Sequence record: PZ445456.1
Direction: 5' to 3' (one strand)
Length of the DNA stretch: 39,315 nucleotides
Source of the DNA: a phage
Shown here: piece after piece, positions 1-39,315 of the stretch
Numbering within the stretch: position 1 is the first letter of the stretch
Layout of the letters: every line of letters begins with the position of its first letter
Made by a program: the position numbers and the translations under genes
The notes under the pieces: generated by a model
What the model was told of the DNA's origin: nothing
The model's database searches: none
Seen by the model: only the letters and a program-made list of their open reading frames with translations

Positions 1-1761
1 ATGTCACAATCCCAAGAAGCTAAGAACGCGCTAATCATTGCGCAACTTAAGGGTGACTTCGTGGCCTTCCTGTTCGTCTTATGGAAGGCTCTGAACTTAC
101 CTAAACCAACCAAGTGTCAGATTGATATGGCACGTACACTCGCTAACGGCGACCACAAGAAGTTTATCCTTCAGGCGTTCCGTGGTATCGGGAAGTCCTT
201 TATCACCTGTGCGTTCGTTGTGTGGGTGCTGTGGCGTGACCCTCAACTGAAGATACTCATCGTGTCTGCCTCCAAGGAACGTGCTGATGCTAACTCCATC
301 TTCATCAAGAACATCATCGACCTCCTTCCGTTCCTCTCTGAGTTGAAACCTCGACCGGGACAGCGAGACTCCGTGATTAGCTTCGATGTTGGCTTGGCTA
401 AACCAGACCACTCTCCCTCTGTGAAGTCTGTAGGTATCACTGGTCAGTTGACTGGTAGCCGTGCTGACATCATTATCGCAGATGACGTTGAGGTTCCCGG
501 TAATAGCTCTACGAGTTCTGCCCGTGAGAAGCTCTGGACGTTGGTAACTGAGTTTGCTGCATTACTTAAGCCGCTGCCTACCTCTCGTGTTATCTACCTT
601 GGCACACCTCAAACCGAGATGACGCTCTACAAGGAACTTGAGGATAACAAAGGTTACAGTACAGTAATCTGGCCAGCACAGTATCCTCGTAATGACGCTG
701 AGGCTCTCTACTATGGGGACCGCTTGGCTCCGATGCTTAAGGCTGAGTATGATGAGGGCTATGAGTTACTTCGTGGTCAACCTACTGACCCTGTTCGATT
801 CGACATGGATGACCTCCGTGAACGTGAACTCGAATATGGTAAAGCTGGCTACACTCTTCAGTTCATGCTTAACCCGAACCTTAGTGATGCCGAGAAGTAC
901 CCTCTACGACTCCGTGACGCTATCGTGTGCGCTGTGGACCCTGAACGTGCCCCATTGTCTTACCAGTGGCTTCCGAACCGTCAGAACCGCAATGAGGAAC
1001 TCCCTAACGTTGGTCTGAAGGGTGATGACATCCATGCGTTCCATACGTGCTCTTCTCGTACCGCTGAGTATCAGTCTAAGATTCTGGTCATTGACCCAAG
1101 TGGTCGTGGTAAGGATGAGACCGGGTATGCAGTCCTCTACTCACTGAACGGTTACATCTACCTGATGGAAGTCGGAGGGTTCCGTGGTGGCTACGATGAT
1201 GCTACCCTAGAGAAGCTCGCTAAGAAGGCCAAGCAGTGGAAGGTACAGACAGTCGTCCATGAGTCCAACTTCGGTGATGGTATGTTCGGTAAGATTTTCT
1301 CTCCGATTCTCCTGAAGCACCATAAGTGTGCCTTAGAGGAAATCCGTGCTAAGGGCATGAAGGAGATGCGAATCTGCGATACTATCGAGCCGTTGATGGG
1401 TGCACACAAGCTGGTCATTCGTGATGAGGTTATCCGTGAGGACTACCAGACTGCTCGTGACCTTGATGGGAAACACGATGTCCGCTACAGTGCGTTCTAT
1501 CAGATGACCCGTATGACTCGTGAGAAGGGCGCTGTGGCACACGATGACCGCATTGATGCTATCGCATTGGGTATCGAGTTCCTTCGTGAAGGGATGCTTG
1601 TGGACAGCCGTGTAGGTGAAGAAGAGATGACCCTTGAGTTCCTTGAACACCACATGGAGAAACAGACCATTGGTGGTGATGCTATCCATAGCTACGAGGC
1701 TGGTGGCGTAGACATCTACTACGAGGACGATGGAGACTCTAGCTGCTTCATTGAGTGGTAA
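1..1761 (+). CDS. 19: Terminase large subunit (DNA maturase B), 586 aa
   Basis: Near full-length match to T7 gp19 as recalled ([25 protein letters not shown]..., [38 protein letters not shown]); RBS AAGGAGG lies at the window end just upstream across the circular junction. Confidence 0.95.
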
Positions 1762-1781
1762 TAGATAATAGGAGGTATATA

Positions 1782-2228
1782 ATGAGAGTGGCAATTGATA
1801 GTATCACTGGTTGCCACATCTTCCAAGGGTGTAAGACTAAGGGTGGCTACGGTAGGATTCGTGTTAATGGTGTTCATTGGATGGCACATCGATACGCACT
1901 ATTCGTCCACCTGAAGCGTCCTTTAAGGGAAGGATGTGTGGTAATGCACTCCTGTGATAACCCTTCGTGTGTCAATCCAGCGCACTTATCTGAGGGAACA
2001 CAGAAAGAGAACATGGCTGACTGTAAGACAAAGGGCCGTATGGTTCGTGGAGGTTCTTCGGGTCCACGCAAAAGTCTTACAGAGAGGCTCCAAGAGTCAT
2101 TTGAGAAACGACTAAAGGCTGTGCTTGAGGCTAATGGCTCAGACGCTGAGGTTGCTAAGAGACTTGGTTTAAACATCCAGTGGGTCAAGAAGGCTCGATC
2201 TGGTAAACTAAATATGCACGTAAAGTGA
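1782..2228 (+). CDS. HNH homing-type endonuclease with C-terminal HTH-like region, 148 aa
   Basis: ATG at 1782 preceded by AGGAGG (1770-1775). HNH signature CHIF..C..GYGRIRVNGVHWMAHRYALFVH...HSCDNPSCVNPAHL; C-terminal EVAKRLGLNIQWVKKARSG resembles a helix-turn-helix. Confidence 0.8.
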   Translation: MRVAIDSITGCHIFQGCKTKGGYGRIRVNGVHWMAHRYALFVHLKRPLREGCVVMHSCDNPSCVNPAHLSEGTQKENMADCKTKGRMVRGGSSGPRKSLTERLQESFEKRLKAVLEANGSDAEVAKRLGLNIQWVKKARSGKLNMHVK

Positions 2229-2294
2229 CTTACTATGCACTATGGGCACCCTATTGAGTGAGGTATAAAAACCTAATGAAATCAAGGGTGTCCC

Positions 2295-2317
2295 TAATAC
2301 GACTCACTATTGGGAAG
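2295..2317 (+). promoter_or_regulatory. Phage RNAP promoter, right-end (phiOR-equivalent)
   Basis: TAATACGACTCACTATTGGGAAG; 22/23 match to this genome's own promoter consensus; position after gene 19 region as in T7. Confidence 0.7.
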
Positions 2318-2476
2318 GGCACCCTAAGACAACTTAAAGACACTTAAAGACTGCATATGCAAAGTGCATACTTAGTGACTAACTCTTAGAGAGACCCTTA
2401 CAGTGAGGGATGATGGTAATAGTAATTACATCCCTACTATCAGTGTAACCATCAAGTATAACAAGGAGGACGCTCT

Positions 2477-2632
2477 ATGCGCTTACTATCCGTGCTCAAG
2501 ACACTGGCAACGCATCGAGTGACTTACAAATTTCTCGTTGTACTTGCTGCTTCCATTGGTCTCGCATCTAGTGCTGAACACATCGGTGAACTGGAGACTC
2601 TGCTTTGTTCTCTACTCACTTGTGTTCCTTAG
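2477..2632 (+). CDS. Small hydrophobic protein, 51 aa (gene 19.5 position)
   Basis: ATG with strong RBS AAGGAGGA 8 nt upstream; MRLLSVLKTLATHRVTYKFLVVLAASIGLASSAEHIGELETLLCSLLTCVP; sits about 180 nt downstream of the right-end promoter as gene 19.5 does in T7. Confidence 0.45.
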   Translation: MRLLSVLKTLATHRVTYKFLVVLAASIGLASSAEHIGELETLLCSLLTCVP

Positions 2633-2639
2633 ACTGATC

Positions 2640-3215
2640 ATCGGCGCTTAGTGCGCTCTTAGTGATTATGGTCGATATACATCTTCCCTATAATCACTGT
2701 AAGAAGTCAACTCTAAGAGTAACCCTTATGTACCACTCTATGGTCTACAGGGTCTCTTAGGGTCTCTCACGTAGTCTCACCTTATGATAGAGCCTCTGTG
2801 GTTAACCTTATGAGACTTGATGTACCCCTTTAAGAATCCTACAGAAAAATCTGAGAGGGTATCTCATAGTTCATACAAAGTGTTTCCCCCCCTATGGCCT
2901 CCTTCAGTTACCCCAAAGAGTCGGCCCCTATGGTAACTTTATGTTTACTTAATGTCAATCCTTATGTGTGACATTGGGTGAATCACTTGGTGTTACCACT
3001 AGATGTAGTGCTTAGTGTGACCTTATGACCACTATATGTAGTCCTCTCTGTGTCCCTATCTGTAAGTGACCATTGAGTTACTCCTTATGTCATCACCTTA
3101 TGTCATCTCCTTATGTCATCACCTAGAGTCTCTCCTTATGGCTGGCTATCCTTATGTTAACCTTCAGTCGGTGCCTTCAGTCGATAGACCTTATGTTGTC
3201 ACTTAAAGACCATAC
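2640..3215. repeat. Genome-terminus region with arrays of short direct repeats (11 CCTTATG copies plus CCTATGG and CCTTCAGTCG variants)
   Basis: CCTTATG at 2724, 2780, 2806, 2960, 3021, 3083, 3096, 3109, 3134, 3150, 3189; triple tandem CCTTATGTCATC(A/T) at 3083-3122; CCTTCAGTCG twice at 3161-3183. Non-coding; positionally equivalent to the T7 terminal repeat with flanking short-repeat arrays. True ends and repeat length cannot be read from sequence alone. Confidence 0.6.
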
Positions 3216-3218
3216 AGC

Positions 3219-3241
3219 TAATACAACTCACTATTGAGGAT
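3219..3241 (+). promoter_or_regulatory. Phage RNAP promoter, left-end (phiOL-equivalent)
   Basis: TAATACAACTCACTATTGAGGA; shares the ACAACTC variant I recall for T7 phiOL; lies upstream of the sigma70 promoter cluster. Confidence 0.6.
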
Positions 3242-3317
3242 TGGTCTTATTAATATTCCCTTCCTTATAGGGCTAACTTAAAGACCACTTAAAGACAACT
3301 ATTTGTCACTTTAAGTA

Positions 3318-3346
3318 TTGACTCTAAGATTAACCTATGAGACTAT
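3318..3346 (+). promoter_or_regulatory. Host sigma70 early promoter (A1-like)
   Basis: TTGACT (3318-3323), 17-nt spacer, GACTAT (3341-3346); surrounding sequence TTGACTCTAAGATTAACCTATGAGACTATAG parallels T7 A1 as recalled. Confidence 0.5.
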
Positions 3347-3452
3347 AGCAACCGTTGAGAGACACAACGCTACCAACTACCAGACAAGACCTAGAGTTAT
3401 CTGGTAAGGCTGAAGGGTCTCAAGTAGTCATCAACCAGACATACGAAAGTGG

Positions 3453-3481
3453 TTGACTCAACGATAGAAACAACGTAGTAT
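3453..3481 (+). promoter_or_regulatory. Host sigma70 early promoter (A2-like)
   Basis: TTGACT (3453-3458), 17-nt spacer, TAGTAT (3476-3481). Confidence 0.45.
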
Positions 3482-3545
3482 AGCAGTCGTCAACAACTGG
3501 TCGCCCTCTGAAACAACATGAGGTGTCACGGTGGCAAACAATAGG

Positions 3546-3575
3546 TTGACAGGCAGCAACAACAAGATGTAAGAT
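3546..3575 (+). promoter_or_regulatory. Host sigma70 early promoter (A3-like)
   Basis: TTGACA (3546-3551), 18-nt spacer, TAAGAT (3570-3575). Confidence 0.5.
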
Positions 3576-3644
3576 GTACGACATAACGTTCTTGTGAAGT
3601 CCCACACTGAAAGGGACTCGGTGCTAACAAAACTGCACTTAAAG

Positions 3645-3735
3645 CTCTTTAACAATTTGGATAATAAGCACTCTTGAGATGATGACAACAGCGATTAACT
3701 CAAGGTGACTCGAAAGAGAAGCCTTTATGATAATC
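3645..3735 (+). promoter_or_regulatory. Putative RNase III processing site upstream of gene 0.3 (R0.3-like)
   Basis: CTCTTTAACAATTTGGATAATAAGCACTCTTGAGATGATGACAACAGCGATTAACTCAAGG...CCTTTATGATAATCACT closely parallels the T7 R0.3 leader as recalled; boundaries approximate. Confidence 0.4.
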
Positions 3736-3762
3736 ACTGCAACCACATGAGGTACACATCCC

Positions 3763-4218
3763 ATGATTCACACTAAAGAGCAAGCTAACGTTTTCTATGT
3801 ACTGGTAAGCGCATTCCGTTCTAACCTGCACCACTTGGATAACCTTAGCCGTCATCGTCGCTTAGTTAACAGCTTACGCAATGCACCTCTGGAATACGGT
3901 AGCGTTGAGTCCACAGACTTAACTGGCTGTTACCATGAGGCTGGCATGGAGTCACCTGCTGAAGAGCAAACCATCCGAGTACGCTGCACGACCAAGGCGC
4001 AAGCTATAAGTGTCGCACGGTTGGCCTGTAACGACTATGAGCAAGACTGTGTACTGGTCTATAAGTCACAGACTCACAGCGCTGCACTAATCTTTGCTGG
4101 TGGCTTAGATGGCTGGAAGACTGAGCGCATTGGGACGTTCCAGATGGTCGCACCCGAAGTTGAACTGATTGGCAACTACACGGTCGATGAGTTCGGACGT
4201 GGCTGGAAGGTAATCTAA
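3763..4218 (+). CDS. 0.3: S-adenosylmethionine hydrolase/lyase (T3-type gene 0.3 anti-restriction), 151 aa
   Basis: MIHTKEQANVFYVLVSAFRSN...YGSVESTDLTGCY...KAQAISVARLACN..EQDCVLVYKSQTH...IDEFGR matches T3 SAMase as recalled; not Ocr-like (not acidic, no DNA mimic character). Confidence 0.88.
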   Translation: MIHTKEQANVFYVLVSAFRSNLHHLDNLSRHRRLVNSLRNAPLEYGSVESTDLTGCYHEAGMESPAEEQTIRVRCTTKAQAISVARLACNDYEQDCVLVYKSQTHSAALIFAGGLDGWKTERIGTFQMVAPEVELIGNYTVDEFGRGWKVI

Positions 4219-4415
4219 TGGTCGCACTCTTCGTAATCACGATGTACGCTCTGATTGGGGCGTACTTCCTTCGAGACTTCCGCAAGGGTCTGAAGGTACA
4301 CAAGGCTAACTTCTCGCACCTGAAGTATGGCTTTCTACCACGATTCACAGTCCGTGAACGCAACGGGCGCTTTAAGGCTAACAAGGTTGGTATCTTCTAT
4401 GTTGCAACACACTGA
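4218..4415 (+). CDS. Small early membrane protein, 65 aa (gene 0.4-0.6 region)
   Basis: TAATG overlap with the 0.3 stop; N-terminal hydrophobic helix VALFVITMYALIGAYFL; no homology recognised. Confidence 0.4.
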   Translation: MVALFVITMYALIGAYFLRDFRKGLKVHKANFSHLKYGFLPRFTVRERNGRFKANKVGIFYVATH

Positions 4416-4563
4416 TAGTTTAACTAAGAAAGTTCTGTACGCACTGGCATATGGTGCTACCAACAAGACTCTAATGCGGGCATTGCACCTGAAGCGGCTG
4501 CCAGCCAGAAAGGTAGCAAAGGCACGTAAAGAAGCACGTTTAATCATCAATTCTCTTTCTTAA
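4399..4563 (+). CDS. Small basic early protein, about 54 aa
   Basis: In-frame ATG at 4399 inside ORF 4327..4563; overlaps the preceding ORF in another frame; basic C-terminus LKRLPARKVAKARKEARLI. Start uncertain. Confidence 0.3.
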   Translation: MLQHTDSLTKKVLYALAYGATNKTLMRALHLKRLPARKVAKARKEARLIINSLS

Positions 4564-4584
4564 ACTTAAATAGGACACAATCTA

Positions 4585-5508
4585 ATGAACTACACCGACA
4601 TTCAGGCACGTCTGGCAATCATCAAGTCACTCCCGATTAGCGAACTGGACAAGCGCCAGCCTCTTCTGGTTGCACTGGCTGCTGACATCGTGAACGGTGA
4701 GACAAGCGATGGCAACGATACAGATGGGTCGCAGGGTCTTGAGTATCAGGACTATTGGCACACATTGGGTGCACTGATGCGTGATGCTGGATTCAAGATG
4801 TTAGGCAATGGTCACTTCAGTGCGGCCTACTCGCACGAAATGTTACCGGGTCGAGTCATCAAGGTTGGCTTTAAGAAAGAGGATTCAGGCGCTGCGTACA
4901 CTGCGTTCTGTAGGATGCACCAAGGCCGAGCGGGTATCCCTAACGTCTATCACGTAGCACGACATGCAGGTTGCTATACGGTCGTACTGGACCGCTTAAA
5001 AAGCTGTGACCGCTACGCTAACGATGTGCACGCAAAGTATGCAAGTGCTGCGCAGGAGTTCATTGAGTGCACTGGAGGTGATGCTGATTGGTACGCACAA
5101 TATGTTAGCAAGGAGTTCATTGAGACGTGCAAGATGATTCGTGAGTTCTTCCACGGTATTGCATCTTTCGACATGCACAGCGGGAACATTATGTTCGATG
5201 ACAACGATGTCCCGTACATCACTGACCCGGTTAGCTTCTCACATGACCGTGAACGTGAGGACGGTTTCCCTCTGGACCCTGAAGCACTGCTGGCTGAGGT
5301 CGAGGCTGTAGCGAAAGAGCGCATGATTGAACGTTGCCGCAACCGCAAGGCCAAGTGTGACCCTAACGGAACCTTTCAGGTTAACCGCAAGGCCGCAATG
5401 AAACGCCGTAAGCGCAACCGCAAGTTACGCGCCAAACGTGATGCTGAGGCTGCAAAGCACTTTGTACAGCATAGACATGGACAAAGCAGGAACTACGGGA
5501 CGCTATGA
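4585..5508 (+). CDS. 0.7: Gene 0.7 protein kinase (N-terminal kinase portion), 307 aa
   Basis: [15 protein letters not shown]...[22 protein letters not shown]...GIPNVY...[10 protein letters not shown]...[13 protein letters not shown]...[11 protein letters not shown] matches T7 gp0.7 as recalled. Confidence 0.9.
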
Positions 5509-5690
5509 GGGCGCAAGATTGGATGGGTGCGCACAACTGGCACAACATGTGGTTGCACAACAACATTGCAGACGTAATCAAGATTGACCAAGTGAACGGC
5601 CTTAAGTGGCAACTAGGGGACCGCCTCGCAATACAAGCGGGTCTCCCTTTGAACATCGACAAGGCACTTGACGCTCAACTGATGGGCTGA
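5505..5690 (+). CDS. Gene 0.7 C-terminal (host shut-off) domain as a separate ORF, 61 aa
   Basis: Different frame, ATGA overlap with the kinase ORF stop; C-terminus [21 protein letters not shown] matches the T7 gp0.7 C-terminus (..LTLNIDKQLDAMLMG). Confidence 0.6.
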
Positions 5691-5763
5691 TAAGGTGTAT
5701 CTTCAAGGTCGGCACTGTCTGCTGGCCTTTATAGATAAACTTTCTTAACAACGTGAGGCAACA

Positions 5764-8415
5764 ATGACTAACGTAATCAACGCACCAAAGAACGACTTCT
5801 CTGACATCGCTAACGCAATCCAGCCGTACAACATTCTGGCTGACCACTACGGTGCACAGCTTGCAGCTACACAGCTTGAGTTAGAACACGAAGCGCACAC
5901 CGAAGGCGAGAAGCGTTTCCTTAAGGCAATGGAACGTCAAATCAAAGCGGGTGAGTTCGGCGATAACGCAGTAGCTAAACCTCTCCTGTCATCCCTCGCA
6001 CCGAAGTTTATCGAGGCGTGGAACACTTGGTTCGCTGAAGTGGAAGCGAAGCGTGGCAAGCGTCCAGTGGCCTACAATCTGGTACAGAAGGTTACACCTG
6101 AAGCTGCTGCATTCATCACACTGAAGGTCACGCTGGCTTGCTTGACCAAAGAGGAATACACGAACCTTCAATCGGTCGCCACTAAGATTGGTCGCAGTAT
6201 TGAAGACGAGCTACGTTTTGGTCGCATCCGTGACGAAGAAGCGAAGCACTTTAAGAACCATGTACAAGAAGCACTCAACAAGCGCGTTGGTATCGTCTAC
6301 AAGAAAGCATTCATGCAAGCGGTTGAAGGCAAGATGTTAGACGCTGGTCAACTACAGACCAAGTGGACCACATGGACACCTGAAGAAGCAATTCACGTTG
6401 GTGTACGCATGTTGGAACTACTCATTGGTTCTACTGGTCTCGTTGAGTTACACCGCCCGTTCGCTGGGAACATCGAGAAGGATGGCGAGTACATCCAGTT
6501 AACAGAACAGTATGTAGACCTGTTATCCAAACGTGCTGGCGCACTGGCTGCAATCGCTCCGATGTATCAGCCTTGCGTGGTCCCGCCTAAGCCTTGGACT
6601 TCTCCGGTCGGCGGTGGCTATTGGGCTGCTGGTCGCAAGCCTCTCTCTCTGGTTCGCACTGGTAGCAAGAAGGGACTGGAACGTTACAACGACGTGTACA
6701 TGCCTGAAGTTTACAAGGCGGTGAACATCGCACAGAATACTCCTTGGAAGATTAACAAGAAGGTTCTGGCAGTGGTCAACGAGATTGTGAACTGGAAGCA
6801 TTGCCCGGTTGAAGATGTACCCGCTCTGGAACGTGGAGAACTTCCGGTCAAACCTGATGACATCGACACCAACGAGGCATCACTCAAAGCATGGAAGAAA
6901 GCGGCCTCCGCAATCTACCGTAAAGAGAAGGCTCGCGTGTCTCGTCGCATGAGCATGGAGTTCATGTTGGGTCAAGCCAATAAGTTCGCACAGTTTAAAG
7001 CTATCTGGTTCCCGATGAATATGGACTGGCGCGGTCGTGTGTACGCGGTCCCGATGTTCAACCCGCAAGGCAACGACATGACCAAAGGCTTGCTGACGCT
7101 CGCTAAAGGTAAACCAATCGGTGTAGATGGGTACTACTGGCTGAAGATTCACGGTGCTAACACTGCTGGCGTGGACAAGGTGGACTTTGCAGAACGCATC
7201 AAGTTCATTGATGACAACCATGAGAACATCCTGAGCGTAGCGGCTGACCCAATTGCTAACACTTGGTGGGCCGAGCAAGACTCTCCGTTCTGCTTCCTCG
7301 CGTTCTGCTTCGAGTATGCAGGTGTGCAACACCACGGGATGAACTACAACTGCTCTCTTCCGCTGGCGTTCGATGGTAGCTGCTCCGGTATTCAGCACTT
7401 CTCCGCGATGCTCCGTGATGAGGTTGGCGGTCGTGCGGTTAACCTGCTGCCGAGCAAGGAAGTACAGGACATCTACCGCATCGTTGCGGAACGTGTGAAC
7501 GAAATCCTGAACCAAGATGTTATCAACGGGACCGACAACGAAGTAGAGACCGTGACCAACAAGGACACAGGGGAAATCACTGAGAAGCTCAAGCTGGGTA
7601 CTAAAGAACTAGCTGGTCAGTGGCTGGCCTATGGTGTGACTCGCAAGGTCACTAAGCGTTCAGTCATGACATTGGCTTACGGTTCCAAAGAGTACGGCTT
7701 CCGTGACCAAGTTCTTGAGGACACCATTCAGCCAGCTATCGACGATGGCAAGGGCTTGATGTTCACTCAACCGAACCAAGCGGCTGGCTATATGGCTAAA
7801 CTGATTTGGAACGCCGTAACGGTGACTGTGGTCGCTGCGGTTGAGGCAATGAACTGGCTGAAGTCTGCTGCTAAACTGCTGGCTGCTGAGGTCAAGGACA
7901 AGAAGACCAAAGAGGTTCTGCGCAAACGCTGTGCGGTACATTGGGTAACTCCTGATGGCTTCCCTGTGTGGCAGGAATACCGTAAGGCAGTACAGACCCG
8001 CTTGAACCTGATGTTCTTAGGTCAGATTCGTTTGCAGCCTACCGTGAACACCAACAAGGATAGCGGCATTGATGCACGTAAGCAGGAGTCAGGTATCGCA
8101 CCTAACTTTGTTCACTCAATGGATGGTAGCCACCTGCGCATGACTGTGGTCCGCTCCAATGAGGTCTACGGTGTGGAATCGTTCGCACTGATTCACGACT
8201 CCTTTGGCACTATCCCTGCTGATGCTGGCAACCTGTTTAAAGCAGTGCGTGAAACTATGGTCAACACTTACGAAGAGAACGATGTACTTGCAGACTTCTA
8301 TGAGCAATTTGCTGACCAGTTGCACGAATCACAGCTTGACAAGATGCCTGAGATGCCAGCTAAAGGTTCTCTGGACCTGCAAGAAATCCTTAAGTCAGAC
8401 TTTGCGTTTGCCTAA
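5764..8415 (+). CDS. 1: Single-subunit DNA-dependent RNA polymerase, 883 aa
   Basis: Collinear match to T7 RNAP over the full length; motif C IHDSFGT and specificity-loop residues R746/N748/R756/Q758 present (QTRLNLMFLGQIRLQPT). Confidence 0.98.
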   Translation: MTNVINAPKNDFSDIANAIQPYNILADHYGAQLAATQLELEHEAHTEGEKRFLKAMERQIKAGEFGDNAVAKPLLSSLAPKFIEAWNTWFAEVEAKRGKRPVAYNLVQKVTPEAAAFITLKVTLACLTKEEYTNLQSVATKIGRSIEDELRFGRIRDEEAKHFKNHVQEALNKRVGIVYKKAFMQAVEGKMLDAGQLQTKWTTWTPEEAIHVGVRMLELLIGSTGLVELHRPFAGNIEKDGEYIQLTEQYVDLLSKRAGALAAIAPMYQPCVVPPKPWTSPVGGGYWAAGRKPLSLVRTGSKKGLERYNDVYMPEVYKAVNIAQNTPWKINKKVLAVVNEIVNWKHCPVEDVPALERGELPVKPDDIDTNEASLKAWKKAASAIYRKEKARVSRRMSMEFMLGQANKFAQFKAIWFPMNMDWRGRVYAVPMFNPQGNDMTKGLLTLAKGKPIGVDGYYWLKIHGANTAGVDKVDFAERIKFIDDNHENILSVAADPIANTWWAEQDSPFCFLAFCFEYAGVQHHGMNYNCSLPLAFDGSCSGIQHFSAMLRDEVGGRAVNLLPSKEVQDIYRIVAERVNEILNQDVINGTDNEVETVTNKDTGEITEKLKLGTKELAGQWLAYGVTRKVTKRSVMTLAYGSKEYGFRDQVLEDTIQPAIDDGKGLMFTQPNQAAGYMAKLIWNAVTVTVVAAVEAMNWLKSAAKLLAAEVKDKKTKEVLRKRCAVHWVTPDGFPVWQEYRKAVQTRLNLMFLGQIRLQPTVNTNKDSGIDARKQESGIAPNFVHSMDGSHLRMTVVRSNEVYGVESFALIHDSFGTIPADAGNLFKAVRETMVNTYEENDVLADFYEQFADQLHESQLDKMPEMPAKGSLDLQEILKSDFAFA

Positions 8416-8422
8416 CGGAATC

Positions 8423-8445
8423 TAATACGACTCACTATTGGGAGA
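8423..8445 (+). promoter_or_regulatory. Phage RNAP promoter (phi1.1A-equivalent)
   Basis: TAATACGACTCACTATTGGGAGA, exact consensus; followed by a G9 run and an AT-rich CTTTAAG-repeat leader. Confidence 0.8.
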
Positions 8446-8512
8446 CCCTTGGGGGGGGGTTTCCCCTACTTTAAGATAACTTTAAGTTTTAACTTTAAGA
8501 GGAAACATAATC

Positions 8513-9070
8513 ATGTTTACTTTCATCACTTCAGTAGGCGCTCTCGTAGCAACCATTCTTGCAGCAACATACTACAACCGTTCAAAGGTATTTCTCACTA
8601 AGCTAATCAAAGAAGAGAAGAACTCTCACGCACTCAAAGAGAGACTTGAAGATGGGTGGCGAGAGAAGCAGGAACTGGCTGGTCGAATCCGTACCTTAGA
8701 GTTCGAACAACAATATGACATGTCGAACCAACGAGAACTCATTGAGCGTCTACGCGCTGAGGCAGTGGAGTACCGCAAGGAACTTAAAGAGGCAAAGAGT
8801 ATCATCCGTGAGTACACACACAGTGACATCACGTCTATCAAGTTTACTGCTCACATCCCGGATGCTGGATGGAAGCGCACTGAGTTCAAGCTAGGTATAG
8901 GGTCTTGCGGCAAAGAGGTTACGTGTTTGCACTGGAAAGAACAGTCGGACCGCTACCTGCTGACACAGACGTGCACTGATGGTGAGCGCAAAGAGTTCAC
9001 CTATTATAAGAAAGACGTAGCTGGTTGCATTGAGATTGCACGTAAGGTTGCAGACAATACGACTCACTAA
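8513..9070 (+). CDS. Membrane-anchored coiled-coil protein with Cys-containing C-terminal domain, 185 aa, function unknown
   Basis: RBS GAGGAAACATAATC-ATG; N-terminal TM helix FTFITSVGALVATILAATYY, predicted coiled coil (aa ~30-100, KE/RE-rich), C-terminal domain with 4 Cys; no T7 homologue recognised at this position. Confidence 0.7.
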   Translation: MFTFITSVGALVATILAATYYNRSKVFLTKLIKEEKNSHALKERLEDGWREKQELAGRIRTLEFEQQYDMSNQRELIERLRAEAVEYRKELKEAKSIIREYTHSDITSIKFTAHIPDAGWKRTEFKLGIGSCGKEVTCLHWKEQSDRYLLTQTCTDGERKEFTYYKKDVAGCIEIARKVADNTTH

Positions 9071-9077
9071 TGGGAAA
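9055..9077 (+). promoter_or_regulatory. Phage RNAP promoter (phi1.1B-equivalent), embedded in the 3' end of the preceding ORF
   Basis: CAATACGACTCACTAATGGGAAA; the promoter codons encode the C-terminal NTTH-stop of ORF 8513..9070. Confidence 0.6.
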
Positions 9078-9087
9078 CACTGAAAGT

Positions 9088-9129
9088 TAAACTCAAGGTC
9101 ATCTACATGGTGGCCTTCATGATTAACTG
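9088..9129 (+). promoter_or_regulatory. RNase III-type processing hairpin (R1.1-like), copy 1 of 3
   Basis: TAAACTCAAGGTCATCTACATGGTGGCCTTCATGATTAACTG; upper stem AAGGTCA/TGGCCTT, lower stem AGTTAA/TTAACT with internal loop; resembles T7 R1.1 as recalled. Confidence 0.55.
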
Positions 9130-9159
9130 TCAACGATACTACCAAGAGGAAATAACATT

Positions 9160-9309
9160 ATGCGTACCAACTTTGAACCAACCACTAAGCGCAACAACGT
9201 CATCAACGAACACGGTGCTGAATGGCAGGAACGTAAAGACCGCATGAAGAAACGCCACAAGACAAAGCGTGGTAACTCTGAGAAACGTAACTGGAAGGAG
9301 GCACTCTAA
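9160..9309 (+). CDS. 1.1: Gene 1.1 small basic protein, 49 aa
   Basis: MRTNFEPTTKRNN...RKDRMKKRHKTKRGNSEKRNWKEAL; basic like T7 gp1.1 (MRNFEKMTKRSNRN...); stop overlaps the gene 1.2 start (TAATG). Confidence 0.6.
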   Translation: MRTNFEPTTKRNNVINEHGAEWQERKDRMKKRHKTKRGNSEKRNWKEAL

Positions 9310-9581
9310 TGGGTCGCTTATATAGTGGTAACTTAATAGCATACAAAGACGCTATCGAACGCCTCAAAGAAGACCACGATGTGAGTGTGGTCGTTGAGAC
9401 TTTCCGCTATGAGAACTATGCGAGGATGCGCTGGGTATCCGGTGAGACTCTTCGAGTGGTCTTACGGAATGGCTTAGTGTTAACCTCTAAGTGTTTCGAA
9501 CAGGACGATGAAGACGTTCGCTGCAATGCACAGACTGAATGGCTTCGTAAGGTACACAGTGACCTGAAGCACTGGAAGTAA
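9309..9581 (+). CDS. 1.2: Gene 1.2 protein (host dGTPase inhibitor family), 90 aa
   Basis: MGRLYSGNLIAYKDA...DEDV..N..TEWL...DLKHWK matches T7 gp1.2 (MGRLYSGNLAAFKAA...QLKDWK). Confidence 0.85.
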   Translation: MGRLYSGNLIAYKDAIERLKEDHDVSVVVETFRYENYARMRWVSGETLRVVLRNGLVLTSKCFEQDDEDVRCNAQTEWLRKVHSDLKHWK

Positions 9582-9601
9582 TACGACTCACTATTGCGAG
9601 A
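9579..9601 (+). promoter_or_regulatory. Phage RNAP promoter (phi1.3-equivalent)
   Basis: TAATACGACTCACTATTGCGAGA; overlaps the gene 1.2 stop codon. Confidence 0.7.
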
Positions 9602-9603
9602 GG

Positions 9604-9647
9604 TAAACTAAAGGTCATCTTCACGGGTGGCCTTTGTGATTAACTTT
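9604..9647 (+). promoter_or_regulatory. RNase III-type processing hairpin (R1.3-like), copy 2 of 3
   Basis: TAAACTAAAGGTCATCTTCACGGGTGGCCTTTGTGATTAACTTT; near-identical to the 9088 and 16397 copies. Confidence 0.55.
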
Positions 9648-9686
9648 GCTTAAACATTAACCAATACACACTAAAGGAGTTCCATC

Positions 9687-10727
9687 ATGGAAATCACATT
9701 CAAGACTAACCCTTTTAAAGCTGTATCCTACGTTGAGTCTGCCATTAAGAAAGCACTCGACAAGGCTGGCTACCTGATTGCTGACACTAAGCATGATGGC
9801 GTACGTGGTAACATCGTGGTTGACAATACGGCTGACTGCCTGTGGCTGTCCCGTGTCTCCAAGACCATCCCCGCGCTTGAGCACCTTAACGGGTTCGACC
9901 AACGCTGGGCTAATGTTCTCAAAGATGACCGCTGGATTTTCCCTGATGGCTTTATGCTGGATGGCGAACTCATGGTCAAAGGCGTAGACTTCAACACAGG
10001 GTCTGGCCTACTGCGTACCAAGTGGCTCAAGAAGACAAACTGTGGATTTGATATTGGTGGAGTAGAACCTCTCAAGGGTAGTAAAGTAGACTTCTGCTTA
10101 GACCCTAAGAAACTCAAGGTTGTCTTGTATGCTGCTATGCCGTATCACGATATGGTAGAAGGCAAAGAGTACGGCGTTATGTCCCTCCTGATGCAAGAGC
10201 ATGTGCGTTCCCTCATTCCGGTTCTTAGTGAACACTTCCCGGAAATCACTTGGGAACTCTCTGAGGCCAAAGAAGTCTACGACATGGTAGAACTTCAGGA
10301 ACTCTACGAGAAAGCTCGCGCCGATGGTCATGAAGGTCTTGTTGTCAAAGACCCGCTGGAAGTCTACAAGCGTGGCAAGAAGTCTGGCTGGTGGAAGATG
10401 AAGCCTGAGAATGAGGCTGACGGAGAGGTCATTGGGTATTGCTGGGGTACTCCGGGCTTGGCGAACGAAGGTAAGATTATCGGATTCGAAGTGCTTCTTG
10501 AGAGTGGTCGTGTAGTTAACGCCACAAACATCTCTCGCGCTCTGATGACTGAGTTTACCGAAGCGTACACCAAGTGGGAGACCACTGAGGATGGCATGAA
10601 GCCAGCACCTTATATGAATTGGTCGTGCCAGATTAGCTACATGGAGGAAACTCCTGATGGTTCTCTGCGTCACCCATCGTTCGTCATGTTCCGTGGTGTC
10701 GAGTCAGACCCAACGGTCAAGATGTAA
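9687..10727 (+). CDS. 1.3: ATP-dependent DNA ligase, 346 aa
   Basis: TNPFKAVS.VESAIKKALD.AGYLIA..KHDGVRGNI (adenylation lysine motif), WLSRVSKTIPALEHLNGF, KSGWWKMKPENEADG, CQISYMEETPDGSLRHPSFVMFRG match T7 ligase. Confidence 0.95.
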   Translation: MEITFKTNPFKAVSYVESAIKKALDKAGYLIADTKHDGVRGNIVVDNTADCLWLSRVSKTIPALEHLNGFDQRWANVLKDDRWIFPDGFMLDGELMVKGVDFNTGSGLLRTKWLKKTNCGFDIGGVEPLKGSKVDFCLDPKKLKVVLYAAMPYHDMVEGKEYGVMSLLMQEHVRSLIPVLSEHFPEITWELSEAKEVYDMVELQELYEKARADGHEGLVVKDPLEVYKRGKKSGWWKMKPENEADGEVIGYCWGTPGLANEGKIIGFEVLLESGRVVNATNISRALMTEFTEAYTKWETTEDGMKPAPYMNWSCQISYMEETPDGSLRHPSFVMFRGVESDPTVKM

Positions 10728-10737
10728 ATAAATCAAT

Positions 10738-10771
10738 GGTCAGTCCTTAGCGGGGCTGGCCTTTTGCGTTT
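10738..10771 (+). terminator. Rho-independent terminator after the ligase gene (TE-like early terminator)
   Basis: GGUCAGUCC-UUAGCG-GGGCUGGCC (9-bp stem with 2 G-U pairs) followed by UUUUGCGUUU. Confidence 0.55.
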
Positions 10772-10794
10772 CTATACGACTCACTATGGAGGAA
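10772..10794 (+). promoter_or_regulatory. Variant phage promoter (phi1.5-like, degenerate)
   Basis: CTATACGACTCACTATGGAGGA; matches consensus -15..-2 but deviates at -17, -16 and -1; activity uncertain. Confidence 0.35.
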
Positions 10795-10801
10795 CACCCT
10801 C

Positions 10802-10882
10802 ATGTTATTTCTAATTGTCGCTGTCATTGTTGCCACATTTGCTCTCGTTGTCATTGACGACAATTGCTGGCCTGATTGCTAA
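10802..10882 (+). CDS. Micro-ORF, 26-aa hydrophobic peptide
   Basis: MLFLIVAVIVATFALVVIDDNCWPDC; stop overlaps the next promoter-like element; position of the T7 1.4/1.5 mini-genes. Could be non-coding. Confidence 0.2.
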   Translation: MLFLIVAVIVATFALVVIDDNCWPDC

Positions 10883-10902
10883 TACGACTCACATATGGAG
10901 GA
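10880..10902 (+). promoter_or_regulatory. Variant phage promoter (phi1.6-like)
   Basis: TAATACGACTCACATATGGAGGA; -17..-5 perfect, -4..-2 scrambled (ATA vs TAT). Confidence 0.35.
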
Positions 10903-10909
10903 CACAACT

Positions 10910-11173
10910 ATGTTAAGACTTCACTTCAATAAATCTAATGGCATCTTCTCTGCGCGTGGCTCTGACCGCTCGACCGTTCTGGCCTCTGAGAAACATGCAG
11001 TCATCCCTAAAGTGCTTGGCTCGACCATTGAGTTAGCACCTCGTGTTCACGCTGTAATCACCACTGGCTTATATAAAGAAGCGACCACTGGCTCCCGGCC
11101 TTTCATTCCGGTTCTCGTCACCCGTTTCCCTAAAGTCCGTCTGGTAATTGCTCGTATCAAGGAGGTGTTCTAA
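10910..11173 (+). CDS. Gene 1.6-like protein, 87 aa
   Basis: MLRLHFNKS...RSTVLASEK...PFIPVLVTRFPKVRLVIARIKEVF; resembles T7 gp1.6 as recalled (..VTRFPFVRLLLKRIKEVF); RBS GGAGGA upstream. Confidence 0.65.
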   Translation: MLRLHFNKSNGIFSARGSDRSTVLASEKHAVIPKVLGSTIELAPRVHAVITTGLYKEATTGSRPFIPVLVTRFPKVRLVIARIKEVF

Positions 11174-11616
11174 TGGCTGACCTTCCAAGAGATAAAATCA
11201 TTGAGATTCTTGTGGACAGTAATTCAGATAAGTCTGAGACAGCAACCTGTGTTTCAGGCTTGGAGTGTCCAGATATTAACTGTAAGCAATGTCCTCTGGA
11301 TAACACTGGTGTTACGATAGGGGATATACGAATGCTGGACACACGGGTCAAGCCGAATCCTTCGAAGCAACCACATGATATAGAGGGTGTTCGCAAGCCG
11401 AGCCACTATATGTTGTTTGACGACATTGAGGCTATCGAGGTGATTGCCCGTTCGATGACCCGTGAACAGTTCAAGGGTTACTGCTTAGGGAACATCCTTA
11501 AGTATCGCCTACGTGCTGGTAAGAAATCTGAACTGGCATTCTTAGAGAAGGACATGGCGAAAGCTGGGTTCTATGGTGAACTGTACGAAAAACATAAGGG
11601 CAAGTGCTATGCTTAA
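11173..11616 (+). CDS. Gene 1.7-like protein (DUF3310-type nucleotide kinase family), 147 aa
   Basis: C-terminal HYMLFDDIEAIEVIARSMT..FKGYCLGNILKYRLRAGKK recalls the gp1.7/DUF3310 family; N-terminal Cys cluster C-x7-C-x3-C-x2-C. Family assignment from memory only. Confidence 0.55.
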   Translation: MADLPRDKIIEILVDSNSDKSETATCVSGLECPDINCKQCPLDNTGVTIGDIRMLDTRVKPNPSKQPHDIEGVRKPSHYMLFDDIEAIEVIARSMTREQFKGYCLGNILKYRLRAGKKSELAFLEKDMAKAGFYGELYEKHKGKCYA

Positions 11617-11707
11617 ACCTAGTGAATGGTGTGAACGTATGTTCGAAAAGACGGGCAACGTTGACTACTTAGAGTTATATAATCAGTGGAAGGAGAGAGG
11701 TCAATGA
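11609..11707 (+). CDS. Gene 1.8-like micro-protein, 32 aa
   Basis: [32 protein letters not shown]; overlapping starts/stops couple it to flanking genes (ATGA with gene 2). Confidence 0.35.
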
Positions 11708-11895
11708 GCAACTTAAACAAAGGGTCACTTGTAAACGGTGACAAGAAGTTCTTCGCAACGGTCGAAGGCCAAGGCCAATCGTTCGAAGTACCTGTGTTCG
11801 CTGCGTCTCTTGAAGAGGCCAACGAGTTAGCTGAATGGCAGTATGTTCCGGCTGGCTTCGCAGTGACACGCATCCGTCCAGACCGAAAGGTTTAA
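11704..11895 (+). CDS. 2: Gene 2 protein, inhibitor of host RNA polymerase, 63 aa
   Basis: [57 protein letters not shown] matches T7 gp2 (MSNVNTGSL...[18 protein letters not shown]). Confidence 0.9.
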
Positions 11896-11915
11896 TAGGA
11901 CTCACTATTGGGAGA
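11893..11915 (+). promoter_or_regulatory. Phage RNAP promoter (phi2.5-equivalent)
   Basis: TAATAGGACTCACTATTGGGAGA; single mismatch at -12. Confidence 0.7.
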
Positions 11916-11964
11916 CACATCGTTTCCCGATTTTAACTTTCAGAAACTTTTAAGGAGAAACATC

Positions 11965-12678
11965 ATGGCTTTCAACAAACGTAAAGTATTCACTTCCGCT
12001 CGTGGCGTTGCTGAACCGTATTGCTATCTGGCTAAACCGGACTTCGGTAGCGGTGACTTCAAGAACGAACGTGGTGTCTACAAGGTGTCACTTACTGTAT
12101 CCAACGACGACCCTCGCTGTCAGAAAATGATTGACGAGATTGTCGAAGCCCATGAAGCGGACTATGCTGCTCGTCTCGAAGAGTACGAAGCGAACCCGCC
12201 GAAAGTTGTCAAGGGTAAGAAACCGCTGAAGCCGTATGTTGGCGACATGCCTTTCATGGATAACGAAGACGGAACCACTACGTTCAACTTCAAGTGCTAC
12301 GGTTCGTTCACTGACAAGAAGACTGGTGAGAATAAACCAATCGACTTGGCTATCGTGGACTCCAAGGGCAAGCGCATTCGTGGCGAACGTCCAGCTATCT
12401 CTGGTGGTTCTGAACTGAAAATCAAATACACCCTGTTCCCGTATGGCTGGTCTGCTGTGGCTGGTGCAAGCGTTAAGCTGCAACTGGATTCCGTGATGCT
12501 GATTAAGCTGGTCGAGTTCGGTGGTGGTGGTGGTGATGACGATTGGTCAGACGAAATCGAAGAAGACGGTTACGAAGCTGATGAAGCACAGACCCGTCAA
12601 CGTCCGCAGAACGACTCTGGCTGGGACGAAGAACCAGAAGAGGACGATGAAGATGAAGATGAAGACGGTGACTTCTAA
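11965..12678 (+). CDS. 2.5: Single-stranded DNA-binding protein with acidic C-terminal tail, 237 aa
   Basis: FTSARGVAEPYCYLAKPDFG, YKVSLTV..DDPRCQKMIDEIV, KKPLKPY.GDMPF.DNEDGTTTF.FKCY, AGASVKLQLDSVML, C-terminal DEDEDGDF match T7 gp2.5; internal ATG at 11965 with RBS AAGGAGA preferred over the upstream ORF start. Confidence 0.95.
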   Translation: MAFNKRKVFTSARGVAEPYCYLAKPDFGSGDFKNERGVYKVSLTVSNDDPRCQKMIDEIVEAHEADYAARLEEYEANPPKVVKGKKPLKPYVGDMPFMDNEDGTTTFNFKCYGSFTDKKTGENKPIDLAIVDSKGKRIRGERPAISGGSELKIKYTLFPYGWSAVAGASVKLQLDSVMLIKLVEFGGGGGDDDWSDEIEEDGYEADEAQTRQRPQNDSGWDEEPEEDDEDEDEDGDF

Positions 12679-13124
12679 TGGCTAAGGGTTATGCAGGTCG
12701 AGGCACTCGTGTGGGTGCCTTTCGCTCTGGCTTGGAGGATAAGGTAAGCAAGCAACTCGAAGGGAAGAACATTAAGTTCGACTACGAGCGCTGGCGTGTA
12801 CCATATGTTGTTCCTGCAAGCAACCATACATATTGCCCGGACTTCCTGTTACCTAATGGCATCTTTGTGGAAACAAAGGGTCTGTGGGATAGTGATGACC
12901 GCAAGAAACACTTACTGATTCGTGAACAGTATCCTGAACTTGATGTGCGCATCGTGTTCTCTTCAAGTCGCTCTAAGCTGTACAAAGGGTCTCCGACCAG
13001 TTACGGTGAGTGGTGCGAGAAGCATGGCATTCTGTTTGCTGATAAATTAATTCCAGTTGATTGGCTGAAAGAGCCTTCTAAGGATGTTCCATTCGATAAA
13101 TTTAAAGAGGTGAAGAAGAAATGA
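12678..13124 (+). CDS. 3: Endonuclease I (Holliday junction resolvase), 148 aa
   Basis: VGAFRSGLEDKVSKQLE.K.IKF.YE.W.VPYV.PASNHTY.PDFLLPNGIFVETKGLW.SDDRKKHLLIREQ.PELD.RIVFSSSR.KLYKGSPTSYGE.CEKHGI.FADKLIP match T7 gp3. Confidence 0.95.
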   Translation: MAKGYAGRGTRVGAFRSGLEDKVSKQLEGKNIKFDYERWRVPYVVPASNHTYCPDFLLPNGIFVETKGLWDSDDRKKHLLIREQYPELDVRIVFSSSRSKLYKGSPTSYGEWCEKHGILFADKLIPVDWLKEPSKDVPFDKFKEVKKK

Positions 13125-13576
13125 GTAAGGTACAATTCAAACCACGCGCTGTGACAGAAGCAATCTTTGTCCACTGTAGCGCAACCAAGGCGTCCATGAA
13201 TGTTGGACTGCGTGAAATCCGTCAGTGGCATAAAGAACAGGGCTGGCTTGATGTAGGCTACCACTTCATTATTCGCCGTGATGGTACAATCGAAGAAGGC
13301 CGTCCGGTCGATGTCGTTGGGTCTCATGTGAAAGACTGGAACAGTAAGTCAGTCGGCGTGTGCCTCGTTGGTGGTATCGACGATAAGGGCAGACACGAAG
13401 CTAACTTTACGCCAGCACAGATGCACTCTCTTAAAGAGAAACTGGCAGACCTGCTGGACATGTATCCAGATGCTGAAGTGAAAGCTCACCATGACGTTGC
13501 ACCTAAAGCGTGTCCGTCTTTCAACTTGAGTCGCTGGCTGAAAACTGGCGAATTAGTAACTAGTGATTGGGGTTAA
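13121..13576 (+). CDS. 3.5: Lysozyme (N-acetylmuramoyl-L-alanine amidase, RNAP-binding), 151 aa
   Basis: AIFVHCSATK...REIRQWHKEQGWLDVGYHFII.RDGT.E.GR...VGSH.K..N..S.GVCLVGGIDDKG...ANFTPAQM.SL...HH.VAPKACPSF.L.RW match T7 lysozyme. Confidence 0.95.
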   Translation: MSKVQFKPRAVTEAIFVHCSATKASMNVGLREIRQWHKEQGWLDVGYHFIIRRDGTIEEGRPVDVVGSHVKDWNSKSVGVCLVGGIDDKGRHEANFTPAQMHSLKEKLADLLDMYPDAEVKAHHDVAPKACPSFNLSRWLKTGELVTSDWG

Positions 13577-13580
13577 TACT

Positions 13581-13673
13581 ATGATGATTATTCACGAGAT
13601 GGGCCTGTACGATTTGATTTATCGCCTCGCGTTCATGCTGGCAATGGTCTACATTCTGACCCGCAAGGATTAA
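13581..13673 (+). CDS. Micro-ORF, 30-aa hydrophobic peptide
   Basis: MMIIHEMGLYDLIYRLAFMLAMVYILTRKD; stop overlaps a promoter-like element. Coding status uncertain. Confidence 0.25.
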   Translation: MMIIHEMGLYDLIYRLAFMLAMVYILTRKD

Positions 13674-13693
13674 TAGAACTCACTATGGGAGGA
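13671..13693 (+). promoter_or_regulatory. Variant phage promoter (phi3.8-like)
   Basis: TAATAGAACTCACTATGGGAGGA; deviates at -12, -11 and -1; followed by a GGGAGG..CTCCC leader hairpin. Confidence 0.4.
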
Positions 13694-13744
13694 CCGAAAG
13701 GTTTCTCCCTTTGTTCGCTTAAAATTGTATAAGGAGTAACCACT

Positions 13745-15552
<1,808 letters not shown>

Positions 15553-15617
15553 TAGCCATTGGGTAGACCAGTGGGAAGAACTGAACGAGCGCGAACAGGC
15601 GCTCTACAGAAAGCAAT

Positions 15618-15640
15618 CAATACAACTCACTAATGGGACA
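15618..15640 (+). promoter_or_regulatory. Phage RNAP promoter (phi4.3-like variant)
   Basis: CAATACAACTCACTAATGGGACA; lies in the overlap/gap before gene 4.3. Confidence 0.45.
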
Positions 15641-15683
15641 GACACTCTGTTCCCACTTATCAATCCACTTAAGGAGAATCACA

Positions 15684-15896
15684 ATGTTTAAATTCATCAA
15701 CACTCTTGGTAAGCTGGTAGTTAAAATGTACTTCCGTGAAGCTAAACGTCTGAACGACAAGGCACGTAAGGATGCAGAACAGGCTCAACGCTTGGCGAAA
15801 CATGCACGTCTACTGTCTGAAGATGCAAGTGCTGGCGTTACGTCTGCTGCTAAGATTGCAGCGAAAGCAACCGACCTGAACAAGTTCTTCCTGTGA
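15684..15896 (+). CDS. Gene 4.3-like protein, 70 aa
   Basis: MFKFINTLGKLVVKMYFREAKRLNDKARKDAEQ...; RBS AAGGAGAATCACA-ATG; resembles T7 gp4.3 as recalled (same length, EAKRLNDEARK). Confidence 0.65.
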   Translation: MFKFINTLGKLVVKMYFREAKRLNDKARKDAEQAQRLAKHARLLSEDASAGVTSAAKIAAKATDLNKFFL

Positions 15897-16075
15897 TGGT
15901 TACGATAACCCTTGTGCTCACTCTGATAACTGTGAGCGGACAAACAATAAGTCAAGTCCCTATCACGGCACCAAAGGCTGAGGCATACGAGATATGCGAA
16001 CAACAAGGGCGCTCGTGGTCTAAGGACTTGATGAAGAACGGCAGGGTTTTCACTGCCAACTACAACTGTATCTAA
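15893..16075 (+). CDS. Small protein with signal-peptide-like N-terminus, 60 aa
   Basis: ATGA overlap with the 4.3 stop; MMVTITLVLTLITVSGQTISQVPITAPKAEAYEICEQQGRSW...; no T7 counterpart recognised. Confidence 0.4.
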   Translation: MMVTITLVLTLITVSGQTISQVPITAPKAEAYEICEQQGRSWSKDLMKNGRVFTANYNCI

Positions 16076-16089
16076 TAGGAGTACACAAC

Positions 16090-16392
16090 ATGGCTATTAA
16101 ATTCCCCGGCAACACAATCCGTCTGTCCGACACCATCGACCAGTATGTTCGTCGAGTGCACATCAACGTTCGAAACGGCAAGGTCACTTTGGTCTACCGC
16201 TGGAAGGACAGTAAGTCCACCAAGGCGCACACACAGCGTGTGACTCTGGATGACACACAGGCAGGTCGTCTGCTGGCCTCCGTTGCCGTAGCCGCTACTG
16301 TGGCTGTAGGTGAAGACAATGTTCGTCAGGTTCTGCTGGGTAAGACCGTAGAGTCTGAGGGCAACATGCTTGCTGACAAGTGTGAAGAATAA
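16090..16392 (+). CDS. Hypothetical protein, 100 aa (gene 4.5 position)
   Basis: RBS AGGAGTACACAAC-ATG; between 4.3 and the R4.7-like hairpin, where T7 carries gene 4.5; no sequence homology confirmed. Confidence 0.55.
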   Translation: MAIKFPGNTIRLSDTIDQYVRRVHINVRNGKVTLVYRWKDSKSTKAHTQRVTLDDTQAGRLLASVAVAATVAVGEDNVRQVLLGKTVESEGNMLADKCEE

Positions 16393-16396
16393 GAGT

Positions 16397-16440
16397 TAAA
16401 CTAAAGGTCATCTACATGGTGGCCTTCGTGATTAACTTTT
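16397..16440 (+). promoter_or_regulatory. RNase III-type processing hairpin (R4.7-like), copy 3 of 3
   Basis: TAAACTAAAGGTCATCTACATGGTGGCCTTCGTGATTAACTTTT; near-identical to the copies at 9088 and 9604. Confidence 0.55.
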
Positions 16441-16449
16441 GTATGAAAT

Positions 16450-16472
16450 CTATTCAACTCACTAATGGGAGA
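16450..16472 (+). promoter_or_regulatory. Phage RNAP promoter (phi4.7-like variant)
   Basis: CTATTCAACTCACTAATGGGAGA; core -10..+6 conserved, upstream part divergent. Confidence 0.4.
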
Positions 16473-16480
16473 ACAACACT

Positions 16481-16897
16481 ATGCGTAATCGTAATGTAAT
16501 CGAAGCTGAAATCGCTAAACTGGAAGCTGAACTGGCAGACGTTAAAGAGTATGAATGTGCTCGTGACTCCGCTGTCCACATCCTGAAGAACTTAGGATGG
16601 ACCCGCAAGTATGGCAAGTGGGTCAAACCAGTAACCAATAGTGGTAGCGTTGGTATGCAGACTTTCGACGCAAACAAGATGACCCACATTAAGGCTGGGG
16701 ACTTCTGCACCTCCACCAGCAACGCAGACATTTGGTATGTCCGTAAGGTCGATGGGACAGACATTTGGTGCTCCCGTGTGACTCGCATTGATGCAATGGG
16801 TACAGTCGCTGGGATTCAGTATCACAAGATGAACCACAAGAACCTGCGTGTGGTTGACCCTAAGAACTTCATGGGCTACCGCAAATCTACATTTTAA
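16481..16897 (+). CDS. Gene 4.7-like protein, 138 aa
   Basis: Size and position (after the R4.7-like site, before gene 5) match T7 gp4.7 (135 aa); no catalytic motif recognised. Confidence 0.6.
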   Translation: MRNRNVIEAEIAKLEAELADVKEYECARDSAVHILKNLGWTRKYGKWVKPVTNSGSVGMQTFDANKMTHIKAGDFCTSTSNADIWYVRKVDGTDIWCSRVTRIDAMGTVAGIQYHKMNHKNLRVVDPKNFMGYRKSTF

Positions 16898-16909
16898 GGA
16901 GCAAACACA

Positions 16910-19024
16910 ATGTTACTATCCGACATCGAAACAAACGGGTTGCTGCACAACGTTAGTCAATTTCATTGTGCGGTGACTTACGACTACACAACTGACCAGT
17001 ACATCCGTTACCGACCTGATGACTTTGGGGCATACATTGATGCACTCGAAGCCGAGGTTGCTCGTGGTGGTCTCATTGTGTTCCACAACGGTCACAAGTA
17101 TGACGTTCCTGTTATCGAGAAGCTGGCGAAGCTGATTCTGAATCGTGACGTTAAGTTCCCGAAAGAGAACGTCTTGGACACATTGGTGATGTCCCGACTG
17201 ATTTACTCTAACATCAAAGACACTGATGCTGGTCTGCTGCGCTCTGGCAAGCTGCCGGGTAAACGCTTTGGCTCTCACGCTCTTGAGGCATGGGGCTACC
17301 GCTTAGGCGAAATGAAGGGTGAGTACAAGGACGACTTTAAGAAGTCACTGGAAGAGTCTGGTGATGAATACGAAGAGGGGATGGAGTGGCTGTTCTTCAA
17401 CGAAGACATGATGGAGTATAACGTTCAAGACGTTGTAGTTACTAAGGCACTCTTTGAGAAACTGTGTAGTAACACTTTCTATTTCCCGAACGAGACACCC
17501 GCTGGAAGCACAGAAGCAGAACGTTTCTGGAACGGTAGCCTTGAGGCTGTCAAGCTGGAACATGATGCTGCTTGGTTGTTAGCTAAGATGGAACGTAATG
17601 GTTTCCCTATTGACATCAAGTCCTTAGAGAATCTTTACGCTGAACTAGCTGGTCGCCGTGGTGAACTTCTGGTCGAACTGACCAACACTTTCGGTTCATG
17701 GTATCAGGCCAAGGGTGGCGTTGAGGCATTCCGTCATCCGAGAACTGGTAAGCCGCTCACTAAATATCCTCGTGTGAAGTATCCGAAACAGGGTGGCATC
17801 TTTAAGAAGCCAAAGAACAAGAAGCAACGTGAAGGTCTGGAACCTTGTGAACTGGACACTCGTGATTATGTAGAGGGCGCTCCGTATACGCCTGTAGAGC
17901 ACGTTGTGTTTAACCCTGCAAGTCGTGACCACATCACCCGTGTGCTTACCAAAGCTGGATGGGTTCCCGTTGAGTTCACTCCGAGTGGTGCACCAAAGGT
18001 AGACGATGAGGTATTGGAACACGTTAAGGTAGACGACCCGGATGCACAGCGTTGCATTGAGTTGATTAAAGAATACCTTATGATTCAGAAACGTATTGGT
18101 CAGGTTGCTGAAGGTGACAACGGCTGGCTCCGAATGATTGGAGACGATGGTCGTATTCACGGTAGCGTTAACCCGAACGGTGCGGTAACTGGACGTGCAA
18201 CTCATAGTTTCCCTAACGTGGCACAGGTGCCTTCAATCCGTGCTGCATATGGTGAACCTTGCCGTGCTGCTTTCGGTGCCGAGCACAACATGAAAGATGG
18301 TAAGCCAGACCCTTGGATTCAAGTTGGTGTGGATGCATCCGGCCTTGAGCTACGCTGCTTGGGTCACTTCATGTATCGCTATGATGAGGGAGAGTACGTT
18401 GAGACTATCCTCACTGGTGACATCCATACGAAGAACCAATTGGCTGCGGGTCTACCAACTCGTGACAACGCTAAGACGTTTATCTATGGGTTCCTCTATG
18501 GTGCTGGTGCTGCAAAGATTGGACAGATTGTTGGTGGTACTGCCGAAGATGGTAAGCGCCTCATCAAGAACTTCCTTGAGCAAACTCCGGCTATCGCTGC
18601 GTTGCGTGAAGCAATCACAGGTACACTCGTCAAGGACTCTAAGTGGGTTGGCGGTGAACAGAAAGTAACTTGGAAACGCCGTTGGGTTCGTGGCTTGGAT
18701 GGTCGTAAAGTACACGTCCGTAGTCCCCACGCTGCGTTGAACACCTTGTTGCAATCTGCTGGTGCTCTGATTTGTAAACTGTGGATTGTAGAGACTGAGC
18801 GTCTGTTACTGGAAGCTGGCCTGAAGCATGGCTGGGATGGTGACTTTGCGTACATGGCTTGGGTCCACGACGAAATTCAGGTAGCTGCTCGTACACAAGA
18901 GATTGCCGATAAGATTGTCGAGTTGGCACAACAAGCGATGCGTAATGTGGGAGACCACTTTAACTTTAGATGTCAGTTAGATACCGAAGGTAAGACTGGC
19001 GCAAACTGGAAAGATTGTCACTAA
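16910..19024 (+). CDS. 5: DNA polymerase (family A) with thioredoxin-binding insert, 704 aa
   Basis: Exo motif LSDIETNGL; LIVFHNGHKYDVP; thioredoxin-binding loop HPRTGKPLTKYPRVKYPKQGGIFKKPKNKKQREG; pol motifs NAKTFIYGFLYGAG, YMAWVHDEIQV match T7 gp5. Confidence 0.98.
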   Translation: MLLSDIETNGLLHNVSQFHCAVTYDYTTDQYIRYRPDDFGAYIDALEAEVARGGLIVFHNGHKYDVPVIEKLAKLILNRDVKFPKENVLDTLVMSRLIYSNIKDTDAGLLRSGKLPGKRFGSHALEAWGYRLGEMKGEYKDDFKKSLEESGDEYEEGMEWLFFNEDMMEYNVQDVVVTKALFEKLCSNTFYFPNETPAGSTEAERFWNGSLEAVKLEHDAAWLLAKMERNGFPIDIKSLENLYAELAGRRGELLVELTNTFGSWYQAKGGVEAFRHPRTGKPLTKYPRVKYPKQGGIFKKPKNKKQREGLEPCELDTRDYVEGAPYTPVEHVVFNPASRDHITRVLTKAGWVPVEFTPSGAPKVDDEVLEHVKVDDPDAQRCIELIKEYLMIQKRIGQVAEGDNGWLRMIGDDGRIHGSVNPNGAVTGRATHSFPNVAQVPSIRAAYGEPCRAAFGAEHNMKDGKPDPWIQVGVDASGLELRCLGHFMYRYDEGEYVETILTGDIHTKNQLAAGLPTRDNAKTFIYGFLYGAGAAKIGQIVGGTAEDGKRLIKNFLEQTPAIAALREAITGTLVKDSKWVGGEQKVTWKRRWVRGLDGRKVHVRSPHAALNTLLQSAGALICKLWIVETERLLLEAGLKHGWDGDFAYMAWVHDEIQVAARTQEIADKIVELAQQAMRNVGDHFNFRCQLDTEGKTGANWKDCH

Positions 19025-19039
19025 TACAGGAGGCCGCTT

Positions 19040-19267
19040 ATGGCATGGCGATACAGGATTCGGGAAGTCCGAATGACTACAGGTGAGACTTTATATTACC
19101 CGCAGTTCCGTCATGAGTGGTTCCCGTTCTGGTGCCACTTTAAGGACTACCCGGAAGAACGAAGGGTGTCATTCACTTACTACAGTGATGCGCTTGAGTT
19201 CGTCAATGAGTCTAAATCCACTGATGAACCTGAAGTAAAACAGGTTGTCAAGAATCATTATCTTTAA
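19040..19267 (+). CDS. Hypothetical aromatic-rich small protein, 75 aa (gene 5.3 position)
   Basis: RBS AGGAGG; MAWRYRIREVRMTTGETLYYPQFRHEWFPFWCHFKDYPEERR...; not HNH-like. Confidence 0.5.
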   Translation: MAWRYRIREVRMTTGETLYYPQFRHEWFPFWCHFKDYPEERRVSFTYYSDALEFVNESKSTDEPEVKQVVKNHYL

Positions 19268-19278
19268 GGAGAAACATC

Positions 19279-19572
19279 ATGGCTATTACTAAACGTTTTA
19301 AAGTATCGTTCGAAATTACAGTAAAGGTTGACTCTGAGACTGAAGTTATGATTCAGGAACGAATCCTAGACTTGGCTCGCAGTGTTCGTGATGGCGAGAA
19401 AGTTAGCGCACAGGACAAAGAGTTGCTTGTTCAGGCTCTGACTTACGGTGCAGATGGTGCTGTGGCCTTTGCTGTTAAGCAGGGTGTCCGTAATGAAATC
19501 CGTGAGATGGGCATTGAGCACCACGGAGAGGGCATTAAGTTTGCACCAGCAACTATCCGTGAGGTGAAGTAA
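19279..19572 (+). CDS. 5.5: Gene 5.5 protein (H-NS-binding family), 97 aa
   Basis: MAITKRFKVSFEITVKV...LVQALTYG...KFAPATIREV matches T7 gp5.5 (MAMTKKFKVSFDVTAKM...SPATVREVF). Confidence 0.85.
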   Translation: MAITKRFKVSFEITVKVDSETEVMIQERILDLARSVRDGEKVSAQDKELLVQALTYGADGAVAFAVKQGVRNEIREMGIEHHGEGIKFAPATIREVK

Positions 19573-19781
19573 TGGGTGAATATCTACGTGTACTGGCGGC
19601 TATCAAAAGCTGCCCTAAGACCTTTCAGTCGAACTATGTGCGCAACAATGCGTCACTGGTGGCTGAGGCTGCGAGCCGTGGTCATATCTCTTGCCTATCA
19701 GTCGATGGGCGTAATGCTGGCGCTTGGGAAGTAACAGGCGCTGGTGTCCGATTCCTGAAGAAGATGGGAGGTTGCGTATGA
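19572..19781 (+). CDS. 5.7: Gene 5.7 protein, 69 aa
   Basis: YLRVLAAIKSCPKTFQSNYVRNNASLVAEAASRGHISCL...RFLKKMGGCV is near-identical to T7 gp5.7 as recalled. Confidence 0.88.
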   Translation: MGEYLRVLAAIKSCPKTFQSNYVRNNASLVAEAASRGHISCLSVDGRNAGAWEVTGAGVRFLKKMGGCV

Positions 19782-19957
19782 GTCTGCACACAGACAACGT
19801 TACAGTTACCCGTGAGGCGTGGAATGACATGCAAGCATACATTCAGTCACTTGAGAAAGACCAAGAGTTCCTGAATGCTCTGAGAGCCTGTGGCGTGGAC
19901 AATTGGGATGGTTATTCAGATGCCATCGAGATGGTCTACGGGGAGGATGACTTATGA
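19778..19957 (+). CDS. 5.9: Gene 5.9-like protein (RecBCD inhibitor family), 59 aa
   Basis: MSLHTDNVTVTREAWNDMQAYIQSLEKDQEFLN... resembles T7 gp5.9 (..VWNDIQGYIDSLERENDSLKN); ATGA overlaps with 5.7 and gene 6. Confidence 0.7.
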   Translation: MSLHTDNVTVTREAWNDMQAYIQSLEKDQEFLNALRACGVDNWDGYSDAIEMVYGEDDL

Positions 19958-20868
19958 GCGCAATTACACTGAAGGAGTTCTACGAGTTACGCCAAGGGAA
20001 ATCCGATAAGGGTGTTCTCGTAATGGATGGCGACTGGCTGGTATTCCAAGCGATGGCAGCAAGTGAAGTCGAGACCGATTGGGGTGACGATGTGTGGACC
20101 TTAGAGTGTGACCACGGGAAAGCGTGGAACATTCTGGTTGACTCTATCAAGTCCTATTCGAGCCGCAAGAAGGCTTGGCGTGATGCACCTATCGTACTGG
20201 CCTTCACTGACGCTGTAAACTGGCGTAAGGAACTGGTGGACCCAACCTATAAGGAGAACCGCAAGGCATCCCGTAAGCCTGTAGGCTACCGTGCGTTCGT
20301 CGAGCGTGTCCAAGCCTTTGAGGACTGGACGTCTATCCTTGAGGACCGACTTGAGGGTGATGACGTAATGGGAATCATCGGGTCTGGTGCTAAACATTTT
20401 GGTTTCAAGAAGGCTGTTCTGGTCTCCTGTGATAAGGACTTTAAGACCATCCCTGATTGTGACTTCTTGTGGTGCACAACTGGTAACATCTTGACTCAAG
20501 ACCGGACCACTGCTGACTACTGGCATATCTATCAGACCATTAAAGGTGACTTGACAGATGGTTATGGTGGCATTCCGGGCTGGGGCGAGACTACCGCTGA
20601 GTGGCTTGAGAACCCGTATGCCTTTGAACAGGTTGAGAAAACCTTTAAGTCTGGTGCCCGTAAGGGTCAGACAGTTCTCGAATGGAAGAAGGTTGACATG
20701 GGTGAGCGGACCCTATGGGAAGCCATTGTGACACTTGGCGCGAAAGCTGGGATGACCGAAGAGGAAATCATTAAGCAGGGCCAGATGGCTCGCATCCTGC
20801 GTTTCGAAGAGTACAACTTTATCGACAAGGAGATTTACCTATGGTCGCCGGAACAGTTGCGTTCGTAA
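19954..20868 (+). CDS. 6: 5'-3' exonuclease, 304 aa
   Basis: KGVLVMDGDWLVFQAM, APIVLAFTD.VNWRKELVDP.YK.NRKA..KPVGY, GDDVMG, VLVSCDKDFKTIPDCDFLWCTTGNILTQ, KAGMTEEEIIKQGQMARILRFEEYNFIDKEIYLW match T7 gp6. Confidence 0.95.
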   Translation: MSAITLKEFYELRQGKSDKGVLVMDGDWLVFQAMAASEVETDWGDDVWTLECDHGKAWNILVDSIKSYSSRKKAWRDAPIVLAFTDAVNWRKELVDPTYKENRKASRKPVGYRAFVERVQAFEDWTSILEDRLEGDDVMGIIGSGAKHFGFKKAVLVSCDKDFKTIPDCDFLWCTTGNILTQDRTTADYWHIYQTIKGDLTDGYGGIPGWGETTAEWLENPYAFEQVEKTFKSGARKGQTVLEWKKVDMGERTLWEAIVTLGAKAGMTEEEIIKQGQMARILRFEEYNFIDKEIYLWSPEQLRS

Positions 20869-20955
20869 TGTTCGCAATCATAGCCTTCGCTATGGTGTGG
20901 GCTGCATTTATAGCTAAGAGTGTGTAACTCTAGGCATTCTTCTCGACAGTGAAAT

Positions 20956-20978
20956 TAATACGACTCACTATTGAGAGG
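20956..20978 (+). promoter_or_regulatory. Phage RNAP promoter (phi6.5-equivalent)
   Basis: TAATACGACTCACTATTGAGAGG; perfect -17..-1. Confidence 0.75.
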
Positions 20979-21030
20979 GGTGCCTATATGATACCTACTT
21001 TAAGTTCTAACTTTAAGGAGAACATTAATT

Positions 21031-21276
21031 ATGTTAACCCCTATCAAGAAGTATATGGAGAACCCACAAGATATTCCTAATGTTCCTCGGAGTGTTATGG
21101 AGTATCTACAGGTTCAATACAATGCTGGATATGCTATTCAGTCAGGTTTAATCAACCGATTGAAACAGGCTGGATGGTCTGAAAGCTACATTGCTGGGTT
21201 CCTCGCGGGTCTCAACTATGCGTCTCAAACTCTGGACGACATGGAGGCAATCCGTAAGGAACAGGCTGAGTCGTAA
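21031..21276 (+). CDS. Gene 6.5-position protein, 81 aa
   Basis: First ORF after phi6.5 and the standard TTTAAGGAGA leader; homology to T7 gp6.5 not verified. Confidence 0.6.
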   Translation: MLTPIKKYMENPQDIPNVPRSVMEYLQVQYNAGYAIQSGLINRLKQAGWSESYIAGFLAGLNYASQTLDDMEAIRKEQAES

Positions 21277-21285
21277 GGAGGTCTT

Positions 21286-21561
21286 ATGTGCTTTTCACCA
21301 AAGATTAAGACACCTAAAGTGAACACCGAGCAAATCCGAGCTATCGACCCAGCACCACTGACTGAGGAACCGAAAGGTATTCTCTTTGGTGGTGAAGAGG
21401 ACAACGATAGCGGAACCTCTTCTGAGGTGCCAACGGGTGGCAAGAAGTCCCTGAAGGTGAAACTGGATGACTCCGTTGAGAAGTCCAAGAAGGCAGACTC
21501 CGATGCTGCCAAGAAGAAGTCCAAGTCTGGTATCCGTACCAGTGTCTTTAAGAATAAATAA
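21286..21561 (+). CDS. 6.7: Gene 6.7 virion protein, 91 aa
   Basis: MCFSPKIKTPKVNTEQIRAIDPAPLT...LKVKLDDSVEKSK matches T7 gp6.7 (MCFSPKIKTPKMDTNQIRAVEPAPLT). Confidence 0.85.
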   Translation: MCFSPKIKTPKVNTEQIRAIDPAPLTEEPKGILFGGEEDNDSGTSSEVPTGGKKSLKVKLDDSVEKSKKADSDAAKKKSKSGIRTSVFKNK

Positions 21562-21575
21562 CTAGGAGGTATATC

Positions 21576-21917
21576 ATGGGTTGGGGTAAAAAGATTAAGA
21601 AGGCTGTCAAGAAAGTAACCAAGCCTGTAGAGAAAGCTGTTAAGCAGGTCGGTAAGGCTGGTGAAGACATCGTTAAAGGTGCTGCTGGTGTCGTTGGTGG
21701 TGTTCTGTCTGGTGGTAAACCAGATGTTCAAGTCGTTGAGACCCCTGCTGCTGTACAGGCTGCACCTCCGGCTGCACAGATTATCGAGCCACCGAGTAAA
21801 GACGATGTAGACTCCGATGATGATGCACAGACTGAATCCGGCAAGAAGAAAGCTCGTGCTGGTGGTAAGAAGTCTCTGAGTGTCGCTCGTAGTTCTGGCG
21901 GTGGTCTGAATATCTAA
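21576..21917 (+). CDS. 7.3: Gene 7.3 tail/adsorption protein, 113 aa
   Basis: MGWGKKIKKAVKKVTK...AQTESGKKKARAGGKKSLSVARSSGGGLNI matches the T7 gp7.3 C-terminus. Confidence 0.85.
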   Translation: MGWGKKIKKAVKKVTKPVEKAVKQVGKAGEDIVKGAAGVVGGVLSGGKPDVQVVETPAAVQAAPPAAQIIEPPSKDDVDSDDDAQTESGKKKARAGGKKSLSVARSSGGGLNI

Positions 21918-21930
21918 TTAAGGAGGCACT

Positions 21931-23538
21931 ATGGCAAGCTCACAGAAACGTGAAGGCTTCGCGGAGAATGGTGCCAAGGCGGTGTATGACGCATTGAAGA
22001 ACGACCGGAACTCCTATGAGACCCGTGCGGAAAACTGTGCGAAGTACACCATCCCTTCGTTGTTCCCCAAAGACTCCGACAACGCCTCTACTGACTACAC
22101 CACTCCGTGGCAAGCAGTTGGCGCTCGTGGCTTGAACAACTTGGCCTCTAAGCTCATGCTCGCTCTGTTCCCTATGCAGACGTGGATGAAGCTGACAATC
22201 TCTGAGTTCGAAGCGAAACAATTGGTTGCACAACCAGCCGAACTAGCGAAGGTCGAAGAAGGTCTCTCAATGGTCGAGCGAATCTTGATGAACTACATCG
22301 AGTCCAACTCGTACCGTGTGACACTCTTTGAGACCCTCAAGCAGTTGGTCGTTGCAGGTAACGCTCTGCTCTACATTCCTGAACCTGAAGGTGCTTACAA
22401 TCCCATGAAGCTATACCGCCTGTCTTCTTATGTTGTCCAACGAGACGCATTCGGCACGGTGCTACAGATTGTAACCTTAGATAAGACTGCCTATGCAGCA
22501 CTTCCAGAAGACGTGCGAAACGCTATGGACTCCGGTCAGGAACATAAAGGCGACGAAATGATTGATGTGTACACTCACATTTATCTTGACGAAGAAACAG
22601 GAGAATACCTCAAGTACGAAGAGATTGATGGTGTCGAAGTCGAAGGTACAGATGCTTCTTATCCGGTGGACGCTTGTCCTTATATCCCGGTTCGCATGGT
22701 ACGCATTGATGGAGAATCATATGGTCGCTCTTACTGTGAGGAATACTTAGGTGACTTACGGTCCCTTGAGAACCTCCAAGAAGCTATCGTTAAGATGTCA
22801 ATGATTAGTGCAAAAGTTATCGGCTTGGTTAACCCTGCTGGTATCACACAGGTTCGTCGTTTGACCAAAGCACAGACAGGTGACTTCGTGTCCGGTCGTC
22901 CAGAAGACATCTCGTTCCTTCAGCTTGAAAAGGCCGCAGACTTCTCTGTAGCGAAAGCTGTGAGTGAACAGATTGAGGGCCGACTGTCCTATGCCTTTAT
23001 GCTTAACTCCGCTGTTCAACGTACTGGTGAGCGTGTGACTGCCGAAGAGATTCGATATGTCGCATCTGAACTCGAAGATACCCTTGGTGGTGTCTATTCG
23101 ATTCTCTCACAGGAACTTCAGTTGCCAATGGTTCGTGTCCTGCTGAAGCAACTTCAAGCGACCAATCAGATTCCTGAGTTACCGAAAGAGGCCGTTGAGC
23201 CTACTATCAGTACCGGGATGGAAGCATTGGGTCGTGGTCAAGACCTCGATAAGCTGGAACGCTGTATTGCTGCGTGGTCTGCGCTGGCTCCTATGCAGGG
23301 AGACCCGGACATCAACATTGCGACCATTAAGTTGCGCATTGCGAACGCTATCGGCATCGACACTTCTGGTATCCTCAAGACACCTGAAGAGAAACAACAG
23401 GAGATGGCTGAGGCTGCTCAAGGTACTGCACTGGAGAACGCTGCTGCATCTGCTGGTGCTGGTGCTGGTGCACTTGCTACTGCAAGCCCTGAGAACATGC
23501 AAGCTGCTGCTGAACAGGCTGGAATGGTTCCAAATTAA
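21931..23538 (+). CDS. 8: Head-to-tail connector (portal) protein, 535 aa
   Basis: Full-length collinear match to T7 gp8 (YTIPSLFPKDSDNASTDYTTPWQAVGARGLNNLASKLMLALFPMQTWM, LGDLRSLENLQEAIVKMSMIS, TGERVTAEEIRYVASELEDTLGGVYSILSQELQLP). Confidence 0.97.
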   Translation: MASSQKREGFAENGAKAVYDALKNDRNSYETRAENCAKYTIPSLFPKDSDNASTDYTTPWQAVGARGLNNLASKLMLALFPMQTWMKLTISEFEAKQLVAQPAELAKVEEGLSMVERILMNYIESNSYRVTLFETLKQLVVAGNALLYIPEPEGAYNPMKLYRLSSYVVQRDAFGTVLQIVTLDKTAYAALPEDVRNAMDSGQEHKGDEMIDVYTHIYLDEETGEYLKYEEIDGVEVEGTDASYPVDACPYIPVRMVRIDGESYGRSYCEEYLGDLRSLENLQEAIVKMSMISAKVIGLVNPAGITQVRRLTKAQTGDFVSGRPEDISFLQLEKAADFSVAKAVSEQIEGRLSYAFMLNSAVQRTGERVTAEEIRYVASELEDTLGGVYSILSQELQLPMVRVLLKQLQATNQIPELPKEAVEPTISTGMEALGRGQDLDKLERCIAAWSALAPMQGDPDINIATIKLRIANAIGIDTSGILKTPEEKQQEMAEAAQGTALENAAASAGAGAGALATASPENMQAAAEQAGMVPN

Positions 23539-23558
23539 TACGACTCACTAATGGGAGA
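23536..23558 (+). promoter_or_regulatory. Phage RNAP promoter (phi9-equivalent)
   Basis: TAATACGACTCACTAATGGGAGA; overlaps the gene 8 stop codon. Confidence 0.75.
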
Positions 23559-23614
23559 GACAATACGTCCTCCCTTTGAGTTCAACTTTATGAAATCTAA
23601 AGGAGATAACAATT

Positions 23615-24526
23615 ATGGCTGGTGAATCTAACGCTGACGTATACGCATCTTTTGGTGTGAACTCTGCGGTTGTTGGTGGGTCTACTCCTACTGAACACGA
23701 ACAGGCTATGCTTGAACTCGATGTTTCTGCCCGTGACGGCGATGATGCAATCGAGCTAGTTAGCAACGATGACCCTTATGGCAATCCAGACCCATTCGGT
23801 GAAGAGGATGAGAGTCGTACTGAGATTCGCATCTCCACTGATGGTGAACCTGAAGTAACCGAAGAAGGTGAAATCGACTATGAAGGAACCGAAGATGAAG
23901 GCTCCGAAGAGTTTGAACCAGTTGGTGACGTTCCAGATGAACTGAACGAAGCCTCAAGTCAACTCGAAGAGCACGAAGCTGGTTTCGAAGAGATGGTCAA
24001 TCAGGCTGCTGAACGTGGTCTGTCAGAAGAAACCATCGTGCGCATCCAACAGGAATACGGAGAGGACGGTCTGTCTGAAGAGTCTTACGAAGAGTTAGCC
24101 AAAGCTGGTTACTCCAAGTCGTTTGTTGACTCCTACATCCGTGGTCAGGAAGCACTGGTAGAACAGTATGTTCAGTCCGTTATGGAGTACGCTGGCGGTG
24201 AAGCACAGTTCCAAGCAATCTACAATCATCTCGAAGTGTCCAACCCGGATGCTGCTGAGTCTCTGATTAGTGCATTGGAGAACCGTGACCTCGCAACAGT
24301 TAAAGCTATCGTGAATCTCGCTGGTGCAAGCCGTGCGAAGACTTTCGGTAAACCTGCTGCCCGTAGTATCTCTAAACGTGCTGTACCTGCTGCGCCTGTA
24401 CGTGCCAAACAGTCTGGCTTTGAGTCACAGGCTGAGATGATTGCTGCAATGTCTGACCCTCGCTATCGCCACGACAGTAAGTTCCGTGCGGAAGTTGAGC
24501 GTAAGATGATGTACAGTCAGTTCTAA
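23615..24526 (+). CDS. 9: Capsid assembly (scaffolding) protein, 303 aa
   Basis: ESNADVYASFGVNSAV, acidic Glu/Asp-rich centre, SYIRGQEALVEQYV, NRDLATVKAI.NLAG.SRAK, MSDPRYR match T7 gp9. Confidence 0.95.
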   Translation: MAGESNADVYASFGVNSAVVGGSTPTEHEQAMLELDVSARDGDDAIELVSNDDPYGNPDPFGEEDESRTEIRISTDGEPEVTEEGEIDYEGTEDEGSEEFEPVGDVPDELNEASSQLEEHEAGFEEMVNQAAERGLSEETIVRIQQEYGEDGLSEESYEELAKAGYSKSFVDSYIRGQEALVEQYVQSVMEYAGGEAQFQAIYNHLEVSNPDAAESLISALENRDLATVKAIVNLAGASRAKTFGKPAARSISKRAVPAAPVRAKQSGFESQAEMIAAMSDPRYRHDSKFRAEVERKMMYSQF

Positions 24527-24528
24527 AT

Positions 24529-24551
24529 TAATACGACTCACTATTGGGAGA
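24529..24551 (+). promoter_or_regulatory. Phage RNAP promoter (phi10-equivalent, major capsid promoter)
   Basis: TAATACGACTCACTATTGGGAGA, exact consensus; predicted start at G24546. Confidence 0.85.
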
Positions 24552-24604
24552 CACATCCAGATTGAGTGAGGTCTGGTCTGAAGGTTCGAGTCCTTCGTGT
24601 TTCC
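24548..24604 (+). other. tRNA-like structured element in the gene 10 mRNA leader (acceptor-like stem, one 5-bp hairpin, canonical T-arm; no D-arm)
   Basis: GAGACAC (24548-54) pairs with GTGTTTC (24597-603) as a 7-bp stem; CCAGA-ttgagtgagg-TCTGG (24557-76); GAAGG-TTCGAGT-CCTTC (24580-96), a canonical T-stem/T-loop. Not a standard tRNA. Confidence 0.4.
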
Positions 24605-24692
24605 TTTGAGTGATACACAATGAGAACCAACTCGTTTCAAGTAGTACCTCACATTTAAACTTTTATCATAAATCAACAGAAGGAGATTCAAC

Positions 24693-25736
24693 ATGGCTAA
24701 CATGAATGGTGGACAACAGATGGGTAAAGACCAAGGTAAAGGCATGAGCGCTGGTGATAAACTGGCTCTGTTCCTGAAGGTCTTCGGTGGTGAAGTTCTG
24801 ACTGCATTTACCCGTACCTCCGTAACTATGAACAAACACCTTGTGCGTTCTATTCAGTCCGGTAAGTCCGCGCAGTTCCCTGTGCTGGGTCGTACCAAAG
24901 CTGCTTACCTGCAACCGGGTGAGAACCTCGATGACAAACGTAAAGACATGAAGCACACTGAGAAGACCATTAACATTGATGGTTTGCTGACTGCTGACGT
25001 TCTGATTTACGACATCGAAGACGCAATGAACCACTATGACGTGCGTTCTGAGTACACTGCACAGTTGGGCGAGTCTCTGGCTCTGGCTGCTGATGGCGCA
25101 GTTCTGGCTGAAATGGCTAAGCTGTGTAACCTCCCGGCTAAAAACAACGAGAACATCGCTGGCTTGGGTACTGCAAGTGTTCTGGAAGTTGGTGAAGCAG
25201 CTACGCTTCAGGGCGACCAAGTGAAGCTGGGTCAGGCAATCATCGCACAGTTGACTCTGGCTCGTGCACGTCTGACTAAGAACTATGTTCCGTCTGCTGA
25301 CCGTACCTTCTACACGACTCCTGATAACTACTCCGCGATTCTGGCTGCTCTGATGCCTAACGCTGCAAACTATCAGGCACTGATTGACCCGGCAACTGGT
25401 TCTATCCGCAACGTAATGGGCTTTGAAGTTATCGAAGTTCCACACTTGACCGCTGGTGGTGCTGGTGAAGACCGTCCAGAAGAAGGCGCTAACCCGACTG
25501 ATCAGAAACATGCGTTCCCTGAGACAGCTAGTGGTGACACTAAGGTTGCTCTGGATACCGTTGTCGGCCTGTTCTGCCACCGCTCTGCCGTTGGTACTGT
25601 GAAGCTGAAAGACATGGCGCTGGAACGTGCTCGTCGTGCTAACTATCAGGCTGACCAGATTATCGCTAAGTACGCGATGGGTCACGGTGGTCTGCGCCCT
25701 GAAGCTGTAGGTGCGCTGGTTTTCAAAAAGGCTTAA
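24693..25736 (+). CDS. 10A: Major capsid protein 10A, 347 aa
   Basis: Full-length match to T7 gp10A (GGQQMG, GDKLALFLKVFGGEVLTAF.RTSVT, SGKSAQFPVLGRT, LTADVLIYDIEDAMNHYDVRSEYT.QLGESLA, AILAALMPNAANY.ALIDP..GSIRNVMGFEV.EVPHLTAGGAG, IIAKYAMGHGGLRPEA). Confidence 0.98.
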   Translation: MANMNGGQQMGKDQGKGMSAGDKLALFLKVFGGEVLTAFTRTSVTMNKHLVRSIQSGKSAQFPVLGRTKAAYLQPGENLDDKRKDMKHTEKTINIDGLLTADVLIYDIEDAMNHYDVRSEYTAQLGESLALAADGAVLAEMAKLCNLPAKNNENIAGLGTASVLEVGEAATLQGDQVKLGQAIIAQLTLARARLTKNYVPSADRTFYTTPDNYSAILAALMPNAANYQALIDPATGSIRNVMGFEVIEVPHLTAGGAGEDRPEEGANPTDQKHAFPETASGDTKVALDTVVGLFCHRSAVGTVKLKDMALERARRANYQADQIIAKYAMGHGGLRPEAVGALVFKKA

Positions 25737-25870
25737 CTTCTCGCAAACTCGTAGGGGACACTGAGTCCCTTACTGAAGTTGAGCAAGAGCTAACGCCACA
25801 ACAGAAAGCTGCCCGTACCCGTGCGGCAAACAAGGCTCGAAAGGAAGCTGAGTTAGCTGCTACTGAATGA
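25718..25870 (+). other. Putative -1 frameshift site and 46-codon extension producing minor capsid protein 10B
   Basis: G GTT TTC AAA AAG (25718-25730) 4 nt before the 10A stop; the -1 frame from 25730 is open for 46 codons (GLTSRKLVGDTESLTEVEQELTPQQKAARTRAANKARKEAELAATE) to TGA at 25868-25870. T7 makes 10B by frameshifting at this position. Confidence 0.55.
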
Positions 25871-25880
25871 TAACTATATG

Positions 25881-25922
25881 AAACCCCTTGGGTGCCTTCG
25901 CGGGTGCTTGAGGGGTTTTTTT
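25881..25922 (+). terminator. Tphi-like late terminator
   Basis: AAACCCCTTGGGTGCCTTCGCGGGTGCTTGAGGGGTTTTTTT; G/C-rich hairpin with G-U pairs plus a T-run, closely resembling T7 Tphi as recalled (AACCCCTTGGGGCCTCTAAACGGGTCTTGAGGGGTTTTTTG). Confidence 0.75.
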
Positions 25923-25945
25923 CTTAATGACTCACTAATGGGAGG
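25923..25945 (+). promoter_or_regulatory. Variant promoter-like element downstream of Tphi (phi11-like)
   Basis: CTTAATGACTCACTAATGGGAGG; -11..+5 conserved but the upstream half looks like the consensus with one base deleted; activity uncertain. Confidence 0.3.
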
Positions 25946-25953
25946 AAACCAAT

Positions 25954-26544
25954 ATGCGTTCCTATGAGACTACCCTAGAGACTGGAGAAGAGTTGACCGC
26001 AGTCAATGACATCTTGGCCTCTATCGGTGAACCGCCTGTGTCCACTCTGGAGGGCGATGCTAATGCTGACGTTGCTAACGCTCGTCGAATCCTCAATAAG
26101 ATTAACCGTCAGATTCAGTCCAAGGGCTGGACGTTCAACATCGAGGAAGGCCAACAGTTACTGCCAGACGTATTCAACGGCCTGATTCCCTACATGTCCG
26201 ACTACCTTGCTGTGTTCTCTGAAGGAGGTACTACCGCTTACGTCAACCGTGGCGGCTATGTGTATGACCGAGAGAACCGTACTGACATCTTCAAAGACCC
26301 CATCACAGTGACCATTATCAAACTGCGAGAGTTCTACGAGATGCCTGAATGCTTCCGCTACTGGATTGTCACCAAGGCTGCTCGACAGTTTAACAACCGC
26401 TTCTTTGGTGCGCCTGAGATTGATGCTGTCTTAGCTGAAGAGGAACAGGAAGCCAAAATGCAGTGCACCGAATACGAGTTAGACTTTGGTAACTTCAACA
26501 TGCTTGATGGTGATGCCTTCACGGGTGGTCTTCTGTCTCGCTAA
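25954..26544 (+). CDS. 11: Tail tubular protein A, 196 aa
   Basis: [85 protein letters not shown] match T7 gp11. Confidence 0.95.
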
Positions 26545-26566
26545 CAACAACTTAAGGAGGTCTCTA

Positions 26567-28945
26567 ATGGCTCTTATTTCACAATCCGTCAAGAACCTAA
26601 AAGGCGGTATCAGTCAACAGCCTAACATCTTAAGGTTCCCCGAACAGGGTTCCGAACAGATTAACGGCTGGTCATCCGAGACCGAGGGCTTACAGAAGCG
26701 TCCACCTTTTGTCTTCACTAAGACCATTGGAGACCAGAATGCCCTTGGTGTAGCGCCCCTCGTTCACTTAATCAACCGAGATAGCGTAGAACAGTATTAC
26801 GTTGTGTTCACGGGACAGGCAGTCCGGGTGTTCGACCTCAACGGCAAAGAGTATACCGTGAATGGTGACTTGAGCTACGTGAAGGTAGGGAACCCACGCG
26901 ATGACCTTCGAATGGTGACGGTTGCTGACTACACGTTTATCGTTAACCGCAACATGGTGGTTCGTGCCGATAAGACACCGCTCTATACTCTGAAAGAGAA
27001 CGGAGACTGTTTGATTAACGTTCGTGGCGGACAGTATGGGAGAACGCTTGCACTCACAATAAACAACGTCCGCATTGAGTACAAGATTGCACAAGGTGAT
27101 AAGCCTGAACATGTACAAGAGACTGATGCTCAATGGCTCGTTAAGAAACTGGCTGACCTTGCCCGTGCCCATGGTTCCTTCAAGGATTGGCAGTTCAACG
27201 AAGGGTCTGGCTTCATCCACGTAATCGCTCCGGGCAACAGTCAGATTGACCAGTTGTCCACTGAGGATGGCTATGCTAACCAGTTGATGAATGCTGTTAT
27301 GCATACAAGCCAGTCATTCAGTAAGTTGCCAATCGAGGCTCCTAATGGATACACTGTGAAGATTGTTGGTGACACCTCTAAGACTTCCGATATGTTCTAT
27401 GTCCAATATGACAACGTTAAGAAAGTCTGGAAGGAGGTTGCAGGTTGGGGCGTTGAGAAGGGACTTGATGGCAGCACTATGCCACACGCTTTGGTTCGCC
27501 AGTCAGACGGCTCATTCGTTATGCAGGTTCTACCGTGGGCGCAACGCGCTTGTGGTGACATGGACACTAACCCCACTCCCTCCATTGTGGACCAGAAGAT
27601 TAACGATGTGTTCTTCTTCCGTAACCGCTTAGGGTTCCTCGCTGGTGAGAACATTGTGATGTCCCGTACCTCCAAATATTTCTCACTGTTCCCTGCGTCA
27701 GTGGCTAACCTGTCAGATGATGACCCGATTGATGTGGCTGTATCCCACAACCGTATCTCAATCCTGAAGTATGCCGTACCGTTCTCCGAAGAGTTGCTGC
27801 TATGGTCTGACCAAGCACAGTTCGTTCTATCTGCCTCTGGTGTCCTCTCACCGAAGTCTGTAGAGTTGAACCTTACGACTGAGTTCGATGTATCAGACCG
27901 AGCGCGTCCTTTCGGTGTTGGGCGTGGTGTCTACTTTGCGTCACCTCGTGCTTCCTATACGTCACTCAACCGTTACTATGCGGTACAGGACGTTAGCTCT
28001 GTGAAGTCCGCTGAGGATATGAGTGCTCACGTTCCTAGCTACATCCCGAACGGTGTGTTCTCCATTCGTGGCTCCGGTACTGAGAACTTTATCTCCGTGC
28101 TGTCTGCTAACGCTCCTAGTAAAATCTTCCTCTACAAATTCCTGTACCTAAACGATGAGATTGCTCAACAGTCATGGTCCCATTGGGAACTTGGGAGTAA
28201 CGTAACAGTTCTGGCATGTGACTCCATCGGGTCCACTATGTACCTTGTGTTGCGCAACCAGACACACACTTGGATGTGCCGTGCTCACTTCACGAAGAAC
28301 AGTATTGACTTCCCTGATGAACCTTACCGTCTGTACATTGACAACAAAGTGAAGTACGTGATTCCTAAAGGTGCCTACAATGACGATACTTACACGACCA
28401 CTGTTAAGCCTGTGGACATCTACGGGATGAAATACTGGAAAGGTAAGATCTACATTGTGGCCTCTGATGGTTTAGTCTCGTGGTTCGAACCACCCCGTGG
28501 TGGCTGGCCTAACGGTACTCCTGTGTTGTCAATGAGTGGGAACCGAGAGGGTGAGACTATTTACGTTGGGTTGGCTATAGACTTCCGTTATGTGTTCTCT
28601 AAGTTCCTCATCAAGAAGACCGCCGATGATGGCTCAACAGCTACCGAGGACATTGGTCGCTTGCAGCTTCGCCGTGCGTGGGTGAACTATGAGGACTCTG
28701 GTGCATTCGTTGTCGAGGTAGAGAACACCTCTCGCCTATTCAGTTATGACATGGCGGGTGCCCGTTTGGGTTCCAATGCGTTACGTGCTGGTGGGCTTAA
28801 CGTTGGTACAGGTCAGTTCCGATTCCCGGTTGCTGGCAACGCACAGTTGAATGAGGTCCGTATTATCTCCGACCACACTACTCCGTTGAACGTTATCGGC
28901 TGTGGGTGGGAAGGTAACTACCTGCGTCGTTCTTCTGGTATCTAA
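26567..28945 (+). CDS. 12: Tail tubular protein B, 792 aa
   Basis: MALISQS.KNLKGGISQQP.ILR.P.QGS.Q.NGWSSETEGLQKRPP ... RLQLRRAWVNYE.SG...GNYLRRSSGI match T7 gp12; internal ATG 26567 with RBS AAGGAGG chosen over the longer upstream ORF. Confidence 0.95.
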   Translation: MALISQSVKNLKGGISQQPNILRFPEQGSEQINGWSSETEGLQKRPPFVFTKTIGDQNALGVAPLVHLINRDSVEQYYVVFTGQAVRVFDLNGKEYTVNGDLSYVKVGNPRDDLRMVTVADYTFIVNRNMVVRADKTPLYTLKENGDCLINVRGGQYGRTLALTINNVRIEYKIAQGDKPEHVQETDAQWLVKKLADLARAHGSFKDWQFNEGSGFIHVIAPGNSQIDQLSTEDGYANQLMNAVMHTSQSFSKLPIEAPNGYTVKIVGDTSKTSDMFYVQYDNVKKVWKEVAGWGVEKGLDGSTMPHALVRQSDGSFVMQVLPWAQRACGDMDTNPTPSIVDQKINDVFFFRNRLGFLAGENIVMSRTSKYFSLFPASVANLSDDDPIDVAVSHNRISILKYAVPFSEELLLWSDQAQFVLSASGVLSPKSVELNLTTEFDVSDRARPFGVGRGVYFASPRASYTSLNRYYAVQDVSSVKSAEDMSAHVPSYIPNGVFSIRGSGTENFISVLSANAPSKIFLYKFLYLNDEIAQQSWSHWELGSNVTVLACDSIGSTMYLVLRNQTHTWMCRAHFTKNSIDFPDEPYRLYIDNKVKYVIPKGAYNDDTYTTTVKPVDIYGMKYWKGKIYIVASDGLVSWFEPPRGGWPNGTPVLSMSGNREGETIYVGLAIDFRYVFSKFLIKKTADDGSTATEDIGRLQLRRAWVNYEDSGAFVVEVENTSRLFSYDMAGARLGSNALRAGGLNVGTGQFRFPVAGNAQLNEVRIISDHTTPLNVIGCGWEGNYLRRSSGI

Positions 28946-28973
28946 ATGAAAACACCCCGACTCAATAAGTGAA

Positions 28974-28996
28974 CAATACGACTCACTATTGGGAAG
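28974..28996 (+). promoter_or_regulatory. Phage RNAP promoter (phi13-equivalent)
   Basis: CAATACGACTCACTATTGGGAAG. Confidence 0.7.
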
Positions 28997-29023
28997 GGGT
29001 TTATACTTTAAAGGAGAAACTCT

Positions 29024-29437
29024 ATGTTAATAATCAGACCTACTAAAGAATCAGACTTCGATAGATTCACTCCGTCACCTGAAGACATCGCTGAGGCACA
29101 TGCCTACGGTATTGAACCATCATTTCCACCAGCCAATGAGTGCGTCACTATGTCACTTCATGGTATGCCAGTGGCTATCGGTGGCAACTGTGGGGACCAA
29201 GTGTGGTTCGTAACGTCCGCTCGTGTGTGGAAACTAAGTATGAAGACCCGAAGAGAGTTCCGAAAGCTCATTCTGGAATATCGTGATACCATGCTCAAAC
29301 AGTATCCGATTATCTGGAACTACGTTTGGGTCGGCAACAAGTCCCACATTAGGTTCTTGAAGTCTATCGGTGCGGTGTTCCATAATGAGTTTACTGGTGA
29401 CAGTAATCAATTCCAACTATTCACTATAGGAGGTTAA
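29024..29437 (+). CDS. 13: Internal virion protein A (gene 13-position), 137 aa
   Basis: Size and position match T7 gp13 (138 aa); RBS AAGGAGAAACTCT-ATG; sequence homology not verified from memory. Confidence 0.8.
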   Translation: MLIIRPTKESDFDRFTPSPEDIAEAHAYGIEPSFPPANECVTMSLHGMPVAIGGNCGDQVWFVTSARVWKLSMKTRREFRKLILEYRDTMLKQYPIIWNYVWVGNKSHIRFLKSIGAVFHNEFTGDSNQFQLFTIGG

Positions 29438-29439
29438 CT

Positions 29440-30045
29440 ATGTGCTGGATGGCTGCAATCCCAATCGCCATGCAAGGTGCGTCTATGGTAATGGGCGGTA
29501 TGCAGGGTGAACAGGCAAAGGCCGCACAGATTGACCAAGGTCGTCGTCAAAGCTGGCAGATGATTAAGGAGATGAACTACAATGATGCTAACCTTAAGTT
29601 AGAATCTCGTGACCTCATCGACTCTACTGTCCAAGAGATGACCCAAGCGAATATGAACCGTGTGAGAAACATGGGGACTATCCGTGCGGCAATCGGTGAA
29701 GGGATGCTTGAAGGTAACTCAATGGAACGTGTAGCTCGCGTTACTGAGGGTGACTTCCTTCGAGAGTCTCAAGGTCTCACCGAGAACTACCAACGTGACT
29801 ACAGTGTCATCTTAGGGAAGCGTTTAGCTAACCGCGAGAACACCGTAAGTCAAATCAATGAAATCAACAAGTCCGAACCGCGTCTGAAAGGCAAGCTGGA
29901 ACAAATCATTGACCCATTAGGCTTAGGCTTAACGAAGCTGGTCGATGTGGCAACTGCTGGTAGCCCTCTGACTAACAAGCTGGGTAAGAAGGCAGCTTCC
30001 AAGGTTAAGGCTTCAGATGCTAAGTCTACCGGACAAGGTAGGTAA
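29440..30045 (+). CDS. 14: Internal virion protein B, 201 aa
   Basis: MCWMAAIPIAM.GA, IRAAIGE.MLEG.SM.R..RVTEG.F.RE....TENY.RDY match T7 gp14. Confidence 0.9.
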   Translation: MCWMAAIPIAMQGASMVMGGMQGEQAKAAQIDQGRRQSWQMIKEMNYNDANLKLESRDLIDSTVQEMTQANMNRVRNMGTIRAAIGEGMLEGNSMERVARVTEGDFLRESQGLTENYQRDYSVILGKRLANRENTVSQINEINKSEPRLKGKLEQIIDPLGLGLTKLVDVATAGSPLTNKLGKKAASKVKASDAKSTGQGR

Positions 30046-30062
30046 ACACAGGAGGAAACTGT

Positions 30063-32342
30063 ATGAGTAAGTTAGCACAAGCATTAGGTAACATGGGTGC
30101 TCCTGCTGCAAGCCGACTCCGTGGCACTGGTCGTATGGATGTTAAGGCCGCGACTGTCTATGAAGACCCTAGCTATGCCAATAAGTCCGCACTGATTGGG
30201 ACTGTAGGTAAACTTGCTGAGATGGGCGCTGATGCGTACATGAAGTATGACCAGAAGCAGAAGGACAAGGCCGATGAGCGCTCCAACGAGATTATCCGCA
30301 AGTTGACTCCTGAGCAACGCCGTGAGGCCATTAAGAATGGAACACTTCTGTATCAGGATGACCCTTACGCGATGGAGGCCTTGAAGATTAAGACTGGTCG
30401 TAATGCGGCCTACTTGGTTGACGATGAGGTTGCACAGAAGGTTAAGAACGGTGAGTTCCGTACTCGTCAAGAGTTGGAAGAGTTCCGTCACAGCCGACTA
30501 CAAGAAGCCGCTAAGAACTATGCGGAACAGTTCGGTATCAATGAGTCCGATGAGTTTTATCAGAAGGGTTTCAACTCCGACATCACTGAACGTAACATCG
30601 CCCTCTATGGTGCTCATGATAACTTCCTGAGCGACCAAGCTAAGAAAGGTGCTGTCATCAACAGTCGTGTAGAACTGAACTCTGTACTCAACGACCCTGA
30701 GACCCTGCGTTCCCCTTATGCTGGTGAGTTCTTTGAGAACTACTTCACGGCTGGCTTGACCACTGGAAGTATCCCTAGTGATGACCAAGCGTTCACGATG
30801 ATTAGCCAAGGTCTATCTGACGTGGTTAACCGTGAGGGTGGCGGCCAGTTCCTGCAACAGATTGAGAACCGTAAGGTAACTCTTCATGGTAAGGAAACTA
30901 CCTTCAAGGAACTGATGGGTGCCGAACAGTGGAATAACCTGATGGTCAAGGCTCAACATAATGAGTTCCAGTTGAATGCTAAGAAGACCGAGGCGTTCCA
31001 GCTTAATGTGAACTCCGCGTTGAACCAAGAGAACGTCAACACTGGTTGGGAACAACTTCAATCCATCAAGGCAGAACTCGATACACTGCAACCGGGCGAA
31101 GAGATGACACCTGAACGTCAGGCTCTAATCAATGCACAGGCACAGATGCAGGACCGCATGAAGCGAGAGACAGCCGAGTTAGCCAAGCAGATGGACAAGC
31201 AACAGAAGTCTATGAACAAGATGAACGTCATTGACGCACAGTTCCAGAAGAGACTGAATGGCGAGTACGTGTCTACTGCTTATGGGGACATGCCAACCAA
31301 TGAGAACACTGGTGAGTTCACCCATAGTGATATGGTCAACTATGCTAACAAGAAGTTGGCTGACATCGACGCTATGGATATTCCTGATGCACAGAAGGAC
31401 CGCATGAAGCTCGACTACCTCAAGGCTGACTCCGAGAAGGGTGCTTTCCGTACTGCGGTAGGTGAACTGATTGGTGACGCTGAGAAGGAATGGACGTCCG
31501 CTGTGATTAACGGGAAGATGCCTGAAGATGGCGGTGTGGCTCTCAATGCTCTTCGTCGTGTTCGTAATGCTGACCCTGAGTTATTTGCTGCTCTGTATCC
31601 TGATAAAGCCGAGATGTTCCTCACTATGGACATGATGGACAACCAAGGGATTGACCCGCAGATTCTCTTAGATGCGGATAAGGCCCGACAGTCTCTGACC
31701 AAGGATATGCAGTATGAGGATGACAAGGCATGGGCTGCTCTCAAGAACAACTCACAGTCTCCTGAACTGTCCCGTATGCCAGCCACACTAGATGCAGGTG
31801 CCCGTAAGATTTACGACTCCGTTAAGTACCGCACAGGTAACGCTGATATGGCAATGCAACAGGTCGATAAGTATCTCAAAGAGAACACAACGACTCTCAC
31901 TGGTGATGATGTTGATGGTGATACCATTGGTGTCTTGACGAGAAACTCTCTGCGTGTGACCGATGACCCGGACTCTTGGAAACAAGGTAAGGACATCATC
32001 GACCAAGCCGCTAAGAAACTCGCTGAGACGAACCCTTGGGTGACTAACAAGCAACTCACTGTGTTCGAGCGTGGTGACTCTATCTACCTGATGGACACTA
32101 CCGGACAGGTTAACGTAAGGTATGACAAGCAGTTGCTCTCGAAGATGTACCAAGAGAATCAGGCCAAGTTGGATGCGGAAGCACGAGACAAGGCACTCAA
32201 AGATGCCAACAAGCGAACCCTGCATACACGAGCTATGAACCGTAAGCGTGAACGTGAAGCCAAGAAACCTAAGCGTTCTGGTAGCATGTACGATTCGGTG
32301 AGTGGTAAAGGTATTCTGGACACGCTGACTGGTAAAGACTAA
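30063..32342 (+). CDS. 15: Internal virion protein C (ejected core protein), 759 aa
   Basis: Size and position match T7 gp15 (747 aa); RBS CAGGAGGAAACTGT-ATG. Confidence 0.9.
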   Translation: MSKLAQALGNMGAPAASRLRGTGRMDVKAATVYEDPSYANKSALIGTVGKLAEMGADAYMKYDQKQKDKADERSNEIIRKLTPEQRREAIKNGTLLYQDDPYAMEALKIKTGRNAAYLVDDEVAQKVKNGEFRTRQELEEFRHSRLQEAAKNYAEQFGINESDEFYQKGFNSDITERNIALYGAHDNFLSDQAKKGAVINSRVELNSVLNDPETLRSPYAGEFFENYFTAGLTTGSIPSDDQAFTMISQGLSDVVNREGGGQFLQQIENRKVTLHGKETTFKELMGAEQWNNLMVKAQHNEFQLNAKKTEAFQLNVNSALNQENVNTGWEQLQSIKAELDTLQPGEEMTPERQALINAQAQMQDRMKRETAELAKQMDKQQKSMNKMNVIDAQFQKRLNGEYVSTAYGDMPTNENTGEFTHSDMVNYANKKLADIDAMDIPDAQKDRMKLDYLKADSEKGAFRTAVGELIGDAEKEWTSAVINGKMPEDGGVALNALRRVRNADPELFAALYPDKAEMFLTMDMMDNQGIDPQILLDADKARQSLTKDMQYEDDKAWAALKNNSQSPELSRMPATLDAGARKIYDSVKYRTGNADMAMQQVDKYLKENTTTLTGDDVDGDTIGVLTRNSLRVTDDPDSWKQGKDIIDQAAKKLAETNPWVTNKQLTVFERGDSIYLMDTTGQVNVRYDKQLLSKMYQENQAKLDAEARDKALKDANKRTLHTRAMNRKREREAKKPKRSGSMYDSVSGKGILDTLTGKD

Positions 32343-32365
32343 CAGACCACGATAGGAGGTTCCAA

Positions 32366-35300
32366 GTGGATAAGTATAACCCGAACGAACCGCATGAATA
32401 TGATGCGTTATTTCAACAAGCTGCTGACACACATGGAGTCTCCTATGGCCTTCTTCGGAAGGTCGGTTGGGTAGAGTCCCGATTCAAACCTACGGCCCAA
32501 TCTCCAACAGGGCCACGAGGTGTCATGCAGTTCACTAAGGCAACTGGTCAGGCTTATGGCCTACAGTCTGATGAGGACTTCAACGACCCGGCTAAGTCTA
32601 TTGATGCTGGCGCTCGTTACCTTGCAGACCTCGTTAAGAAATACAATGGGGATGAACTCAAAGCTGCCCTAGCGTACAACCAAGGCGAGGGGCGTAATGG
32701 TAAACCTCAATTGGAAGCCTACGACTCCGGTAACTTCGCTGGCATCGGTGATGAGGGGCGCAACTATCTCCGCTCACTTCTGGATGTCGCTAAGTCTCCT
32801 AAGAGTGGTGACATTGAGTCCTTCGGTGGTATCACCCCAAAGGGTAAAGGGATTCCGTTCGATGCTGCTATGAGTGGTATCGGGAAGAAAGGAAAGGTAA
32901 CTACAGAACTCCCTGAGTCTCACTCAATGTCCTTTCAAGGTAAAGAACAGGCCGCTCCCAATCAGCCGTTCGGAAAAGACTATTGGGAAGCAAAAGGAAC
33001 TACACTCGACGAAGCCAATGAGCGTTCAACCTTCTTCGGATTCGGTAACGCTGCTGAAGCAGAACTCTCCAACTCAACCTTGGGTGTGGCCTTCCGTGCT
33101 GGTAAGCGTGATAATGGTTTCGATGTTGTTACTGATGTACTTCAACCGACACGGTTTAACAGCCACATTTGGTCGCCTGAAGAACTCGAAAGGATTCGCA
33201 ACGAAGTGAAGAACCCGGCGTACATGAACGTAGTGCTTGGAGGTTCCTCTGAGAATCTGGATGAACTCATCAAGTTAGCCAACGAGAACTATGAGTTGGA
33301 CGCTAAGGCCGCTGATGCTGGACTTGGTGCGAAACTATCTGCTGGGATTATCGGTGCTGGTGTGGACCCTCTGACCTACGTTCCAATCGCTGGGACTGCG
33401 GCTAATGGATTCAAACTGGTGAACAAGGCGCTGATTGTTGGCGCACAGGCAGGTGCTCTTAACGTTGCCTCTGAAGGTCTGCGTACATCGGTGGCTGGTG
33501 GTGATGCTCACTACGCAGAAGCTGCCCTTGCTGGTATGCTGTTCGCTGGTGGACTGACAGCCATCGCTGACGGTGTTGCCGCAGGTCTCCGTAAGTCTGG
33601 CGCTGAACAGATTGAGAACCCGTTTGCTGCTGCACAGATGCGCTTTGAGGCTCGTGAGACTGCCCGTAACACTGGTGGACATGACGCAAGTCGAATGCCT
33701 CCTAGTGAAGACCGAGTGTTCTCACAGCACAACGGCGTTGAGTATTCACCTCTTGAGACCGAACCGGGTGCCGTAGTGTTGCGTGATGGTTCCATTATCA
33801 GTGACACCAACTTAGCTAACCCGATGACAGCCAAAGAGTTCGCCGAGGTGGACCCTGAACGTGCTGCGTGGGGATTGCCTATGCGTGGACTGAGTGAAAT
33901 CGGCTTGAGGACTTTACGTTCTGAACATGCTGAAATCCGTGGTCTCGCTAAGGACTTAGTGCGTTCACCTACAGGGATGGAGTCTGGCTCACATGGTAAG
34001 TTCGGTGCTACCGCATCTGACATCAAAGAGCGACTGCACAGTACCAACCAGCGAACCTACAATGACCTCTATGATGCAATGAAGGAAGCAATGGCTGACC
34101 CTGAGTGGTCCGTGGGTATGTTCAAGCGTGGTGCTCAAGGTGCCCGTCAGGAAATCTATCGTCGTGCTGCTATCGCTATTGAGCGTCCAGAACTTCAAGC
34201 CAACTTAACGAAGGCTGAACGTAAGGTGATGGACATCATGAAGGAACACTTCGACCTCAAGCGTGAGATGATGGAGAACCCGGCTATGTTCGGTAACAAG
34301 GCAACTTCCATCTTCCCTAACAGTCGTCACAAAGGGACTTACGTTCCTCATGTGTACTCACGGGAAGCCAAGCAGTTGTACTCACAGGCTCTTGGTGGCT
34401 CTGATGGTTTACAGGAAGCTATCGCTGCAAGCTGGATGACATCTTATCGTGCACGTCCAGAAGTTAAGGCTCGTGTTGATGAGCACTTAGCGGAGACTTT
34501 GGGTATCGACCCTAAATCTGTGACTGAAGAGATGGTGATGAAACATGCTAGAGACAAGGCTTATGGTATTGCGAAGACCGATGAGTTCAACTCTTCAAGT
34601 GTCATCGACGATAACATTGAGGGTCTCGTAGGGATTGAGAACAACTCGTTCCTTGAAGCCCGTAACCTGTTCGACTCTGACATGCCAGTCACCTTACCGA
34701 ATGGACAACAGTTCTCTGTGAATGACCTCCGTGACTTCGATATGAAGCATGTGATGCCAGCCTATGACCGCCGTGTTGATGGTGACATCGCTATCATGGG
34801 TGGTACAGGAAAGACTACTGCTGAACTCAAGGATTCCATTATGGCTCTCGATAAGAAGTCTGAAGGTAAAGGCACAATGAAAGGTGAAGTGGAGGCGCTC
34901 AAGGATACCGTTAAGATTCTCACAGGCCGTGCTCGACGCAATCAGGATACTATGGGTGACACTATGGTTCGCGCTCTGTCCGATATGTCCTTCTTCACGA
35001 AGAACGCATACATGGGCTTGCAGAACCTAACTGAAATCTCTGGTCTCTTGGCGAAGGGTAACACCCGTGCGATGCTTCATGGCATTCCTGCTCTGCGTGA
35101 CCTAGCGTTCCGTAACAAGCCAGTGTCCGGTAAGGAACTTAAGGAACTACACTCTATGGTGTTCGGTAAAGAGTTCGATGACTTAATCAGACCGACACGT
35201 CAGGACATCATTCAGCGACTCCGTGAATCTACGGATACACCTGATGTTGCCGCTAAGGTTGTTGGTACGGTTAAACACACCACTCAAGAGTTGGCTGCTC

Positions 35301-36313
35301 GCTCTCCGTTCACTAAGTTCCTAAATGGTACTTCCAACTACATTCTGGACATGGCCCGTCAAGGTGTCATGGGAGATGTGGTAACTCATGCCATTACAGG
35401 TAAGGGTGCCAACAAGTGGATTAAAGGAGACATGCTGAAATCTGCGAGTATCTCTAAGGAACAGTGGGAAGGCATTCAGAACCTCATCCGTGAGAACGTC
35501 ACTCAAGGTGCTGACGGCAAGTACACCTTCAAGGACAAGCGTAAGCTGGCTAATGACCCGCGAGCTATGGACCTGTGGCGACTGGCTGATAAGGTAGCTG
35601 ATGAAACAATGCTGAGACCACACAAGGTGTCCTTACAGGATTCCCATGCGTTTGGTGCTCCTGCTAAGTTGGTCCTTCAGTTCAAGTCTTTCGTAATCAA
35701 GTCGATGAACTCTAAGTTTATCCGCTCCGGTAACGAAGCCTTTAAGAACCATCGTGCTATGGACATGGCGCTGACCTATGCTATCTCTGGTGGCATTGCT
35801 GGCTCCTACTATGTTGCACAGGCTCACTTGAAAGCTGCTGGTCTTCCTAAAGAGCAACAGAAGGACTACTTGAAGAAAGCCCTTGACCCTAAGATGATTG
35901 CCTATGCTGCTGCGTCCCGAAGTTCACACCTTGGGTCGCCTCTGAGTATCGCAAACTTCGCTATGGGCGCTGCTGGTTATGACCAAGGTCTCATGGTCCG
36001 CTCTACGATTCTCCCGAAAGGTGAGGACAAGCGGGAACGGAACAAGGCGGTAACTTCTCGTGACATGAGTGACTCCATTATGGGTGCATTAGGTGAACAG
36101 ATTCCTGCTCTTGGATTCGCCGGGGCAACCTTTGCTGCTGGTCGAAATGCTTATGGTGTCCTTACGGCTCCTAACAAAGTGACCGAGCGTGAGATGATGA
36201 CTGGTCTGATGAACGCTCATCGTGAGATGGTTCCGAACGACCCAATCACTCAACAGATGCTCATTAAGTTCTATGAGGCTAACGGTGTTCACCTTAAGTC
36301 TGACAAGAAGTAA
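32366..36313 (+). CDS. 16: Internal virion protein D with N-terminal lytic transglycosylase domain, 1315 aa; GTG start
   Basis: N-terminus MDKYNPNEPHEYDALFQQAAD.HGVSYGLLRKVGWVESRF.PTA.S.TGP.GVMQFTKAT...ALAYNQGEG matches T7 gp16; GTG at 32366 preceded by RBS GGAGG. Confidence 0.93.
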   Translation: MDKYNPNEPHEYDALFQQAADTHGVSYGLLRKVGWVESRFKPTAQSPTGPRGVMQFTKATGQAYGLQSDEDFNDPAKSIDAGARYLADLVKKYNGDELKAALAYNQGEGRNGKPQLEAYDSGNFAGIGDEGRNYLRSLLDVAKSPKSGDIESFGGITPKGKGIPFDAAMSGIGKKGKVTTELPESHSMSFQGKEQAAPNQPFGKDYWEAKGTTLDEANERSTFFGFGNAAEAELSNSTLGVAFRAGKRDNGFDVVTDVLQPTRFNSHIWSPEELERIRNEVKNPAYMNVVLGGSSENLDELIKLANENYELDAKAADAGLGAKLSAGIIGAGVDPLTYVPIAGTAANGFKLVNKALIVGAQAGALNVASEGLRTSVAGGDAHYAEAALAGMLFAGGLTAIADGVAAGLRKSGAEQIENPFAAAQMRFEARETARNTGGHDASRMPPSEDRVFSQHNGVEYSPLETEPGAVVLRDGSIISDTNLANPMTAKEFAEVDPERAAWGLPMRGLSEIGLRTLRSEHAEIRGLAKDLVRSPTGMESGSHGKFGATASDIKERLHSTNQRTYNDLYDAMKEAMADPEWSVGMFKRGAQGARQEIYRRAAIAIERPELQANLTKAERKVMDIMKEHFDLKREMMENPAMFGNKATSIFPNSRHKGTYVPHVYSREAKQLYSQALGGSDGLQEAIAASWMTSYRARPEVKARVDEHLAETLGIDPKSVTEEMVMKHARDKAYGIAKTDEFNSSSVIDDNIEGLVGIENNSFLEARNLFDSDMPVTLPNGQQFSVNDLRDFDMKHVMPAYDRRVDGDIAIMGGTGKTTAELKDSIMALDKKSEGKGTMKGEVEALKDTVKILTGRARRNQDTMGDTMVRALSDMSFFTKNAYMGLQNLTEISGLLAKGNTRAMLHGIPALRDLAFRNKPVSGKELKELHSMVFGKEFDDLIRPTRQDIIQRLRESTDTPDVAAKVVGTVKHTTQELAARSPFTKFLNGTSNYILDMARQGVMGDVVTHAITGKGANKWIKGDMLKSASISKEQWEGIQNLIRENVTQGADGKYTFKDKRKLANDPRAMDLWRLADKVADETMLRPHKVSLQDSHAFGAPAKLVLQFKSFVIKSMNSKFIRSGNEAFKNHRAMDMALTYAISGGIAGSYYVAQAHLKAAGLPKEQQKDYLKKALDPKMIAYAAASRSSHLGSPLSIANFAMGAAGYDQGLMVRSTILPKGEDKRERNKAVTSRDMSDSIMGALGEQIPALGFAGATFAAGRNAYGVLTAPNKVTEREMMTGLMNAHREMVPNDPITQQMLIKFYEANGVHLKSDKK

Positions 36314-36314
36314 T

Positions 36315-36337
36315 CAATACGACTCACTATTGGGAAG
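36315..36337 (+). promoter_or_regulatory. Phage RNAP promoter (phi17-equivalent)
   Basis: CAATACGACTCACTATTGGGAAG followed by leader hairpin GGGAAGG..CTTCCC. Confidence 0.7.
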
Positions 36338-36383
36338 GCTCACACAGCTTCCCTTCTATTATACCCAACTAAGGAGGTACATT

Positions 36384-38258
36384 ATGGCTCTCAAGATTCG
36401 TACCGTAATGACTTATCCGCTAACAGGTGCTGTGGACTTTGCAATCACCTTTGAATACTTAGCGCGTAAGTTCGTGACGGTAACTCTAATTGGTAAAGAC
36501 CGTAAGGAACTGGTTCTCAATCAGGACTATCGGTTCACCACTAAGACACAAATCACTACAACACGCACGTGGACGGCGGCTGACGGATATGACTCTATTG
36601 AGATTCGTCGATACACCTCCGCGACTGACCGTCTGGTTGACTTTGCTGATGGCTCAATCCTTCGTGCATATGACCTAAACATCGCACAGATTCAAACGCT
36701 TCACGTTGCTGAAGAAGCACGAGACCTCACTGCGGATACCATTGGTGTCAACAACGAGGGTCACTTGGATGCGCGTGGTCGACGCATCGTCAATGTAGCT
36801 AACCCTATAGATGATGGCGATGCAGTCAACCTGCGCTCTATCAAGCAGTGGAACGACTCCGCTCTTAACTCTGCAAACAGGGCAAAGGCTTCCGAGGAAG
36901 AAGCAAAGCGACAGACTGATTGGGCCGGACGTATGCGCAATGAGTCAGAACAGTTCCGTAACGAGGCCAATCAACACCGAGCGGTGGCTGAGTCTGCCAA
37001 GGACCAAGCAATTACCGCTAAGAATCAAGCTGAATCGGCAAGAGACCTCGCTTCAGGTTCTCGGAGTGAAGCATCAAGGTTCGCTGAAGAGTCCAACCAG
37101 TATATGTCACGGTCTAAGCAATGGGCTGTCAACCCGGTAGATGTTGTAGTCACAGATGGTGAATACTCCGCGAAGCACTGGCAGCATCATTCTAAGGTTG
37201 AGGCCGACCGCTCGAAGAGAGAGGCTGACCGAGCAACCACTGAGGCTGACAAGCTGGGAAACATGAACGCACTTGCAGGTGCCATTGAGGAAGTAAGTCC
37301 AGACCACGTTGTTTCATGGTCGGCTACAGCTAAGTTTAAAGGTGAACTCATTGCCAACCGCTCAATGACTCTTCGTGCAGCGGATGAACAGGGTGCTATG
37401 GGACAGATGGTTCACGAATATGACGACACAGTCGGACGTCATGTCTCGAATACCTATTGGGCCATCAAGCACCCACATAGAGGAGAATGGCATGTTCCCT
37501 ATAAGATTCTAAACCTACCTAACGATTCTGCGGCGTGGGAGATGCACTTCGGGGACTTAATGCGTTGTTATAATGGATTGAAGGTCGAAGGGTTTAATAA
37601 ATCACTAGATGTAACCAATCAGGCGAATACTGCCGTTCGAACGGTGGCATATGGTCCGGGCGATTTGACCCAAGGGGCGTGGGTGTGTAACACTCGTTGG
37701 AACTTCTACGATTCAGGGTTAGAAATTGGATGGGTTCGAGGTGGTTCTACGAACGGCAACGGCCTAATCCGGTGGAAGCCGGAAGGAACTCAAGCGACAT
37801 ATCATGATATTTGGCTAAACCCGGGCGGTGTGGTGCAGTTCCCCGAGAAGATTCTCGTAGGGGCGGGTGGTGCCTCCGTTGGTGTTGATGGTAATATTGA
37901 TGGCTCACTTTGGGGTGGTAATCTATACGGCTGGCTGAACAACCGCTTAGGTGATCGACCAACGTTTGCTCAAGGAGACGGGCGCTATGTTCGAAAGAGT
38001 GCTGGTTGGGCTGAAGTATGGAGTGGTTCCGCTGGTGGTGGGGTATCCGTAGGTCTCAATCAGGATGTCCGCTGGAGAACTATCTGGATTCAAACTCAAG
38101 GCAGATGGAACCCTGTTCAGATTGGGGACGATGGGGCTTACTATATCTCGTCTATGGGTGGGTGGCTACAGTTCACAATCTCAGACAACGGGAGAACTTT
38201 CCGTAACGATGCAGACAGAAGCTCTGTTCCTACGAGAATCTTGGTTCAAACCCAATAA
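36384..38258 (+). CDS. 17: Tail fiber protein, 624 aa
   Basis: N-terminus (TV.TY.L.G...F.I.FEYLARKFV.VTLIG.DRK.L..N.DYRF...T...T..W..ADGY..IE.RR.TS.TDRLVDF.DGSILRAYDLN.AQIQT.HVAEEARDLT.DTIGVNN.GHLDARGRRIVN) and C-terminal tip (W..VWSGSAGGGVSV) match T7 gp17; central region divergent; internal ATG 36384 with RBS AAGGAGG. Confidence 0.93.
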   Translation: MALKIRTVMTYPLTGAVDFAITFEYLARKFVTVTLIGKDRKELVLNQDYRFTTKTQITTTRTWTAADGYDSIEIRRYTSATDRLVDFADGSILRAYDLNIAQIQTLHVAEEARDLTADTIGVNNEGHLDARGRRIVNVANPIDDGDAVNLRSIKQWNDSALNSANRAKASEEEAKRQTDWAGRMRNESEQFRNEANQHRAVAESAKDQAITAKNQAESARDLASGSRSEASRFAEESNQYMSRSKQWAVNPVDVVVTDGEYSAKHWQHHSKVEADRSKREADRATTEADKLGNMNALAGAIEEVSPDHVVSWSATAKFKGELIANRSMTLRAADEQGAMGQMVHEYDDTVGRHVSNTYWAIKHPHRGEWHVPYKILNLPNDSAAWEMHFGDLMRCYNGLKVEGFNKSLDVTNQANTAVRTVAYGPGDLTQGAWVCNTRWNFYDSGLEIGWVRGGSTNGNGLIRWKPEGTQATYHDIWLNPGGVVQFPEKILVGAGGASVGVDGNIDGSLWGGNLYGWLNNRLGDRPTFAQGDGRYVRKSAGWAEVWSGSAGGGVSVGLNQDVRWRTIWIQTQGRWNPVQIGDDGAYYISSMGGWLQFTISDNGRTFRNDADRSSVPTRILVQTQ

Positions 38259-38302
38259 TGGAATACAACGAGGCCAAGGATGGCTGACACTAGGAGGACA
38301 CA

Positions 38303-38509
38303 ATGCTGTCATTAGATTTTAATAACGAGGTAGTGAAGGCTGCACCGATTGTAGGGACAGGGGTAGCCGATGGCGCTGCCCGTCTGTTCTTCGGGCTGTC
38401 ACTTAACGAGTGGTTCTATGTAGCCGCAATTGCCTACACAGTGGCTCAAATTGGTGCCAAGGTAGTCGATGTGATTATCAAATGGAAGAAGGAGGGCAAA
38501 GATGTCTAA
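38303..38509 (+). CDS. 17.5: Holin (class II), 68 aa
   Basis: MLSLDFNNE..KAAPIVGTGVAD..ARLFFGLSLNEWFYVAAIAYTV.QIGAKVVD matches T7 gp17.5. Confidence 0.88.
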   Translation: MLSLDFNNEVVKAAPIVGTGVADGAARLFFGLSLNEWFYVAAIAYTVAQIGAKVVDVIIKWKKEGKDV

Positions 38510-38771
38510 CGATAAATCATTAATCCAATTCCTTGAGATGCTGGATACTGAGATGGCTCAACGTATGCTGAAAGACCTTCAGGATGACGATAAACGCACA
38601 CCTCAACTGTACAACGCAATCGGGAAACTGTTAGAGCGTCACAAGTTCCAAGTATCCAAGCTACAACCAGACCGTAACATCCTTGGTGGACTTGCTGATG
38701 GCCTTCAGGAGTATCAGAACCTAGTAGGTGACGATGGTCTCACTGAAGATGAGAAGTACACGCTGAACTGA
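38502..38771 (+). CDS. 18: Terminase small subunit (DNA maturase A), 89 aa
   Basis: DKSLI.FLEMLDT.MAQRML.DL.D...R.PQLYNAI.KLL.RHKFQ..KLQPD..ILGGLA..L.EY...VGD.GLT.D..YTL matches T7 gp18. Confidence 0.92.
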   Translation: MSNDKSLIQFLEMLDTEMAQRMLKDLQDDDKRTPQLYNAIGKLLERHKFQVSKLQPDRNILGGLADGLQEYQNLVGDDGLTEDEKYTLN

Positions 38772-38775
38772 TGGA

Positions 38776-38820
38776 ATAACTCAAGGCCACTACATCTAGT
38801 GGTCTTTATGATATTTCAAC
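38776..38820 (+). promoter_or_regulatory. RNase III-type hairpin upstream of gene 18.5 (R18.5-like)
   Basis: ATAACTCAAGGCCACTACATCTAGTGGTCTTTATGAT; stem AAGGCCACTA/TAGTGGTCTT with one G-U; same AACTCAAGG..CCTT architecture as the R1.1-type copies. Confidence 0.45.
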
Positions 38821-38869
38821 ACAACTCACGGTAACGCTACGTGAAATCTGAAAATACGGGAGGGTAGTT

Positions 38870-39315
38870 ATGCTCAAGAATTTAAAGAGCTACGCCATCG
38901 CTGTGGCCTTTGTCTTGGGGATGACCCTTGCGTACAACCACGGATATGACAAAGCTAACACTAAATGGGAACAGGAGGTGCACAATGAGTACGTTAAGAA
39001 AGTTAAGGCGACTGAGGATAAACAGGCTGCTATTAACGAAGTCTCACGACAATACCAAGAAGACCTTGCGGCGCTGGAAGGCAGCACTGATAGGGTCATT
39101 AATGATTTGCGTAACGATGGTAAGCGGCTGCGTGTCAAGCTGTCAAACACCTCACGAGAGCTCCAAGCTAACGGTGGATGCCTCGCTGATGGTCGAGCCG
39201 AACTTGACGAAGAGTTTAGTAAGCGTCTTATCGGAGTAACTCAAAGAGGGGATGCGTGGATTCGTGCGCTCCAAGATACAATAACTGAAATGCAAACTAA
39301 GAAGGAGGCTAAGTA
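38870..39315 (+). CDS. 18.5: Spanin inner-membrane subunit (Rz-like), 3' end at the window edge; stop completes across the circular junction
   Basis: RBS GGGAGGG; N-terminal TM anchor KSYAIAVAFVLGMTLAY then coiled coil; 148 codons open to the window end; final ta plus the first a of the window form TAA. Confidence 0.85.
   Translation, partial: MLKNLKSYAIAVAFVLGMTLAYNHGYDKANTKWEQEVHNEYVKKVKATEDKQAAINEVSRQYQEDLAALEGSTDRVINDLRNDGKRLRVKLSNTSRELQANGGCLADGRAELDEEFSKRLIGVTQRGDAWIRALQDTITEMQTKKEAK
38985..39239 (+). CDS. 18.7: Spanin outer-membrane lipoprotein subunit (Rz1-like), embedded in 18.5 in the +1 frame, 84 aa
   Basis: RBS CAGGAGGTG; MSTLRKLRRL...ALIGSLMICVTMVSGC (lipobox-like ..SGC); C-terminus LMVEPNLT matches T7 gp18.7 (..ISGCAS...LMVEPNLT). 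Confidence 0.8.
   Translation: MSTLRKLRRLRINRLLLTKSHDNTKKTLRRWKAALIGSLMICVTMVSGCVSSCQTPHESSKLTVDASLMVEPNLTKSLVSVLSE

Follow-up and report, generated by a model that had tools for sequence, protein, structure and literature searches.

Gene content of the window

The window, by which we mean the whole of the phage record PZ445456.1 (39,315 nucleotides), carries a T7-like set of genes on one strand in the T7 order, 0.3 to 19.5. It opens with gene 19 (1-1761, plus strand), which encodes a T7-type large terminase subunit of 586 aa (phrog_38, E 8.7e-132; PF22530, the T7 terminase RNaseH-like domain, E 9e-40) with 93.8% amino-acid identity to gp19 of phage BA14. Between gene 19 and the right-end promoter phiOR lies a gene for an HNH homing endonuclease (1782-2228, plus strand; phrog_6254, E 2e-57; PF13392, HNH_3). 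The same site is empty in BA14 and occupied in Berlin, BP12A and ETEP21B. Gene 19.5 follows (2477-2632, plus strand; phrog_2193, E 4.7e-24), and its 51-aa product is 100% identical to BA14 gp19.5.

The canonical map starts with gene 0.3 (3763-4218, plus strand; PF23780, E 2e-39; phrog_2226, E 1e-43). Judged by these matches, it is a T3-type S-adenosylmethionine lyase gene and not T7 Ocr. The single-subunit phage RNA polymerase (883 aa, 5764-8415; phrog_414, score 1126 bits) has 98% amino-acid identity to BA14 gp1, and its gene has the early position that is a trait of Studiervirinae and of Berlinvirus. Toward the far end of the window are gene 18, for the small terminase subunit (38502-38771, plus strand; phrog_1351, E 4e-42), gene 18.5, for an Rz-type i-spanin (38870-39315, plus strand; PF03245), and gene 18.7, for an o-spanin (38985-39239, plus strand; PF17531, O_Spanin_T7, E 3.6e-24), which is contained in 18.5 in another reading frame. 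A scan at the Rfam gathering threshold together with a tRNA scan of the window returned no RNA genes. A sequence-only reading of this DNA had given the order as 19, HNH, right-end promoter, 19.5, terminus repeats, early promoters and then 0.3 through 18.5/18.7, and each of these elements could be located in that order.

The record edges and the 18.5/19 junction

Base 1 of the window is the first base of the gene 19 ATG. The terminal letters of the window are ...AAGAAGGAGGCTAAGTA and its opening letters are ATGTCA, so that the TAA stop of gene 18.5 is made of positions 39314-39315 plus base 1. When the sequence is translated as a circle, 18.5 gives 148 aa followed by the stop, and the product is 93.8% identical to BA14 gp18.5. 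The gene 19 ribosome-binding site, AAGGAGG, can be read directly at 39302-39308 on the plus strand, 7 nt upstream of the ATG at base 1. The TAATG overlap of 18.5 and 19 that had been proposed across the edges, with the ribosome-binding site at the window end, is thus borne out by the circular translation and by Salmonella phage JSS2, where an identical junction string (AAGGAGGCTAAGTAATGTCACAATCC) has the Rz end and the terL start on one base and the AAGGAGG string is also identical. The top matches of BA14 gp18.5 and gp19 both fall at the window junction, and the window's ORF list holds no second copy of gene 18.5 or gene 19; the partner 18.5 C-terminus or gene 19 ribosome-binding site elsewhere, which would have spoken against the overlap, did not turn up.

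In 58 phage records, a single place covers at least 80% of a 548-nt query that runs across the junction. The junction is contiguous in many of these, and in the best-matching records the query forms one alignment piece at 92-97% identity. The edges might still be read as the mark of an incomplete genome or of a misjoin from 39315 to 1, with DNA missing or wrongly connected between 18.5 and 19. In favor of such a loss, the two genes are separated by an additional ORF of about 560 bp in BA14, FE44, ETEP21B, PhiV-1 and CarlSpitteler, and because of it the junction query aligns there in two pieces. In BA14, however, this ORF (185 aa, of unknown function, with no match in the window) is an unannotated insert that is missing from many relatives, and the remaining BA14 genes are all present in the window. 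In JSS2, JSS1, vB_CECAV_058, WW1, Kvp1 and dozens more, 18.5 directly abuts 19 with the same TAATG overlap and ribosome-binding site. Because so many relatives share the direct junction, we reject the loss of a gene here, and we regard an incomplete or misjoined genome as very improbable.

Signals around the concatemer junction

The region between gene 19 and gene 0.3 is dense in signals. The phage RNA polymerase right-end promoter, phiOR, lies at 2295-2317 on the plus strand (TAATACGACTCACTATTGGGAAG) and differs at two positions from the promoter consensus of the window itself; the right-end alignment with BA14 begins at BA14 39073, where the phiOR annotated there starts. On the other side, phage promoter phiOL (3219-3241, plus strand; TAATACAACTCACTATTGAGGAT) aligns to BA14 phiOL at 353-375. 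Over the whole window, 16 phage promoters of 23 bp were found on the plus strand and none on the minus strand, and 10 sites have no more than three mismatches (0 expected in shuffles). Three early promoters for host RNA polymerase, analogues of A1-A3, lie on the plus strand at 3318-3354, 3453-3489 and 3546-3580 and align to annotated BA14 promoters at 460-496, 595-631 and 685-722; the fourth host promoter of BA14 is within a segment of about 150 bp that has no counterpart in the window.

A repeat-rich region at 2640-3215, which is probably the concatemer junction, holds CCTTATG-type heptamers on both flanks of the terminal repeat described below and within it. Eleven of the 15 CCTTATG heptamers of the genome fall within 2724-3195 (binomial P about 9e-18), and the same region includes an array with a 13-bp period at 3083-3128. 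The layout is that of T7 and T3: heptamers flank the repeat, phiOR lies upstream, phiOL and the early host promoters lie downstream, and gene 19.5 is between phiOR and the repeat. The T7 heptamer is CCTAAAG, unlike that of the window, and has 13 copies across a reconstructed T7 concatemer junction.

A hairpin intermediate has been described for T7 concatemer processing, and inverted repeats near the concatemer junction are candidates for such an intermediate. A leftward sigma-70-like promoter may lie at 2930-2958 on the minus strand (TTGACA-17-TACCAT, 10 of 12 positions matching, a consensus match only). This candidate is similar in position to A0, the leftward promoter that T7 and T3 records annotate near the left end and, in T3, within the repeat.

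The terminal repeat and the predicted physical ends

By homology, we predict a direct terminal repeat of 196 bp at 2862-3057 (plus strand), with 2862 as the left end of the virion DNA and 3057 as its right end. At 2862 the letters are TCTCATAGTTC..., and a fuller read of the window from that position is TCTCATAGTTCATACAAAGTG. BA14 and FE44 match the window exactly over the first 24 nt, and the start is also that of T3 and T7: the boundary string TCTCATAG... is common to the window, BA14, FE44 and T3, and T7, which starts TCTCACAG, differs by one base, so that T7 and T3 together read TCTCA(C/T)AG. At the right end, 3044-3063 reads CTCTCTGTGTCCCT, then ATCTGT. The boundary ...GTGTCCCT|ATCTGT is the same in the window, BA14, FE44, T3 and T7 (in the last two the repeat ends ...TGTGTCCCT before ATCTGT, as in the window), and Berlin is similar there; the Berlin record begins CTAATAGTAC, not TCTCATAG.

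BA14 is annotated with a 194-bp terminal repeat, and both of its copies (nt 1-194 and 39623-39816) align to 2862-3057 of the window. The octamer annotated in BA14 as the 'concatemeric junction', CTATCTGT, is identical at 3056-3063. When the window is compared with itself by BLAST, 2862-3057 is found once only, in agreement with the earlier claim that the direct terminal repeat had collapsed to one copy; the virion DNA should on this count be about 39,511 bp, with the doubling of the repeat in virions inferred from sequence. The physical ends had been placed within 2640-3215 and away from the window edges, and the conserved boundaries at 2862 and 3057 fall in that interval.

The ends of other records bear on this placement. 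The equivalent of 2862/2863 is the start of many records, among them those of BA14, FE44, JSS1, JSS2, PYPS50 and vB_CECAV_058, and the BA14 and PcCB251 records terminate at the equivalent of 3057. It may be instead that the ends of this phage depart from the BA14-based prediction, with a right end near 3130 or a repeat length other than 196 bp, which would leave the interpretation otherwise unchanged. Several Yersinia and Salmonella records terminate at other equivalents (3113, 3173). ETEP21B annotates a 145-bp right repeat that aligns up to 3130, within the 13-bp array; thus, depositors are not unanimous on the ends. Repeat lengths vary as well: the values for Berlinvirus are 184, 193, 194, 195 and 226 bp, whereas the T7 repeat has 160 bp and the T3 repeat 231 bp. 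Among the Berlinvirus values, the 195-bp repeat of 6phi10 is backed by coverage and restriction mapping (PMC13600099) and the 184-bp repeat is that of PYps49T/50T (PMC8762354). On the other side, T7, T3, BA14 and FE44 all conserve the two boundary motifs, which are intact in the window at 2862 and 3057, the BA14 junction octamer is identical, and the ETEP21B repeat would start without the conserved left-end sequence and so looks like an assembly overlap, not a mapped end. We consider the conserved T7/T3 boundaries the likelier definition of the ends, and we give other ends only a small chance.

A search of IMG/VR with the left-end 24-mer returned eight loci on six contigs, one of them 39,790 bp long. 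Contigs of 39,648 bp and 39,860 bp each carry two copies; on the latter, one copy is at position 1 and the second locus fits the far end. This result is consistent with the predicted ends, of which it is not independent evidence. Inside its boundaries, the repeat could not be aligned to T7.

Relatives and taxonomic placement

Judged by its sequence, the phage is a T7-like Berlinvirus of the BA14/285P/Berlin group, and the window contains its entire genome. In comparisons with Berlinvirus phages, identity is 89-94% for the first 25 kb, with 83-92% of the query covered, and 88-93% for the other 14 kb, with 90-92% covered. Membership of the genus is defined by ICTV as at least 70% nucleotide similarity to genus members (quoted in PMC13600099); with BA14, 285P, FE44, PYPS50 and ETEP21B the window shows 88-94% over 83-92% of the query, which are not VIRIDIC values.

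BA14 (EU734171 / NC_011040; Berlinvirus, Studiervirinae) was used for the full comparison. Rotated to 2862 and with the repeat appended, the window aligns with BA14 from nt 1 to 39816 in a single order and orientation, with 88-93% nucleotide identity along the colinear blocks and the same order from 0.3 to 19.5. Of 50 BA14 CDS, 48 have a syntenic counterpart. This end-to-end colinearity upholds the earlier description of the window as a complete T7-like genome. The two phages also have in common the promoter consensus, phiOL, phiOR, three of the four host promoters, the octamer and the boundary sequences of the terminal repeat. They differ in that the HNH gene after gene 19 is found only in the window, whereas BA14 has the ORF between 18.5 and 19 and an HNH-type gp2.8 before gene 5, the sole counterpart of which in the window is that same HNH gene, a distant relative (41% identical) at a different site. 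The window further differs in a split gene 0.7 (a kinase ORF of 307 aa and a C-terminal ORF of 61 aa), a diverged gp0.3 (68% amino-acid identity) and a diverged tail fibre (47% amino-acid identity overall).

The nearest sequences are from Escherichia phages. For the first 25 kb these are Carena (OR769031; 94.4% identity) and nasanit (PV245933; 93.8%), each over 87%, and for the structural half ETEP21B (OR979722; 93.3% over 92%). Since the nearest relative differs by part of the window, the genome is a mosaic. None of the records compared is a full-length relative at 95% identity or above, and an exact search of IMG/VR with a 38-mer from the divergent part of the tail fibre gave no matches. At the species level, the phage appears to be new within Berlinvirus, a finding of only routine taxonomic interest. 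A more specific proposal, which we regard as tentative and rather doubtful, is an undescribed species with a genuine split of gene 0.7 (and not a homopolymer sequencing error in the A-run at 5478-5486) and with a mosaic tail fibre that signals another receptor range.

How the record probably arose

We conclude, with a probability of roughly 0.93, that the window is one complete T7-like Berlinvirus genome unit in a rotated record with a single copy of the terminal repeat. Gene content, colinearity, the single repeat copy, the conserved boundaries and the continuity of the junction in relatives are the observed basis for this; from them we infer the exact termini and the route by which the record was made.

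T7-type virion DNA is linear and has unique ends with the same short repeat at both. In the cell, such DNA replicates in the form of head-to-tail concatemers with one terminal repeat between units, and the gp18/gp19 terminase cuts at fixed sites, the repeat being duplicated on packaging. Reads from the two copies of the repeat would be identical, so an assembler could merge the copies and the contig would close on itself. The resulting 'circular' sequence would then have been opened at the large terminase ATG, a common software convention, and the opening at this ATG places the two parts of the 18.5/19 junction at opposite edges of the window. Within the window, the true concatemer junction would read right-end unique DNA, the repeat at 2862-3057 and left-end unique DNA, and the virion DNA would run 2862 to 39315, then 1 to 3057. 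That the record opens exactly on the terL ATG suggests that software reoriented it on purpose and that the assembler did not break it there by chance. Dnaapler, for example, restarts genomes at terL (PMC11783317), and short-read assembly of T7-like phages is documented to drop repeats and to open contigs in mid-genome (PMC10438801).

The genome had also been called circularly permuted. This description holds for the record but not for the virion DNA, since DNA of the T7 type has unique ends. Permutation in the virion would require headful packaging, giving terminally redundant DNA with no fixed ends, and its sole support is that the record behaves as a circle with every sequence in single copy. 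Traits of the headful (P22/T4) type are not those of the window, which has a T7-type terminase (PF22530, phrog_38) and the conserved T7/T3 end sequences, and relatives at 88-94% identity have short direct terminal repeats that are annotated or experimentally supported. Headful packaging is accordingly a highly unlikely explanation.

For users of the rotated, single-repeat record, the value of these results is mainly practical, in annotation and comparison. The window edges are not physical ends, and the stated record length is short by one 196-bp copy of the repeat. Gene callers that treat the record as linear will miss gene 18.5, which straddles the edge. Signals for packaging and for the concatemer junction are to be sought at 2295-3241. 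A rotated, repeat-collapsed record is an ordinary and well-known assembly product and involves no new biology. The BA14 record starts at the physical left end and has its repeat at both ends, whereas the window opens at gene 19 with one copy. The Carena and nasanit records are likewise opened off the physical ends, with gene 19 starting about 1.3 kb and 1.6 kb in, respectively, and the nasanit record finishes at the end of the tail-fibre gene.

Record edges

The window opens on gene 19, which encodes a T7-type large terminase of 586 aa (1-1761; phrog_38, E 9e-132; PF22530, E 9e-40). Its last bases are ...ACTAAGAAGGAGGCTAAGTA and its first are ATGTCACAA. Read as a circle, the ORF from 38870 runs through the edge and stops at a TAA formed by 39314, 39315 and base 1; it encodes a 148-aa Rz-type i-spanin (PF03245; gene 18.5), in which a T7-type o-spanin is embedded (38985-39239; PF17531). 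The motif AAGGAGG lies at 39302-39308, 7 nt upstream of the gene 19 ATG. The sequence-only reading, in which the record is opened at gene 19 and its edge splits an 18.5/19 overlap, is borne out by these features.

Many relatives are continuous at this point, as that reading supposed for 39315 to 1. When a 548-nt sequence across the edge is used as query, 58 phage records cover at least 80% of it at one place, and the best-matching of them align with it as one unbroken piece at 92-97% identity. In Salmonella phage JSS2, the edge string AAGGAGGCTAAGTAATGTCACAATCC is identical to that of the window, and base 36650 is common to the Rz and terminase CDSs. Because the 18.5 ORF is completed across the edge and relatives are unbroken there, we infer that the edge is a cut through continuous DNA and that the physical end lies elsewhere. 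BA14, FE44 and Escherichia phage ETEP21B carry an additional ORF of ~560 bp between 18.5 and 19, and the 185-aa BA14 ORF at this place (function unknown) has no match in the window by tblastn. Many other relatives also lack the ORF; thus it is an optional insert rather than a gene that the window has lost.

Predicted terminal repeat and physical ends

The main reference is Escherichia phage BA14 (EU734171), whose record is written from the physical left end and annotated with a 194-bp terminal repeat (1-194 and 39623-39816) and a 'concatemeric junction' (193-200). The BA14 left end aligns with the window from 2862 onward, and the right end aligns with 2295-3057, where the alignment stops. The window at 2862 reads TCTCATAGTTCATACAAAGTGTTT, with its first 24 nt the same as in BA14 and FE44; T3 starts with TCTCATAGTTCAAG and T7 with TCTCACAGTGTACG. 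The right repeat boundary (marked by a slash) is ...GTCCTCTCTGTGTCCCT/ATCTGTAAG in the window, ...GTGTCTCTCTGTGTCCCT/ATCTGTTAC at nt 160 of T7, ...CTCTATGTGTCCCT/ATCTGTTAG at nt 231 of T3 and ...CTCTGTGTCCCT/ATCTGTAAT in BA14 and FE44; window 3056-3063 is identical to the BA14 junction octamer CTATCTGT. Records starting at the equivalent of 2862 or 2863 are those of BA14, FE44, JSS1, JSS2, PYPS50, PYps50T and vB_CECAV_058, and those of BA14 and PcCB251 finish at the equivalent of 3057.

Only one copy of the 196-bp segment 2862-3057 is present in the window, in agreement with the earlier proposal that the record holds one repeat copy. The physical ends had been placed inside 2640-3215; homology to the BA14, FE44, T3 and T7 boundaries sharpens this to 2862 (left) and 3057 (right). 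We put the probability of the overall picture, a rotated complete T7-like genome with one repeat copy and its ends within the window, at about 0.93, and consider it likely that the termini are exactly the pair 2862/3057. The virion DNA would then be 39,315 + 196 = 39,511 bp. Terminal repeat length differs between relatives (184, 193, 194, 195 and 226 bp).

Public Berlinvirus records disagree on end positions, and the opening point of several is arbitrary. In ETEP21B (OR979722), the 'right terminal repeat' given by the depositors (2881-3025, 145 bp) ends at the window equivalent of 3130, within a tandem CACCTAGAGTCAC array, and is mismatched to the conserved T7, T3 and BA14 boundaries.

Layout of the concatemer junction

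The repeat boundaries and the single repeat copy together indicate that the window is laid out as a concatemer junction. The order is gene 19, an HNH gene, right-end promoter phiOR (2295-2317), gene 19.5 (2477-2632), right-end unique DNA, the single repeat, left-end unique DNA, left-end promoter phiOL (3219-3241), three host promoters (3318-3354, 3453-3489 and 3546-3580) and gene 0.3 (3763-4218), and the gene and promoter order read from the sequence alone stands. CCTTATG heptamers cluster here, with 11 of the 15 genome copies within 2724-3195, flanking and inside the repeat (binomial P ~9e-18); a 13-bp-period array at 3083-3128 is part of the cluster. The reconstructed T7 junction has the same design with another heptamer, CCTAAAG, in 13 copies at corresponding positions; the heptamer sequence varies by lineage, and the arrangement is kept.

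A sigma-70-like candidate promoter (TTGACA-17-TACCAT, a consensus match only) points leftward inside the repeat (2930-2958, minus strand), in a position like that of the leftward A0 annotated in T7 and T3. Window 3580-3584 lacks about 150 bp of the BA14 early region (724-875), and with it the fourth host promoter annotated in BA14 (834-870), which leaves three strong early promoters in the window instead of four.

Origin of the opening point

During replication, T7 DNA forms concatemers in which neighbouring genome units share a single repeat. The gp18/gp19 terminase makes its cuts at fixed sites, and duplication of the repeat places a copy at both ends of each virion DNA (PMC10438801, PMC13600099). 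Reads from the two copies would be indistinguishable, and assemblers would for this reason merge them, giving a contig that may turn circular or be opened anywhere. Deletion of the repeats and opening in mid-genome are documented for short-read assemblies of T7-like phages (PMC10438801). Dnaapler-type tools restart circular phage contigs at terL (PMC11783317), a convention that fits window base 1 being the A of the terL ATG. The nasanit record stops where the tail-fibre gene finishes, also an arbitrary opening, and those of S523, P483 and P694 are arbitrarily opened at other places. The term 'circularly permuted' used in the sequence-only reading is right for the record and wrong for the DNA molecule, for which T7-type ends are predicted. 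Bookkeeping artefacts of this kind are known, and this one is carried by a probably new but unremarkable phage genome.

Gene content

For comparison, the window was restarted at 2862, with 2862-3057 added at the end, and aligned with BA14. The alignment extends over BA14 nt 1-39816 in one order and one orientation, and tblastn finds syntenic counterparts for 48 of the 50 BA14 CDSs, all but the 185-aa ORF and gp2.8, in keeping with a complete genome. These cover RNA polymerase, ligase, SSB, endonuclease, lysozyme, primase/helicase, DNA polymerase and exonuclease, as well as portal, scaffold, capsid, tail tube, internal proteins, tail fibre, holin, spanins and terminase (the small terminase, gene 18, is at 38502-38771). 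Most are 90-100% identical to BA14 in amino acid sequence; the gene 0.3 product has only 68% identity. All 16 phage promoters (consensus TAATACGACTCACTATTGGGAGA) are on the + strand; the - strand has none. The tRNA and Rfam scans gave no matches in the window. Between genes 5 and 5.5 lies a 75-aa ORF (19040-19267) that BA14 lacks; it matches a PHROG of unknown function (phrog_18049; E 1e-52) and nothing in Pfam.

Relatives and mosaic features

In nucleotide searches, the first 25 kb and last 14 kb of the window match hundreds of T7-like phage records, with Berlinvirus best for both. The best matches are nasanit, Carena, P483, JSS1, BA14, 285P and PYPS50 for the first part (89-94% identity over 83-92% of the query) and ETEP21B, PhiV-1, JSS1, FE44 and 285P for the second (88-93% over 90-92%). 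The defining features of Berlinvirus and of T7-type ends that can be tested from sequence were all found, and the window is an ordinary Berlinvirus member with T7-type ends. Since no record in the August 2025 collection has at least 95% identity overall, the phage is absent from that collection and probably represents a new species of Berlinvirus whose history is mosaic. The nearest relative changes along the genome, from Carena/nasanit in the early and DNA-metabolism half (~94%) to ETEP21B in the structural half (~93%).

Gene 0.7 (protein kinase/host shut-off; 4585-5690) is split into ORFs of 307 aa (4585-5508) and 61 aa (5505-5690), the latter matching the kinase family profile at positions 307-366. 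Relatives have a single kinase annotated. An A-run near 5478-5486 is one base shorter than in BA14 (ACAAAGC versus ACAAAAGC), and the split may reflect either a true frameshift mutation or an error in sequencing the homopolymer.

The HNH homing endonuclease gene (1782-2228), between gene 19 and phiOR, is present in Berlin, BP12A and ETEP21B but not at this site in BA14. It is the sole relative in the window of BA14 gp2.8 (41% identical), which lies upstream of gene 5 in BA14. The window has no gp2.8 gene at that site, and the pattern looks like mobile endonuclease genes in different intergenic sites of different relatives.

In gene 17 (~36384-38258), the stretch 36781-37967, which encodes the middle and distal regions of the tail fibre, closely resembles no Berlinvirus record; its best nucleotide match, at 75%, is to Escherichia phage EmilieLinder_Bas103. 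The gene 17 N-terminus and last 290 nt are conserved with relatives. A mosaic tail fibre of this kind suggests that receptor specificity may be different.

Follow-up and report, generated by a model that had tools for sequence, protein, structure and literature searches.

A probable free-standing HNH_3 homing endonuclease gene between gene 19 and phiOR of a Berlinvirus-like phage

Described relatives and the setting of the locus

The free-standing homing endonuclease genes (HEGs) of T4-like phages (Seg and Mob, e.g., mobE) are the model of "intronless homing." These genes are intergenic, lie beside an essential conserved gene, are patchily distributed, and stand at exchange boundaries, and homing has been shown experimentally for several of them. 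HEGs cluster beside terminase and other essential genes, where they mark boundaries of genetic exchange (PMC10448857), and the HNH HEGs scattered through T3/T7-like genomes have been described as parasitic (PMC11680406). In T7-like phages, the intron-encoded relatives I-TslI and I-PfoP3I have been characterized (PMC3428280). Together with I-HmuII, I-BasI, and I-HmuI (PDB 1U3E), the nicking homing endonuclease of Bacillus phage SPO1, they are located in group I introns of DNA polymerase genes. HNH proteins are also found beside terminase genes and near a genome end in the HK97 gp74 type, which is a conserved part of the packaging module, is linked to Terminase_1, and aids cos cleavage; we take these gp74-type proteins to be short HNH (PF01844) proteins of cos phages.

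The locus described here belongs to a 39,315-nt phage record (PZ445456.1), which is referred to below as the window, with coordinates on its one given strand. The window represents a T7-like phage genome in circularly permuted form, and its 93-94% identity over 24 kb with the Berlinvirus phages CarlSpitteler, PhiV-1, vB_CECAV_058, and JSS1 makes it a Berlinvirus-like T7 relative, one that the phage collection searched does not itself contain. An HNH open reading frame directly downstream of the gene encoding the terminase large subunit had been noticed in the original prediction, and its start codon indeed lies 20 nt past the gene 19 stop, in the following setting:

1..1761, + strand: gene 19, terminase large subunit (Pfam); flanks the cassette described below on the left and forms its left homology arm.
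1782..2228, + strand: HNH_3 endonuclease ORF, 148 aa plus stop (ORF list, Pfam, PHROG).
2295..2317, + strand: phiOR-type phage RNA polymerase promoter TAATACGACTCACTATTGGGAAG; right junction and start of the right homology arm.
2477..2632, + strand: gene 19.5 homologue, 51 aa, downstream context (ORF list; gp19.5 annotation in BA14 and Kvp1).

The gene 19 reading frame is uninterrupted in the window, and its product matches Pfam Terminase-T7_RNaseH-like (E=9e-40) plus Terminase_6N, with no other terminase match. The promoter at 2295..2317, one of 12 T7-type copies in the window, matches the window's promoter consensus exactly, and the promoter at this junction carries the phiOR annotation in Yepe2, BA14, and 13a. 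T7 itself has no HNH gene here, as had been stated in the original prediction: NC_001604 has no gene in the interval from the end of gene 19 (39130) to the start of phiOR (39229).

The closest counterparts are the Studiervirinae orthologues at the same gene 19/phiOR site, which share locus, orientation, length (~144-156 aa), RBS, and domain layout with the window gene. They include Yersinia phage Yepe2 "gp7.7 homolog," Berlin ORF42, and Yep-phi; Salmonella phage BP12A gp42; Escherichia phage P1338 "putative homing endonuclease"; Pectobacterium phage PP74 orf49, the annotation "HNH homing endonuclease" being used at this site in PP74, Altay-2017, and YepMm; and the genes fPS-59 g045, 13a gp19.4, and Vi06 "7.7." Identity to the window HNH is 81-88% at the protein level for Yepe2, D226, and P1338 and 73% at the nucleotide level for PP74 and ETEP21B. 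The same intergenic site is occupied in other genera as well, namely in fPS-59 (Helsettvirus; g045, 70.5% nucleotide identity) and in 13a and Vi06 (Teseptimavirus; 53-54% protein identity), whereas family members with 37% identity or less lie elsewhere in their genomes. Compared with these orthologues, the window allele is new, no database protein being more than 88% identical to it, and its cassette sits in a flank background otherwise known from HNH-less phages only. In the literature searched, no paper characterizes this orthologue group, biochemically or otherwise.

The other described systems are further removed. Each T7 record has two places matching the window HNH protein. T7 gp7.7 belongs to the same HNH_3 family, but its genomic site differs (~19.0-19.3 kb) and its 39% identity extends over residues 8-106, i.e., two thirds of the query, short of the C-terminal helix-turn-helix (HTH); the second T7 HNH_3 gene is presumably gp5.3, from the T7 map. 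Unlike the I-HmuI group, the window gene is free-standing and intergenic, and it differs from the T4-like HEGs in nuclease subfamily and phage lineage. Unlike the HK97 gp74-type genes, it is dispensable in close relatives, adjoins a T7-type terminase gene, and encodes an HNH_3 protein with an HTH.

An HNH_3 protein with a predicted I-HmuI-like fold

The ORF begins with ATG at 1782 and ends with TGA at 2226-2228. Because the N-terminus MRVAIDSITGCH is common to the HNH homologues, ATG 1782 and not the upstream GTG at 1755 is the start codon. The strong RBS that had been predicted is present, as AGGAGG 7 nt ahead of the ATG, and the listing of intergenic sequences shows that it is kept in the HNH-bearing relatives. 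Three elements of the gene are needed for what follows:

1769..1774, + strand: Shine-Dalgarno AGGAGG (read from the sequence).
1926..2018, + strand: HNH beta-beta-alpha metal finger core, residues 49-79 (Pfam HNH_3, invariant columns, I-HmuI profile alignment).
2076..2201, + strand: predicted C-terminal three-helix HTH-like DNA-binding domain, residues 99-140 (AlphaFold2, Foldseek, profile).

The original prediction rested on a complete HNH signature, and the profile searches bear this out. Pfam HNH_3 (PF13392) matches residues 49-79 with 28.3 bits (E=1.4e-6), a significant hit that passes the curated gathering cut-off of 24.8, and PHROG 6254 "HNH endonuclease" matches end to end (E=2e-57); the match to zf-His_Me_endon is below threshold, and an NCBIfam search with the protein gave no match. 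The core includes H56, C58, D59, N60, C63, N65, H68, and N77. In an alignment of 64 homologues drawn from a 5.8-billion-protein database, the window protein has all 12 invariant residues of the family (C11, G22, Y23, H36, H56, C58, D59, N60, C63, H68, L69, and G72) and also carries the near-invariant N65 and N77. A tblastn search with the HNH protein found no HNH paralogue elsewhere in the window. In nine orthologue comparisons, the dN/dS of the gene was 0.16-0.26, which indicates that the protein is under purifying selection. By its sequence, the ORF is thus an HNH_3/His-Me finger endonuclease for which DNA cleavage is predicted.

The AlphaFold2 model built on the family alignment (mean pLDDT 86.2) has a beta-rich N-terminal half containing the beta-beta-alpha core (strands within residues 3-34 and 52-73; helices 35-44 and 74-83), a low-confidence linker (84-98), and three C-terminal helices (99-116, 121-128, and 132-140). 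Its best PDB match by Foldseek is I-HmuI (1u3e; E=4.9e-4, probability 1.00, full length, 166 aligned columns), followed by I-PpoI. From sequence, the match to I-HmuI is weak (E=0.016; identity ~18%), and a PDB search with the single HNH sequence returned insignificant matches only. The modeled fold is I-HmuI-like, with the same module order of N-terminal beta-sheet region, HNH core, linker, and C-terminal HTH.

The active-site comparison shows a likeness and a difference. In the profile alignment, VVMH56 lies opposite I-HmuI VVDH and KEN77 opposite I-HmuI KIN; we take the VVDH His to be the catalytic His75, the KIN Asn to be the metal-binding Asn96, and the VVDH Asp to be Asp74, a metal ligand. 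The position of this Asp is occupied by Met55 in the window protein, so that metal ligation must differ. The window HNH core, unlike that of I-HmuI, is Cys/His rich with a zf-His_Me_endon flavor, and its metal ligation is probably that of the Cys/His-rich HNH_3/His-Me type.

For the C-terminal region, the HTH-like character that had been proposed finds support in the three modeled helices spanning residues 99-140 and in the family profile, which pairs this region with HTH proteins and with the I-HmuI HTH. The helices weakly match the HTH domains of Fis, Mor, and XRE-type proteins in Foldseek, and Pfam HTH_8 reaches E=0.16 only. The AP2 module that had been suggested was not borne out, no AP2 domain being detected.

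A cassette with exact boundaries that moves independently of its flanks

The boundaries of the insertion were read from a junction alignment of the window with the HNH-less phages CarlSpitteler and 285P and the HNH-bearing phages P1338 and Yepe2, and from the intergenic sequences listed for 17 relatives:

1762..1768, + strand: left junction TAGATAA, the final bases in common with HNH-less genomes (junction alignment, spacer listing).
1769..2294, + strand: HNH cassette of 526 bp comprising RBS, ORF, and 3' noncoding segment (junction alignment, spacer listing).
2244..2293, + strand: imperfect hairpin in the 3' noncoding part of the cassette, ending 1 nt before phiOR (minimum free energy).

The end of gene 19 and the TAGATAA after its stop are common to all genomes aligned, as are phiOR and the sequence downstream of it, the right junction falling at phiOR position -17; among all the relatives that were compared, the right flank shows 95-100% identity. 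The comparison with close HNH-less relatives, proposed to define the homing site, therefore bounds the insertion to the base, from TAGATAA to phiOR -17. Lying between the gene 19 stop and phiOR, the ORF is intergenic and not within an intron; a search of the whole window with Rfam at gathering thresholds matched no intron or other RNA family.

In HNH-less relatives, gene 19 and phiOR are separated by an 87-nt spacer unrelated to the cassette, which takes the place of ~80 nt of it after TAGATAA and ends in a 66-nt noncoding tail. Homology links this empty-site spacer to its T7 counterpart between gene 19 and phiOR (0 of 1000 shuffles scored as high), and the spacer is conserved from T7 to the Berlinviruses, more so than the adjacent coding sequence. 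No homology was found between the 3' segment of the cassette and the empty-site or T7 spacers (96-358 of 1000 shuffles reach the score), and its interpretation as a diverged empty-site spacer was rejected on this ground. Since the empty spacer is homologous to that of T7 and the cassette tail is not, the empty site is ancestral and the cassette a derived replacement. Two short resemblances were given no part in this reconstruction: (i) CGTTAAGTAACTTACT agrees with CGTAAAGTGACTTACT at the HNH stop codon in a local 14/16 match, a marginal result (15 of 500 shuffles) that was given no weight, and (ii) CACTATGGGCACCCTA, which follows the ORF, resembles the region where phiOR starts, a likeness that was put down to chance, as it is not kept in P1338 or Yepe2.

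A scan of positions 1500-2700 for sigma-70 promoters and intrinsic terminators returned nothing above expectation, and no phage promoter or terminator lies between gene 19 and the HNH ORF. As the nearest upstream promoter is at 36315 with none intervening, the HNH gene is expected to be expressed late, on gene 19 transcripts.

The hairpin at 2244..2293 is an observation in its own right. Its minimum free energy is -21.1 kcal/mol (z=-3.7), and 0 of 200 shuffles were as stable. It is kept in P1338 and Yepe2 and lost in PP74 and ETEP21B; in fPS-59, the arm sequence is different and the 15-bp outer stem is fully paired (z=-6.1). Covariation is weak, with 43 of 500 shuffles as high in a 10-sequence alignment in which fPS-59 is out of register. 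The hairpin is thermodynamically supported, as computed from the sequence, and may act as an mRNA 3' stabilizer or RNase III-type site.

A nucleotide search with the ORF matched 110 phage records, about 53 of them over the full length, and among the matches listed all full-length copies lie toward the right end of the genome, in the neighborhood of gene 19. The empty-site spacer was found in 43 records, with 90.6-100% identity over the retained part and a coverage of at least 80% in 38 of them. The gene is absent from the nearest whole-genome relatives of the window and from T7. A universal presence at this locus would have argued against recent mobility; what we found is a polymorphism, with about 53 HNH-bearing and 43 empty-site records. 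Moreover, HNH-bearing and HNH-less genomes are mixed in all three clades of the gene 19 3' end, and gene 19 of the window is 96-98% identical to that of the HNH-less phages CarlSpitteler, CECAV058, and 285P.

Cassette and flanks have repeatedly followed different histories. The window flank is 98.6% identical to that of an HNH-less phage, and the gene 19 sequences of the window and HNH-less CarlSpitteler share 98.1% identity (100% in the final 100 nt), whereas no other cassette exceeds 88.6% identity to that of the window. Conversely, PP74 and ETEP21B have cassettes 98.5% identical next to 500 nt of gene 19 with 83.5% identity, and for BP12A versus D226/SEqdws315 the corresponding values are 93% and 83%; the flank of ETEP21B is 97-98% identical to those of HNH-less BA14 and Kvp1. 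In the same genome pairs, the synonymous divergence of the HNH gene is ~2x that of gene 19 (0.39 versus 0.19 for P1338). Altogether, these mismatches and divergences show that the cassette moved between genomes independently of its neighbors. The window and CarlSpitteler hardly differ in their flanks. No tract of co-conversion can be seen, and the donor of the window cassette is absent from the databases searched.

Ordinary homologous recombination between the conserved flanks could in principle yield such a pattern without any drive by a nuclease. What is demonstrated for the locus is the domain family and fold, the intactness of the gene and its purifying selection, the exact boundaries, the polymorphism, and horizontal transfer independent of the flanks.

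Homing, its alternatives, and what the locus means

We propose, with a probability of about 75%, that the ORF is a free-standing HEG of the HNH_3/I-HmuI-like class, with predicted cleavage activity, carried on a 526-bp cassette that replaced the ancestral spacer. A mobile homing endonuclease was one of the two readings of the original prediction, and it is supported by the HNH_3 hit, the insertion polymorphism, and the interleaving of HNH-bearing and HNH-less genomes within gene 19 clades. The proposed scheme is as follows: (i) the gene would be transcribed late, as read-through from the 36315 promoter crosses genes 17-19, and translated from its own strong RBS; (ii) in coinfection with an HNH-less relative, the protein would bind through its N-terminal beta-sheet region and C-terminal HTH; (iii) the HNH-less genome would be nicked or cut at or beside the conserved 87-nt spacer, the HNH-bearing genome being immune because it lacks this spacer; and (iv) recombinational repair would copy the cassette in, with the gene 19 3' end and the conserved phiOR/19.5 region as arms. 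In this scheme, we infer the enzyme activity, its mode (nick or double-strand cut), and the cut position; in the literature searched, none of the orthologues is reported to cleave DNA, to have a cut site, or to be inherited in a super-Mendelian manner. As pointed out by Barth et al., active homing is not provable by bioinformatics alone, and homing and terminase roles may coexist (PMC10448857); for this reason, we keep small probabilities for a non-homing exclusion nuclease, an inactive relic, and a packaging role.

The alternative that survives best, though we consider it unlikely, is a nuclease that is no longer homing and serves in exclusion or interference, damaging the DNA of competitor phages or of the host, with the cassette spreading by ordinary recombination. 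The purifying selection on the gene could reflect benefit or drive, either one, and nuclease-driven gene conversion is inseparable in the present data from selection combined with recombination. Nevertheless, the orthologues are tied to a single intergenic site in three genera, and cassettes are swapped precisely there, which is the signature of site-specific homing, not that of a general weapon. Moreover, one cleavage event normally has both outcomes, marker exclusion and homing. A more specific idea, which we regard as a long shot, is that the nuclease targets the conserved 87-nt spacer as a cis element near the packaging-relevant right end: cut competitors would be excluded from maturation in coinfection, the nuclease would act as an interference weapon, and the hairpin of the cassette would be the substitute element.

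Less probable still is an inactive relic, in which the ORF would be the decaying remainder of a homing endonuclease that has lost its activity. Degeneration is expected of HEGs once they are fixed, the 3' hairpin has decayed in some lineages such as PP74, and the cassette diverges faster than its flanks. Such decay fits poorly with a full-length ORF that has an intact RBS and every invariant residue of its family, and with dN/dS values well below 1 in all nine comparisons; the polymorphism of the locus also continues, and it is under this condition that active HEGs persist.

Finally, the suggestion that the HNH protein is a packaging accessory, processing concatemers with the terminase close to the right end of the genome in the manner of HK97 gp74 in cos cleavage, is highly improbable: its gene does directly follow the terminase large-subunit gene at a distance of a few hundred bases from the phiOR/right-end region, would be cotranscribed with gene 19 with no promoter or terminator between them, and has counterparts beside terminase genes in the literature, some of which act with terminase (PMC8861465, PMC10448857), yet CarlSpitteler, CECAV058, 285P, and T7 are viable phages without it, the terminase encoded by gene 19 is T7-type, not Terminase_1, and has an RNaseH-like nuclease domain of its own, the HNH is of the HNH_3/I-HmuI-like class with a predicted site-recognition HTH, and the cassette moves independently of gene 19. 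The HNH-terminase partnership, as Kala et al. 2014 are cited for it in PMC8861465, is reported for the Terminase_1 type.

The free-standing HEG thus favored is a real finding, and an ordinary one: mobile elements of this kind are well known, and dozens of related phages already have one annotated at the same position. The annotation to use is that of a free-standing HNH_3 homing endonuclease and not of a packaging factor, and its importance beyond that is small. The locus is nonetheless a clean natural example of an HEG cassette, with boundaries precise to the base. An HNH-bearing phage and an HNH-less partner could form a pair in which to measure both homing and marker exclusion for T7-like phages; CarlSpitteler, whose Bas68 locus tags we take as membership in the BASEL phage collection, would make such a test pair convenient, since HNH-less partners are available. 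In Berlinvirus genomes, the cassette is also the mark of a recombination boundary, which accounts for local mosaicism at their right end.

The empty-site spacer

Relatives without the HNH cassette carry an 87-nt spacer between gene 19, which encodes the terminase large subunit, and the phage promoter phiOR, and this empty site has a counterpart in T7 (coordinates count within each gene 19-region sequence):

L003:2262-2348, 87-nt spacer from gene 19 to phiOR in CarlSpitteler, also present in the relatives L001 and L013-L016
L018:1832-1912, T7 counterpart of the spacer

Among the records in which most of the spacer is retained, its identity reached 94 to 100%, and the adjoining 3' end of gene 19 was conserved less well (69 to 100%). 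The T7 spacer is a recognizable homologue, both sharing a TATGC...GCATA inverted repeat. Conservation exceeding that of the gene 19 3' end, together with the homology to T7, suggests that the 87-nt spacer has a so far unrecognized cis function. Despite this suggested function, the spacer is dispensed with in the phages carrying the HNH cassette.

The cassette tail, neighboring repeats, and the whole genome

The noncoding tail of the HNH cassette contains an imperfect hairpin (window 2244-2293; dG of -21.1 kcal/mol, z = -3.7) that abuts phiOR. It is kept in P1338 and Yepe2 with G-U or compensated changes and in fPS-59 with different arm sequences, and it is lost in PP74 and ETEP21B. Its candidate roles are as a cleavage site for RNase III and as a stabilizer of mRNA 3' ends. 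In Yepe2, a (GGA)n-like run, GGAGGAGGAGGAGGAGG, precedes the HNH start codon (L002:2250-2288), and tandem ACTCTTAGTGACT-type repeats lie 3' of phiOR in both Yepe2 (L002:2860-2960) and Berlin (L007:2681-2784). The window has neither the (GGA)n-like run before its HNH start nor the tandem repeats beyond phiOR.

Taken as a whole, window 1-39315 is a complete Berlinvirus-like genome, circularly permuted so that gene 19 comes first; its physical ends (the terminal-repeat region) should lie at ~2700-3200. Because the nearest database phage shares only ~93 to 94% overall identity with it, the genome probably represents a new species.

Variation around the terminase gene and at the gene 19/phiOR site

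In Yersinia phage fPS-59, two different HNH_3 genes flank the terminase gene (L011:72-467 and L011:2201-2650), the upstream one (HNH_3 match, E = 8e-15, with a weak AP2-like tail) overlapping the start of gene 19. This region is a small "HEG island" of homing endonuclease genes surrounding an essential gene. In Salmonella phage Vi06 (Teseptimavirus; L012:1-2143), gene 19 is annotated as a pseudogene in two pieces and embeds a 180-amino-acid open reading frame (L012:300-842) without a Pfam match; the Vi06 terminase gene may hold an intron or another insertion.

Further alleles occur at the gene 19/phiOR site itself. In Salmonella phage vB_STy-RN5i1 (L019:1990-2110), the spacer breaks off after its initial ~36 nt, and the next ~120 nt are unrelated to it and carry no annotated gene. 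The P151 allele (L020) has diverged in its 3' half. The gene 19/phiOR intergenic site seems to be a general replacement hotspot.

Follow-up and report, generated by a model that had tools for sequence, protein, structure and literature searches.

Short CCTTATG repeats around the predicted genome ends of a Berlinvirus phage and their probable counterparts in the T7 group

The non-coding gap between gene 19.5 and the left-end phage promoter of phage genome PZ445456.1 (positions 2640 to 3215) is crowded with copies of the heptamer CCTTATG, and a sequence-only reading had taken it for a terminus region in which a lineage-specific repeat may serve concatemer processing or packaging. The locus raises the question of where the genome ends lie relative to these repeats, whether the repeats correspond to the arrays of a different heptamer in T7, and what they might do at this place. 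The window, by which we mean the whole stretch of 39,315 bp that was analysed, is a Berlinvirus genome and belongs to the T7 group. Over 24 kb (5000-29000) it is ~93% identical to CarlSpitteler, PhiV-1, and JSS1, and the repeat region is 85-92% identical to the Berlinvirus phages S523, P694, BA14, FE44, and Kvp1.

We know of no function assigned to the short repeats beside the terminal repetition of T7, which Dunn and Studier are said to have called SRL and SRR in 1983, and the GenBank records of T7 carry no repeat annotation. A full-text literature search returned no description of these repeats beyond one study of Yersinia T7-like phages, in which nearly identical genomes have 11 to 34 copies in the intervals that separate the terminal repeat from the first and last phage promoters; these repeats of the fPS phages were treated as markers of microevolution, and no function was proposed for them (PMC5923468). 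Neither the CCTTATG core nor a CCT-NNN-G frame, nor a conserved pitch or register, was found mentioned in the searchable literature, from which much of the older work is absent.

Genome ends and the parts of the junction

Base 1 of the window is the ATG of gene 19, which encodes the large terminase subunit (ORF list and Pfam), and the window is therefore a rotated unit genome. Its physical ends were placed by aligning to it the joined ends of BA14, Kvp1, and FE44. All three are linear records with annotated terminal repeats (194, 194, and 193 bp, respectively), the two record ends were checked and are identical in each, and the genome ends of Kvp1 have been confirmed via primer walking (PMC2579914). 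The left genome end aligns to position 2862 (TCTCATAG...) and the repeat finishes with position 3057 (...GTGTCCCT), which gives, by homology to the repeats of 193-194 bp in the three relatives, a terminal repeat of 196 bp (2862-3057, + strand). The 20-mers at both repeat boundaries occur once each in the window. Since the 196-bp repeat is present as a single copy, the virion DNA should be about 39,511 bp long.

Both ends fall inside the interval from 2640 to 3215, and CCTTATG repeats were found in every close relative examined, so that the description of this interval as a terminus region stands. With the ends placed by homology at 2862 and 3057, the CCTTATG repeats would bracket both cut sites. 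The same homology identifies the interval as the concatemer-junction region, consisting of the right-end unique flank, a single terminal repeat, and the left-end unique flank (3058-3217). It is not one array but falls into a left flank at 2640-2861, the terminal repeat, and, at 3083-3195 on the right, a regular array.

To the left of the junction, the phage-RNA-polymerase promoter phiOR (CTAATACGACTCACTATTGGGAA, 2294-2316, + strand) fits the 16-member promoter family of this genome and is annotated at the homologous position in BA14; transcription from it proceeds rightward through gene 19.5 and on across the short repeats and the terminal repeat. Gene 19.5 (2477-2632, + strand, 51 aa) is the final gene ahead of the junction; it was taken from the ORF list and aligns with the annotated gp19.5 of BA14, Kvp1, and FE44. 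The repeat region beyond it is non-coding, its limits being the stop of gene 19.5 (2632) and, on the right, the first phage promoter phiOL (CTAATACAACTCACTATTGAGGA, 3218-3240, + strand), which belongs to the promoter family of the genome and has its annotated equivalent at the corresponding place in BA14.

The left flank (2640-2861, + strand) is the right-end unique DNA of the mature genome. Besides its heptamers it contains other short repeats, namely two copies of CTTAGTG (2647 and 2658) and two of GGTCTCTTAG (2749-2767), and it ends in a block conserved across genera (CCCCTTTAAGAATCCTACAGAAAAATCTGAGAGGGTA, 2825-2861, + strand) that adjoins the left-end cut and is a candidate cleavage or recognition signal. 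Nearly the same sequence of ~37 bp precedes TCTCA(C/T)AG in T7, T3, Klebsiella-type, and fPS-59-type phages. At the other boundary the terminal repeat is directly followed by the concatemer-junction motif ATCTGTA (3058-3064, + strand), which reads ATCTGTT in T7 and T3 and which we take to be a class II pause signal for the phage RNA polymerase. The BA14 record marks a "concatemeric junction" at the homologous bases 193-200, and ATCTGT follows the repeat in T7, T3, phiYeO3-12, K1F, gh-1, fPS-59, and SP6 as well. The conserved end sequences of the T7 group, TCTCATAG and GTGTCCCT followed by ATCTGTA, are both present in the window, and judging from conservation the boundary blocks (~37 bp left of the left cut, and GTGTCCCT joined to ATCTGT) are the better candidates for the cleavage and pause signals.

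The terminal repeat also contains a predicted sigma-70-like promoter directed leftward (2930-2958, - strand; TTGACA, 17 nt, TACCAT), with 10/12 matches in a consensus scan. It is the counterpart of A0, a promoter that the T3, T7, and phiYeO3-12 records annotate at this same position.

Copies, pitch, and turnover of the heptamer

CCTTATG occurs 16 times in the 39,315 bases of the window, compared with a mean of 3.17 and a maximum of 9 in the 100 dinucleotide-preserving shuffles from which the expectation was taken. Eleven of the copies lie in the repeat region, where 0.03 would be expected from the rate outside it (Poisson P about 5e-25), all of them on the + strand and none on the - strand. 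They are split around the terminal repeat, with three starts to its left (2724, 2780, and 2806), two inside it (2960 and 3021), and six to its right (3083, 3096, 3109, 3134, 3150, and 3189). Variants accompany them in all three parts: CCTACAG in the left flank (2838), CCTATGG (2891 and 2927) and CCTTCAG (2901) within the terminal repeat, and two further copies of CCTTCAG on the right (3161 and 3174), both within CCTTCAGTCG. Counted as CCT-NNN-G, the sites from the stop of gene 19.5 to phiOL (2633-3217) number 18 on the + strand against one on the - strand, and this cluster is the only one of its kind in the genome. The eleven copies, CCTATGG and the other variants, and a 13-bp triple tandem, all of which the sequence-only reading had listed for the gap, were confirmed. 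A restriction-site or Chi-like reading of the heptamer was dropped because both arrays run in one orientation.

The right-hand array (3071-3195, + strand) opens with a degenerate first unit, CATTGAG (3071), after which come nine CCT-NNN-G sites at 3083, 3096, 3109, 3122 (CCTAGAG), 3134, 3150, 3161 (CCTTCAG), 3174 (CCTTCAG), and 3189. Their spacings are 13, 13, 13, 12, 16, 11, 13, and 15 bp, a pitch of about 13 bp, and their offsets from the repeat end run +25, +38, +51, +64, and so on. Only one of 20,000 random placements of nine sites within this flank had as low a standard deviation of the spacings (P = 5e-05), and none had all eight gaps between 11 and 16 bp. A coding role was rejected here, since the 46-aa ORF at 3066-3206 is without a Pfam match and relatives carry indels of 13 and 26 bp; with a 13-bp pitch, a reading frame cannot be maintained.

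Part of the array is a young 13-bp tandem, CCTTATGTCATC(A/T), present in 3.2 copies (3083-3124, + strand), for which Tandem Repeats Finder gave a period of 13, 93% matches, and the consensus CCTTATGTCATCA, and whose copy number varies among relatives. It is the only stretch that qualifies as a tandem of the slippage type. The older, dispersed copies share the core alone, and outside the young tandem the 4-9 bases between cores vary from unit to unit.

Where the window has its 13-bp triple, most Berlinvirus relatives carry a 26-bp unit that combines two halves of 13 bp (CCTTATGTTTCCT+CTTTGAGTCATCA). Its copy number is one in BA14, two in PhiV-1 and BP12A, about 2.5 in JSS1, four in FE44, and five in CarlSpitteler. 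The 13-bp unit of the window is this 26-mer less exactly 13 bp, and the differences in array length within Berlinvirus are all multiples of 13 bp. The distal part of the array (CCTTATGGCTGGCTATCCTTATGTTAACCTTCAGTCGGTGCC) is conserved among relatives. In two further phages, L013 and the P483-like L015, the interior of the terminal repeat has been replaced by nine units of 11-12 bp, and the flanking CCTTATG arrays and the boundary blocks are retained despite this swap. Their gp19 is 98% identical to that of the window, so the repeat interior, including its two CCTTATG positions, can vary freely while the terminase stays the same. Unrelated units have also expanded nearby, with 13 bp x12 in L020, 21 bp x12 in fPS-59, and 11-12 bp x9 in L013 and L015, which indicates that the region is intrinsically slippage-prone.

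These observations bear directly on the main rival to a functional reading, namely that the arrays are a neutral by-product, a dispensable spacer in which slippage and unequal recombination create and homogenise units and in which the heptamers have no function. The young tandem of the window, the copy numbers that differ among 93%-identical relatives, and the unrelated units expanded at nearby places all agree with such an origin, as does the comparison of the heptamer with neighbouring columns within the genus, where conservation was 0.91 vs 0.83 and the difference was not significant (permutation P = 0.14). Slippage, however, homogenises entire units, yet the 7-bp core alone is shared here and the spacers differ. 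The strand bias of 18 to 1 extends over three separate segments, and every indel is a multiple of 13 bp. We regard a neutral origin as unlikely, and two further points against it come from the comparison across lineages.

The heptamer in other T7-group lineages

In a comparison of 80 loci around gp19 homologues, the dominant heptamer goes with lineage: it is CCTTATG in Berlinvirus, CCTAAAG in T7-like and T3-like phages, CCTGAGG or CCTTAGG in Klebsiella-type phages, and CCTAATG in fPS-59-type phages, while CCTATGG, CCTAAGG, CCTTAAG, and CCTAACG are dominant at single loci. Among more distant phages, K1F has CCTACAG/CCATAAG, gh-1 has CCATAGG, and SP6, from another subfamily, has CCTTAGT at a 12-bp pitch. 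Across Berlinvirus, T7, T3, and the Klebsiella-type and fPS-59-type relatives, the common form of the heptamer is CCT-NNN-G with a lineage-specific centre. Because the cores of the Klebsiella-type and fPS-59-type phages, K1F, and gh-1 also differ, we treat the core sequence as specific to a lineage and not as the defining property of the arrays.

The proposal that T7 carries analogous arrays holds for T3 as well, both phages having CCTAAAG on the same strand at the same places. The equivalent gap contains 13 copies of CCTAAAG in T7 and 9 in T3, with none on the other strand and no CCTTATG in either phage, and CCTAAAG is absent from the junction of the window. The strand bias of CCT-NNN-G is 24 vs 6 in T7 and 21 vs 4 in T3. 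As in the window, the T7 repeats occupy three places, namely the gap from gene 19.5 to the terminal repeat, the terminal repeat itself, and the stretch from there to phiOL; they have a 7-bp core in one orientation, a right-hand pitch of ~13 bp in register from the repeat end (offsets +14, +27, +40, +52, +65, and +78), and the boundary blocks TCTCA(C/T)AG and GTGTCCCT followed by ATCTGT. The differences concern the core (CCTTATG here vs CCTAAAG in T7), the size of the right array (9-10 slots vs 13), and the length of the terminal repeat (196 bp vs 160 bp).

T3 and phiYeO3-12 (Teetrevirus) share the architecture and polarity, their first slots falling at +12/14, +24/27, and +37/40, but their core is CCTAAAG/CTTAAAG, their terminal repeat is 231-232 bp long, and their regular array is shorter (3-4 slots) and continues with CCTGTAG units. 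The fPS phages resemble this phage in having short repeats of variable copy number at these two places, and the CCTAATG array of fPS-59 has the CCT-NNN-G form; unlike this phage, fPS-59 has 12 copies of an unrelated 21-bp unit directly after the repeat.

Among non-redundant junctions extending into the right flank, from T7-, T3-, Klebsiella-type, and Berlinvirus phages, a tally of neighbour spacings gave 13 bp (n = 54), 12 bp (n = 26), and 25-26 bp (n = 28). Counted from the repeat end, the sites in these four lineages fall at about +12/14, +25, +38, +51, and +64, and across lineages the right array begins 12-26 bp past the repeat end; spacing and register are less regular in K1F, gh-1, and SP6. 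That the same pitch and register occur in T7-, T3-, Berlinvirus-, and Klebsiella-type lineages with different cores argues against neutral slippage. We also noticed that the window (56 bp), T7, T3, and the Klebsiella-type and fPS-59-type phages all have a copy at 55-59 bp to the left of the genome end. The centre of this left copy is that of the phage's own right array in the window (CCTTATG), T3 (CCTAAAG), and the Klebsiella-type (CCTGAGG) and fPS-59-type (CCTAATG) phages, T7 being the exception with the variant CCTATGG near its genome end. An isolated copy ~56 bp left of the genome end that matches the centre of an array 200 bp away is again hard to reconcile with a neutral by-product.

Since placement, single orientation, pitch, and register are shared with the T7 group, the CCTTATG arrays are very probably the Berlinvirus counterpart of the T7-group short-repeat arrays, that is, a lineage-specific member of that family. 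The feature is otherwise an ordinary part of a T7-group genome.

Orientation and register also bear on the idea that the arrays act on the mature linear DNA, either in the handling of its left end, which is ejected first, and its right end, which is packaged first, by portal, core, or ejection proteins or in the protection of these ends in the cell. In the virion DNA the arrays are indeed close to the ends, at up to about 140 bp on the right and 340 bp on the left. Both of them, however, have the same orientation, as fits a contiguous concatemer unit, whereas end functions would more likely be mirror-image, and their register is held to the internal repeat boundary, which is ~200 bp from the physical left end. 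A role of this kind appears to us very improbable.

A role at the level of transcription was considered as well, in which the repeats would influence how the polymerase pauses at or reads through the junction, or would function as RNA within the phiOR transcript. This would agree with phiOR transcripts traversing the whole region, with ATCTGT(A/T) standing exactly at the repeat end, and with the link drawn between junction pausing and maturation (PMC3276506). As single-stranded RNA, however, the right array shows no folding beyond that of its shuffles (z = +0.25), and the arrays have no Rfam match at E <= 1, for which reasons a structured RNA element was rejected. The T7 and T3 polymerases differ but their phages share CCTAAAG, and the promoters of the present phage are T7-like while its heptamer is not. 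We hold a transcription-level role to be highly unlikely. A direct tie between the heptamer and the phage promoter sequence was likewise dropped, the specificities of heptamer and promoter not tracking each other.

The RNA fold of the left flank does beat its shuffles (z = -2.2), with the signal confined to a hairpin separate from the heptamer array. This conserved inverted repeat has a 12-bp stem (2660-2699, + strand; arms 2660-2671 and 2688-2699) and is found 163-202 bp to the left of the left genome end. A consensus structure computed from six Berlinvirus sequences contains 17 pairs, of which one is kept by a two-sided change (UA to AU, in 3/6) and two by one-sided changes.

Possible role at the junction

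A role in packaging or concatemer processing is our preferred reading, suggested by the position, the polarity, the pitch, and the concerted lineage-specific change of the arrays, and we see about an even chance that they are accessory cis elements of one or the other. In such a role the heptamers would be weak, repeated, and polar putative binding sites for a multimeric phage-encoded protein at the concatemer junction. They would increase local affinity and place the complex at a constant register relative to the cut and pause sites. Cutting itself would be signalled by the cross-genus conserved blocks at the two repeat boundaries, and the arrays would be accessory to them, being neither cleavage sites nor, probably, the sole determinant of specificity. 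Units would come and go by slippage in 13-bp steps, with selection retaining the heptamer core.

This working model likens the arrays to the P1 pac hexamers, the R sites of lambda cosB, and pacL/pacR of SPP1, which are sets of short, similarly oriented elements flanking a terminase cut and read by a multimeric small subunit. Binding and requirement are proven in those systems and putative here, and the T7 group has particulars of its own in its pitch of 13 bp, its unit number, and a pair of cut sites separated by about 200 bp. Several observations count against an accessory role, among them the non-significant conservation difference within the genus and the expansion of unrelated units noted above. 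Copy number is very tolerant, ranging from 1 to 5 units of 26 bp; the copies within the terminal repeat are dispensable, having been replaced in L013 and L015; and a T7 deletion that removes gene 19.5 along with some of the neighbouring right-end DNA is reportedly viable.

The most plausible reader would be the terminase, in the form of gp19 and an oligomer of gp18, perhaps joined by phage RNA polymerase that has paused at ATCTGT(A/T), but we are much less confident of any particular reader protein than of the accessory cis role. According to published work, gp18 recognises a PacB site in the concatemer (PMC9860248), the gp18 proteins of T3 and T7 are interchangeable, the packaging specificity of the two phages is ascribed to gp19 and the terminal sequences, and maturation is tied to a pause of the polymerase at the junction (PMC3276506). 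Given that T3 and T7 share the heptamer but differ in packaging specificity, the heptamer cannot be the determinant of that specificity.

The suggestion that the repeat co-evolves with the terminase found no clear support. The type of heptamer does follow the terminase lineage in the 80 loci, where gene and site are adjacent, and because they adjoin this concordance could be mere linkage. When gp18 was aligned by heptamer group, on the other hand, it proved highly conserved, with no residue pattern tracking the heptamer centre, and the gp18 of T3-like phages differs from that of T7, yet both use CCTAAAG. Under a gp19 98% identical to that of the window, L013 and L015 have exchanged the interior of the terminal repeat with its two heptamer positions. 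As to structure, no solved homologue of gp18 was found, its AlphaFold model is weak (pLDDT 69, pTM 0.44), and a Foldseek search against the PDB with this model returned nothing below E = 3.

Alternatively, the arrays could be a replication element that helps the secondary origins phiOL and phiOR, or helps to duplicate the terminal repeat, for instance by giving the helicase-primase sites near the ends at which to load or prime. phiOR and phiOL are secondary origins in T7, and the arrays sit between them. Many units end in GTC (CCTTATGTC three times, CCTAGAGTC once, and CCTTCAGTC twice), the core of T7-type primase recognition, and a separate family, CTTAAAGAC(C), with TGGTC on the other strand, is found beside both promoters. 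Nevertheless, GTC follows some units only, and ATGTC, CAGTC, and GAGTC are not the preferred pentamers of the T7 primase. The conserved part is CCT-NNN-G, not GTC, and a lineage-specific centre would have no obvious meaning for a primase. A replication element is in our view quite unlikely.

To the accessory cis role one may add a more specific and rather doubtful proposal, in which the arrays are an "address" for the junction machinery, made up of the CCT-NNN-G frame, the 13-bp pitch, and the fixed register to the cut and pause site at the repeat end, with the three bases of the centre reset in concert in each lineage together with its reader protein.

The window adds a second, clean core (CCTTATG) in the T7 frame. 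The rules that emerge can be broken experimentally: CCT-NNN-G sites in one orientation, a pitch of ~13 bp, a fixed register, changes of length in multiples of 13 bp, and matching centres in the two flanks, the last of which holds for the window, T3, and the Klebsiella-type and fPS-59-type phages. The arrays are variable in copy number and easily collapsed or mis-assembled, and they flag the true genome ends in rotated T7-like assemblies, which is relevant to the rebuilding and engineering of phages. If the address reading were true, the heptamer centre would be a packaging-compatibility code between co-infecting T7-group phages, and the short repeats of T7 would gain a testable function.

Repeat units in and beside the terminal repeat of relatives

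In two loci around homologues of the large terminase, L013 (IMG/VR 2974600058, 40,058 bp) and L015 (P483-like), whose large terminases are 98% identical to that of the window, nine units of 11-12 bp with the form NNNNG(A/G)TAAC make up the interior of the terminal repeat, at bases ~9431-9608 and ~3417-3594, respectively. Four or five of the nine units are exact copies of TGTGGATAA, a sequence complementary to the DnaA box TTATCCACA, and as judged from this match the interior is an array of candidate host DnaA boxes. The window holds a single near-copy, TGTGGTTAA, which is the nearest counterpart, at 2794-2802.

Two other tandem units occur near the junction. The 13-bp unit ACTCTTAGTGACT, unrelated to the 13-bp unit of the CCTTATG array, is present in twelve tandem copies between phiOR and gene 19.5 in L020 (IMG/VR 2700988866, ~9380-9535), versus about one and a half copies in the window (2374-2395). 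In Yersinia phage fPS-59, the 21-bp unit AACCACTGAGTATCATT(G/A)AGG is repeated twelve times (196-430) directly 3′ of the terminal repeat, and a CCTAATG array comes after it.

Several ORFs run across the repeats of the junction region. The hypothetical gene g001 of fPS-59 (149-445) spans the 21-bp repeat and is probably not a real gene, and the ORFs annotated over the repeat flank and terminal repeat in the BA14 (39380-39697) and FE44 (39425-39757) records look spurious. The window ORF lying over the array (3066-3206, 46 aa) has no family match, and its region carries 13- and 26-bp indels among relatives.

Promoter and hairpin around the left genome end

Within the terminal repeat, a sigma-70-like promoter (TTGACA, 17 nt, TACCAT) lies on the minus strand at 2930-2958 and points leftward; it corresponds to promoter A0, which is annotated in T7, T3, and phiYeO3-12. 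A conserved hairpin with a 12-bp stem is located at 2660-2699, at a distance of 163-202 bp to the left of the genome's left end. Among six Berlinvirus sequences, changes to both bases preserve one of its pairs (UA to AU, in three of the six), and single changes preserve two further pairs. T7, T3, and Klebsiella-type phages carry AGGGAT...ATCCCT at the equivalent position. A hairpin intermediate has been proposed in T7 concatemer processing, to which the Berlinvirus hairpin may be linked.

Right edge of the array and repeats at phiOR and phiOL

Comparison of window 3196-3260 with L015, three further loci (L018, L097, and L099), and Kvp1 revealed two alternative sequences directly right of the CCTTATG array among Berlinvirus genomes, with the changeover after GTGCCTT, at the array's right edge. 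One version bears phiOL (window, BA14, FE44, and P694); no clear phiOL was found in the other (Kvp1, S523, PhiV-1, JSS1, and P483-like).

A repeat family separate from CCTTATG, (A/C)ACTTAAAGAC, is located just downstream of phiOR (2331-2351) and around phiOL (3200-3210 and 3275-3296). Three copies run on as CTTAAAGACCA, the complement of which includes TGGTC, a preferred site of T7-type primases. In T7, phiOL and phiOR are secondary replication origins, and the TGGTC motif would fit the same role for the two promoters here.

What the first reader, a model, noticed from the sequence alone, without database searches (positions are those of the whole stretch)
3763..4218. T3-type SAM-degrading anti-restriction gene in a genome with T7-type transcription signals
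The first early gene encodes a SAMase/SAM lyase-like protein rather than an Ocr DNA mimic, while promoters and RNAP specificity residues are T7-type. This points to a mosaic early region and implies defence evasion by SAM depletion (SAM-dependent type I/III restriction, and possibly other SAM-dependent defences).
Basis: partly seen in the sequence, partly recalled or inferred. Interest (0 to 1): 0.4.

Follow-up and report, generated by a model that had tools for sequence, protein, structure and literature searches.

The report
Ordinary SAM lyase gene of Berlinvirus
The first early gene of this phage really does encode an enzyme that destroys S-adenosylmethionine to blunt host restriction. It is the normal, already annotated and published arrangement for this phage's genus, not a T3/T7 hybrid.

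Summary
Window 3763-4218 (+) is an intact 151-aa ORF. It matches Pfam PF23780 (S-AdoMet lyase) at 134.9 bits and the solved T3 SAMase (7OCK/8BB1) at 66% identity over its full length. All known SAM-binding residues and all strictly conserved MetK-contact residues are kept. There is no Ocr homologue. The 17 phage promoters and RNAP residue N748 are T7-type.

The 'mosaic' inference does not hold. The window is Escherichia phage ErnstBeyeler (Bas68, genus Berlinvirus). Its RNAP is equally distant from T7 (75.7%) and T3 (75.3%). A SAM lyase gene combined with T7-like promoters recurs in the other Berlinviruses examined, although the type species Berlin lacks the gene.

The gp0.3 identity to T3 (66%) sits at the genome-wide median (62.5%), and synonymous sites are saturated. 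The allele belongs to a clade seen only in Berlinviruses, sister to the T3 clade. The real T3 imports are in relatives: Carena gp0.3 is 98.7% identical to T3.

The exact protein is in GenBank as 'SAM hydrolase / restriction inhibitor'. The BASEL paper already explains type I R-M resistance this way, and it reports that type III R-M still restricts these phages strongly.

Verdict: already known, low interest.

The parts
3219..3241 (+). phiOL-type phage RNAP promoter (TAATACAACTCACTATTGAGGAT)
   Evidence: 5 mismatches to the local consensus. It aligns with the annotated phiOL of BA14.
3318..3354 (+). host sigma-70 early promoter 1 (A1-like, -35 TTGACT)
   Evidence: Aligns with the BA14 feature 'host RNAP promoter' at 460-496. 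Assigned by homology only; it was not picked up by the simple consensus scan.
3453..3489 (+). host sigma-70 early promoter 2 (TTGACT, 17 nt, TAGTAT)
   Evidence: Found by the consensus scan. Aligns with the BA14 host promoter at 595-631.
3546..3581 (+). host sigma-70 early promoter 3 (TTGACA, 18 nt, TAAGAT)
   Evidence: Consensus scan, 10 of 12 matches. Aligns with the BA14 host promoter at 685-722. A fourth promoter present in BA14 and Carena lies in a roughly 150-nt insert that is absent here.
3689..3739 (+). conserved leader stem-loop, homologous to the hairpin just upstream of T7 gene 0.3 (candidate R0.3 RNase III processing site)
   Evidence: MFE -16.4 kcal/mol, z -3.8, 0 of 200 shuffles fold as well. 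Alignment with BA14, PhiV-1, Carena, T3 and T7 gives 13 pairs, 2 of them with compensatory changes. RNase III cleavage is inferred from the position in T7 (my knowledge of T7) and was not tested.
3749..3753 (+). Shine-Dalgarno GAGGT, 9 nt before the ATG
   Evidence: Read directly from the sequence. Conserved in T3, T7, Carena and PhiV-1.
3763..4218 (+). gene 0.3: SAM lyase (SAMase), 151 aa
   Evidence: PF23780 at 134.9 bits. T3 SAMase PDB 7OCK/8BB1 at E 8e-61. Residues G55, Y57, E68, Q94, D95, T4, N9, Q103, T104 and H105 are kept. dN/dS is 0.08-0.22. The exact sequence is GenBank QXV78401.1.
4218..4415 (+). next early ORF (0.6A-like, 65 aa); its start overlaps the 0.3 stop (TAATG)
   Evidence: ORF list. 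phrog_2385, E 6e-29. 97% identical to PhiV-1 and 63% to T3.
5764..8415 (+). gene 1: single-subunit RNA polymerase with T7-type specificity residues
   Evidence: 883 aa. N748, R756, Q758, R96 and K98 as in T7. 75.7% identical to T7, 75.3% to T3 and 98-99.7% to Berlinviruses.
2295..2317 (+). phage promoter (phiOR position, after gene 19)
   Evidence: 2 mismatches to the local consensus
8423..8445 (+). phage promoter phi1.05 (exact consensus)
   Evidence: Same position as the BA14 phi1.05 promoter.
9055..9077 (+). phage promoter
   Evidence: 3 mismatches
9579..9601 (+). phage promoter
   Evidence: mismatch
10772..10794 (+). weak phage promoter
   Evidence: 6 mismatches
10880..10902 (+). phage promoter
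   Evidence: 5 mismatches
11893..11915 (+). phage promoter
   Evidence: mismatch
13671..13693 (+). phage promoter
   Evidence: 5 mismatches
15618..15640 (+). phage promoter
   Evidence: 4 mismatches
16450..16472 (+). phage promoter
   Evidence: 5 mismatches
20956..20978 (+). phage promoter
   Evidence: mismatches
23536..23558 (+). phage promoter (before gene 9)
   Evidence: mismatch
24529..24551 (+). phage promoter (before gene 10, exact consensus)
25923..25945 (+). weak phage promoter
   Evidence: 7 mismatches
28974..28996 (+). phage promoter (before gene 13)
   Evidence: 3 mismatches
36315..36337 (+). phage promoter (phi17 position)
   Evidence: 3 mismatches
10738..10771 (+). intrinsic terminator after the ligase gene (TE position, end of the early operon that starts with 0.3)
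   Evidence: Terminator scan: 10-bp stem followed by a T run. Same position as T7 TE.
25880..25929 (+). Tphi-like terminator after gene 10
   Evidence: Terminator scan: 18-bp stem followed by a T run.

Best explanation
Window 3763-4218 is gene 0.3 of Escherichia phage ErnstBeyeler (Bas68, genus Berlinvirus). It encodes a functional S-adenosylmethionine lyase of the T3 gp0.3 family.

How it most likely works:
1. The gene is the first cistron of the early operon. Host RNA polymerase transcribes it from three sigma-70 promoters at the left genome end as the DNA enters the cell.
2. A conserved leader hairpin, the counterpart of T7 R0.3, and a GAGGT ribosome-binding site precede it.
3. The protein cleaves SAM to methylthioadenosine and homoserine lactone.
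4. Through its N-terminal tail and the beta4-beta5 loop it most likely also binds the host SAM synthase MetK. SAM falls, and SAM-dependent type I restriction (and probably BREX) cannot act on the unmodified incoming genome.

The gene is a long-standing resident of this lineage rather than a recent graft from a T3-like phage onto a T7-like backbone. The T7-like promoters and RNAP specificity residues are likewise a lineage trait of Berlinvirus.

Shown here: homology, conserved residues, genomic position, purifying selection, and lineage placement.
Inferred here: enzyme activity, MetK binding, RNase III processing, and BREX evasion.
For: Family and residues:
- PF23780 at 134.9 bits against a cut-off of 28; phrog_2226, E 1e-43.
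- 66% identity over residues 1-150 to the biochemically and structurally characterised T3 enzyme.
- The residues that bind SAM in Svi3-3 and T3 are all present: G55, Y57, E68, Q94, D95. Their roles are given in PMC7877911 and bioRxiv 10.1101/2023.02.27.530186.
- The MetK-contact residues reported as strictly conserved are all present: T4, N9, Q103, T104, H105. M1, I2, K5, E6 and A8 are also kept. Only F3H and T106S differ.

Selection:
- dN/dS is 0.08 against PhiV-1 and 0.11 against T3.

Expression context:
- Three host promoters, a leader hairpin with covariation, a Shine-Dalgarno site, and a TE-like terminator at 10738.

Lineage:
- RNAP is 98-99.7% identical to Berlinviruses.
- Median identity to T3 is 62.5% over 36 orthologue pairs, and gp0.3 stands at 66%.
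- The window allele groups with PhiV-1 and Erwinia phage pEa_SNUABM_57, both Berlinviruses, as sister to the T3 clade.

Identity and phenotype:
- The exact protein is QXV78401.1, 'SAM hydrolase / restriction inhibitor [Escherichia phage ErnstBeyeler]', on a contig of 39315 bases, the same length as the window.
- The taxonomy places it in Berlinvirus ernstbeyeler.
- In the BASEL study, type I R-M systems were largely ineffective against all Studiervirinae isolates. The authors attribute this to Ocr or to a SAM hydrolase at the 0.3 locus.
Against: - No enzymatic or genetic test exists for this allele. It differs from the T3 enzyme at 34% of positions, concentrated in residues 23-26, 58-66 and 120-140.
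- Svi3-3 and ORF1 SAM lyases did not give anti-BREX activity, so BREX evasion cannot be assumed from SAM cleavage alone.
- The BASEL attribution of type I resistance to gp0.3 is itself an inference; no 0.3 deletion of Bas68 was tested.
- Few type I recognition sites in these genomes could also contribute.
- 'Resident allele' is inferred from clade membership among only 13 sequences in a neighbour-joining tree. Import from an unsampled lineage is not excluded.
Confidence: 0.92

Rival explanations
1. The early region is a recent mosaic: a T3-type SAMase cassette was recombined into a phage whose backbone and transcription system are T7-type.
For: - The 0.3 slot is demonstrably exchangeable. Carena, a Berlinvirus, has a 745-nt block 90.6% identical to T3, with gp0.3 at 98.7% identity.
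- The type species, Yersinia phage Berlin, has no SAM lyase.
- Klebsiella phages carry either Ocr or a SAM lyase.
- Within Berlinvirus the window allele and the BA14 allele share the first 66 nt (95.5%) and then drop to 66% nucleotide identity. This shows that a breakpoint lies inside the gene.
Against: - The backbone is not T7-type. All core genes are about equally distant from T7 and T3, and RNAP is 75.7% against 75.3%.
- Window gp0.3 is no closer to T3 than the rest of the genome: 66% against a median of 62.5%.
- Synonymous sites against T3 are saturated, dS about 2.6.
- The allele's clade contains only Berlinviruses.
- Twelve phage records carry the allele at 90% identity or more. At least nine of them are in the top-60 RNAP list, with RNAP at least 97.4% identical to the window's.
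Confidence: 0.04
2. The window-type allele was imported into Berlinvirus from a third, unsampled Studiervirinae lineage. The T3-clade allele seen in BA14 and Kvp1 would then be the original resident.
For: - The two allele classes coexist in phages that are otherwise 93-99% identical.
- The flanks (leader, first 22 codons, gene 0.6A) are shared between the window and BA14, while the interior is about 34% diverged. One of the two must therefore be an import.
- More Berlinvirus records carry T3-clade alleles than window-type ones.
Against: - BA14 and Kvp1 alleles are 89-90% identical to T3, and Carena's is 98.7%. These values lie far above the genome median of about 63%, which marks the T3-clade alleles as the transferred ones.
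- No donor lineage for the window type is seen in 50,697 phage records. The best hit below the 90% band is another Berlinvirus at 75%.
Confidence: 0.1
3. The protein has lost lyase activity and acts only as a MetK-binding inhibitor of SAM synthesis, or it has some other role.
For: - A catalytically dead T3 SAMase (E68Q/Q94A) keeps partial anti-BREX activity through MetK binding.
- The window allele is 34% diverged from T3.
Against: - All five SAM-binding positions are unchanged.
- The Pfam match covers nearly the whole profile, 1-132 of 133 positions.
- dN/dS is about 0.1.
Confidence: 0.04

Closest known systems
Bacteriophage T3 gp0.3 SAMase / SAM lyase (PDB 7OCK, 8BB1; Pfam PF23780)
   Same: - Same family, with a full-length alignment at 66% identity and the same length (151 against 152 aa).
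- Same SAM-binding residues and the same strictly conserved MetK-contact residues.
- Same position as the first early gene, behind host promoters and a conserved leader hairpin.
   Different: - It belongs to a sister clade found only in Berlinviruses.
- 34% of residues differ, mostly at 23-26, 58-66 and 120-140. F3H and T106S lie at the edge of the MetK interface.
- The host genome uses T7-like rather than T3-like promoters.
gp0.3 of Escherichia phage PhiV-1, Salmonella phage SPLA4, Yersinia phage PYPS50, Pectobacterium phage PcCB251 and other Berlinviruses
   Same: - 92.7-97.4% identical proteins at the same locus.
- Most are annotated as S-adenosyl-L-methionine hydrolase.
- They fall in the same 90% cluster of 57 members.
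   Different: Only a few substitutions; PhiV-1 differs at 4 aa.
T7 gp0.3 Ocr (DNA mimic)
   Same: - Same genomic slot and the same conserved leader hairpin and ribosome-binding site.
- Same biological purpose, overcoming type I restriction.
   Different: - No sequence similarity.
- Ocr is a DNA mimic that binds the restriction enzyme and is not an enzyme acting on SAM (my knowledge; PMC7877911).
Svi3-3 / ORF1 environmental phage SAM lyases
   Same: Same reaction and the same handful of conserved SAM-binding residues: G56, Y58, E69, Q104 and E105 in Svi3-3, corresponding to G55, Y57, E68, Q94 and D95 here.
   Different: - Sequence similarity to the T3 family is barely detectable.
- They lack the MetK-binding residues and gave no anti-BREX effect.

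Membership tests
Phage SAM lyase (T3 gp0.3 SAMase family, Pfam PF23780) | Sequence match to the family profile above the curated threshold | tested here: met
   134.9 bits against a gathering cut-off of 28, profile positions 1-132 of 133. phrog_2226, E 1.4e-43.
Phage SAM lyase (T3 gp0.3 SAMase family, Pfam PF23780) | Full-length homology to the biochemically characterised T3 enzyme | tested here: met
   phmmer E 8.2e-61, query 1-150 against chain 1-151, 66% identity.
Phage SAM lyase (T3 gp0.3 SAMase family, Pfam PF23780) | Conserved SAM-binding residues (T3 numbering G55, Y57, E68, Q94, D95) | tested here: met
   All five are identical in the window protein. Their roles come from PMC7877911 and bioRxiv 10.1101/2023.02.27.530186.
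Phage SAM lyase (T3 gp0.3 SAMase family, Pfam PF23780) | MetK-binding N-terminal tail and beta4-beta5 loop (T4, N9, Q103, T104, H105 strictly conserved in the T3-like subfamily) | tested here: met
   All five are present. F3H and T106S are the only changes among the listed contact residues. Binding itself was not tested.
Phage SAM lyase (T3 gp0.3 SAMase family, Pfam PF23780) | Position as the first gene of the early, host-transcribed operon | tested here: met
   Three host promoters at 3318-3581, a leader hairpin, a Shine-Dalgarno site, then the ATG at 3763. No earlier ORF.
Phage SAM lyase (T3 gp0.3 SAMase family, Pfam PF23780) | Catalysis: SAM converted to 5'-methylthioadenosine plus homoserine lactone | not testable with these tools
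   Needs purified protein with HPLC or NMR, or delta-ilvA rescue as in PMC7877911.
Phage SAM lyase (T3 gp0.3 SAMase family, Pfam PF23780) | Nine-stranded beta-barrel fold of T3 SAMase | not tested
   No structure prediction was run. At 66% identity over the full length to the solved chain, the fold is inferred.
Ocr-type DNA mimic (T7 gp0.3) | Sequence similarity to T7 Ocr | tested here: not met
   tblastn of T7 Ocr against the window at E<=10 gives no hit.
Genus Berlinvirus (Studiervirinae) | High nucleotide and protein identity to genus members across the genome | tested here: met
   - 89-94% nucleotide identity over 81-92% of the first 25 kb to nasanit, Carena, P483, PhiV-1, BA14 and others.
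- RNAP 97.4-99.7% identical to 60 listed records, including the type species Berlin.
- NCBI taxonomy: Berlinvirus ernstbeyeler.
T7-type promoter/RNAP specificity | Promoter bases C-12, G-11, A-10 and RNAP N748 (T3 has A, C, C and D) | tested here: met
   - 17 promoters fit TAATACGACTCACTATTGGGAGA. None fit the T3 consensus.
- N748, R756 and Q758 are present.
- One difference from T7: T at -1.
- Cross-recognition by T7 RNAP was not tested.

The most novel reading that the evidence does not exclude
Two deeply diverged SAM lyase allele classes, about 66% identical with saturated synonymous sites, circulate within a genus whose genomes are otherwise 93-99% identical. They are swapped between a conserved leader plus first-22-codon 'handle' and the stop codon. 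Intragenic recombinants exist, such as vB_SEqdws-315.

This could reflect balancing or diversifying selection. Hosts might carry factors that sense or neutralise one allele class, or MetK variants that bind only one. The window-type allele would then be functionally distinct from T3 SAMase rather than a neutral variant.
Probability: 0.12. Interest if true: 0.35.

Novelty: already known. Interest (0 to 1): 0.08.

Why it matters
It matters little as a discovery. The gene, its family, its role and even this exact protein are already in GenBank and in the BASEL paper.

The useful outcome is corrective, in four ways:
- 'SAM lyase plus T7-like promoters' is the recurring Berlinvirus arrangement, not evidence of a T3/T7 hybrid.
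- The window's allele is the non-T3 clade. The genuine T3 imports sit in relatives such as Carena.
- Published plating data argue against protection from type III restriction.
- Many database records, and PHROG 2226, mislabel this family as 'SAM-dependent methyltransferase', which can mislead automated annotation.

Tried and rejected
- T3-consensus promoter search, up to 3 mismatches: 0 hits.
- T7 Ocr tblastn against the window: no hit.
- Rfam gathering scan of the whole window: no family matched. The leader hairpin was therefore characterised by folding and by alignment with T7, T3 and Berlinvirus leaders instead.
- Literature search for 'BA14' plus 'SAMase': no papers. One paper search and one paper look-up failed on the 3-character term limit.
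- A sigma-70-like match at 3705-3734 was rejected as a promoter. It lies inside the conserved leader hairpin and is not annotated in BA14.
- The SAM-AMP lyase paper was checked for a link to type III CRISPR signalling. In the passages returned, 'phage T3' occurs only once and T3-family enzymes are not described as acting on SAM-AMP, so no claim is made.
- I did not run the 5.8-billion-protein homology search, the representative-library HMMER search or structure prediction. At 66% identity to a solved structure, with an exact GenBank match, they could not have changed the verdict.

Full report
**The observation**

Window 3763-4218 on the + strand is an uninterrupted ORF of 151 codons, ATG to TAA.
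- It matches Pfam PF23780 (S-Adenosylmethionine lyase family) with E 2.2e-39 and 134.9 bits against a cut-off of 28. The match covers positions 1-132 of the 133-position profile.
- Against all PDB chains its only significant match is the phage T3 'SAM hydrolase / S-adenosylmethionine lyase' (7OCK, 8BB1). E is 8.2e-61, residues 1-150 align to 1-151, and identity is 66%.
- T7 Ocr finds nothing in the window.

A GAGGT ribosome-binding site lies 9 nt upstream of the ATG. No other credible + strand ORF lies between the host promoters and this ATG.

**Functional residues**

The Svi3-3 structure paper identifies G56, Y58, E69, Q104 and E105 as the few conserved SAM-binding residues of phage SAM lyases. 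It equates E69 with T3 E68 (PMC7877911).

The T3/BREX study shows three things (bioRxiv 10.1101/2023.02.27.530186):
- E68Q/Q94A is catalytically dead.
- T3 SAMase binds the host SAM synthase MetK through its N-terminal tail (M1, I2, F3, T4, K5, A8, N9) and its beta4-beta5 loop (Q103, T104, T106).
- T4, N9, Q103, T104 and H105 are strictly conserved among relatives that are at least 30% identical.

In the window protein G55, Y57, E67, E68, Q94, D95, T4, N9, Q103, T104 and H105 are all unchanged. Only F3H and T106S differ among the listed contacts.

dN/dS is 0.08 against the closest allele (PhiV-1) and 0.11 against T3. The gene is therefore under purifying selection. An active lyase that also binds MetK is the straightforward reading, but neither activity was or could be tested here.

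**Expression context**

Alignment with the curated BA14 record places the physical left end of the genome near window 2862.
- The phiOL promoter lies at 3219.
- Three host sigma-70 promoters lie at 3318-3354, 3453-3489 and 3546-3581.
- A fourth host promoter present in BA14 and Carena lies in a roughly 150-nt segment that is missing here.
- Between the promoters and the ATG, a stem-loop at 3689-3739 folds far better than shuffles (z -3.8).
- This stem-loop aligns with the hairpin just upstream of gene 0.3 in T7, T3, BA14, PhiV-1 and Carena. Two of its 13 pairs show compensatory changes. By position it is the counterpart of the T7 R0.3 RNase III site; that assignment is an inference from my knowledge of T7.
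- The 0.3 stop overlaps the start of the next ORF (TAATG, 4218).
- A TE-like intrinsic terminator follows the ligase gene at 10738-10771.

**Transcription signals**

Seventeen phage promoters, all on the + strand, fit TAATACGACTCACTATTGGGAGA. This is the T7 consensus apart from T in place of A at -1. The T3 consensus has no match even with three mismatches.

The RNA polymerase (5764-8415) has N748, R746, R756 and Q758 in the specificity loop and R96 and K98 in the AT-rich recognition loop, as in T7. T3 has D, K and R at 748, 96 and 98. The 'T7-type' description of the signals is correct.

**Why this is not a T3/T7 mosaic**

- The RNAP as a whole is 75.7% identical to T7 and 75.3% to T3, whereas T7 and T3 are 82% identical to each other.
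- Gene by gene, the conserved proteins are about equally distant from both model phages.
- The window is 89-94% identical in DNA to Berlinvirus genomes: nasanit, Carena, P483, PhiV-1, BA14, PYPS50 and others.
- 83 phage records have an RNAP at least 95% identical to the window's, including the type species Yersinia phage Berlin.
- The exact gp0.3 sequence is GenBank QXV78401.1, 'SAM hydrolase / restriction inhibitor [Escherichia phage ErnstBeyeler]', from a 39315-base contig, the length of the window.
- NCBI taxonomy files that phage as Berlinvirus ernstbeyeler, and it is Bas68 of the BASEL collection.
- BA14, PhiV-1 and Carena share the T7-like promoter sequence and the RNAP specificity loop.

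**Is the gene itself a recent T3 import? No.**

- Across 36 orthologue pairs the median identity of window proteins to T3 is 62.5%. gp0.3 at 66% is unremarkable.
- Synonymous divergence from T3 is saturated, dS about 2.6.
- In a neighbour-joining tree of 13 SAM lyases, the window, PhiV-1 and Erwinia phage pEa_SNUABM_57 (all Berlinviruses) form a clade. It is sister to a 'T3 clade' that mixes Teetrevirus members (T3, AP5) with Berlinvirus members (Carena, BA14, Kvp1, vB_SEqdws-315).
- Carena's gp0.3 is 98.7% identical to T3 and is the top outlier of its genome, whose median is 63.6%. It sits within a 745-nt block that is 90.6% identical to T3 DNA.
- BA14 and Kvp1 are 89-90% identical to T3.

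Horizontal exchange of 0.3 between T3-like phages and Berlinviruses is therefore real, but the window carries the allele class that does not show it.

Within the genus the exchange boundaries are sharp:
- The first 66 nt of the gene are 95.5% identical between the window and BA14.
- The rest of the gene is 66% identical.
- Identity returns at the stop codon.

Yersinia phage Berlin has no SAM lyase at all. Across phage records Ocr homologues (572 records) and SAM lyase homologues (502 records) are both common, and Klebsiella phages carry one or the other. The 0.3 position is a generally exchangeable anti-restriction slot behind a conserved leader.

**Which defences**

The BASEL paper tested its Studiervirinae isolates. 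[quoted passage not shown] It attributes type I resistance to Ocr in Teseptimavirus or to a T3-like SAM hydrolase in the other genera (PMC8594841, section 15).
It also shows that the point is already published for this phage.
- It argues against useful protection from type III restriction.
- Anti-BREX activity is shown for T3 SAMase and depends partly on MetK binding. The window protein keeps those residues, so BREX evasion is plausible but untested.

**Verdict**

This is a real, intact and almost certainly functional SAM lyase gene, in the arrangement shared with other Berlinviruses, and already annotated and discussed in the literature. It is not a novel mosaic. Interest is low.

The only mildly open question is why two deeply diverged allele classes persist and recombine within one genus.

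Noticed in passing
window 4585-5690: Gene 0.7 (protein kinase / host shut-off) is split into a 307-aa ORF (4585-5508) and a 61-aa ORF in another frame (5505-5690). The A-run near 5486 is one base shorter than in BA14 (AAAG against AAAAG). The 61-aa piece matches positions 307-366 of the 366-position kinase profile phrog_2828. This is either a genuine truncation that removes the C-terminal domain or a homopolymer sequencing error.
   Followed up: partly
window 1755-2228: An HNH endonuclease ORF (PF13392, E 1.4e-6; 39% identical to T7 gp7.7) sits directly after the terminase large-subunit gene. It is absent from PhiV-1 and Carena, so it is probably a mobile homing-endonuclease insertion.
   Followed up: partly
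window 3581-3582: A roughly 150-nt segment present in BA14 and Carena, which contains their fourth annotated host promoter, is absent here and in PhiV-1. The two phages examined that carry the window-type 0.3 allele therefore have three early host promoters instead of four.
   Followed up: partly
L007 (Carena) 3983-4725; L005 (T3) 667-1405: Berlinvirus Carena carries a 745-nt block 90.6% identical to T3 that covers the 0.3 leader and gene. Its gp0.3 is 98.7% identical to T3, against a genome median of about 64%. This is a clear recent Teetrevirus-Berlinvirus exchange.
   Followed up: yes
L010 (Enterobacter phage vB_SEqdws-315 gp0.3): This allele is T3-clade overall (86% identical to T3). However, residues about 33-46 (HLVNSLRNAPLEYG) are identical to the window-type allele, which suggests intragenic recombination between the two allele classes.
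   Followed up: no
L008 (Yersinia phage Berlin) 1-2480: The type species of the genus has no SAM lyase gene. Only a 76-aa ORF precedes the kinase gene. The 0.3 slot therefore has at least three states within Berlinvirus.
   Followed up: partly
window 3763-4218 (database annotation): PHROG 2226, and many GenBank/RefSeq records derived from it, label this family 'SAM-dependent methyltransferase'. The family degrades SAM (it is a lyase), so the label is a propagated misannotation.
   Followed up: partly
window, all 17 phage promoters (e.g. 8423-8445, 24529-24551): The promoter consensus differs from T7 at position -1: T in all 17 promoters, where T7 has A. Five promoters also have A instead of T at -2. 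Whether T7 RNAP uses these promoters efficiently is not known from this work.
   Followed up: no
window 36273-38258: The tail fibre gene is conserved with relatives only in its N-terminal half (57% identity over 51% of its length to PhiV-1). The receptor-binding C-terminal half is different, as expected for host-range exchange.
   Followed up: no
window 4218-4563: Two overlapping small early ORFs in different frames follow 0.3: 4218-4415 (phrog_2385) and 4327-4563 (phrog_10380). They resemble the 0.6A/0.6B arrangement of T7 and T3, where a frameshift product is proposed. Carena lacks both.
   Followed up: no
window 1-3057: The record is circularly permuted. It begins at the ATG of the terminase large-subunit gene. 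The physical left end of the genome (BA14 position 1) maps to about 2862, with the terminal repeat at about 2862-3057 present once.
   Followed up: partly

Follow-up and report, generated by a model that had tools for sequence, protein, structure and literature searches.

Gene 0.7 of T7-like phages is expected to be a single ORF of ~360-370 aa, in which a promiscuous Ser/Thr/Tyr kinase is followed by a domain that shuts off host transcription and binds DNA. Why, then, does one such phage encode the protein in two pieces? In the window, by which we mean the whole stretch of 39,315 nucleotides that was analysed, the gene is split into an ORF of 307 aa (4585-5508, plus strand) and an ORF of 61 aa (5505-5690, plus strand), the latter starting MRAQDWMG. 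The stop codon of the first overlaps the start codon of the second in an ATGA at 5505-5508 on the same strand. Such a layout might result from an error in the sequence, from a mutation that breaks the gene, from a pair of genes that evolved to be expressed apart, or from recoding that joins the two frames into one product.

The window can be assigned to a known phage. Its 307-aa protein is an exact match to QXV78404.1, 'protein kinase [Escherichia phage ErnstBeyeler]', and the window is the genome of this T7-like coliphage (MZ501064), which is Bas67 of the BASEL collection. The table of the collection gives ErnstBeyeler/Bas67 as a Berlinvirus of 39,315 bp from the inflow of a sewage plant in Basel, sequenced at 271x coverage; BASEL genomes were assembled in Geneious from Illumina NextSeq 550 reads. 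The window is circularly permuted: its first gene is that of the terminase large subunit, and the conventional left end of the relatives aligns near position 2862. From there the early region comprises a SAM hydrolase homologue (3763-4218), 0.6-like ORFs (4218-4563) and the two ORFs of gene 0.7 (4585-5690, plus strand), with the RNA polymerase gene (gene 1, 5764-8415) downstream. The two ORFs thus lie where gp0.7 is expected, after 0.3 and 0.6 and directly before gene 1, and the same early gene order is found in phages JSS1, Kvp1, D226, CarlSpitteler and BA14. The public record labels the 307-aa ORF 'protein kinase' and leaves the truncation unmarked. The exact sequence of the 61-aa ORF had no match in a collection of 15 billion proteins, so the record apparently annotates only the 307-aa ORF.

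Both ORFs match the same protein family. Against the PHROG 2828 profile (serine-threonine kinase, 366 positions), the first ORF covers positions 1-295 (E=2.4e-162) and the second positions 307-366 (E=2.4e-13). Since they tile one profile, they are consecutive pieces of one gene and no chance pair, and the identification as gp0.7 made by an earlier sequence-only reading of the locus is borne out. A Pfam-A scan (with a model set lacking PF27024) and an NCBIfam scan gave no match for the gene 0.7 product, and a PDB sequence search gave no solved relative; the protein restored by repairing the frame, as described below, has 761 homologues, and those listed carry PF27024 (Phage_T7_kinase). The first ORF is made of native residues 1-300, which run from the kinase domain (~1-219) through a linker into the basic part of the shut-off domain (245-300); 7 out-of-frame residues and a TGA follow. 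This out-of-frame tail occupies 5485-5508 on the plus strand (AGC AGG AAC TAC GGG ACG CTA TGA, read as SRNYGTL and stop). Traced upstream, the frame of the second ORF is closed by a TAG at 5472-5474 and is open from 5475 on. The sequence-only reading had placed the end of the first ORF at 5508, the start of the second at 5505 and the limit of the open frame at 5475; all its coordinates and quoted peptides were correct.

Every close relative carries gene 0.7 in one ORF of 361-368 aa. In JSS1, Kvp1, CarlSpitteler, D226, BA14 and SEqdws-315 this ORF is of 366-368 aa (1101-1107 nt), and the nearest ~80 protein clusters range from 352 to 375 aa, mostly 361-368. In 639 of the 900 records matched by tblastn, a single piece spans at least 80% of the protein, and an intact gene 0.7 is the rule among deposited isolate genomes. 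Two phage records that tblastn first showed as truncated or split, those of Klebsiella phage IME304 and phi1_146018, proved to have intact genes.

The comparison with the relatives places the lesion at a single base. Where the relatives read ACAAAAGC, the window reads ACAAAGC (5482-5488), i.e. it has three A (5483-5485, plus strand) at a site where BA14, D226 and SEqdws-315 have four. In aligned context the three relatives have GAACAAAAGCAGG and the window has GGACAAAGCAGG. Accordingly, the first 234 bases of a 241-base query from the window align to 235 bases in each of the three, which amounts to a -1 deletion at codon 301 as numbered in the intact gene. The sequence-only reading had proposed that a single-base indel at 5470-5505 would restore a protein of roughly 368 aa, and it had asked for a comparison with the nearest relatives. 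The comparison upholds this proposal: the relatives have a single ORF, the window lacks one A, and putting the A back yields an ORF of 1107 nt and 368 aa, equal in length to those of D226 and SEqdws-315. The repaired protein keeps all 149 conserved residues of the family (93 invariant and 56 near-invariant). The sequence around the ATGA, GCTATGAGG, is common to the window, BA14, D226 and SEqdws-315, and in the intact relatives the ATG at 5505 is an ordinary internal methionine codon (Met308). The TGA within 5505-5508 is read in frame only because of the deletion of the A.

The allele that suffered the deletion is a mosaic. By whole-gene DNA the nearest relative is JSS1, with 96.7% identity over the aligned 87%. 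Codons ~286-330 (5437-5578, plus strand) form a recombinant patch of the BA14/D226 allele type (84-98% identity), flanked by sequence of the JSS1 type at mostly 91-100% identity, lower over codons 46-75. The frameshift lies within the patch. The downstream ORF shows too few differences from the nearest alleles for dN/dS, and the region is a recombination mosaic. We also scanned the collections viral_contigs, metagenome_contigs and genome_contigs for the exact DNA pattern, allowing either AAA or AAAA, and found no sequence with the window's allele. A look-up of the exact 307-aa protein in assemblies returned no gene, and a cluster look-up returned the NCBI record only. Because the allele is absent from all contig collections scanned, the mutation has no independent confirmation.

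Where the break falls in the protein matters for its effects. In T7 gp0.7 (T7K) the kinase domain PK spans residues 1-242 and the shut-off domain SO residues 243-359; the latter, which harbours an extended basic helix, is a toxic DNA-binding domain that kinase activity does not require (PMC13645617). In our alignment of T7 gp0.7 with the window, T7 Gln243 corresponds to residue 245, which puts the kinase/shut-off boundary at ~245. An AlphaFold2 model was built on the intact homologue of SEqdws-315, which has the same length (368 aa) and aligns free of gaps; the pLDDT averages 80 for the whole model and lies at 81-90 for residues 271-350. The model shows a kinase fold to residue ~219, a low-confidence stretch at 220-230 (pLDDT below 50) and helices at 232-257, 263-314, 316-325, 328-351 and 357-366. 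Codon 301, where the frame shifts, and Met308, where it could restart, both lie past ~245 and inside the predicted continuous 52-residue helix 263-314. Hence the cut is within the shut-off domain, after its basic stretch, and according to the model it falls neither at the PK/SO boundary nor in a linker. The suggestion of the sequence-only reading that the break might neatly separate kinase from shut-off activity, leaving two working products, is not supported by this comparison: the break at 301 is in the middle of a predicted helix and the boundary is at ~245.

The two sides of the cut differ in charge. The retained residues 245-300 include 20 Lys/Arg and have a net charge of +15; the 68 residues lost (301-368) have a net charge of -1. 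All kinase-core residues are kept, including G74, G76, H77, D196, H198, G200, N201, D214, P215 and V216, and the kinase motifs are present, i.e. the GNGHFS loop (T7 G76), the FDMHSGN segment and the DPV motif (T7 213-215), with roles assigned as in PMC13645617. Downstream of the shift, 7 conserved residues are kept, including W342, A349, L356, I358, D359 and G368. By prediction, the 61-aa ORF covers the final 7 residues of the long helix and three further helices. Judged from its sequence, it is the conserved C-terminal module of the shut-off domain, undecayed and of uncertain expression. No compensating feature has evolved. With the kinase intact and the orphaned 3' part free of decay, the event looks recent. 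Naturally, this must be read with care, since an undecayed downstream ORF is predicted equally by a very recent mutation, by an assembly error and by a functional two-gene arrangement.

Lesions of this gene are also found elsewhere. A word-indexed search with the 61-aa ORF gave one candidate. Lesions were also sought through short proteins carrying the C-terminus of the gp0.7 family, with an exhaustive HMMER search, and five further independent disruptions of gene 0.7 were found in public Berlinvirus-type sequences. In contig k141_699914 of ERZ27280467, a +1 insertion at codon ~308 (GAAC-GCC to GAACAGCC) splits the gene into ORFs of 310 and 56 aa, ~7 codons from the break in the window. NODE_10043 of ERZ13616942 has a nonsense change of TGG to TAG at codon 263 (W263amber). 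In ERR2184199_352 a -1 deletion in a C-run at codon ~230 leaves ORFs of 241 and 122 aa, and SRR17836596_441 has lost residues ~140-288 by an in-frame deletion. Pectobacterium phage PP74, an isolate, shows a near-complete deletion, which leaves a 71-aa ORF with the C-terminal module. Like the lesion of the window, these are independent inactivating or truncating events, and in every case the extreme C-terminal module can still be read as an ORF. They differ from it in their positions and mutation types; none shares its A-run deletion, and four are known from assemblies. They agree with the published view of gp0.7 as toxic, dispensable and often lost.

What is observed directly is therefore a single lesion at a defined position of the protein, unique in this genome and absent from the relatives. 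The account that we favour, with a probability of roughly 0.78, is that a spontaneous -1 deletion reducing four A to three at 5483-5485 truncated gene 0.7 and caused a partial loss of function, with the kinase probably kept and shut-off, toxicity and DNA targeting probably weakened. The deletion would probably have arisen by replication slippage. The main product would be the 307-aa protein of ~35 kDa (the full-length product would be of ~42 kDa), with the whole kinase domain and the strongly basic first helices of the shut-off domain and without the last 68 residues. By analogy with T7 and JSS1, this protein probably remains an active kinase, and the same analogy suggests that host shut-off, toxicity and DNA-directed targeting are weakened, which would make the phage a partial loss-of-function 0.7 mutant. 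Since this product still has the basic stretch, its phenotype may be milder than that of the engineered 1-242 constructs. As gp0.7 can be dispensed with and harms phage growth on rich medium, selection would tolerate or favour mutants of this kind. A defence-poor K-12 host in rich medium may have allowed the mutation or selected for it, or the mutation may have pre-existed in sewage. The 61-aa ORF would then be the orphaned 3' end of the gene, made at most in small amounts through termination-reinitiation at the ATGA.

Could the two ORFs instead be a functional pair? Under such an arrangement a 307-aa kinase and a 61-aa module, the latter translated by reinitiation at the ATGA, would act apart or re-associate, and selection would keep a detoxified, dose-reduced shut-off function. 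An ATGA overlap is a classic arrangement for coupled translation, and some termination-reinitiation there is possible. The 61-aa ORF is intact with all its conserved residues present, the unrelated metagenomic phage with a +1 frameshift ~7 codons away has a Met-initiated 56-aa ORF within a base, and PP74 keeps only its 71-aa ORF with the C-terminal module. Yet, the cut and the restart methionine lie in one predicted helix (263-314, pLDDT 81-90) and not at a domain boundary, and the ATG and its context are identical in the intact relatives, which indicates that nothing there evolved for restart. There is no well-placed Shine-Dalgarno sequence: an AGGA lies 13 nt upstream of the ATG and a weak GGGA 4 nt upstream. 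The arrangement is missing from every close relative and is unique to one record. Furthermore, the fragment of T7 SO that acts independently spans residues 243-359 and includes the basic helix that the 61-aa ORF lacks. Hence, among the marks of an evolved split or coupled pair, we found neither a break at a domain boundary, nor start signals of its own, nor conservation; the ATGA overlap alone fits. We consider a functional pair unlikely. One might speculate further that the split is a selectable detuning of a toxic effector, in which the kinase keeps the basic stretch, and the 61-aa module, of which reinitiation at the ATGA yields low amounts, re-associates with it or acts alone. If this were true, the metagenomic +1 frameshift ~7 codons away and the 71-aa ORF of PP74 would be convergent, and the small C-terminal module would have a function of its own. 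The break inside a helix and the missing start signals speak against this idea, which we regard as improbable.

An artefact of sequencing or assembly would be a more mundane explanation: the phage would truly have AAAA and encode the full gp0.7 of 368 aa, the consensus having lost one A. The lesion is indeed a single base within a homopolymer, the downstream ORF is perfectly conserved and the variant is known from one public record only. However, the genome was sequenced with Illumina at 271x, and telling a run of three bases from one of four is not error-prone with such data. The sister phage CarlSpitteler has 49 annotated CDS; when these were compared with the window by tblastn, 47 matched. 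The 46 matched CDS other than gp0.7 align as a single segment in one frame; gp0.7 alone needs frames 1 and 3. As gene 0.7 is the sole frame-broken gene among the 47 compared, the assembly has no general problem with indels. The independent frameshifts, nonsense changes and deletions of gene 0.7 in five other assemblies or isolates also show that such lesions are biologically common. On the side of a real mutation, too, the four A of the intact allele would be one of only three homopolymer runs of at least four bases in gene 0.7. The depth of the Illumina data and the restriction of frame breakage to gene 0.7 make a real mutation much likelier than an assembly error, and an artefact at this site is improbable. 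On this indirect evidence, the deletion is probably a genuine mutation in the sequenced stock. The sequence-only reading had left sequencing error, mutation and a two-gene arrangement side by side; a real truncating mutation is the best supported of the three, given the 271x Illumina data, the shortness of the run (only three A against four) and the absence of any other broken gene among the 47 compared.

The weakest alternative is that full-length gp0.7 is made by recoding, through programmed -1 frameshifting or transcriptional slippage in 5475-5505, as for 10A/10B and 0.6A/0.6B of T7. A -1 shift anywhere in this interval would join the frames, and programmed frameshifts do occur in T7-like phages; 0.6B, for one, is annotated as a frameshift product in the record of JSS1. 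Yet, no slippery X XXY YYZ site is present among the zero-frame heptamers between 5470 and the stop codon, a range that takes in the whole overlap of 5475-5508. The 115 nt of RNA downstream (5486-5600) show no stimulatory structure: their MFE is -20.4 kcal/mol, whereas shuffled controls average -26.1 (z=+2.0), and 198 of 200 shuffles fold at least as well. Three A in a row are far too few for the polymerase to slip, and the two-frame layout is not conserved, the relatives encoding the protein in one frame. All of this makes recoding very improbable. Without a slippery site, a stimulatory RNA structure or a good ribosome-binding site, there is no support for programmed frameshifting or for a two-gene design that evolved as such.

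The truncation that we favour resembles several systems in which gene 0.7 has been altered. The closest in form is the delta-SO version of T7 gp0.7 (residues 1-242; PMC13645617). Both proteins belong to the same family, with 54-59% identity of the window's protein to T7 gp0.7, and both are encoded at the same early position before gene 1; in both, C-terminal shut-off sequence is removed and a complete kinase domain is left. T7 delta-SO phage yields ~31% of the wild-type phosphopeptides (PMC13645617). Yet, the cut in the window is ~56 residues further downstream (300 against a boundary equivalent of 245): T7 delta-SO stops at 242, whereas the window retains the basic stretch (net +15), which putatively binds DNA, and is short of the last 68 residues only. 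The causes also differ, a natural -1 frameshift in the window and an amber codon (JS78) or an engineered deletion in the T7 mutants. The amber mutant JS78 is reportedly kinase-positive and shut-off-negative.

The nearest characterised homologue is JSS1_004 of Salmonella phage JSS1, whose DNA is 96.7% identical outside the recombinant patch and which has the same two-domain architecture. JSS1_004 is a broad anti-defence kinase; both its domains are needed to overcome DndBCDE-FGH, and a delta-SO mutant no longer antagonises DndFGH (PMC12345140). The gene is too toxic to clone, and copies gain frameshifts, premature stops and missense changes (PMC12345140). In contrast to the window, JSS1_004 is an intact ORF of 367 aa, and in the window codons ~286-330 come instead from a BA14/D226-type allele. 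The contexts differ too: the host and defence background of the window's phage, E. coli K-12 delta-RM, imposes no known selection for the SO domain.

A third parallel comes from laboratory evolution. Studies of serially passaged T7 cited in PMC2680503 describe substitutions and deletions in gene 0.7 (Studier 1979; Heineman 2005; Springman 2005), and a 0.3-0.7 deletion of T7 has been reported (PMC8923235). As in the window, small spontaneous lesions remove or attenuate an early gene which the phage can do without and which is deleterious in rich medium. The passaged T7 are documented laboratory lineages, whereas the window is a Berlinvirus in which the lesion would date from sewage or from isolation passages. 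The event in the window is thus one more spontaneous truncation of a gene long known as dispensable, toxic and often lost in T7-like phages. It is a new instance of a well-known type of event in a well-known gene, and the genome was already public.

The interest of this instance lies in the phage that carries it. Bas67 (stock DSM 112945) is a reference phage of the BASEL collection, with which many laboratories score bacterial defence systems, and nick-based editing reportedly works on it (bioRxiv 10.64898/2026.06.25.734514). Kinases of the gp0.7 type act broadly against defence systems and depend on their C-terminal domain (T7K, PMC13645617; JSS1_004, PMC12345140), and Bas67 may therefore act as a natural partial 0.7 mutant. 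A survey of BASEL kinases (Nature 2026) dropped Bas67 as its infection curves 'behaved significantly differently' from those of other BASEL Autographiviridae. The link between these odd curves and the 0.7 lesion is suggestive only. If Bas67 is a partial 0.7 mutant, comparisons with its sister phage Bas68 would be biased, and the lesion may underlie the curves that led to its exclusion. Finally, the truncation point, which lies between the basic stretch and the conserved terminal helices, provides a ready-made allele for dissecting the shut-off domain.

Gene 0.7 is disrupted independently in five further public Berlinvirus-type sequences, and the lesions are of several kinds. There is a +1 frameshift at 3420-3440 of the metagenomic contig L007 (ERZ27280467 k141_699914), an amber codon at 800-805 of L019 (ERZ13616942 NODE_10043), a -1 frameshift at 1950-1960 of L025 (ERR2184199_352), an in-frame deletion at 814-825 of L026 (SRR17836596_441), and a near-complete deletion in Pectobacterium phage PP74 (L024/L027 1769-1984). 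The extreme C-terminal module of gp0.7 still lies within an open reading frame in all five, and in PP74 it is annotated as a 71-aa hypothetical protein. In the precomputed tables every listed homologue carries PF27024 (Phage_T7_kinase), but a Pfam-A hmmscan of the same proteins returned no family; a "no Pfam hit" in that search therefore does not show that a recent family is absent.

The whole genome of ErnstBeyeler is given circularly permuted in the window (1-39,315), which opens with the gene of the large terminase subunit (1-1758) and has at its far end the genes of the holin, the small terminase subunit and the spanin (38303-39307); alignment of the conventional left end of the relatives JSS1, BA14 and vB_CECAV_058 starts at about 2862. 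Among the other early genes, the gene 0.3 homologue (3763-4218) is of the SAM-hydrolase type and shares only about 67% identity with its counterpart in the sister phage CarlSpitteler (Bas68), whereas in L007 and PP74 this position is taken by an Ocr-type 0.3 gene. Two ORFs overlapping in different frames, of 65 aa (4218-4415) and 78 aa (4327-4563), together occupy at 4218-4563 the place of 0.6A and 0.6B as annotated in relatives; according to the JSS1 record, 0.6B is a frameshift product.

The tail-fibre proteins of ErnstBeyeler (window 36384-38255) and CarlSpitteler are only about 47% identical, against 90-100% identity for most other genes. A swap of the receptor-binding module is probable here. 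CarlSpitteler also encodes, between its spanin and large-terminase genes, a 185-aa hypothetical protein (1010-1567 of its sequence, L020) with no counterpart in the window, where the corresponding junction is 39307/1. A small CarlSpitteler CDS (L020 12810-12914) likewise has no counterpart in the window. A figure legend in bioRxiv 10.64898/2026.06.25.734514 reads "Bas67 = CarlSpitteler, Bas68 = ErnstBeyeler". The naming is the reverse in the BASEL S5 table and in GenBank, where CarlSpitteler has bas68_ locus tags. Laboratories using Bas67 or Bas68 should verify which of the two phages they have in hand.

Gene 0.7 of ErnstBeyeler is a recombination mosaic. Codons ~286-330 (window 5437-5578) carry an allele of the type found in BA14, D226 and SEqdws-315, with 84-98% identity to this type against 31-52% to JSS1, and the flanks on both sides are of the JSS1 type. 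Evidently, several exchangeable alleles exist for the C-terminal third of this gene.

Follow-up and report, generated by a model that had tools for sequence, protein, structure and literature searches.

Seventeen T7-type promoters with a prevailing T at position −1 in a predicted Berlinvirus genome

The window, meaning the whole 39,315-nt stretch of DNA that we analyzed (PZ445456.1), is on sequence grounds a complete, circularly permuted genome of a T7-like Berlinvirus (BA14/Berlin/Kvp1/FE44/285P group). It was collinear with Salmonella phage JSS1 (93.9% identity over 35.9 kb) and with BA14 (90.2% identity over 36.9 of 39.3 kb), and Berlinvirus is named in the taxonomy lines of the records for its closest relatives. 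The genus threshold in ICTV practice is roughly 70% nucleotide similarity; similarity well above this value and the collinear gene order place the phage in Berlinvirus (Studiervirinae). The RNA polymerase (RNAP) is encoded by an 883-aa open reading frame (Table 1) in which two Pfam domains exceeded their gathering thresholds, RNA_pol (375 bits, 5e-112; cut-off 22) and RPOL_N (78 bits, 1e-21; cut-off 30.1). The best solved structure was T7 RNAP (1cez/1qln, 1557 bits; residues 3–883 aligned to 1cez_A), and this full-length alignment, together with both domains, assigns the protein to the T7 RNAP family. Amino acid identity was 75.9% to T7, 98% to BA14 (Escherichia), Kvp1 (Kluyvera), FE44 (Erwinia) and Yersinia phage Berlin, and 99.7% to JSS1, while the gene itself was 98.7% identical to that of JSS1 and 92% to that of BA14 at the nucleotide level. 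A putative frameshift in gp0.7 maps to 5475–5495.

Alignment of the specificity loop upheld the reading of the earlier note, which had reported R746, N748, R756 and Q758: all four were found at the exact codons given (7999–8001, 8005–8007 (AAC), 8029–8031 and 8035–8037, respectively), and F755I is the single difference from T7 within residues 746–758 (RLNLMFLGQIRLQ). Their roles have been described (PMC11880802, PMC5937735). T3 RNAP has D at the position equivalent to N748 (loop QKRLDMIF). In the AT-rich recognition loop, which reads EAKRGKRPV, R96 and K98 are kept, since the T7 loop is KAKRGKRPT; a T7-like loop of this kind fits the T7-type TAATA found at −17 to −13 of the promoters described below. 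Both loops are identical in BA14, Kvp1, FE44 and Berlin. The intercalating hairpin diverges from its T7 counterpart HRQNAGVVGQDSETIE (QNAGVVGQ in T7, PFAGNIEK here), and E222G and Y418M are further differences from the T7 enzyme.

Table 1. Coordinates of the RNAP gene, its DNA-reading elements and the 17 promoters (^, boundary between −1 and +1)
Feature	Sequence	Position	Strand	Bits	Remarks
RNAP gene		5764..8415	+		ORF, 883 aa
AT-rich recognition loop	EAKRGKRPV	6043..6069	+		T7 residues 93–101; residues 94–102 here
Intercalating hairpin	HRPFAGNIEKDGEYIQ	6451..6498	+		residues 230–245; diverges from T7
Specificity loop		7978..8073	+		residues 739–770; includes 7999–8037, the span of the earlier note
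phiOR	TAATACGACTCACTATT^GGGAAG	2295..2317	+	37.2	syntenic with BA14 phiOR
phiOL	TAATACAACTCACTATT^GAGGAT	3219..3241	+	29.9	near BA14 phiOL
phi1.05	exact consensus	8423..8445	+	39.1	8 nt past RNAP stop codon; syntenic with BA14 phi1.05
phi1.1	CAATACGACTCACTAAT^GGGAAA	9055..9077	+		PWM and synteny
phi1.3	TAATACGACTCACTATT^GCGAGA	9579..9601	+		PWM and synteny
phi1.5	CTATACGACTCACTATG^GAGGAA	10772..10794	+	29.4	syntenic with BA14 phi1.5; −1 G or shorter spacer
phi1.6	TAATACGACTCACATAT^GGAGGA	10880..10902	+	26.3	non-canonical −4 to −2; syntenic with BA14 phi1.6
phi2.5	TAATAGGACTCACTATT^GGGAGA	11893..11915	+		PWM and synteny
phi3.8-equivalent	TAATAGAACTCACTATG^GGAGGA	13671..13693	+		PWM and synteny; −1 G or shorter spacer
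phi4.3	CAATACAACTCACTAAT^GGGACA	15618..15640	+		PWM and synteny
phi4.7	CTATTCAACTCACTAAT^GGGAGA	16450..16472	+		PWM and synteny
phi6.5	TAATACGACTCACTATT^GAGAGG	20956..20978	+		PWM and synteny
phi9	TAATACGACTCACTAAT^GGGAGA	23536..23558	+		PWM and synteny
phi10	exact consensus	24529..24551	+		PWM and synteny
phi11-equivalent	CTTAATGACTCACTAAT^GGGAGG	25923..25945	+	23.6	weakest of the 17; T-run immediately before
phi13	CAATACGACTCACTATT^GGGAAG	28974..28996	+		PWM and synteny
phi17	CAATACGACTCACTATT^GGGAAG	36315..36337	+		PWM and synteny

A position weight matrix (PWM) scan recovered exactly 17 promoters (23.6–39.1 bits), all on the plus strand and clearly separated from the next best sites (1.7 bits on the plus and 2.4 bits on the minus strand), in line with the roughly 17 promoters of shared consensus proposed earlier. 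Their consensus is TAATACGACTCACTA(T/A)TGGGAGA, and the pattern of the earlier note, allowing up to three mismatches, matched 11 sites compared to 0 expected (100 shuffles). Positions −9 to −5 are CTCAC and +1 is G throughout, and −2 is either T (11 sites) or A (6 sites). At −12 to −10 we found C in 14, G in 13 and A in all 17 promoters, which bears out the T7-type CGA, as opposed to ACC, that had been claimed for these positions. The claim that −1 is T in every copy did not hold: T is present in 15/17 promoters (information content 1.5 bits), the exceptions being phi1.5 and phi3.8, which both read CACTATG^G and can be taken either to have G at −1 or to have a spacer 1 nt shorter. The phi1.5 exception is conserved throughout Berlinvirus. 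In addition, phi1.6 has CACATAT where the others have CACTA(T/A)T. Judged from these bases, the binding half (−17 to −5) is T7-type and not T3-type. Indeed, G−11, A−10, C−9, T−8 and C−7 occur here together with N748, R756 and Q758 (plus R746), the pairing of the T7 specificity class, and N748 with CGA differs from the T3 pairing of D at the equivalent position with ACC. The T3 promoter (AACCCTCACTA) shares the CTCACTA core and the GGGAGA start.

Sixteen of the promoters map one-to-one onto phiOL to phiOR of BA14, and the seventeenth, at 25923, matches the annotated phi11 of Kvp1 (CTAATAGACTCACTAATGGGAGG), a site that is unannotated in BA14. The genome thereby carries the Berlinvirus set of phiOL, 1.05, 1.1, 1.3, 1.5, 1.6, 2.5, 3.8, 4.3, 4.7, 6.5, 9, 10, (11), 13, 17 and phiOR. 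BA14, Kvp1, FE44 and Berlin have the same consensus, slots and two exceptions with G at −1, with the promoters of BA14, Kvp1 and FE44 already annotated as such, so that the consensus is not the phage's own, as had been thought, but common to Berlinvirus and Ningirsuvirus. Logos for Kvp1, whose promoters are closest to those of Berlin, and for Berlin were published in 2008 (PMC2579914). Differences from these four phages were at strain level, comprising I237 instead of V237 in the RNAP, which is also found in JSS1 and at some other loci, and, relative to BA14, a few substitutions in individual promoters (e.g. CACCTAT in BA14 phi1.6). As far as sequence can tell, the 17 promoters and the T7-type RNAP are an ordinary Berlinvirus signature, already known and annotated, and not a new specificity class. 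The sequence can be annotated as a Berlinvirus that follows the standard programme of 17 promoters, each of which can be named by its T7/BA14 slot; beyond correct annotation, this has little significance.

The consensus is identical to the T7 class III promoter from −17 to −2 and from +1 to +6 and differs at −1, where T7 has A. With T7 the phage also shares 15 promoter slots in the same gene order, in addition to the four specificity-loop residues and the AT-rich loop, and a slot-by-slot comparison of these 15 gave 12 changes from A to T, two from A to G and one unchanged position. The one T7 promoter with T at −1 is the class II promoter phi2.5 (within CACTATT), whose annotated +1 is A (TAATACGACTCACTATT^AGGGAA), whereas every one of the 17 promoters here has G at +1. 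Conservation of the −1 T within the lineage had been set beforehand as a refuting test. Using a PWM blinded at −2 and −1 on 17 Berlinvirus and 15 T7-clade loci, we found it to be conserved: the 190 Berlinvirus sites had T in 153, G in 37 and A in none, compared to A in 159 and T in 13 of the 172 T7-clade sites. Outside these clades, −1 was A at 4/4 sites in K11 and mixed A and C in T3. In Ningirsuvirus (Dickeya phages JA10 and Ninurta), T was present at −1 of all late promoters (6/6 in JA10), which contain the same CGACTCACTATTGGGAG core but a CCATG upstream element instead of TAATA, with a matching AT-rich loop (GSKGGHRPV). The Ningirsuvirus RNAP is 75% identical, groups with Berlinvirus in the RNAP tree (76% bootstrap) and likewise has RP(F/Y)AG at the hairpin base. 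IME15, the RNAP of which belongs to the T7 clade (90% identical to T7, T7-type hairpin), had −1 T in 5/13 early and middle promoters, and the PZ445456.1 consensus occurs among these letter for letter. The strongest late promoters were always clade-typical at −1, with T in Berlinvirus and JA10 and A in T7 and IME15. RNAP loci at 55–59% identity were uninformative on −1, because a CACTA-anchored promoter caller gave only 2–4 chance matches per locus.

We searched the RNAP for a protein determinant of the −1 base. At 100 positions of the alignment, the enzymes of the −1T phages (Berlinvirus, Ningirsuvirus) could be told apart from those of the −1A/C phages (T7 and T3 clades), and at 54 of these positions the two −1T lineages have the identical residue. 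Such co-variation was rejected as evidence because the two −1T lineages group together; their −1T state probably reflects a single evolutionary event, and a determinant is therefore not separable by comparison. Hairpin residues P232 and F233 recur in the other −1T clade (RPYAG in JA10/Ninurta), and P232 with an aromatic residue at 233 is suggestive, but this link is confounded by shared ancestry, and the T7-type hairpin of IME15 coexists with −1 T. E222G was ruled out, as JA10 and Ninurta keep E222 yet use −1 T. Melting energy is likewise insufficient as the sole cause: TATT exceeds TATA in stability by 0.59 kcal/mol, but the T3-like TAAA is similarly stabilized (0.54 kcal/mol) and T−2A costs T7 RNAP almost nothing (81–95% activity).

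Taken together, these data make it highly probable that the phage is a Berlinvirus with T7-type promoter reading, and that its −1 T is a derived, clade-wide trait not peculiar to it. The binding half (−17 to −5, TAATACGACTCAC) does not differ from that of T7 and by homology would be read in the same way, with the AT-rich loop reading −17 to −13, N748, R756 and Q758 reading −11 to −8 in the major groove, and R746 as the fourth of the conserved residues that contact bases. The initiation half is one base off T7 (TA(T/A)T^GGGAGA versus TATA^GGGAGA), and the −1 T would be a derived state common to all Berlinvirus and Ningirsuvirus, whose RNAPs group together. Position −1 should lie within the AT-rich stretch melted by the intercalating hairpin; in T7 RNAP structures, the template base at this position is stacked against W422. 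According to the two-domain promoter model, the non-template strand is dispensable from −4 (PMC11617373), so that any effect of −1 would be expected to act via the template-strand A or a melting change of ∼0.6 kcal/mol (nearest-neighbour ddG −0.59 kcal/mol), and not through the specificity loop. The +1 would be the first G of GGG, an assignment by homology because our literature search found no mapped transcription start for any Berlinvirus. We infer that the cognate RNAP accepts T7 promoters with −1 A and mildly prefers T at this position; the same search found no biochemical comparison of −1A and −1T templates with an RNAP from Berlinvirus. Experimental support for cross-recognition exists for the reciprocal direction, T7 RNAP reaching ∼43% of wild-type output on the exact A−1T variant (PMC5937735 S2 file). 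Since a dozen homologous slots went from A to T together, a modest shift in −1 preference, located outside the specificity loop, is likely. The earlier suggestion that the fixed −1 T tunes initiation is plausible and gains indirect support from the concerted switch at 12/15 slots. A strong shift is made less likely by IME15, which indicates that −1 T is tolerated by T7-type enzymes in nature. The wider point is that −1 changed in concert while the DNA-reading loops stayed T7-type. This may mean that single-subunit RNAPs have a weak preference for particular bases in the DNA melted for initiation, which, if true, could give a little additional control over promoter strength in T7-based expression systems.

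Alternatively, the −1 T could be functionally meaningless, with an indifferent RNAP and one ancestral promoter type that spread by duplication or recombination and was then inherited. This is possible, though in our judgment the less probable account: covariation analysis detects only the specificity loop, and −1 lies outside those base-specific contacts (PMC11880802, a study with 470 RNAPs and 1067 promoters); T7 RNAP is still active on A−1T; and −1 is a mixture of A and T in IME15 and of A and C in T3. However, an indifferent enzyme sits poorly with the complete lack of A among 190 Berlinvirus sites despite ∼10% genome divergence, with 12 positionally homologous slots that differ from T7 in one direction, with the clade-typical base on the strongest late promoters, and with an information content at −1 comparable to that of recognized contact positions. 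At the other extreme, Berlinvirus and Ningirsuvirus RNAPs might truly prefer T over A at −1 through a discrete, transferable determinant outside the specificity loop that covariation studies missed. This we regard as doubtful; the hairpin base (Q232P, N233F/Y) or other residues of the N-terminal domain may then be candidate sites.

It is very improbable that the −1 T serves as insulation, reducing the use of the phage's promoters by the RNAPs of co-infecting T7-type phages or the activity of its own enzyme on foreign promoters. The output of T7 RNAP on the exact A−1T variant TAATACGACTCACTATTGG did fall to ∼43% (73.3 compared to a wild-type mean of 169, measured with one barcode in a single high-throughput experiment; PMC5937735 S2 file), but a drop of roughly 2-fold falls well short of orthogonality. 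Moreover, the binding element and specificity loop match those of T7, where selection for insulation would have produced the reverse, and true specificity switches in the family use −12 to −8 with residue 748 (PMC11880802). Equally hard to credit is a wrong register, with the start one base from the assumed +1 and the T not at −1: our literature search found no mapped start and phi1.5 and phi3.8 are one base short between CACTAT and GG, but the distance from the invariant CTCAC (−9 to −5) to GGG equals that of T7 in 15/17 sites, and the annotators of BA14 and Kvp1 chose the same register.

The promoter pattern proposed in an earlier note matched 11 sites in the window with ≤3 mismatches, compared with none in 100 shuffles. 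A position weight matrix (PWM) built from pattern sites with up to 7 mismatches yielded a clean set of 17 promoters, all on the + strand and scoring 23.6-39.1 bits, in line with the approximately 17 claimed; the best site outside this set reached 1.7 bits on the + strand and 2.4 bits on the - strand. Counting from the presumed start (+1, the first G of GGGAGA), the A at -10, CTCAC at -9 to -5 (including A at -6) and G at +1 were invariant, while C at -12 was present in 14 and G at -11 in 13 of the 17 promoters, and position -2 was T in 11 and A in six. The T at -1, said to be present in every copy, was found in 15; the exceptions, sites 10772 and 13671, read CACTATG followed by G and either carry G at -1 or are one base shorter. 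At the phi1.6 slot, directly 5′ of a Shine–Dalgarno-like GGAGGA, the window has CACATAT where the consensus has CACTA(T/A)T and BA14 has CACCTAT, a site that is off-consensus yet conserved.

This consensus is not the phage's own, as had been suggested. The promoters annotated in GenBank for BA14, Kvp1 and FE44, once extracted, gave TAATACGACTCACTA(T/A)TGGGAGA, the same as in the window, promoter by promoter, and both sites with G at -1 are likewise present there. Sixteen of the 17 promoters map to the named BA14 promoters phiOL to phiOR, and the remaining one (25923) corresponds to Kvp1 phi11. The Kvp1 genome paper of 2008 had already found the Kvp1 promoters to be nearest to those of phage Berlin and provided sequence logos (PMC2579914). 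The feature is an ordinary, already known signature of a well-populated genus, annotated for years. The RNA polymerase (RNAP) gene shares 98.7% identity with that of Salmonella phage JSS1 and 92-95% with those of ∼47 further GenBank phages, including BA14, 285P, Kvp1 and FE44, and every GenBank record examined is classified as Berlinvirus. The window is collinear with JSS1 (93.9% identity over 35.9 kb) and BA14 (90.2% over 36.9 kb). Since the right and left genome ends of both phages join at 2861/2862, the window is, judging by this alignment, a complete genome, linear in nature but assembled in circularly permuted form, with a single copy of the terminal repeat. Parts of tail-fibre gene 17 had no megablast-level match to JSS1 or BA14, although their flanks are 88-96% identical, a divergence typical of host-range mosaicism. 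The gp0.7 protein kinase ORF stops early (307 aa vs 366-367 aa in BA14/JSS1), and its conserved C-terminal part (...LDAQLMG) carries on in another frame after an A-run that is AAA in the window and AAAA in BA14, reflecting either a homopolymer sequencing error or genuine loss of the C-terminal part.

Features of the window and of its RNAP (codons located by counting from 5764)
Feature	Position	Strand	Remark
RNAP ORF (gene 1)	5764..8415	+	883 aa, longest ORF of the region
R746 codon	7999-8001	+	
N748 codon	8005-8007	+	AAC
R756 codon	8029-8031	+	
Q758 codon	8035-8037	+	
Residue 222	6418-6438		E222G, T7 to all Berlinvirus RNAPs
Intercalating hairpin			QNAGVVGQ (T7) to PFAGN(I/V)EK (Berlinvirus)
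Residue 418			Y418M, T7 to Berlinvirus
Antisense ORF in RNAP gene	6880-7515	-	211 aa
phi1.6 promoter	10880-10902	+	
gp0.7 region	4585-5690		ORF stop at 5508, frameshift at A-run 5483-5485
Gene 17	36384-38258		
Gene 17, C-terminal half	37277-38258		no match to JSS1
Gene 17 region	36782-37966		no match to BA14

The window RNAP is 75.9% identical to T7 RNAP, its nearest solved structure. It contains both Pfam domains of T7-like single-subunit RNAPs (RNA_pol and RPOL_N), so the product name 'N4-like RNA polymerase' used in RefSeq Berlinvirus copies (e.g. NC_011040, NC_015249, NC_048105) is misleading for what is a single-subunit RNAP of the T7 type. The codons for R746, N748, R756 and Q758 lie exactly where the earlier note had placed them. 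Within the specificity loop (746-758), F755I is the sole difference from T7 RNAP, and the AT-rich loop retains AKRGKRP, which fits a promoter binding element (-17 to -5) identical to that of T7. In the roles described for these residues (PMC5937735, PMC11880802), N748 would read -11/-10, R756 -9 and Q758 -8. T3-type recognition was rejected, as the window has neither ACC at -12 to -10 nor D at 748. The antisense ORF inside the gene is most likely a chance ORF, given that every one of the 17 phage promoters lies on the + strand, while the best opposite-strand site scores only 2.4 bits.

Across 47 IMG/VR loci encoding RNAP relatives, scanned with a PWM blind to -2 and -1, the 190 sites of 17 Berlinvirus loci had T at -1 in 153 cases, G in 37 and never A or C. 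The 15 loci of the T7 clade had A at 159 and T at 13 of 172 sites, and T3-type loci were divided between A and C. The -1 T is thus conserved in the lineage, and both the loops and these clade-wide counts support the original proposal of T7-type recognition combined with a -1 T fixed in the lineage. Among 15 promoter slots shared with T7, 12 have A in T7 and T in the window, two have A vs G, and only phi2.5 has T in both. In the Dickeya phages JA10 and Ninurta (Ningirsuvirus; consensus CCATGCGACTCACTATTGGGAG), all six late promoters (of JA10) carry -1 T, and the RNAP of this genus clusters with those of Berlinvirus in 76% of bootstraps, whereas Klebsiella phage K11 has A in 4/4 late promoters; -1 T therefore looks derived in a single clade.

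Outside the two DNA-reading loops, Berlinvirus RNAPs consistently depart from T7 at three places, namely the hairpin and residues 222 and 418. Ningirsuvirus shares P232 and an aromatic residue at 233, but this candidate determinant is confounded by common descent: 100 positions distinguish -1T from -1A enzymes, and at 54 of these the two -1T lineages agree in their residue; since grouped lineages share residues by descent, no single determinant can be picked out. E222G is absent from Ningirsuvirus, which keeps E; in T7 RNAP, E222K is known to make the enzyme more active on non-cognate promoters (PMC8874028). In a large covariation study, the specificity loop and -11 to -7 were the sole coupled pair (PMC11880802).

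Position -1 belongs to the melted AT-rich stretch (-4 to -1), where removing the non-template strand costs no transcription (PMC11617373), so any effect of this position would be expected to depend on the base in the template strand or on melting. By nearest-neighbour energies, TATA and TATT in context are only 0.59 kcal/mol apart, a gap as large as that for T3's TAAA. The barcoded library of Komura et al. (PMC5937735, S2 file) includes exactly the single variant TAATACGACTCACTATTGG, on which T7 RNAP gave 73.3 RNA/DNA reads, against a mean of 169 over five barcodes on the wild-type promoter (43%); T-2A retained 81-95%. The Berlinvirus consensus is therefore usable by T7 RNAP at roughly half strength. 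That a dozen homologous sites switched the same way, and that A occurs at none of the 190 Berlinvirus sites despite ∼10% genome divergence, argues that the enzyme of each clade may mildly prefer its own -1 base rather than being indifferent. A strong effect is disfavoured by Stenotrophomonas phage IME15 (JX872508; T7 clade), whose RNAP is 90% identical to T7 with a T7-type hairpin, yet 5 of its 13 early and middle promoters have -1 T, one an exact copy of the window consensus; all seven of its late promoters have A.

Follow-up and report, generated by a model that had tools for sequence, protein, structure and literature searches.

Does the small protein encoded at 11173..11616 of phage record PZ445456.1 carry a metal-binding module that is new to gp1.7 proteins, and what would such a module do? 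gp1.7 is an unusual kinase, described as catalytically active without metal (PMC7693777), and T7 gp1.7 is the only member for which dTMP/dGMP kinase activity without added divalent metal is known (cited in PMC11897194 and PMC7693777). A preliminary description of the locus, made from the sequence alone, had proposed a four-cysteine, metal-binding module of about 60 residues, fused to a DUF3310-like C-terminal region and not known from T7 gp1.7. Here, we report the sequence relationships, predicted structure, and variation of this N-terminal segment among T7-family phages.

Genome and gene identity

The window, that is, the whole 39,315-nt stretch of PZ445456.1, is the complete genome of a phage in the T7 family (Studiervirinae) and, set against the standard T7 map, is circularly permuted. 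Its nearest genomes are those of Berlinvirus-type Escherichia/Salmonella phages (such as Carena, nasanit, and P483; 91 to 94% identity over 25 kb). Position 1 falls inside or at the terminase large-subunit gene (1-1761), with the early region next. In the interval separating the terminase gene from the early genes, CTCCTTATGTCATCACCT occurs three times in tandem with 13-nt spacing (3081-3124); the copies may belong to repeats of the genome ends or of the concatemer junction. No match was obtained when the genome was scanned against Rfam. A phage RNA polymerase promoter family (consensus ATACGACTCACTAWTGGGAGA) is present in 13 copies spanning 2297-36340 (e.g., at 8425, 9057, 10774, 10882, 11895, 23538, and 24531); it departs from the T7 consensus at the TATAGGGAGA end, which is TATTGGGAGA or TAATGGGAGA in PZ445456.1, and the promoter search found no T3-type promoter in the genome.

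Two members of this family (10774-10797 and 10882-10905, + strand, as are all features of PZ445456.1 located below) lie 5' of genes 1.6 and 1.7 and match T7 phi1.5 and phi1.6 in position. The ORF of interest (11173..11616; 147 aa, ATG start) is preceded by the Shine-Dalgarno sequence AAGGAGGT (11159-11166), 6 nt before the ATG. The TAA stop of the gene 1.6 homologue (10895..11173) overlaps that ATG, and the ATG of the gene 1.8 homologue (11609..11707) overlaps the end of the ORF by 8 nt (Shine-Dalgarno sequence and gene 1.8 both read from the sequence); an overlapping gene 1.8 is likewise annotated in T7 and Carena. The gene order around the ORF, namely, ligase, 1.6 (BC10 family), 1.7, 1.8, gp2 (RNA polymerase inhibitor), gp2.5 SSB, and gene 3 (endonuclease I), is common to T7, Carena, and PZ445456.1.

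The protein had been called gp1.7-like with a DUF3310-like C-terminal region, and both calls are borne out. PHROG 2585 ("nucleotide kinase") matched residues 6-147 (E = 7e-64) and also matched the N-terminal module alone (E = 8e-7); identity to T7 gp1.7 was 63% over the shared region. The DUF3310 domain (PF11753; residues 73-134, 11389..11574; helical) was found with an E value of 4.4e-22 and 78.3 bits (Pfam gathering cutoff, 24). With DUF3310 above threshold, likeness to T7 gp1.7 over the full length, and a position 3' of the class II promoters, the product is identified by homology as the orthologue of gene 1.7 in a Berlinvirus-like phage of the T7 family. Its best database match is a metagenomic protein, P0001 (90% identity over the whole protein); among named phages, Pectobacterium phages PcCB251 and PP74 have the closest proteins. 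A search of the phage collection found the gp1.7-type C-domain in 1221 phage records; the protein family is known, and the 147-aa protein adds a new allele to it.

The four-cysteine cluster and its conservation

The cluster has the form C26-x5-C32-x4-C37-x2-C40-P41 (11248..11295; peptide CVSGLECPDINCKQCP, residues 26-41). The four N-terminal cysteines noted earlier are thus present, with a spacing other than the C-x7-C-x3-C-x2-C first given. Among + strand ORFs of at least 60 aa (Cys, 1.1% overall), this is the sole site with at least 4 Cys within 15 residues. Composition alone is only suggestive, because 104/2000 residue shuffles of the + strand ORF pseudo-proteome (~5%) yielded such a cluster somewhere. 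The cluster is accepted as real because all four cysteines are kept in the 120 best homologues, taken from a collection of 5.8 billion proteins.

In these homologues, the pattern C-x(3-6)-C-x4-C-x2-C was found in 120/120 proteins, followed by Pro in 119/120; cysteines that varied had been named beforehand as evidence against a module. The first spacing was x3 in 64 proteins, x5 in 50, x4 in 4, and x6 in 2. In an alignment of 55 sequences, N17, C32, C37, C40, and R53 were invariant, L13, P41, T48, and G50 were near-invariant, and the first Cys was present in every aligned homologue with a one-column shift. Median identity to the gp1.7 homologue in this alignment was ~32% for the N-terminal module versus ~91% for the C-domain. 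The four cysteines are therefore under strong selection, being kept within a fast-evolving segment.

In the phage collection, the module was detected in 423 phage records with a T7-type query and in 232 with a query from the 147-aa protein. It had no match in Pfam or NCBIfam by sequence and profile searches and none in the PDB, by single sequence or by profile. A phmmer search with the first 66 aa, run against 1.8 billion representatives, returned a single match, another gp1.7, and a module profile run against the 5.8-billion-protein set retrieved nothing but gp1.7 fragments, either truncated or frameshifted (52 to 93 aa). A small family, PHROG 14146, matches the Cys region of the gp1.7 homologue; as the module profile retrieved only such fragments, PHROG 14146 was probably built from gp1.7 fragments and not from an independent family. 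No relevant paper linking gp1.7 with zinc or cysteine was found in the searchable library, and the Cys module is apparently conserved yet undescribed.

Comparison with T7 gp1.7

T7 gp1.7 (NP_041967, 196 aa; NC_001604, 8166-8756) carries the cluster as C67-x3-C71-x4-C76-x2-C79-P80, contrary to the earlier suggestion that it has no such module. The T7 protein contains GCGILCSNVPCHLCP and reads ...MTEREQEMIIKLIDNNEGRPDDLNGCGILCSNVPCHLCPANNDQKITLGEIRAMD..., which aligns with ...DKIIEILVDSNSDKSETATCVSGLECPDINCKQCPLDNTGVTIGDIRMLD... of the 147-aa protein; the flanks IIKLIDNN...TLGEIRAMD (T7) align with IIEILVDSN...TIGDIRMLD (147-aa protein). The alignment runs from T7 Met42 onward, and by this alignment the module is homologous to T7 residues ~42-98. 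The two genes share their genomic position, and the DUF3310 C-domains are ~88% identical; the N-terminal modules agree in all four cysteines, the following Pro, and the flanking helices, but are only ~30% identical. Between the first two cysteines, T7 has x3 and the 147-aa protein x5; the linker is longer in T7, and T7 gp1.7 is extended at its N terminus by 41 residues, made up of a GLLDG leader and a CIACLEKDDRYPHTC cassette. Because T7 gp1.7 itself has the homologous cluster, the module is an ordinary feature of T7-family gp1.7 and not a new fusion.

The architecture of the 147-aa protein would be that of T7 gp1.7 translated from internal Met42, without the CxxC...HxC extension of T7. A strong internal Shine-Dalgarno sequence (AAGGAG) lies 7 nt 5' of the Met42 ATG in T7 gene 1.7 (L001, 775-795), and many homologues start exactly at this position (MTEREQE...). 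Both are consistent with an internally initiated short T7 form without the CCHC extension, and both fit the report by Tran et al. (JBC 2012) that T7 gene 1.7 gives two co-purifying polypeptides of similar kinase activity. T7 gp1.7 is further said there to be oligomeric (~12-mer) and to need no metal ion for catalysis.

The gp1.7 proteins of PcCB251, PP74, and P0001 have the same architecture as the 147-aa protein (no N-terminal extension; module, linker, and DUF3310), and the modules nearest to its own are those of PcCB251 (75%) and PP74 (71%). PP74 gp1.7 differs in having C-x5-C-x5-C-x2-C and a PEAP-repeat linker. The flanks of gene 1.7 in PZ445456.1, in contrast, are nearer those of Escherichia/Salmonella Berlinvirus phages than those of the Pectobacterium phages PcCB251 and PP74.

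Predicted structure

The full-length protein was modeled with AlphaFold2 (AF2) from the 55-sequence alignment (mean pLDDT, 73). Residues 1-58 (11173..11346) were predicted as a compact unit at pLDDT 76-87, with a helix (6-16), Cys loops holding short 3-10 turns (26-43), and a second helix (49-55). Folded alone, this segment gave a pLDDT of 79.6 and a pTM of 0.61, and BFVD models of homologues superposed on it with TM scores of 0.71 to 0.77. The separate N-terminal module of ~60 residues proposed at the outset is therefore supported by prediction, an unstructured segment having been named there as evidence against it. The linker (residues 59-72, 11347..11388) is predicted to be disordered, with low pLDDT and with length and sequence varying among homologues, and the DUF3310 part is helical in the model (85-94, 97-114, and 124-144). 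A Foldseek search of the full-length model against the PDB gave a best E value of 4.8.

Confidence was below 50 over residues 60-85, between the module and the helical core. This stretch (11350-11427) holds the near-invariant IEGV-x-x-PSHYMLF segment (IEGV-x-x-PSHY at residues 70-79), including the start of DUF3310, and so low a pLDDT in the monomer model is unusual for a stretch this conserved. Its folding may depend on oligomer assembly or on bound substrate, and on the model it is a candidate active-site or interface segment.

Module autonomy is also indicated by Pectobacterium phage Q19, which encodes the whole module as a separate ORF (orf13, 72 aa, annotated "gp1.7"; L003, 1201-1419; ...CNTGVNCSGISCDGCPLNHGQRTIGDVRK...). 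This stand-alone polypeptide has C-x5-C-x4-C-x2-C-P and a TIGDVR helix, and its BFVD model superposes on the module of the 147-aa protein with a TM score of 0.71. Phage Q19 is said to be without a nucleotide kinase gene (PMC7693777). The next ORF (orf14, 119 aa; L003, 1403-1762; 17-nt overlap with orf13) gave no Pfam match and an hhalign probability below 1% as a hidden DUF3310; it matches PHROGs 35442, 4521, and the C-terminal part of 7063 ("3'-phosphatase, 5'-polynucleotide kinase"), and its stretch ...GNALKALWRR... is loosely like the GNILKYRLR motif.

N-terminal cassette exchange

Comparison with Escherichia phage Carena (Berlinvirus), whose gp1.7 (123 aa) has near-identical flanking DNA and a 98.8% identical C-domain, places a swapped N-terminal cassette at 11180..11368, where ~190 nt are unalignable between near-identical flanks. 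There was no mismatch 5' of the ATG, one substitution at 11176, and a few substitutions from ~11369 (codon 66) onward. Carena gp1.7 is without the four-cysteine module and begins with CIACLEKDDRYPHTC followed by HTSECTIWNGAGVCSC. Most close relatives align by megablast to just 84% of 10800-12000, in two or three pieces.

A search with the C-domain only returned 120 proteins (75 to 98% identity, mostly 80 to 130 aa), and only 3 of the 114 that were new carried the four-cysteine module. About 10 different short Cys/His-rich N-terminal motifs, alone or combined, precede these 75 to 98% identical C-domains, as do some Cys-free leaders. The motifs include CxxC-x10-HxC, CDSTTYCEACNGDDRFPH, HYCxxC-x6-CxC, HxDHCRSVLSFGACDC, CNCERDYDTSDGHALDC, MPMESCPKCGTIHSGDC, and HYDCxxCGxYxCxGxC. 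At least 3 Cys were found before the PSHY motif in 212/235 proteins and none in 21/235; because these proteins combine two sets selected in different ways, the fractions should not be taken as population frequencies. In every case, the variable region stops immediately ahead of the conserved ...IEGV-x-x-PSHY... segment.

The gp1.7 N terminus is thus a recombination-swapped region, with the four-cysteine module as one of many interchangeable cassettes before the DUF3310 core. Across Studiervirinae, the N terminus is hypervariable, with sharply defined recombination boundaries at the start codon and just before IEGV-x-x-PSHY.

Proposed metal site and role of the module

In the reading that we favor (probability, about 0.6), residues 1-58 form an autonomous helix/Cys-loop/helix mini-domain whose four cysteines hold one structural Zn2+ and which is accessory, not catalytic. 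C26, C32, C37, and C40 would coordinate the ion, and the mini-domain would be followed by a variable linker (59-72) and by the highly conserved helical DUF3310 domain (73-134) common to all gp1.7-type proteins annotated as nucleotide kinase. A generic Zn(Cys)4 site is suggested by four close, invariant cysteines in a small unit that folds alone and is a stand-alone ORF in Q19, and from this we infer zinc as the ligand. The metal-binding function first proposed keeps its footing in so far as four invariant cysteines fit a metal site; it finds no counterpart in a known zinc-finger or Fe-S family. The module matched no described zinc-finger family by sequence or fold (Pfam, NCBIfam, and PDB), and its ligand spacing, which differs from the usual pair of CxxC knuckles, argues against zinc. 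Classical Cys4 zinc ribbons or knuckles and ferredoxin-type Fe-S motifs likewise have four close invariant cysteines in a small domain and a terminal CxxC-P, but the spacing here fits neither CxxC...CxxC nor CxxCxxCxxxCP, and there was no sequence, profile, or significant fold match.

Alternatively, the module could be part of the kinase machinery, binding nucleotide or effector, so that DUF3310 alone would not be a dTMP/dGMP kinase. We regard this as unlikely, if the strongest of the competing accounts. Every gp1.7 form with measured kinase activity carries the module, including both active forms of T7 gp1.7 (reported by Tran et al., the Met42 start being backed by sequence), and the "nucleotide kinase" label of module-less homologues derives from homology. 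Besides the cysteines, N17, R53, T48, and G50 are invariant or nearly so, which is beyond the needs of a purely structural knot. However, ~60% or more of the records with a gp1.7-type C-domain have no detectable module (1221 versus 423 and 232), and near-identical C-domains (up to 98%) carry unrelated N termini or almost none. The module also evolves ~3 times faster than the core and is joined to it through a variable segment of low AF2 confidence. Because of this faster evolution, of near-identical cores without the module, and of the low-confidence, variable connection, we infer an accessory role for it (stability, oligomer contacts, or partner binding).

A further step down in probability is a [4Fe-4S] or [2Fe-2S] cluster on the four cysteines, in which case the module would be a part of the kinase that is sensitive to redox state or oxygen. 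Four ligands lie within 13 to 16 residues, zinc ribbons typically have two CxxC knuckles that this spacing does not provide, and the Pro after the last Cys (119/120) recalls ferredoxin-type motifs, which end ...C-P. One of 36 members gave a very weak match to the EndIII Fe-S family, which was not significant (E = 0.82). Set against this, the spacing C-x(3-6)-C-x4-C-x2-C-P misfits the ferredoxin-type 4Fe-4S pattern CxxCxxCxxxCP and gave no match to Fer4-type families, and the variable distance from the first Cys (3 to 6 residues) is easier to fit in a Zn site. Moreover, aerobic purification of T7 gp1.7 reportedly gave active enzyme, with no mention of a chromophore, which also speaks against Fe-S.

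That the cysteines are a chance or nonfunctional cluster, unstructured or oxidized to disulfides and holding no metal, is very improbable. The ~5% of shuffles and the lack of a match to any known metal-binding family lean that way, but the four cysteines are invariant across modules that are otherwise 23 to 50% identical, and the fold prediction is moderately confident. Structural disulfides are disfavored because gp1.7 is cytoplasmic and made early in infection. Least probable of all, and refuted by the T7 gp1.7 alignment, is a novel fusion of the module onto gp1.7/DUF3310 that T7 lacks, as the preliminary description implied: the closest backbone relatives (Carena, JSS1, and others; flanks, 93 to 97% DNA identity) are indeed without the module, but T7, K1F, KP32, K11, K30, PP74, PcCB251, and several hundred phage records have it.

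Implications

The cluster as first described matters little, the feature having been present in the T7 gp1.7 sequence all along. What remains is that an enzyme described as metal-independent and without homology to other kinases contains a strictly conserved Cys4 module. The most interesting feature is the diversity of cassettes before an invariant core, although its meaning is speculative. We tentatively entertain, at long odds, a wider view in which the Studiervirinae gp1.7 N terminus is a shuffled array of Cys/His-rich cassettes, unrelated to one another and probably zinc-knuckle-like, which a variable linker joins to a near-invariant DUF3310 core and which are diversified by host interaction or immune pressure, with gp1.7 serving as both kinase and host-interaction scaffold. 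T7 gp1.7 was recently reported to activate the Avs5 defense protein (PMC11897194); cassette diversity would then reflect either the binding of host targets or the evasion of sensors, Avs5 among them. N-terminal cassette variants on a near-invariant core make a natural panel for mapping the part of gp1.7 that Avs5 senses.

Follow-up and report, generated by a model that had tools for sequence, protein, structure and literature searches.

A small presence/absence gene between genes 4.3 and 4.5 of a T7-group phage and the predicted fold of its product

The block of genes from 4.3 to 4.7 in phage T7 is non-essential (PMC12664982), and two of its products, gp4.5 and gp4.3, have been reported as anti-defence factors (bioRxiv 10.1101/2024.10.10.617714). 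The host systems opposed by these known members are Lon and toxin–antitoxin systems in the case of gp4.5 and, weakly, RADAR in the case of both gp4.3 and gp4.5. Binding and inhibition of Lon, cited in bioRxiv 10.1101/2024.10.10.617714, are known for T7 gp4.5 only. A preliminary description of the locus studied here had contrasted it with T7, in that two ORFs rather than one were seen between 4.3 and 4.7. Both sides of this comparison hold: T7 has gene 4.5 alone in this position, with a gap of 19 nt between 4.3 and 4.5, and the locus contains ORFs at 15893-16075 (plus strand, 60 aa when read from a GTG) and 16090-16392 (plus strand, 100 aa from an ATG). The smaller of the two is referred to below as ORF X.

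The window, meaning the whole stretch of 39,315 nucleotides of phage DNA that was analysed (record PZ445456.1), was placed by a 901-bp query around the locus, which returned identities of 96-98% to BA14/285P-group phages of Escherichia and Salmonella. By these similarities the window belongs to a Berlinvirus of the BA14/285P type, within the T7 group and the subfamily Studiervirinae. Gene 4 (primase/helicase) ends at 15552 and is followed by the equivalent of the phage-RNA-polymerase promoter phi4.3 (15617-15640, plus strand, with the core AACTCACTAATGGGA at 15624-15638) and by gene 4.3 (15684-15896, plus strand), which encodes a 70-aa DUF5471 protein (PF17565, E=6.7e-21, 74.8 bits against a cut-off of 25; phrog_1950, E=1.6e-31). 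ORF X occupies 15896-16075 (plus strand) and was characterized by a profile match to phrog_6794, by dN/dS and by an AlphaFold2 model with a predicted beta-beta-alpha-beta fold. Directly after its stop, an AGGAG read from the sequence at 16077-16081 (plus strand) is the Shine–Dalgarno sequence of gene 4.5. The 4.3-X-4.5 block ends at the equivalent of phi4.7 (16449-16472, plus strand, exact core match at 16456-16470), ahead of gene 4.7 (16481-16897) and gene 5, which starts at 16910. BA14 annotates phi4.3 and phi4.7 at the corresponding positions.

Across the whole window 15 promoter-core matches were found, all on the plus strand, compared with 1.2 expected by chance. No terminator-like or notable sigma-70-like site was seen on the plus strand between 4.3 and 4.5, and the locus DNA gave zero Rfam matches on either strand. 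ORF X is a middle (class II) gene of the transcription unit driven by phi4.3. The 15 promoter cores extend from 2301 to 38263 (plus strand) and fall into the variants GACTCACTATTGGGA, GACTCACTAATGGGA and AACTCACTAATGGGA, the last of which is confined to the two sites that flank the 4.3-X-4.5 block, phi4.3 and phi4.7. A stable RNA hairpin (MFE -22.5 kcal/mol, z=-3.2) is located at 16389-16442 (plus strand), between the gene 4.5 stop and the phi4.7 promoter; it has no match in Rfam, and its position is that of the RNase III site R4.7 in the annotations of Yersinia phages R and Y.

The product of ORF X had been described as a protein of 60 aa. The ORF itself stands, and its length needs correction: the GTG at 15893 is missing from the Przondovirus, Kayfunavirus and YSYH (Citrobacter phage) homologues, all of which keep the ATG at 15896, so the product is taken to be 59 aa (MVTIT...). 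Length alone is no evidence of a gene here, because several wrong-frame ORFs of 60-139 aa occur within the same 3.5 kb. It could be argued from the abundance of such chance ORFs in the window, and from the dispensability of ORF X in many relatives, that ORF X arose by chance or is in decay and has no function as a protein, or else that it is a passive passenger of homing-endonuclease traffic. This is very improbable given the pattern of substitution. Comparison with pO103, L014 and L015 gave dN/dS values of 0.08-0.13 (dS 0.53-0.64, dN 0.04-0.08), the protein is conserved in distant homologues at saturated synonymous sites (pN 0.18-0.38, pS 0.76-0.91), the reading frame is intact in all of the 15 or more copies, and a compact fold is confidently predicted for the product. 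Judged by its pattern of substitution, ORF X is a real protein-coding gene under strong purifying selection. Searched with a family HMM, the window gave a single copy (E=7e-37), and T7 translated in all six frames gave no relative (best E=0.42).

The stop of gene 4.3 and the ATG of ORF X share the sequence TGATG in the window, and no Shine–Dalgarno sequence stands ahead of this ATG, an arrangement in which ORF X may be translated by termination-reinitiation coupling to gene 4.3. The overlap can be followed to a small deletion. The Berlinvirus pO103 (L013, 622-673) and the Teseptimavirus contig L015 (952-1003) have a common leader, TAAGGrTTACTGTG-ATG, between 4.3 and ORF X; in the window (15880-15900), BA14 and 285P, 12 nt are missing between two CTGT repeats. 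The loss removed the TAA stop of gene 4.3, which now ends ...FFL at TGA, and thereby created the TGATG overlap.

ORF X is an already annotated gene of a catalogued family whose function has never been described, and its novelty is low for that reason. Residues 1-59 align with profile positions 1-60 of the 62 in phrog_6794 (E=1.9e-25). The protein is 100% identical to a 'hypothetical protein' in the NCBI record of vB_EcoP_S523 (HOT38_gp33), and an identical 59-aa gene is present in BA14 (AS7_0023, ACF15749, 'unknown product') and in 285P (LXB_022, ACV32494). In BA14, 285P and S523 the gene again lies between 4.3 and 4.5 with the TGATG overlap, and nothing distinguishes it from that of the window. 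Zero Pfam or NCBIfam families matched ORF X, a sequence profile search of the PDB gave nothing below E=0.08, and the supplementary data of two large screens for accessory genes do not contain the gene. Full-text literature searches with the sequence, the accession and the PHROG identifier retrieved no mention of it.

When 1.84 billion protein representatives were searched with the ORF X profile, only four small clusters of the family were recovered. Seven of the 11 profile matches were long repeat proteins (437-4156 aa, with up to 40 matched stretches), which were regarded as compositional or repeat artefacts because the ORF X profile is rich in T, V and I. One of these proteins, P0012 (the matches being P0004 and P0007-P0013), has a repeat of about 55 aa containing ...YTVCDGESW.... 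A pattern-limited scan of 185,579 GTDB bacterial species genomes found no relative of ORF X, and scans of IMG/VR and metagenomes added a handful of further copies and almost nothing new.

The preliminary description had suggested that one of the two ORFs might be the counterpart of T7 gene 4.5, and this proved to be the 100-aa ORF at 16090-16392 (plus strand). Its score for PF17574 (TA_inhibitor), the Lon/toxin–antitoxin inhibitor family, is 103.1 bits (E=8.4e-30), where the cut-off is 27. The alignment with T7 gp4.5 covers 67 aa, of which 69% are identical (E=1e-32), and the ORF has the T7 synteny, between 4.3 and the phi4.7 promoter and gene 4.7. By sequence and position, it is the usual T7-type gp4.5. 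Both ORFs were thus found to be homologous to known T7-group proteins (ACF15749, ACV32494 and phrog_6794 for ORF X, gp4.5 for its neighbour), a result that the preliminary description had itself named as one that would speak against its account. As the immediate neighbour of gene 4.5 in the same transcription unit, ORF X resembles it in the small size and non-essential nature of a class II product and in its anti-defence surroundings, but it has no detectable relationship to gp4.5. Its derivation as a duplicate, fragment or split part of gp4.5 was ruled out (hhalign probability 0.1%).

The other ORF had been called an accessory addition, which is borne out by sister phages. At a protein identity of at least 80%, ORF X was found in about 20 of 86 Berlinvirus-like records; Berlinviruses such as PYps50T, ETEP21B and PC127 lack it and have 4.3, a spacer of 13 nt and then 4.5. 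The same 4.3-to-4.5 slot is filled by ORF X in Przondovirus phages of Klebsiella, in Citrobacter phage YSYH and in uncultured Teseptimavirus contigs, the closest cultured relatives of which (phiA1122 and others, about 95% identity over just 93% of the query) do not have it. In the Kayfunavirus Vec13, ORF X is downstream of a 4.3-like gene and both lie upstream of gene 4, whereas K1F has no ORF X; the Vec13 insertion is bordered by a duplicated TAAGGAGTGACC. At the 3' end of the cassette the ORF X stop always abuts the Shine–Dalgarno sequence of the next gene, and genomes without ORF X show TAAGGAGTAACATAAC-ATG at the gene 4.5 Shine–Dalgarno junction. As read from these alignments, ORF X is a discrete one-gene cassette, present or absent among close relatives and bounded at Shine–Dalgarno sequences.

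Outside the Studiervirinae, ORF X was found among the small early-region genes of Slopekvirinae-like contigs related to phage PAS7. These copies are 63-68% identical to the window protein, compared with 49-57% for the Przondovirus and Kayfunavirus copies, and the closer match to the Slopekvirinae-like proteins may point to recent horizontal transfer. Contig L016 contains an intact HNH endonuclease gene (1910-2488; 192 aa, HNH_3 and Nuclease_act) directly upstream of ORF X, and in L011 (2880-3000) only the last approximately 93 nt of that gene remain, so that ORF X adjoins a homing-endonuclease insertion point in this lineage. It is from these two contigs that the idea of a passive passenger, mentioned above, draws its evidence; at the Studiervirinae loci no endonuclease adjoins ORF X. 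In L012 (2500-3000) a non-coding stretch of about 500 nt precedes ORF X, with a sigma-70-like TTGACG-N17-TATAGT about 330 nt upstream of the ATG, a layout in keeping with early transcription by host RNA polymerase and a long leader.

The distribution also bears on whether ORF X and gp4.3 form a module of two genes, with ORF X as its second subunit and the two proteins acting jointly. Such an arrangement would explain why ORF X always follows a 4.3-type gene in the Studiervirinae and why its translation would be coupled to 4.3 in the window. The DUF5471 gene immediately precedes it in Berlinvirus, Teseptimavirus, Przondovirus and YSYH, its start in the window overlaps the stop of 4.3, and in Kayfunavirus the 4.3-like gene accompanies it even upstream of gene 4. 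However, most phages with gene 4.3 have no ORF X, including T7, PYps50T and K1F, and the Slopekvirinae-like copies have their own Shine–Dalgarno sequence and no 4.3/DUF5471 neighbour. The Kayfunavirus 4.3-like protein falls below the Pfam cut-off (18.3 versus 25 bits), with 68 nt between its gene and ORF X, and recombination with its anchor points in the conserved 3' end of gene 4.3 and in the Shine–Dalgarno sequence may instead account for the shared position. A joint module with gp4.3 is considered rather improbable.

The hydrophobic N-terminus of ORF X (MMVTITLVLTLITVSGQTISQ) was correctly read in the preliminary description, which called it signal-like and unusual for this region. Residues 1-13 have a mean Kyte–Doolittle value of 2.47, comparable to a Sec h-region (of about 7-15 residues), and averaged over 19 residues the hydropathy comes up to 1.6, the threshold in common use. 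As in Sec signal peptides, a hydrophobic stretch of 12-13 residues at the extreme N-terminus is followed by the small residues V-S-G, and the putative cleavage site of the window protein, V-S-G↓Q, fits the -3/-1 rule. Such a segment could be a Sec signal peptide or membrane anchor, leaving a C-terminal part of about 44 aa with a C34-C58 disulfide, whose site of action would be the envelope, where it might serve superinfection exclusion or interfere with an envelope protein. All homologues share exactly two invariant cysteines, which would suit a periplasmic disulfide, and the conservation of residues 2-12 has a slightly helix-like periodicity (power of 6.0 at 100 degrees versus 0.7 at 180 degrees).

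Several features nevertheless make this envelope role quite unlikely. Unlike Sec signal peptides, the ORF X homologues have no positively charged n-region, with no K or R in residues 1-13 in 15 of 15 sequences. A lipobox cysteine is absent, the first cysteine being C34, and the hydrophobic run stops at V13; at 13 residues it is too short for a transmembrane helix, which spans at least 18-20, and the 19-residue average is no higher than 1.6. Pro at +1 blocks signal peptidase I, and the P0005/YSYH lineage has S-S-G↓P at the putative cleavage site. Signal peptides normally evolve faster than the mature parts of their proteins, and residues 1-26 of ORF X do not show this faster evolution. Mean column entropy is 0.77 for residues 1-26 and 1.38 for residues 27-59. 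In three of eight pairwise comparisons (pO103, L014 and Vec13) pN was 0.02-0.07 in the N-terminal 26 residues versus 0.06-0.50 in the rest, the other five comparisons showing little or no difference. The N-terminal value was the lower one in six of the eight in all, Kp1 and kpssk3 also counting among these and the gap being small for YSYH, and it was equal or reversed in two Slopekvirinae-like copies. Invariant residues in this part of the protein are M1, T3, L6, L8, T9, L10, G15, I18 and V21. Constraint at the DNA or RNA level was ruled out as the cause, since the DNA alignment shows the N-terminal codons to have diverged at synonymous positions, so no hidden DNA or RNA element explains the conservation there.

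Structure prediction offers another account of the same segment. AlphaFold2 run with 11 sequences gave a pLDDT of 93.6, with three of the five models above 92 and two poor ones (63-66), and a run with three sequences gave the same fold. The elements are strands at residues 2-12 and 15-25, a helix at 27-46 and a strand at 51-58. Residues 2-25 are built into the sheet as a beta-hairpin with pLDDT of 93-97, which stands against a signal peptide. The periodicity of conservation fits an amphipathic helix at 27-46 and the strand at 51-58; that of residues 2-12 was left out as support for the hairpin because it is not beta-like. Independent BFVD models of ORF X homologues superpose at TM 0.89-0.98, and the topology is common to many other phage proteins of about 60 aa (TM 0.7-0.8 in BFVD). 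The BFVD structure search matched the ORF X model to uncharacterised phage proteins only, and Foldseek against the PDB returned generic alpha/beta fragments (best E=0.35). ORF X most likely folds as a small soluble beta-beta-alpha-beta protein, and the supposed secretion signal is probably a misread hydrophobic beta-hairpin. A globular product is quite likely, and an exported one unlikely.

On the predicted model, the protein would fold in the cytoplasm as a compact beta1-beta2-alpha-beta3 unit in which the hydrophobic N-terminus serves as the core hairpin and not as an export signal. The hydrophobic core would be formed by the invariant residues L6, L8, L10, I18 and V21 of the sheet, by the helix residues C34, G38 and W41, which share one face, and by A54 and C58. 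The opposite face of the sheet is half-hydrophobic (T3, T5, V7, T9 and I11) and may be a dimer or target-binding surface. Our best guess, drawn from comparison with other T7 proteins and from the genes around it, is that ORF X encodes a small cytoplasmic host-binding accessory protein. It may bind and neutralise a host protein stoichiometrically, in the manner of gp2, gp0.4, gp5.7, gp5.9 and gp4.5, and its target would most plausibly be a strain-specific defence or stress factor. A target of this kind would account for the dispensability and patchy distribution of ORF X. ORF X resembles T7 Gp2, gp0.4, gp5.7 and gp5.9 in its size (50-70 aa), early or middle expression, compact single domain and dispensability on many hosts, but differs from Gp2 and the other small inhibitors in having no sequence similarity to them. 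T7 Gp2 has a small alpha/beta fold, and the match of the ORF X model to its structure (4lk0_M) was insignificant (E=2.1, TM 0.30). Since no similarity to characterised proteins was found, binding and inhibition are proposed by analogy only. The explanation as a whole, combining coupled translation, a compact cytoplasmic fold and stoichiometric binding of a host protein, is given about an even chance.

A broader proposal is more tentative and is regarded as somewhat doubtful. ORF X may represent a new family of small phage proteins with a beta-beta-alpha-beta fold, each directed at one specific factor of host defence or stress that it neutralises, and encoded by a one-gene cassette that would be moved by recombination at Shine–Dalgarno microhomology between Studiervirinae, downstream of 4.3, and Slopekvirinae-like early regions. 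As a conserved cassette that is under strong selection, varies between near-identical phages and lies in an anti-defence block, ORF X is a reasonable candidate for a role in host range or counter-defence, and its interest is that of a tidy, naturally polymorphic candidate host-interaction gene. Natural pairs with and without it are available (BA14/285P versus PYps50T/ETEP21B, and Vec13 versus K1F), which makes the idea easily testable.

Two further features were observed around the block. A 139-aa ORF at 15272-15691 (plus strand) runs in another frame across the 3' end of gene 4 and is the counterpart of 'gp4.2' in the BA14 and 285P annotations; its N-terminus, with a positive n-region and the residues L-L-T-C, resembles a classical signal or lipoprotein signal more closely than that of ORF X does. 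BA14 (L001, 2815-3249) contains an extra gene, 'gp2.8', between gene 4.7 and gene 5, which is absent from 285P and from the window, where 4.7 ends at 16897 and gene 5 begins at 16910; gp2.8 is a further presence/absence cassette within the 4.3-to-5 block.
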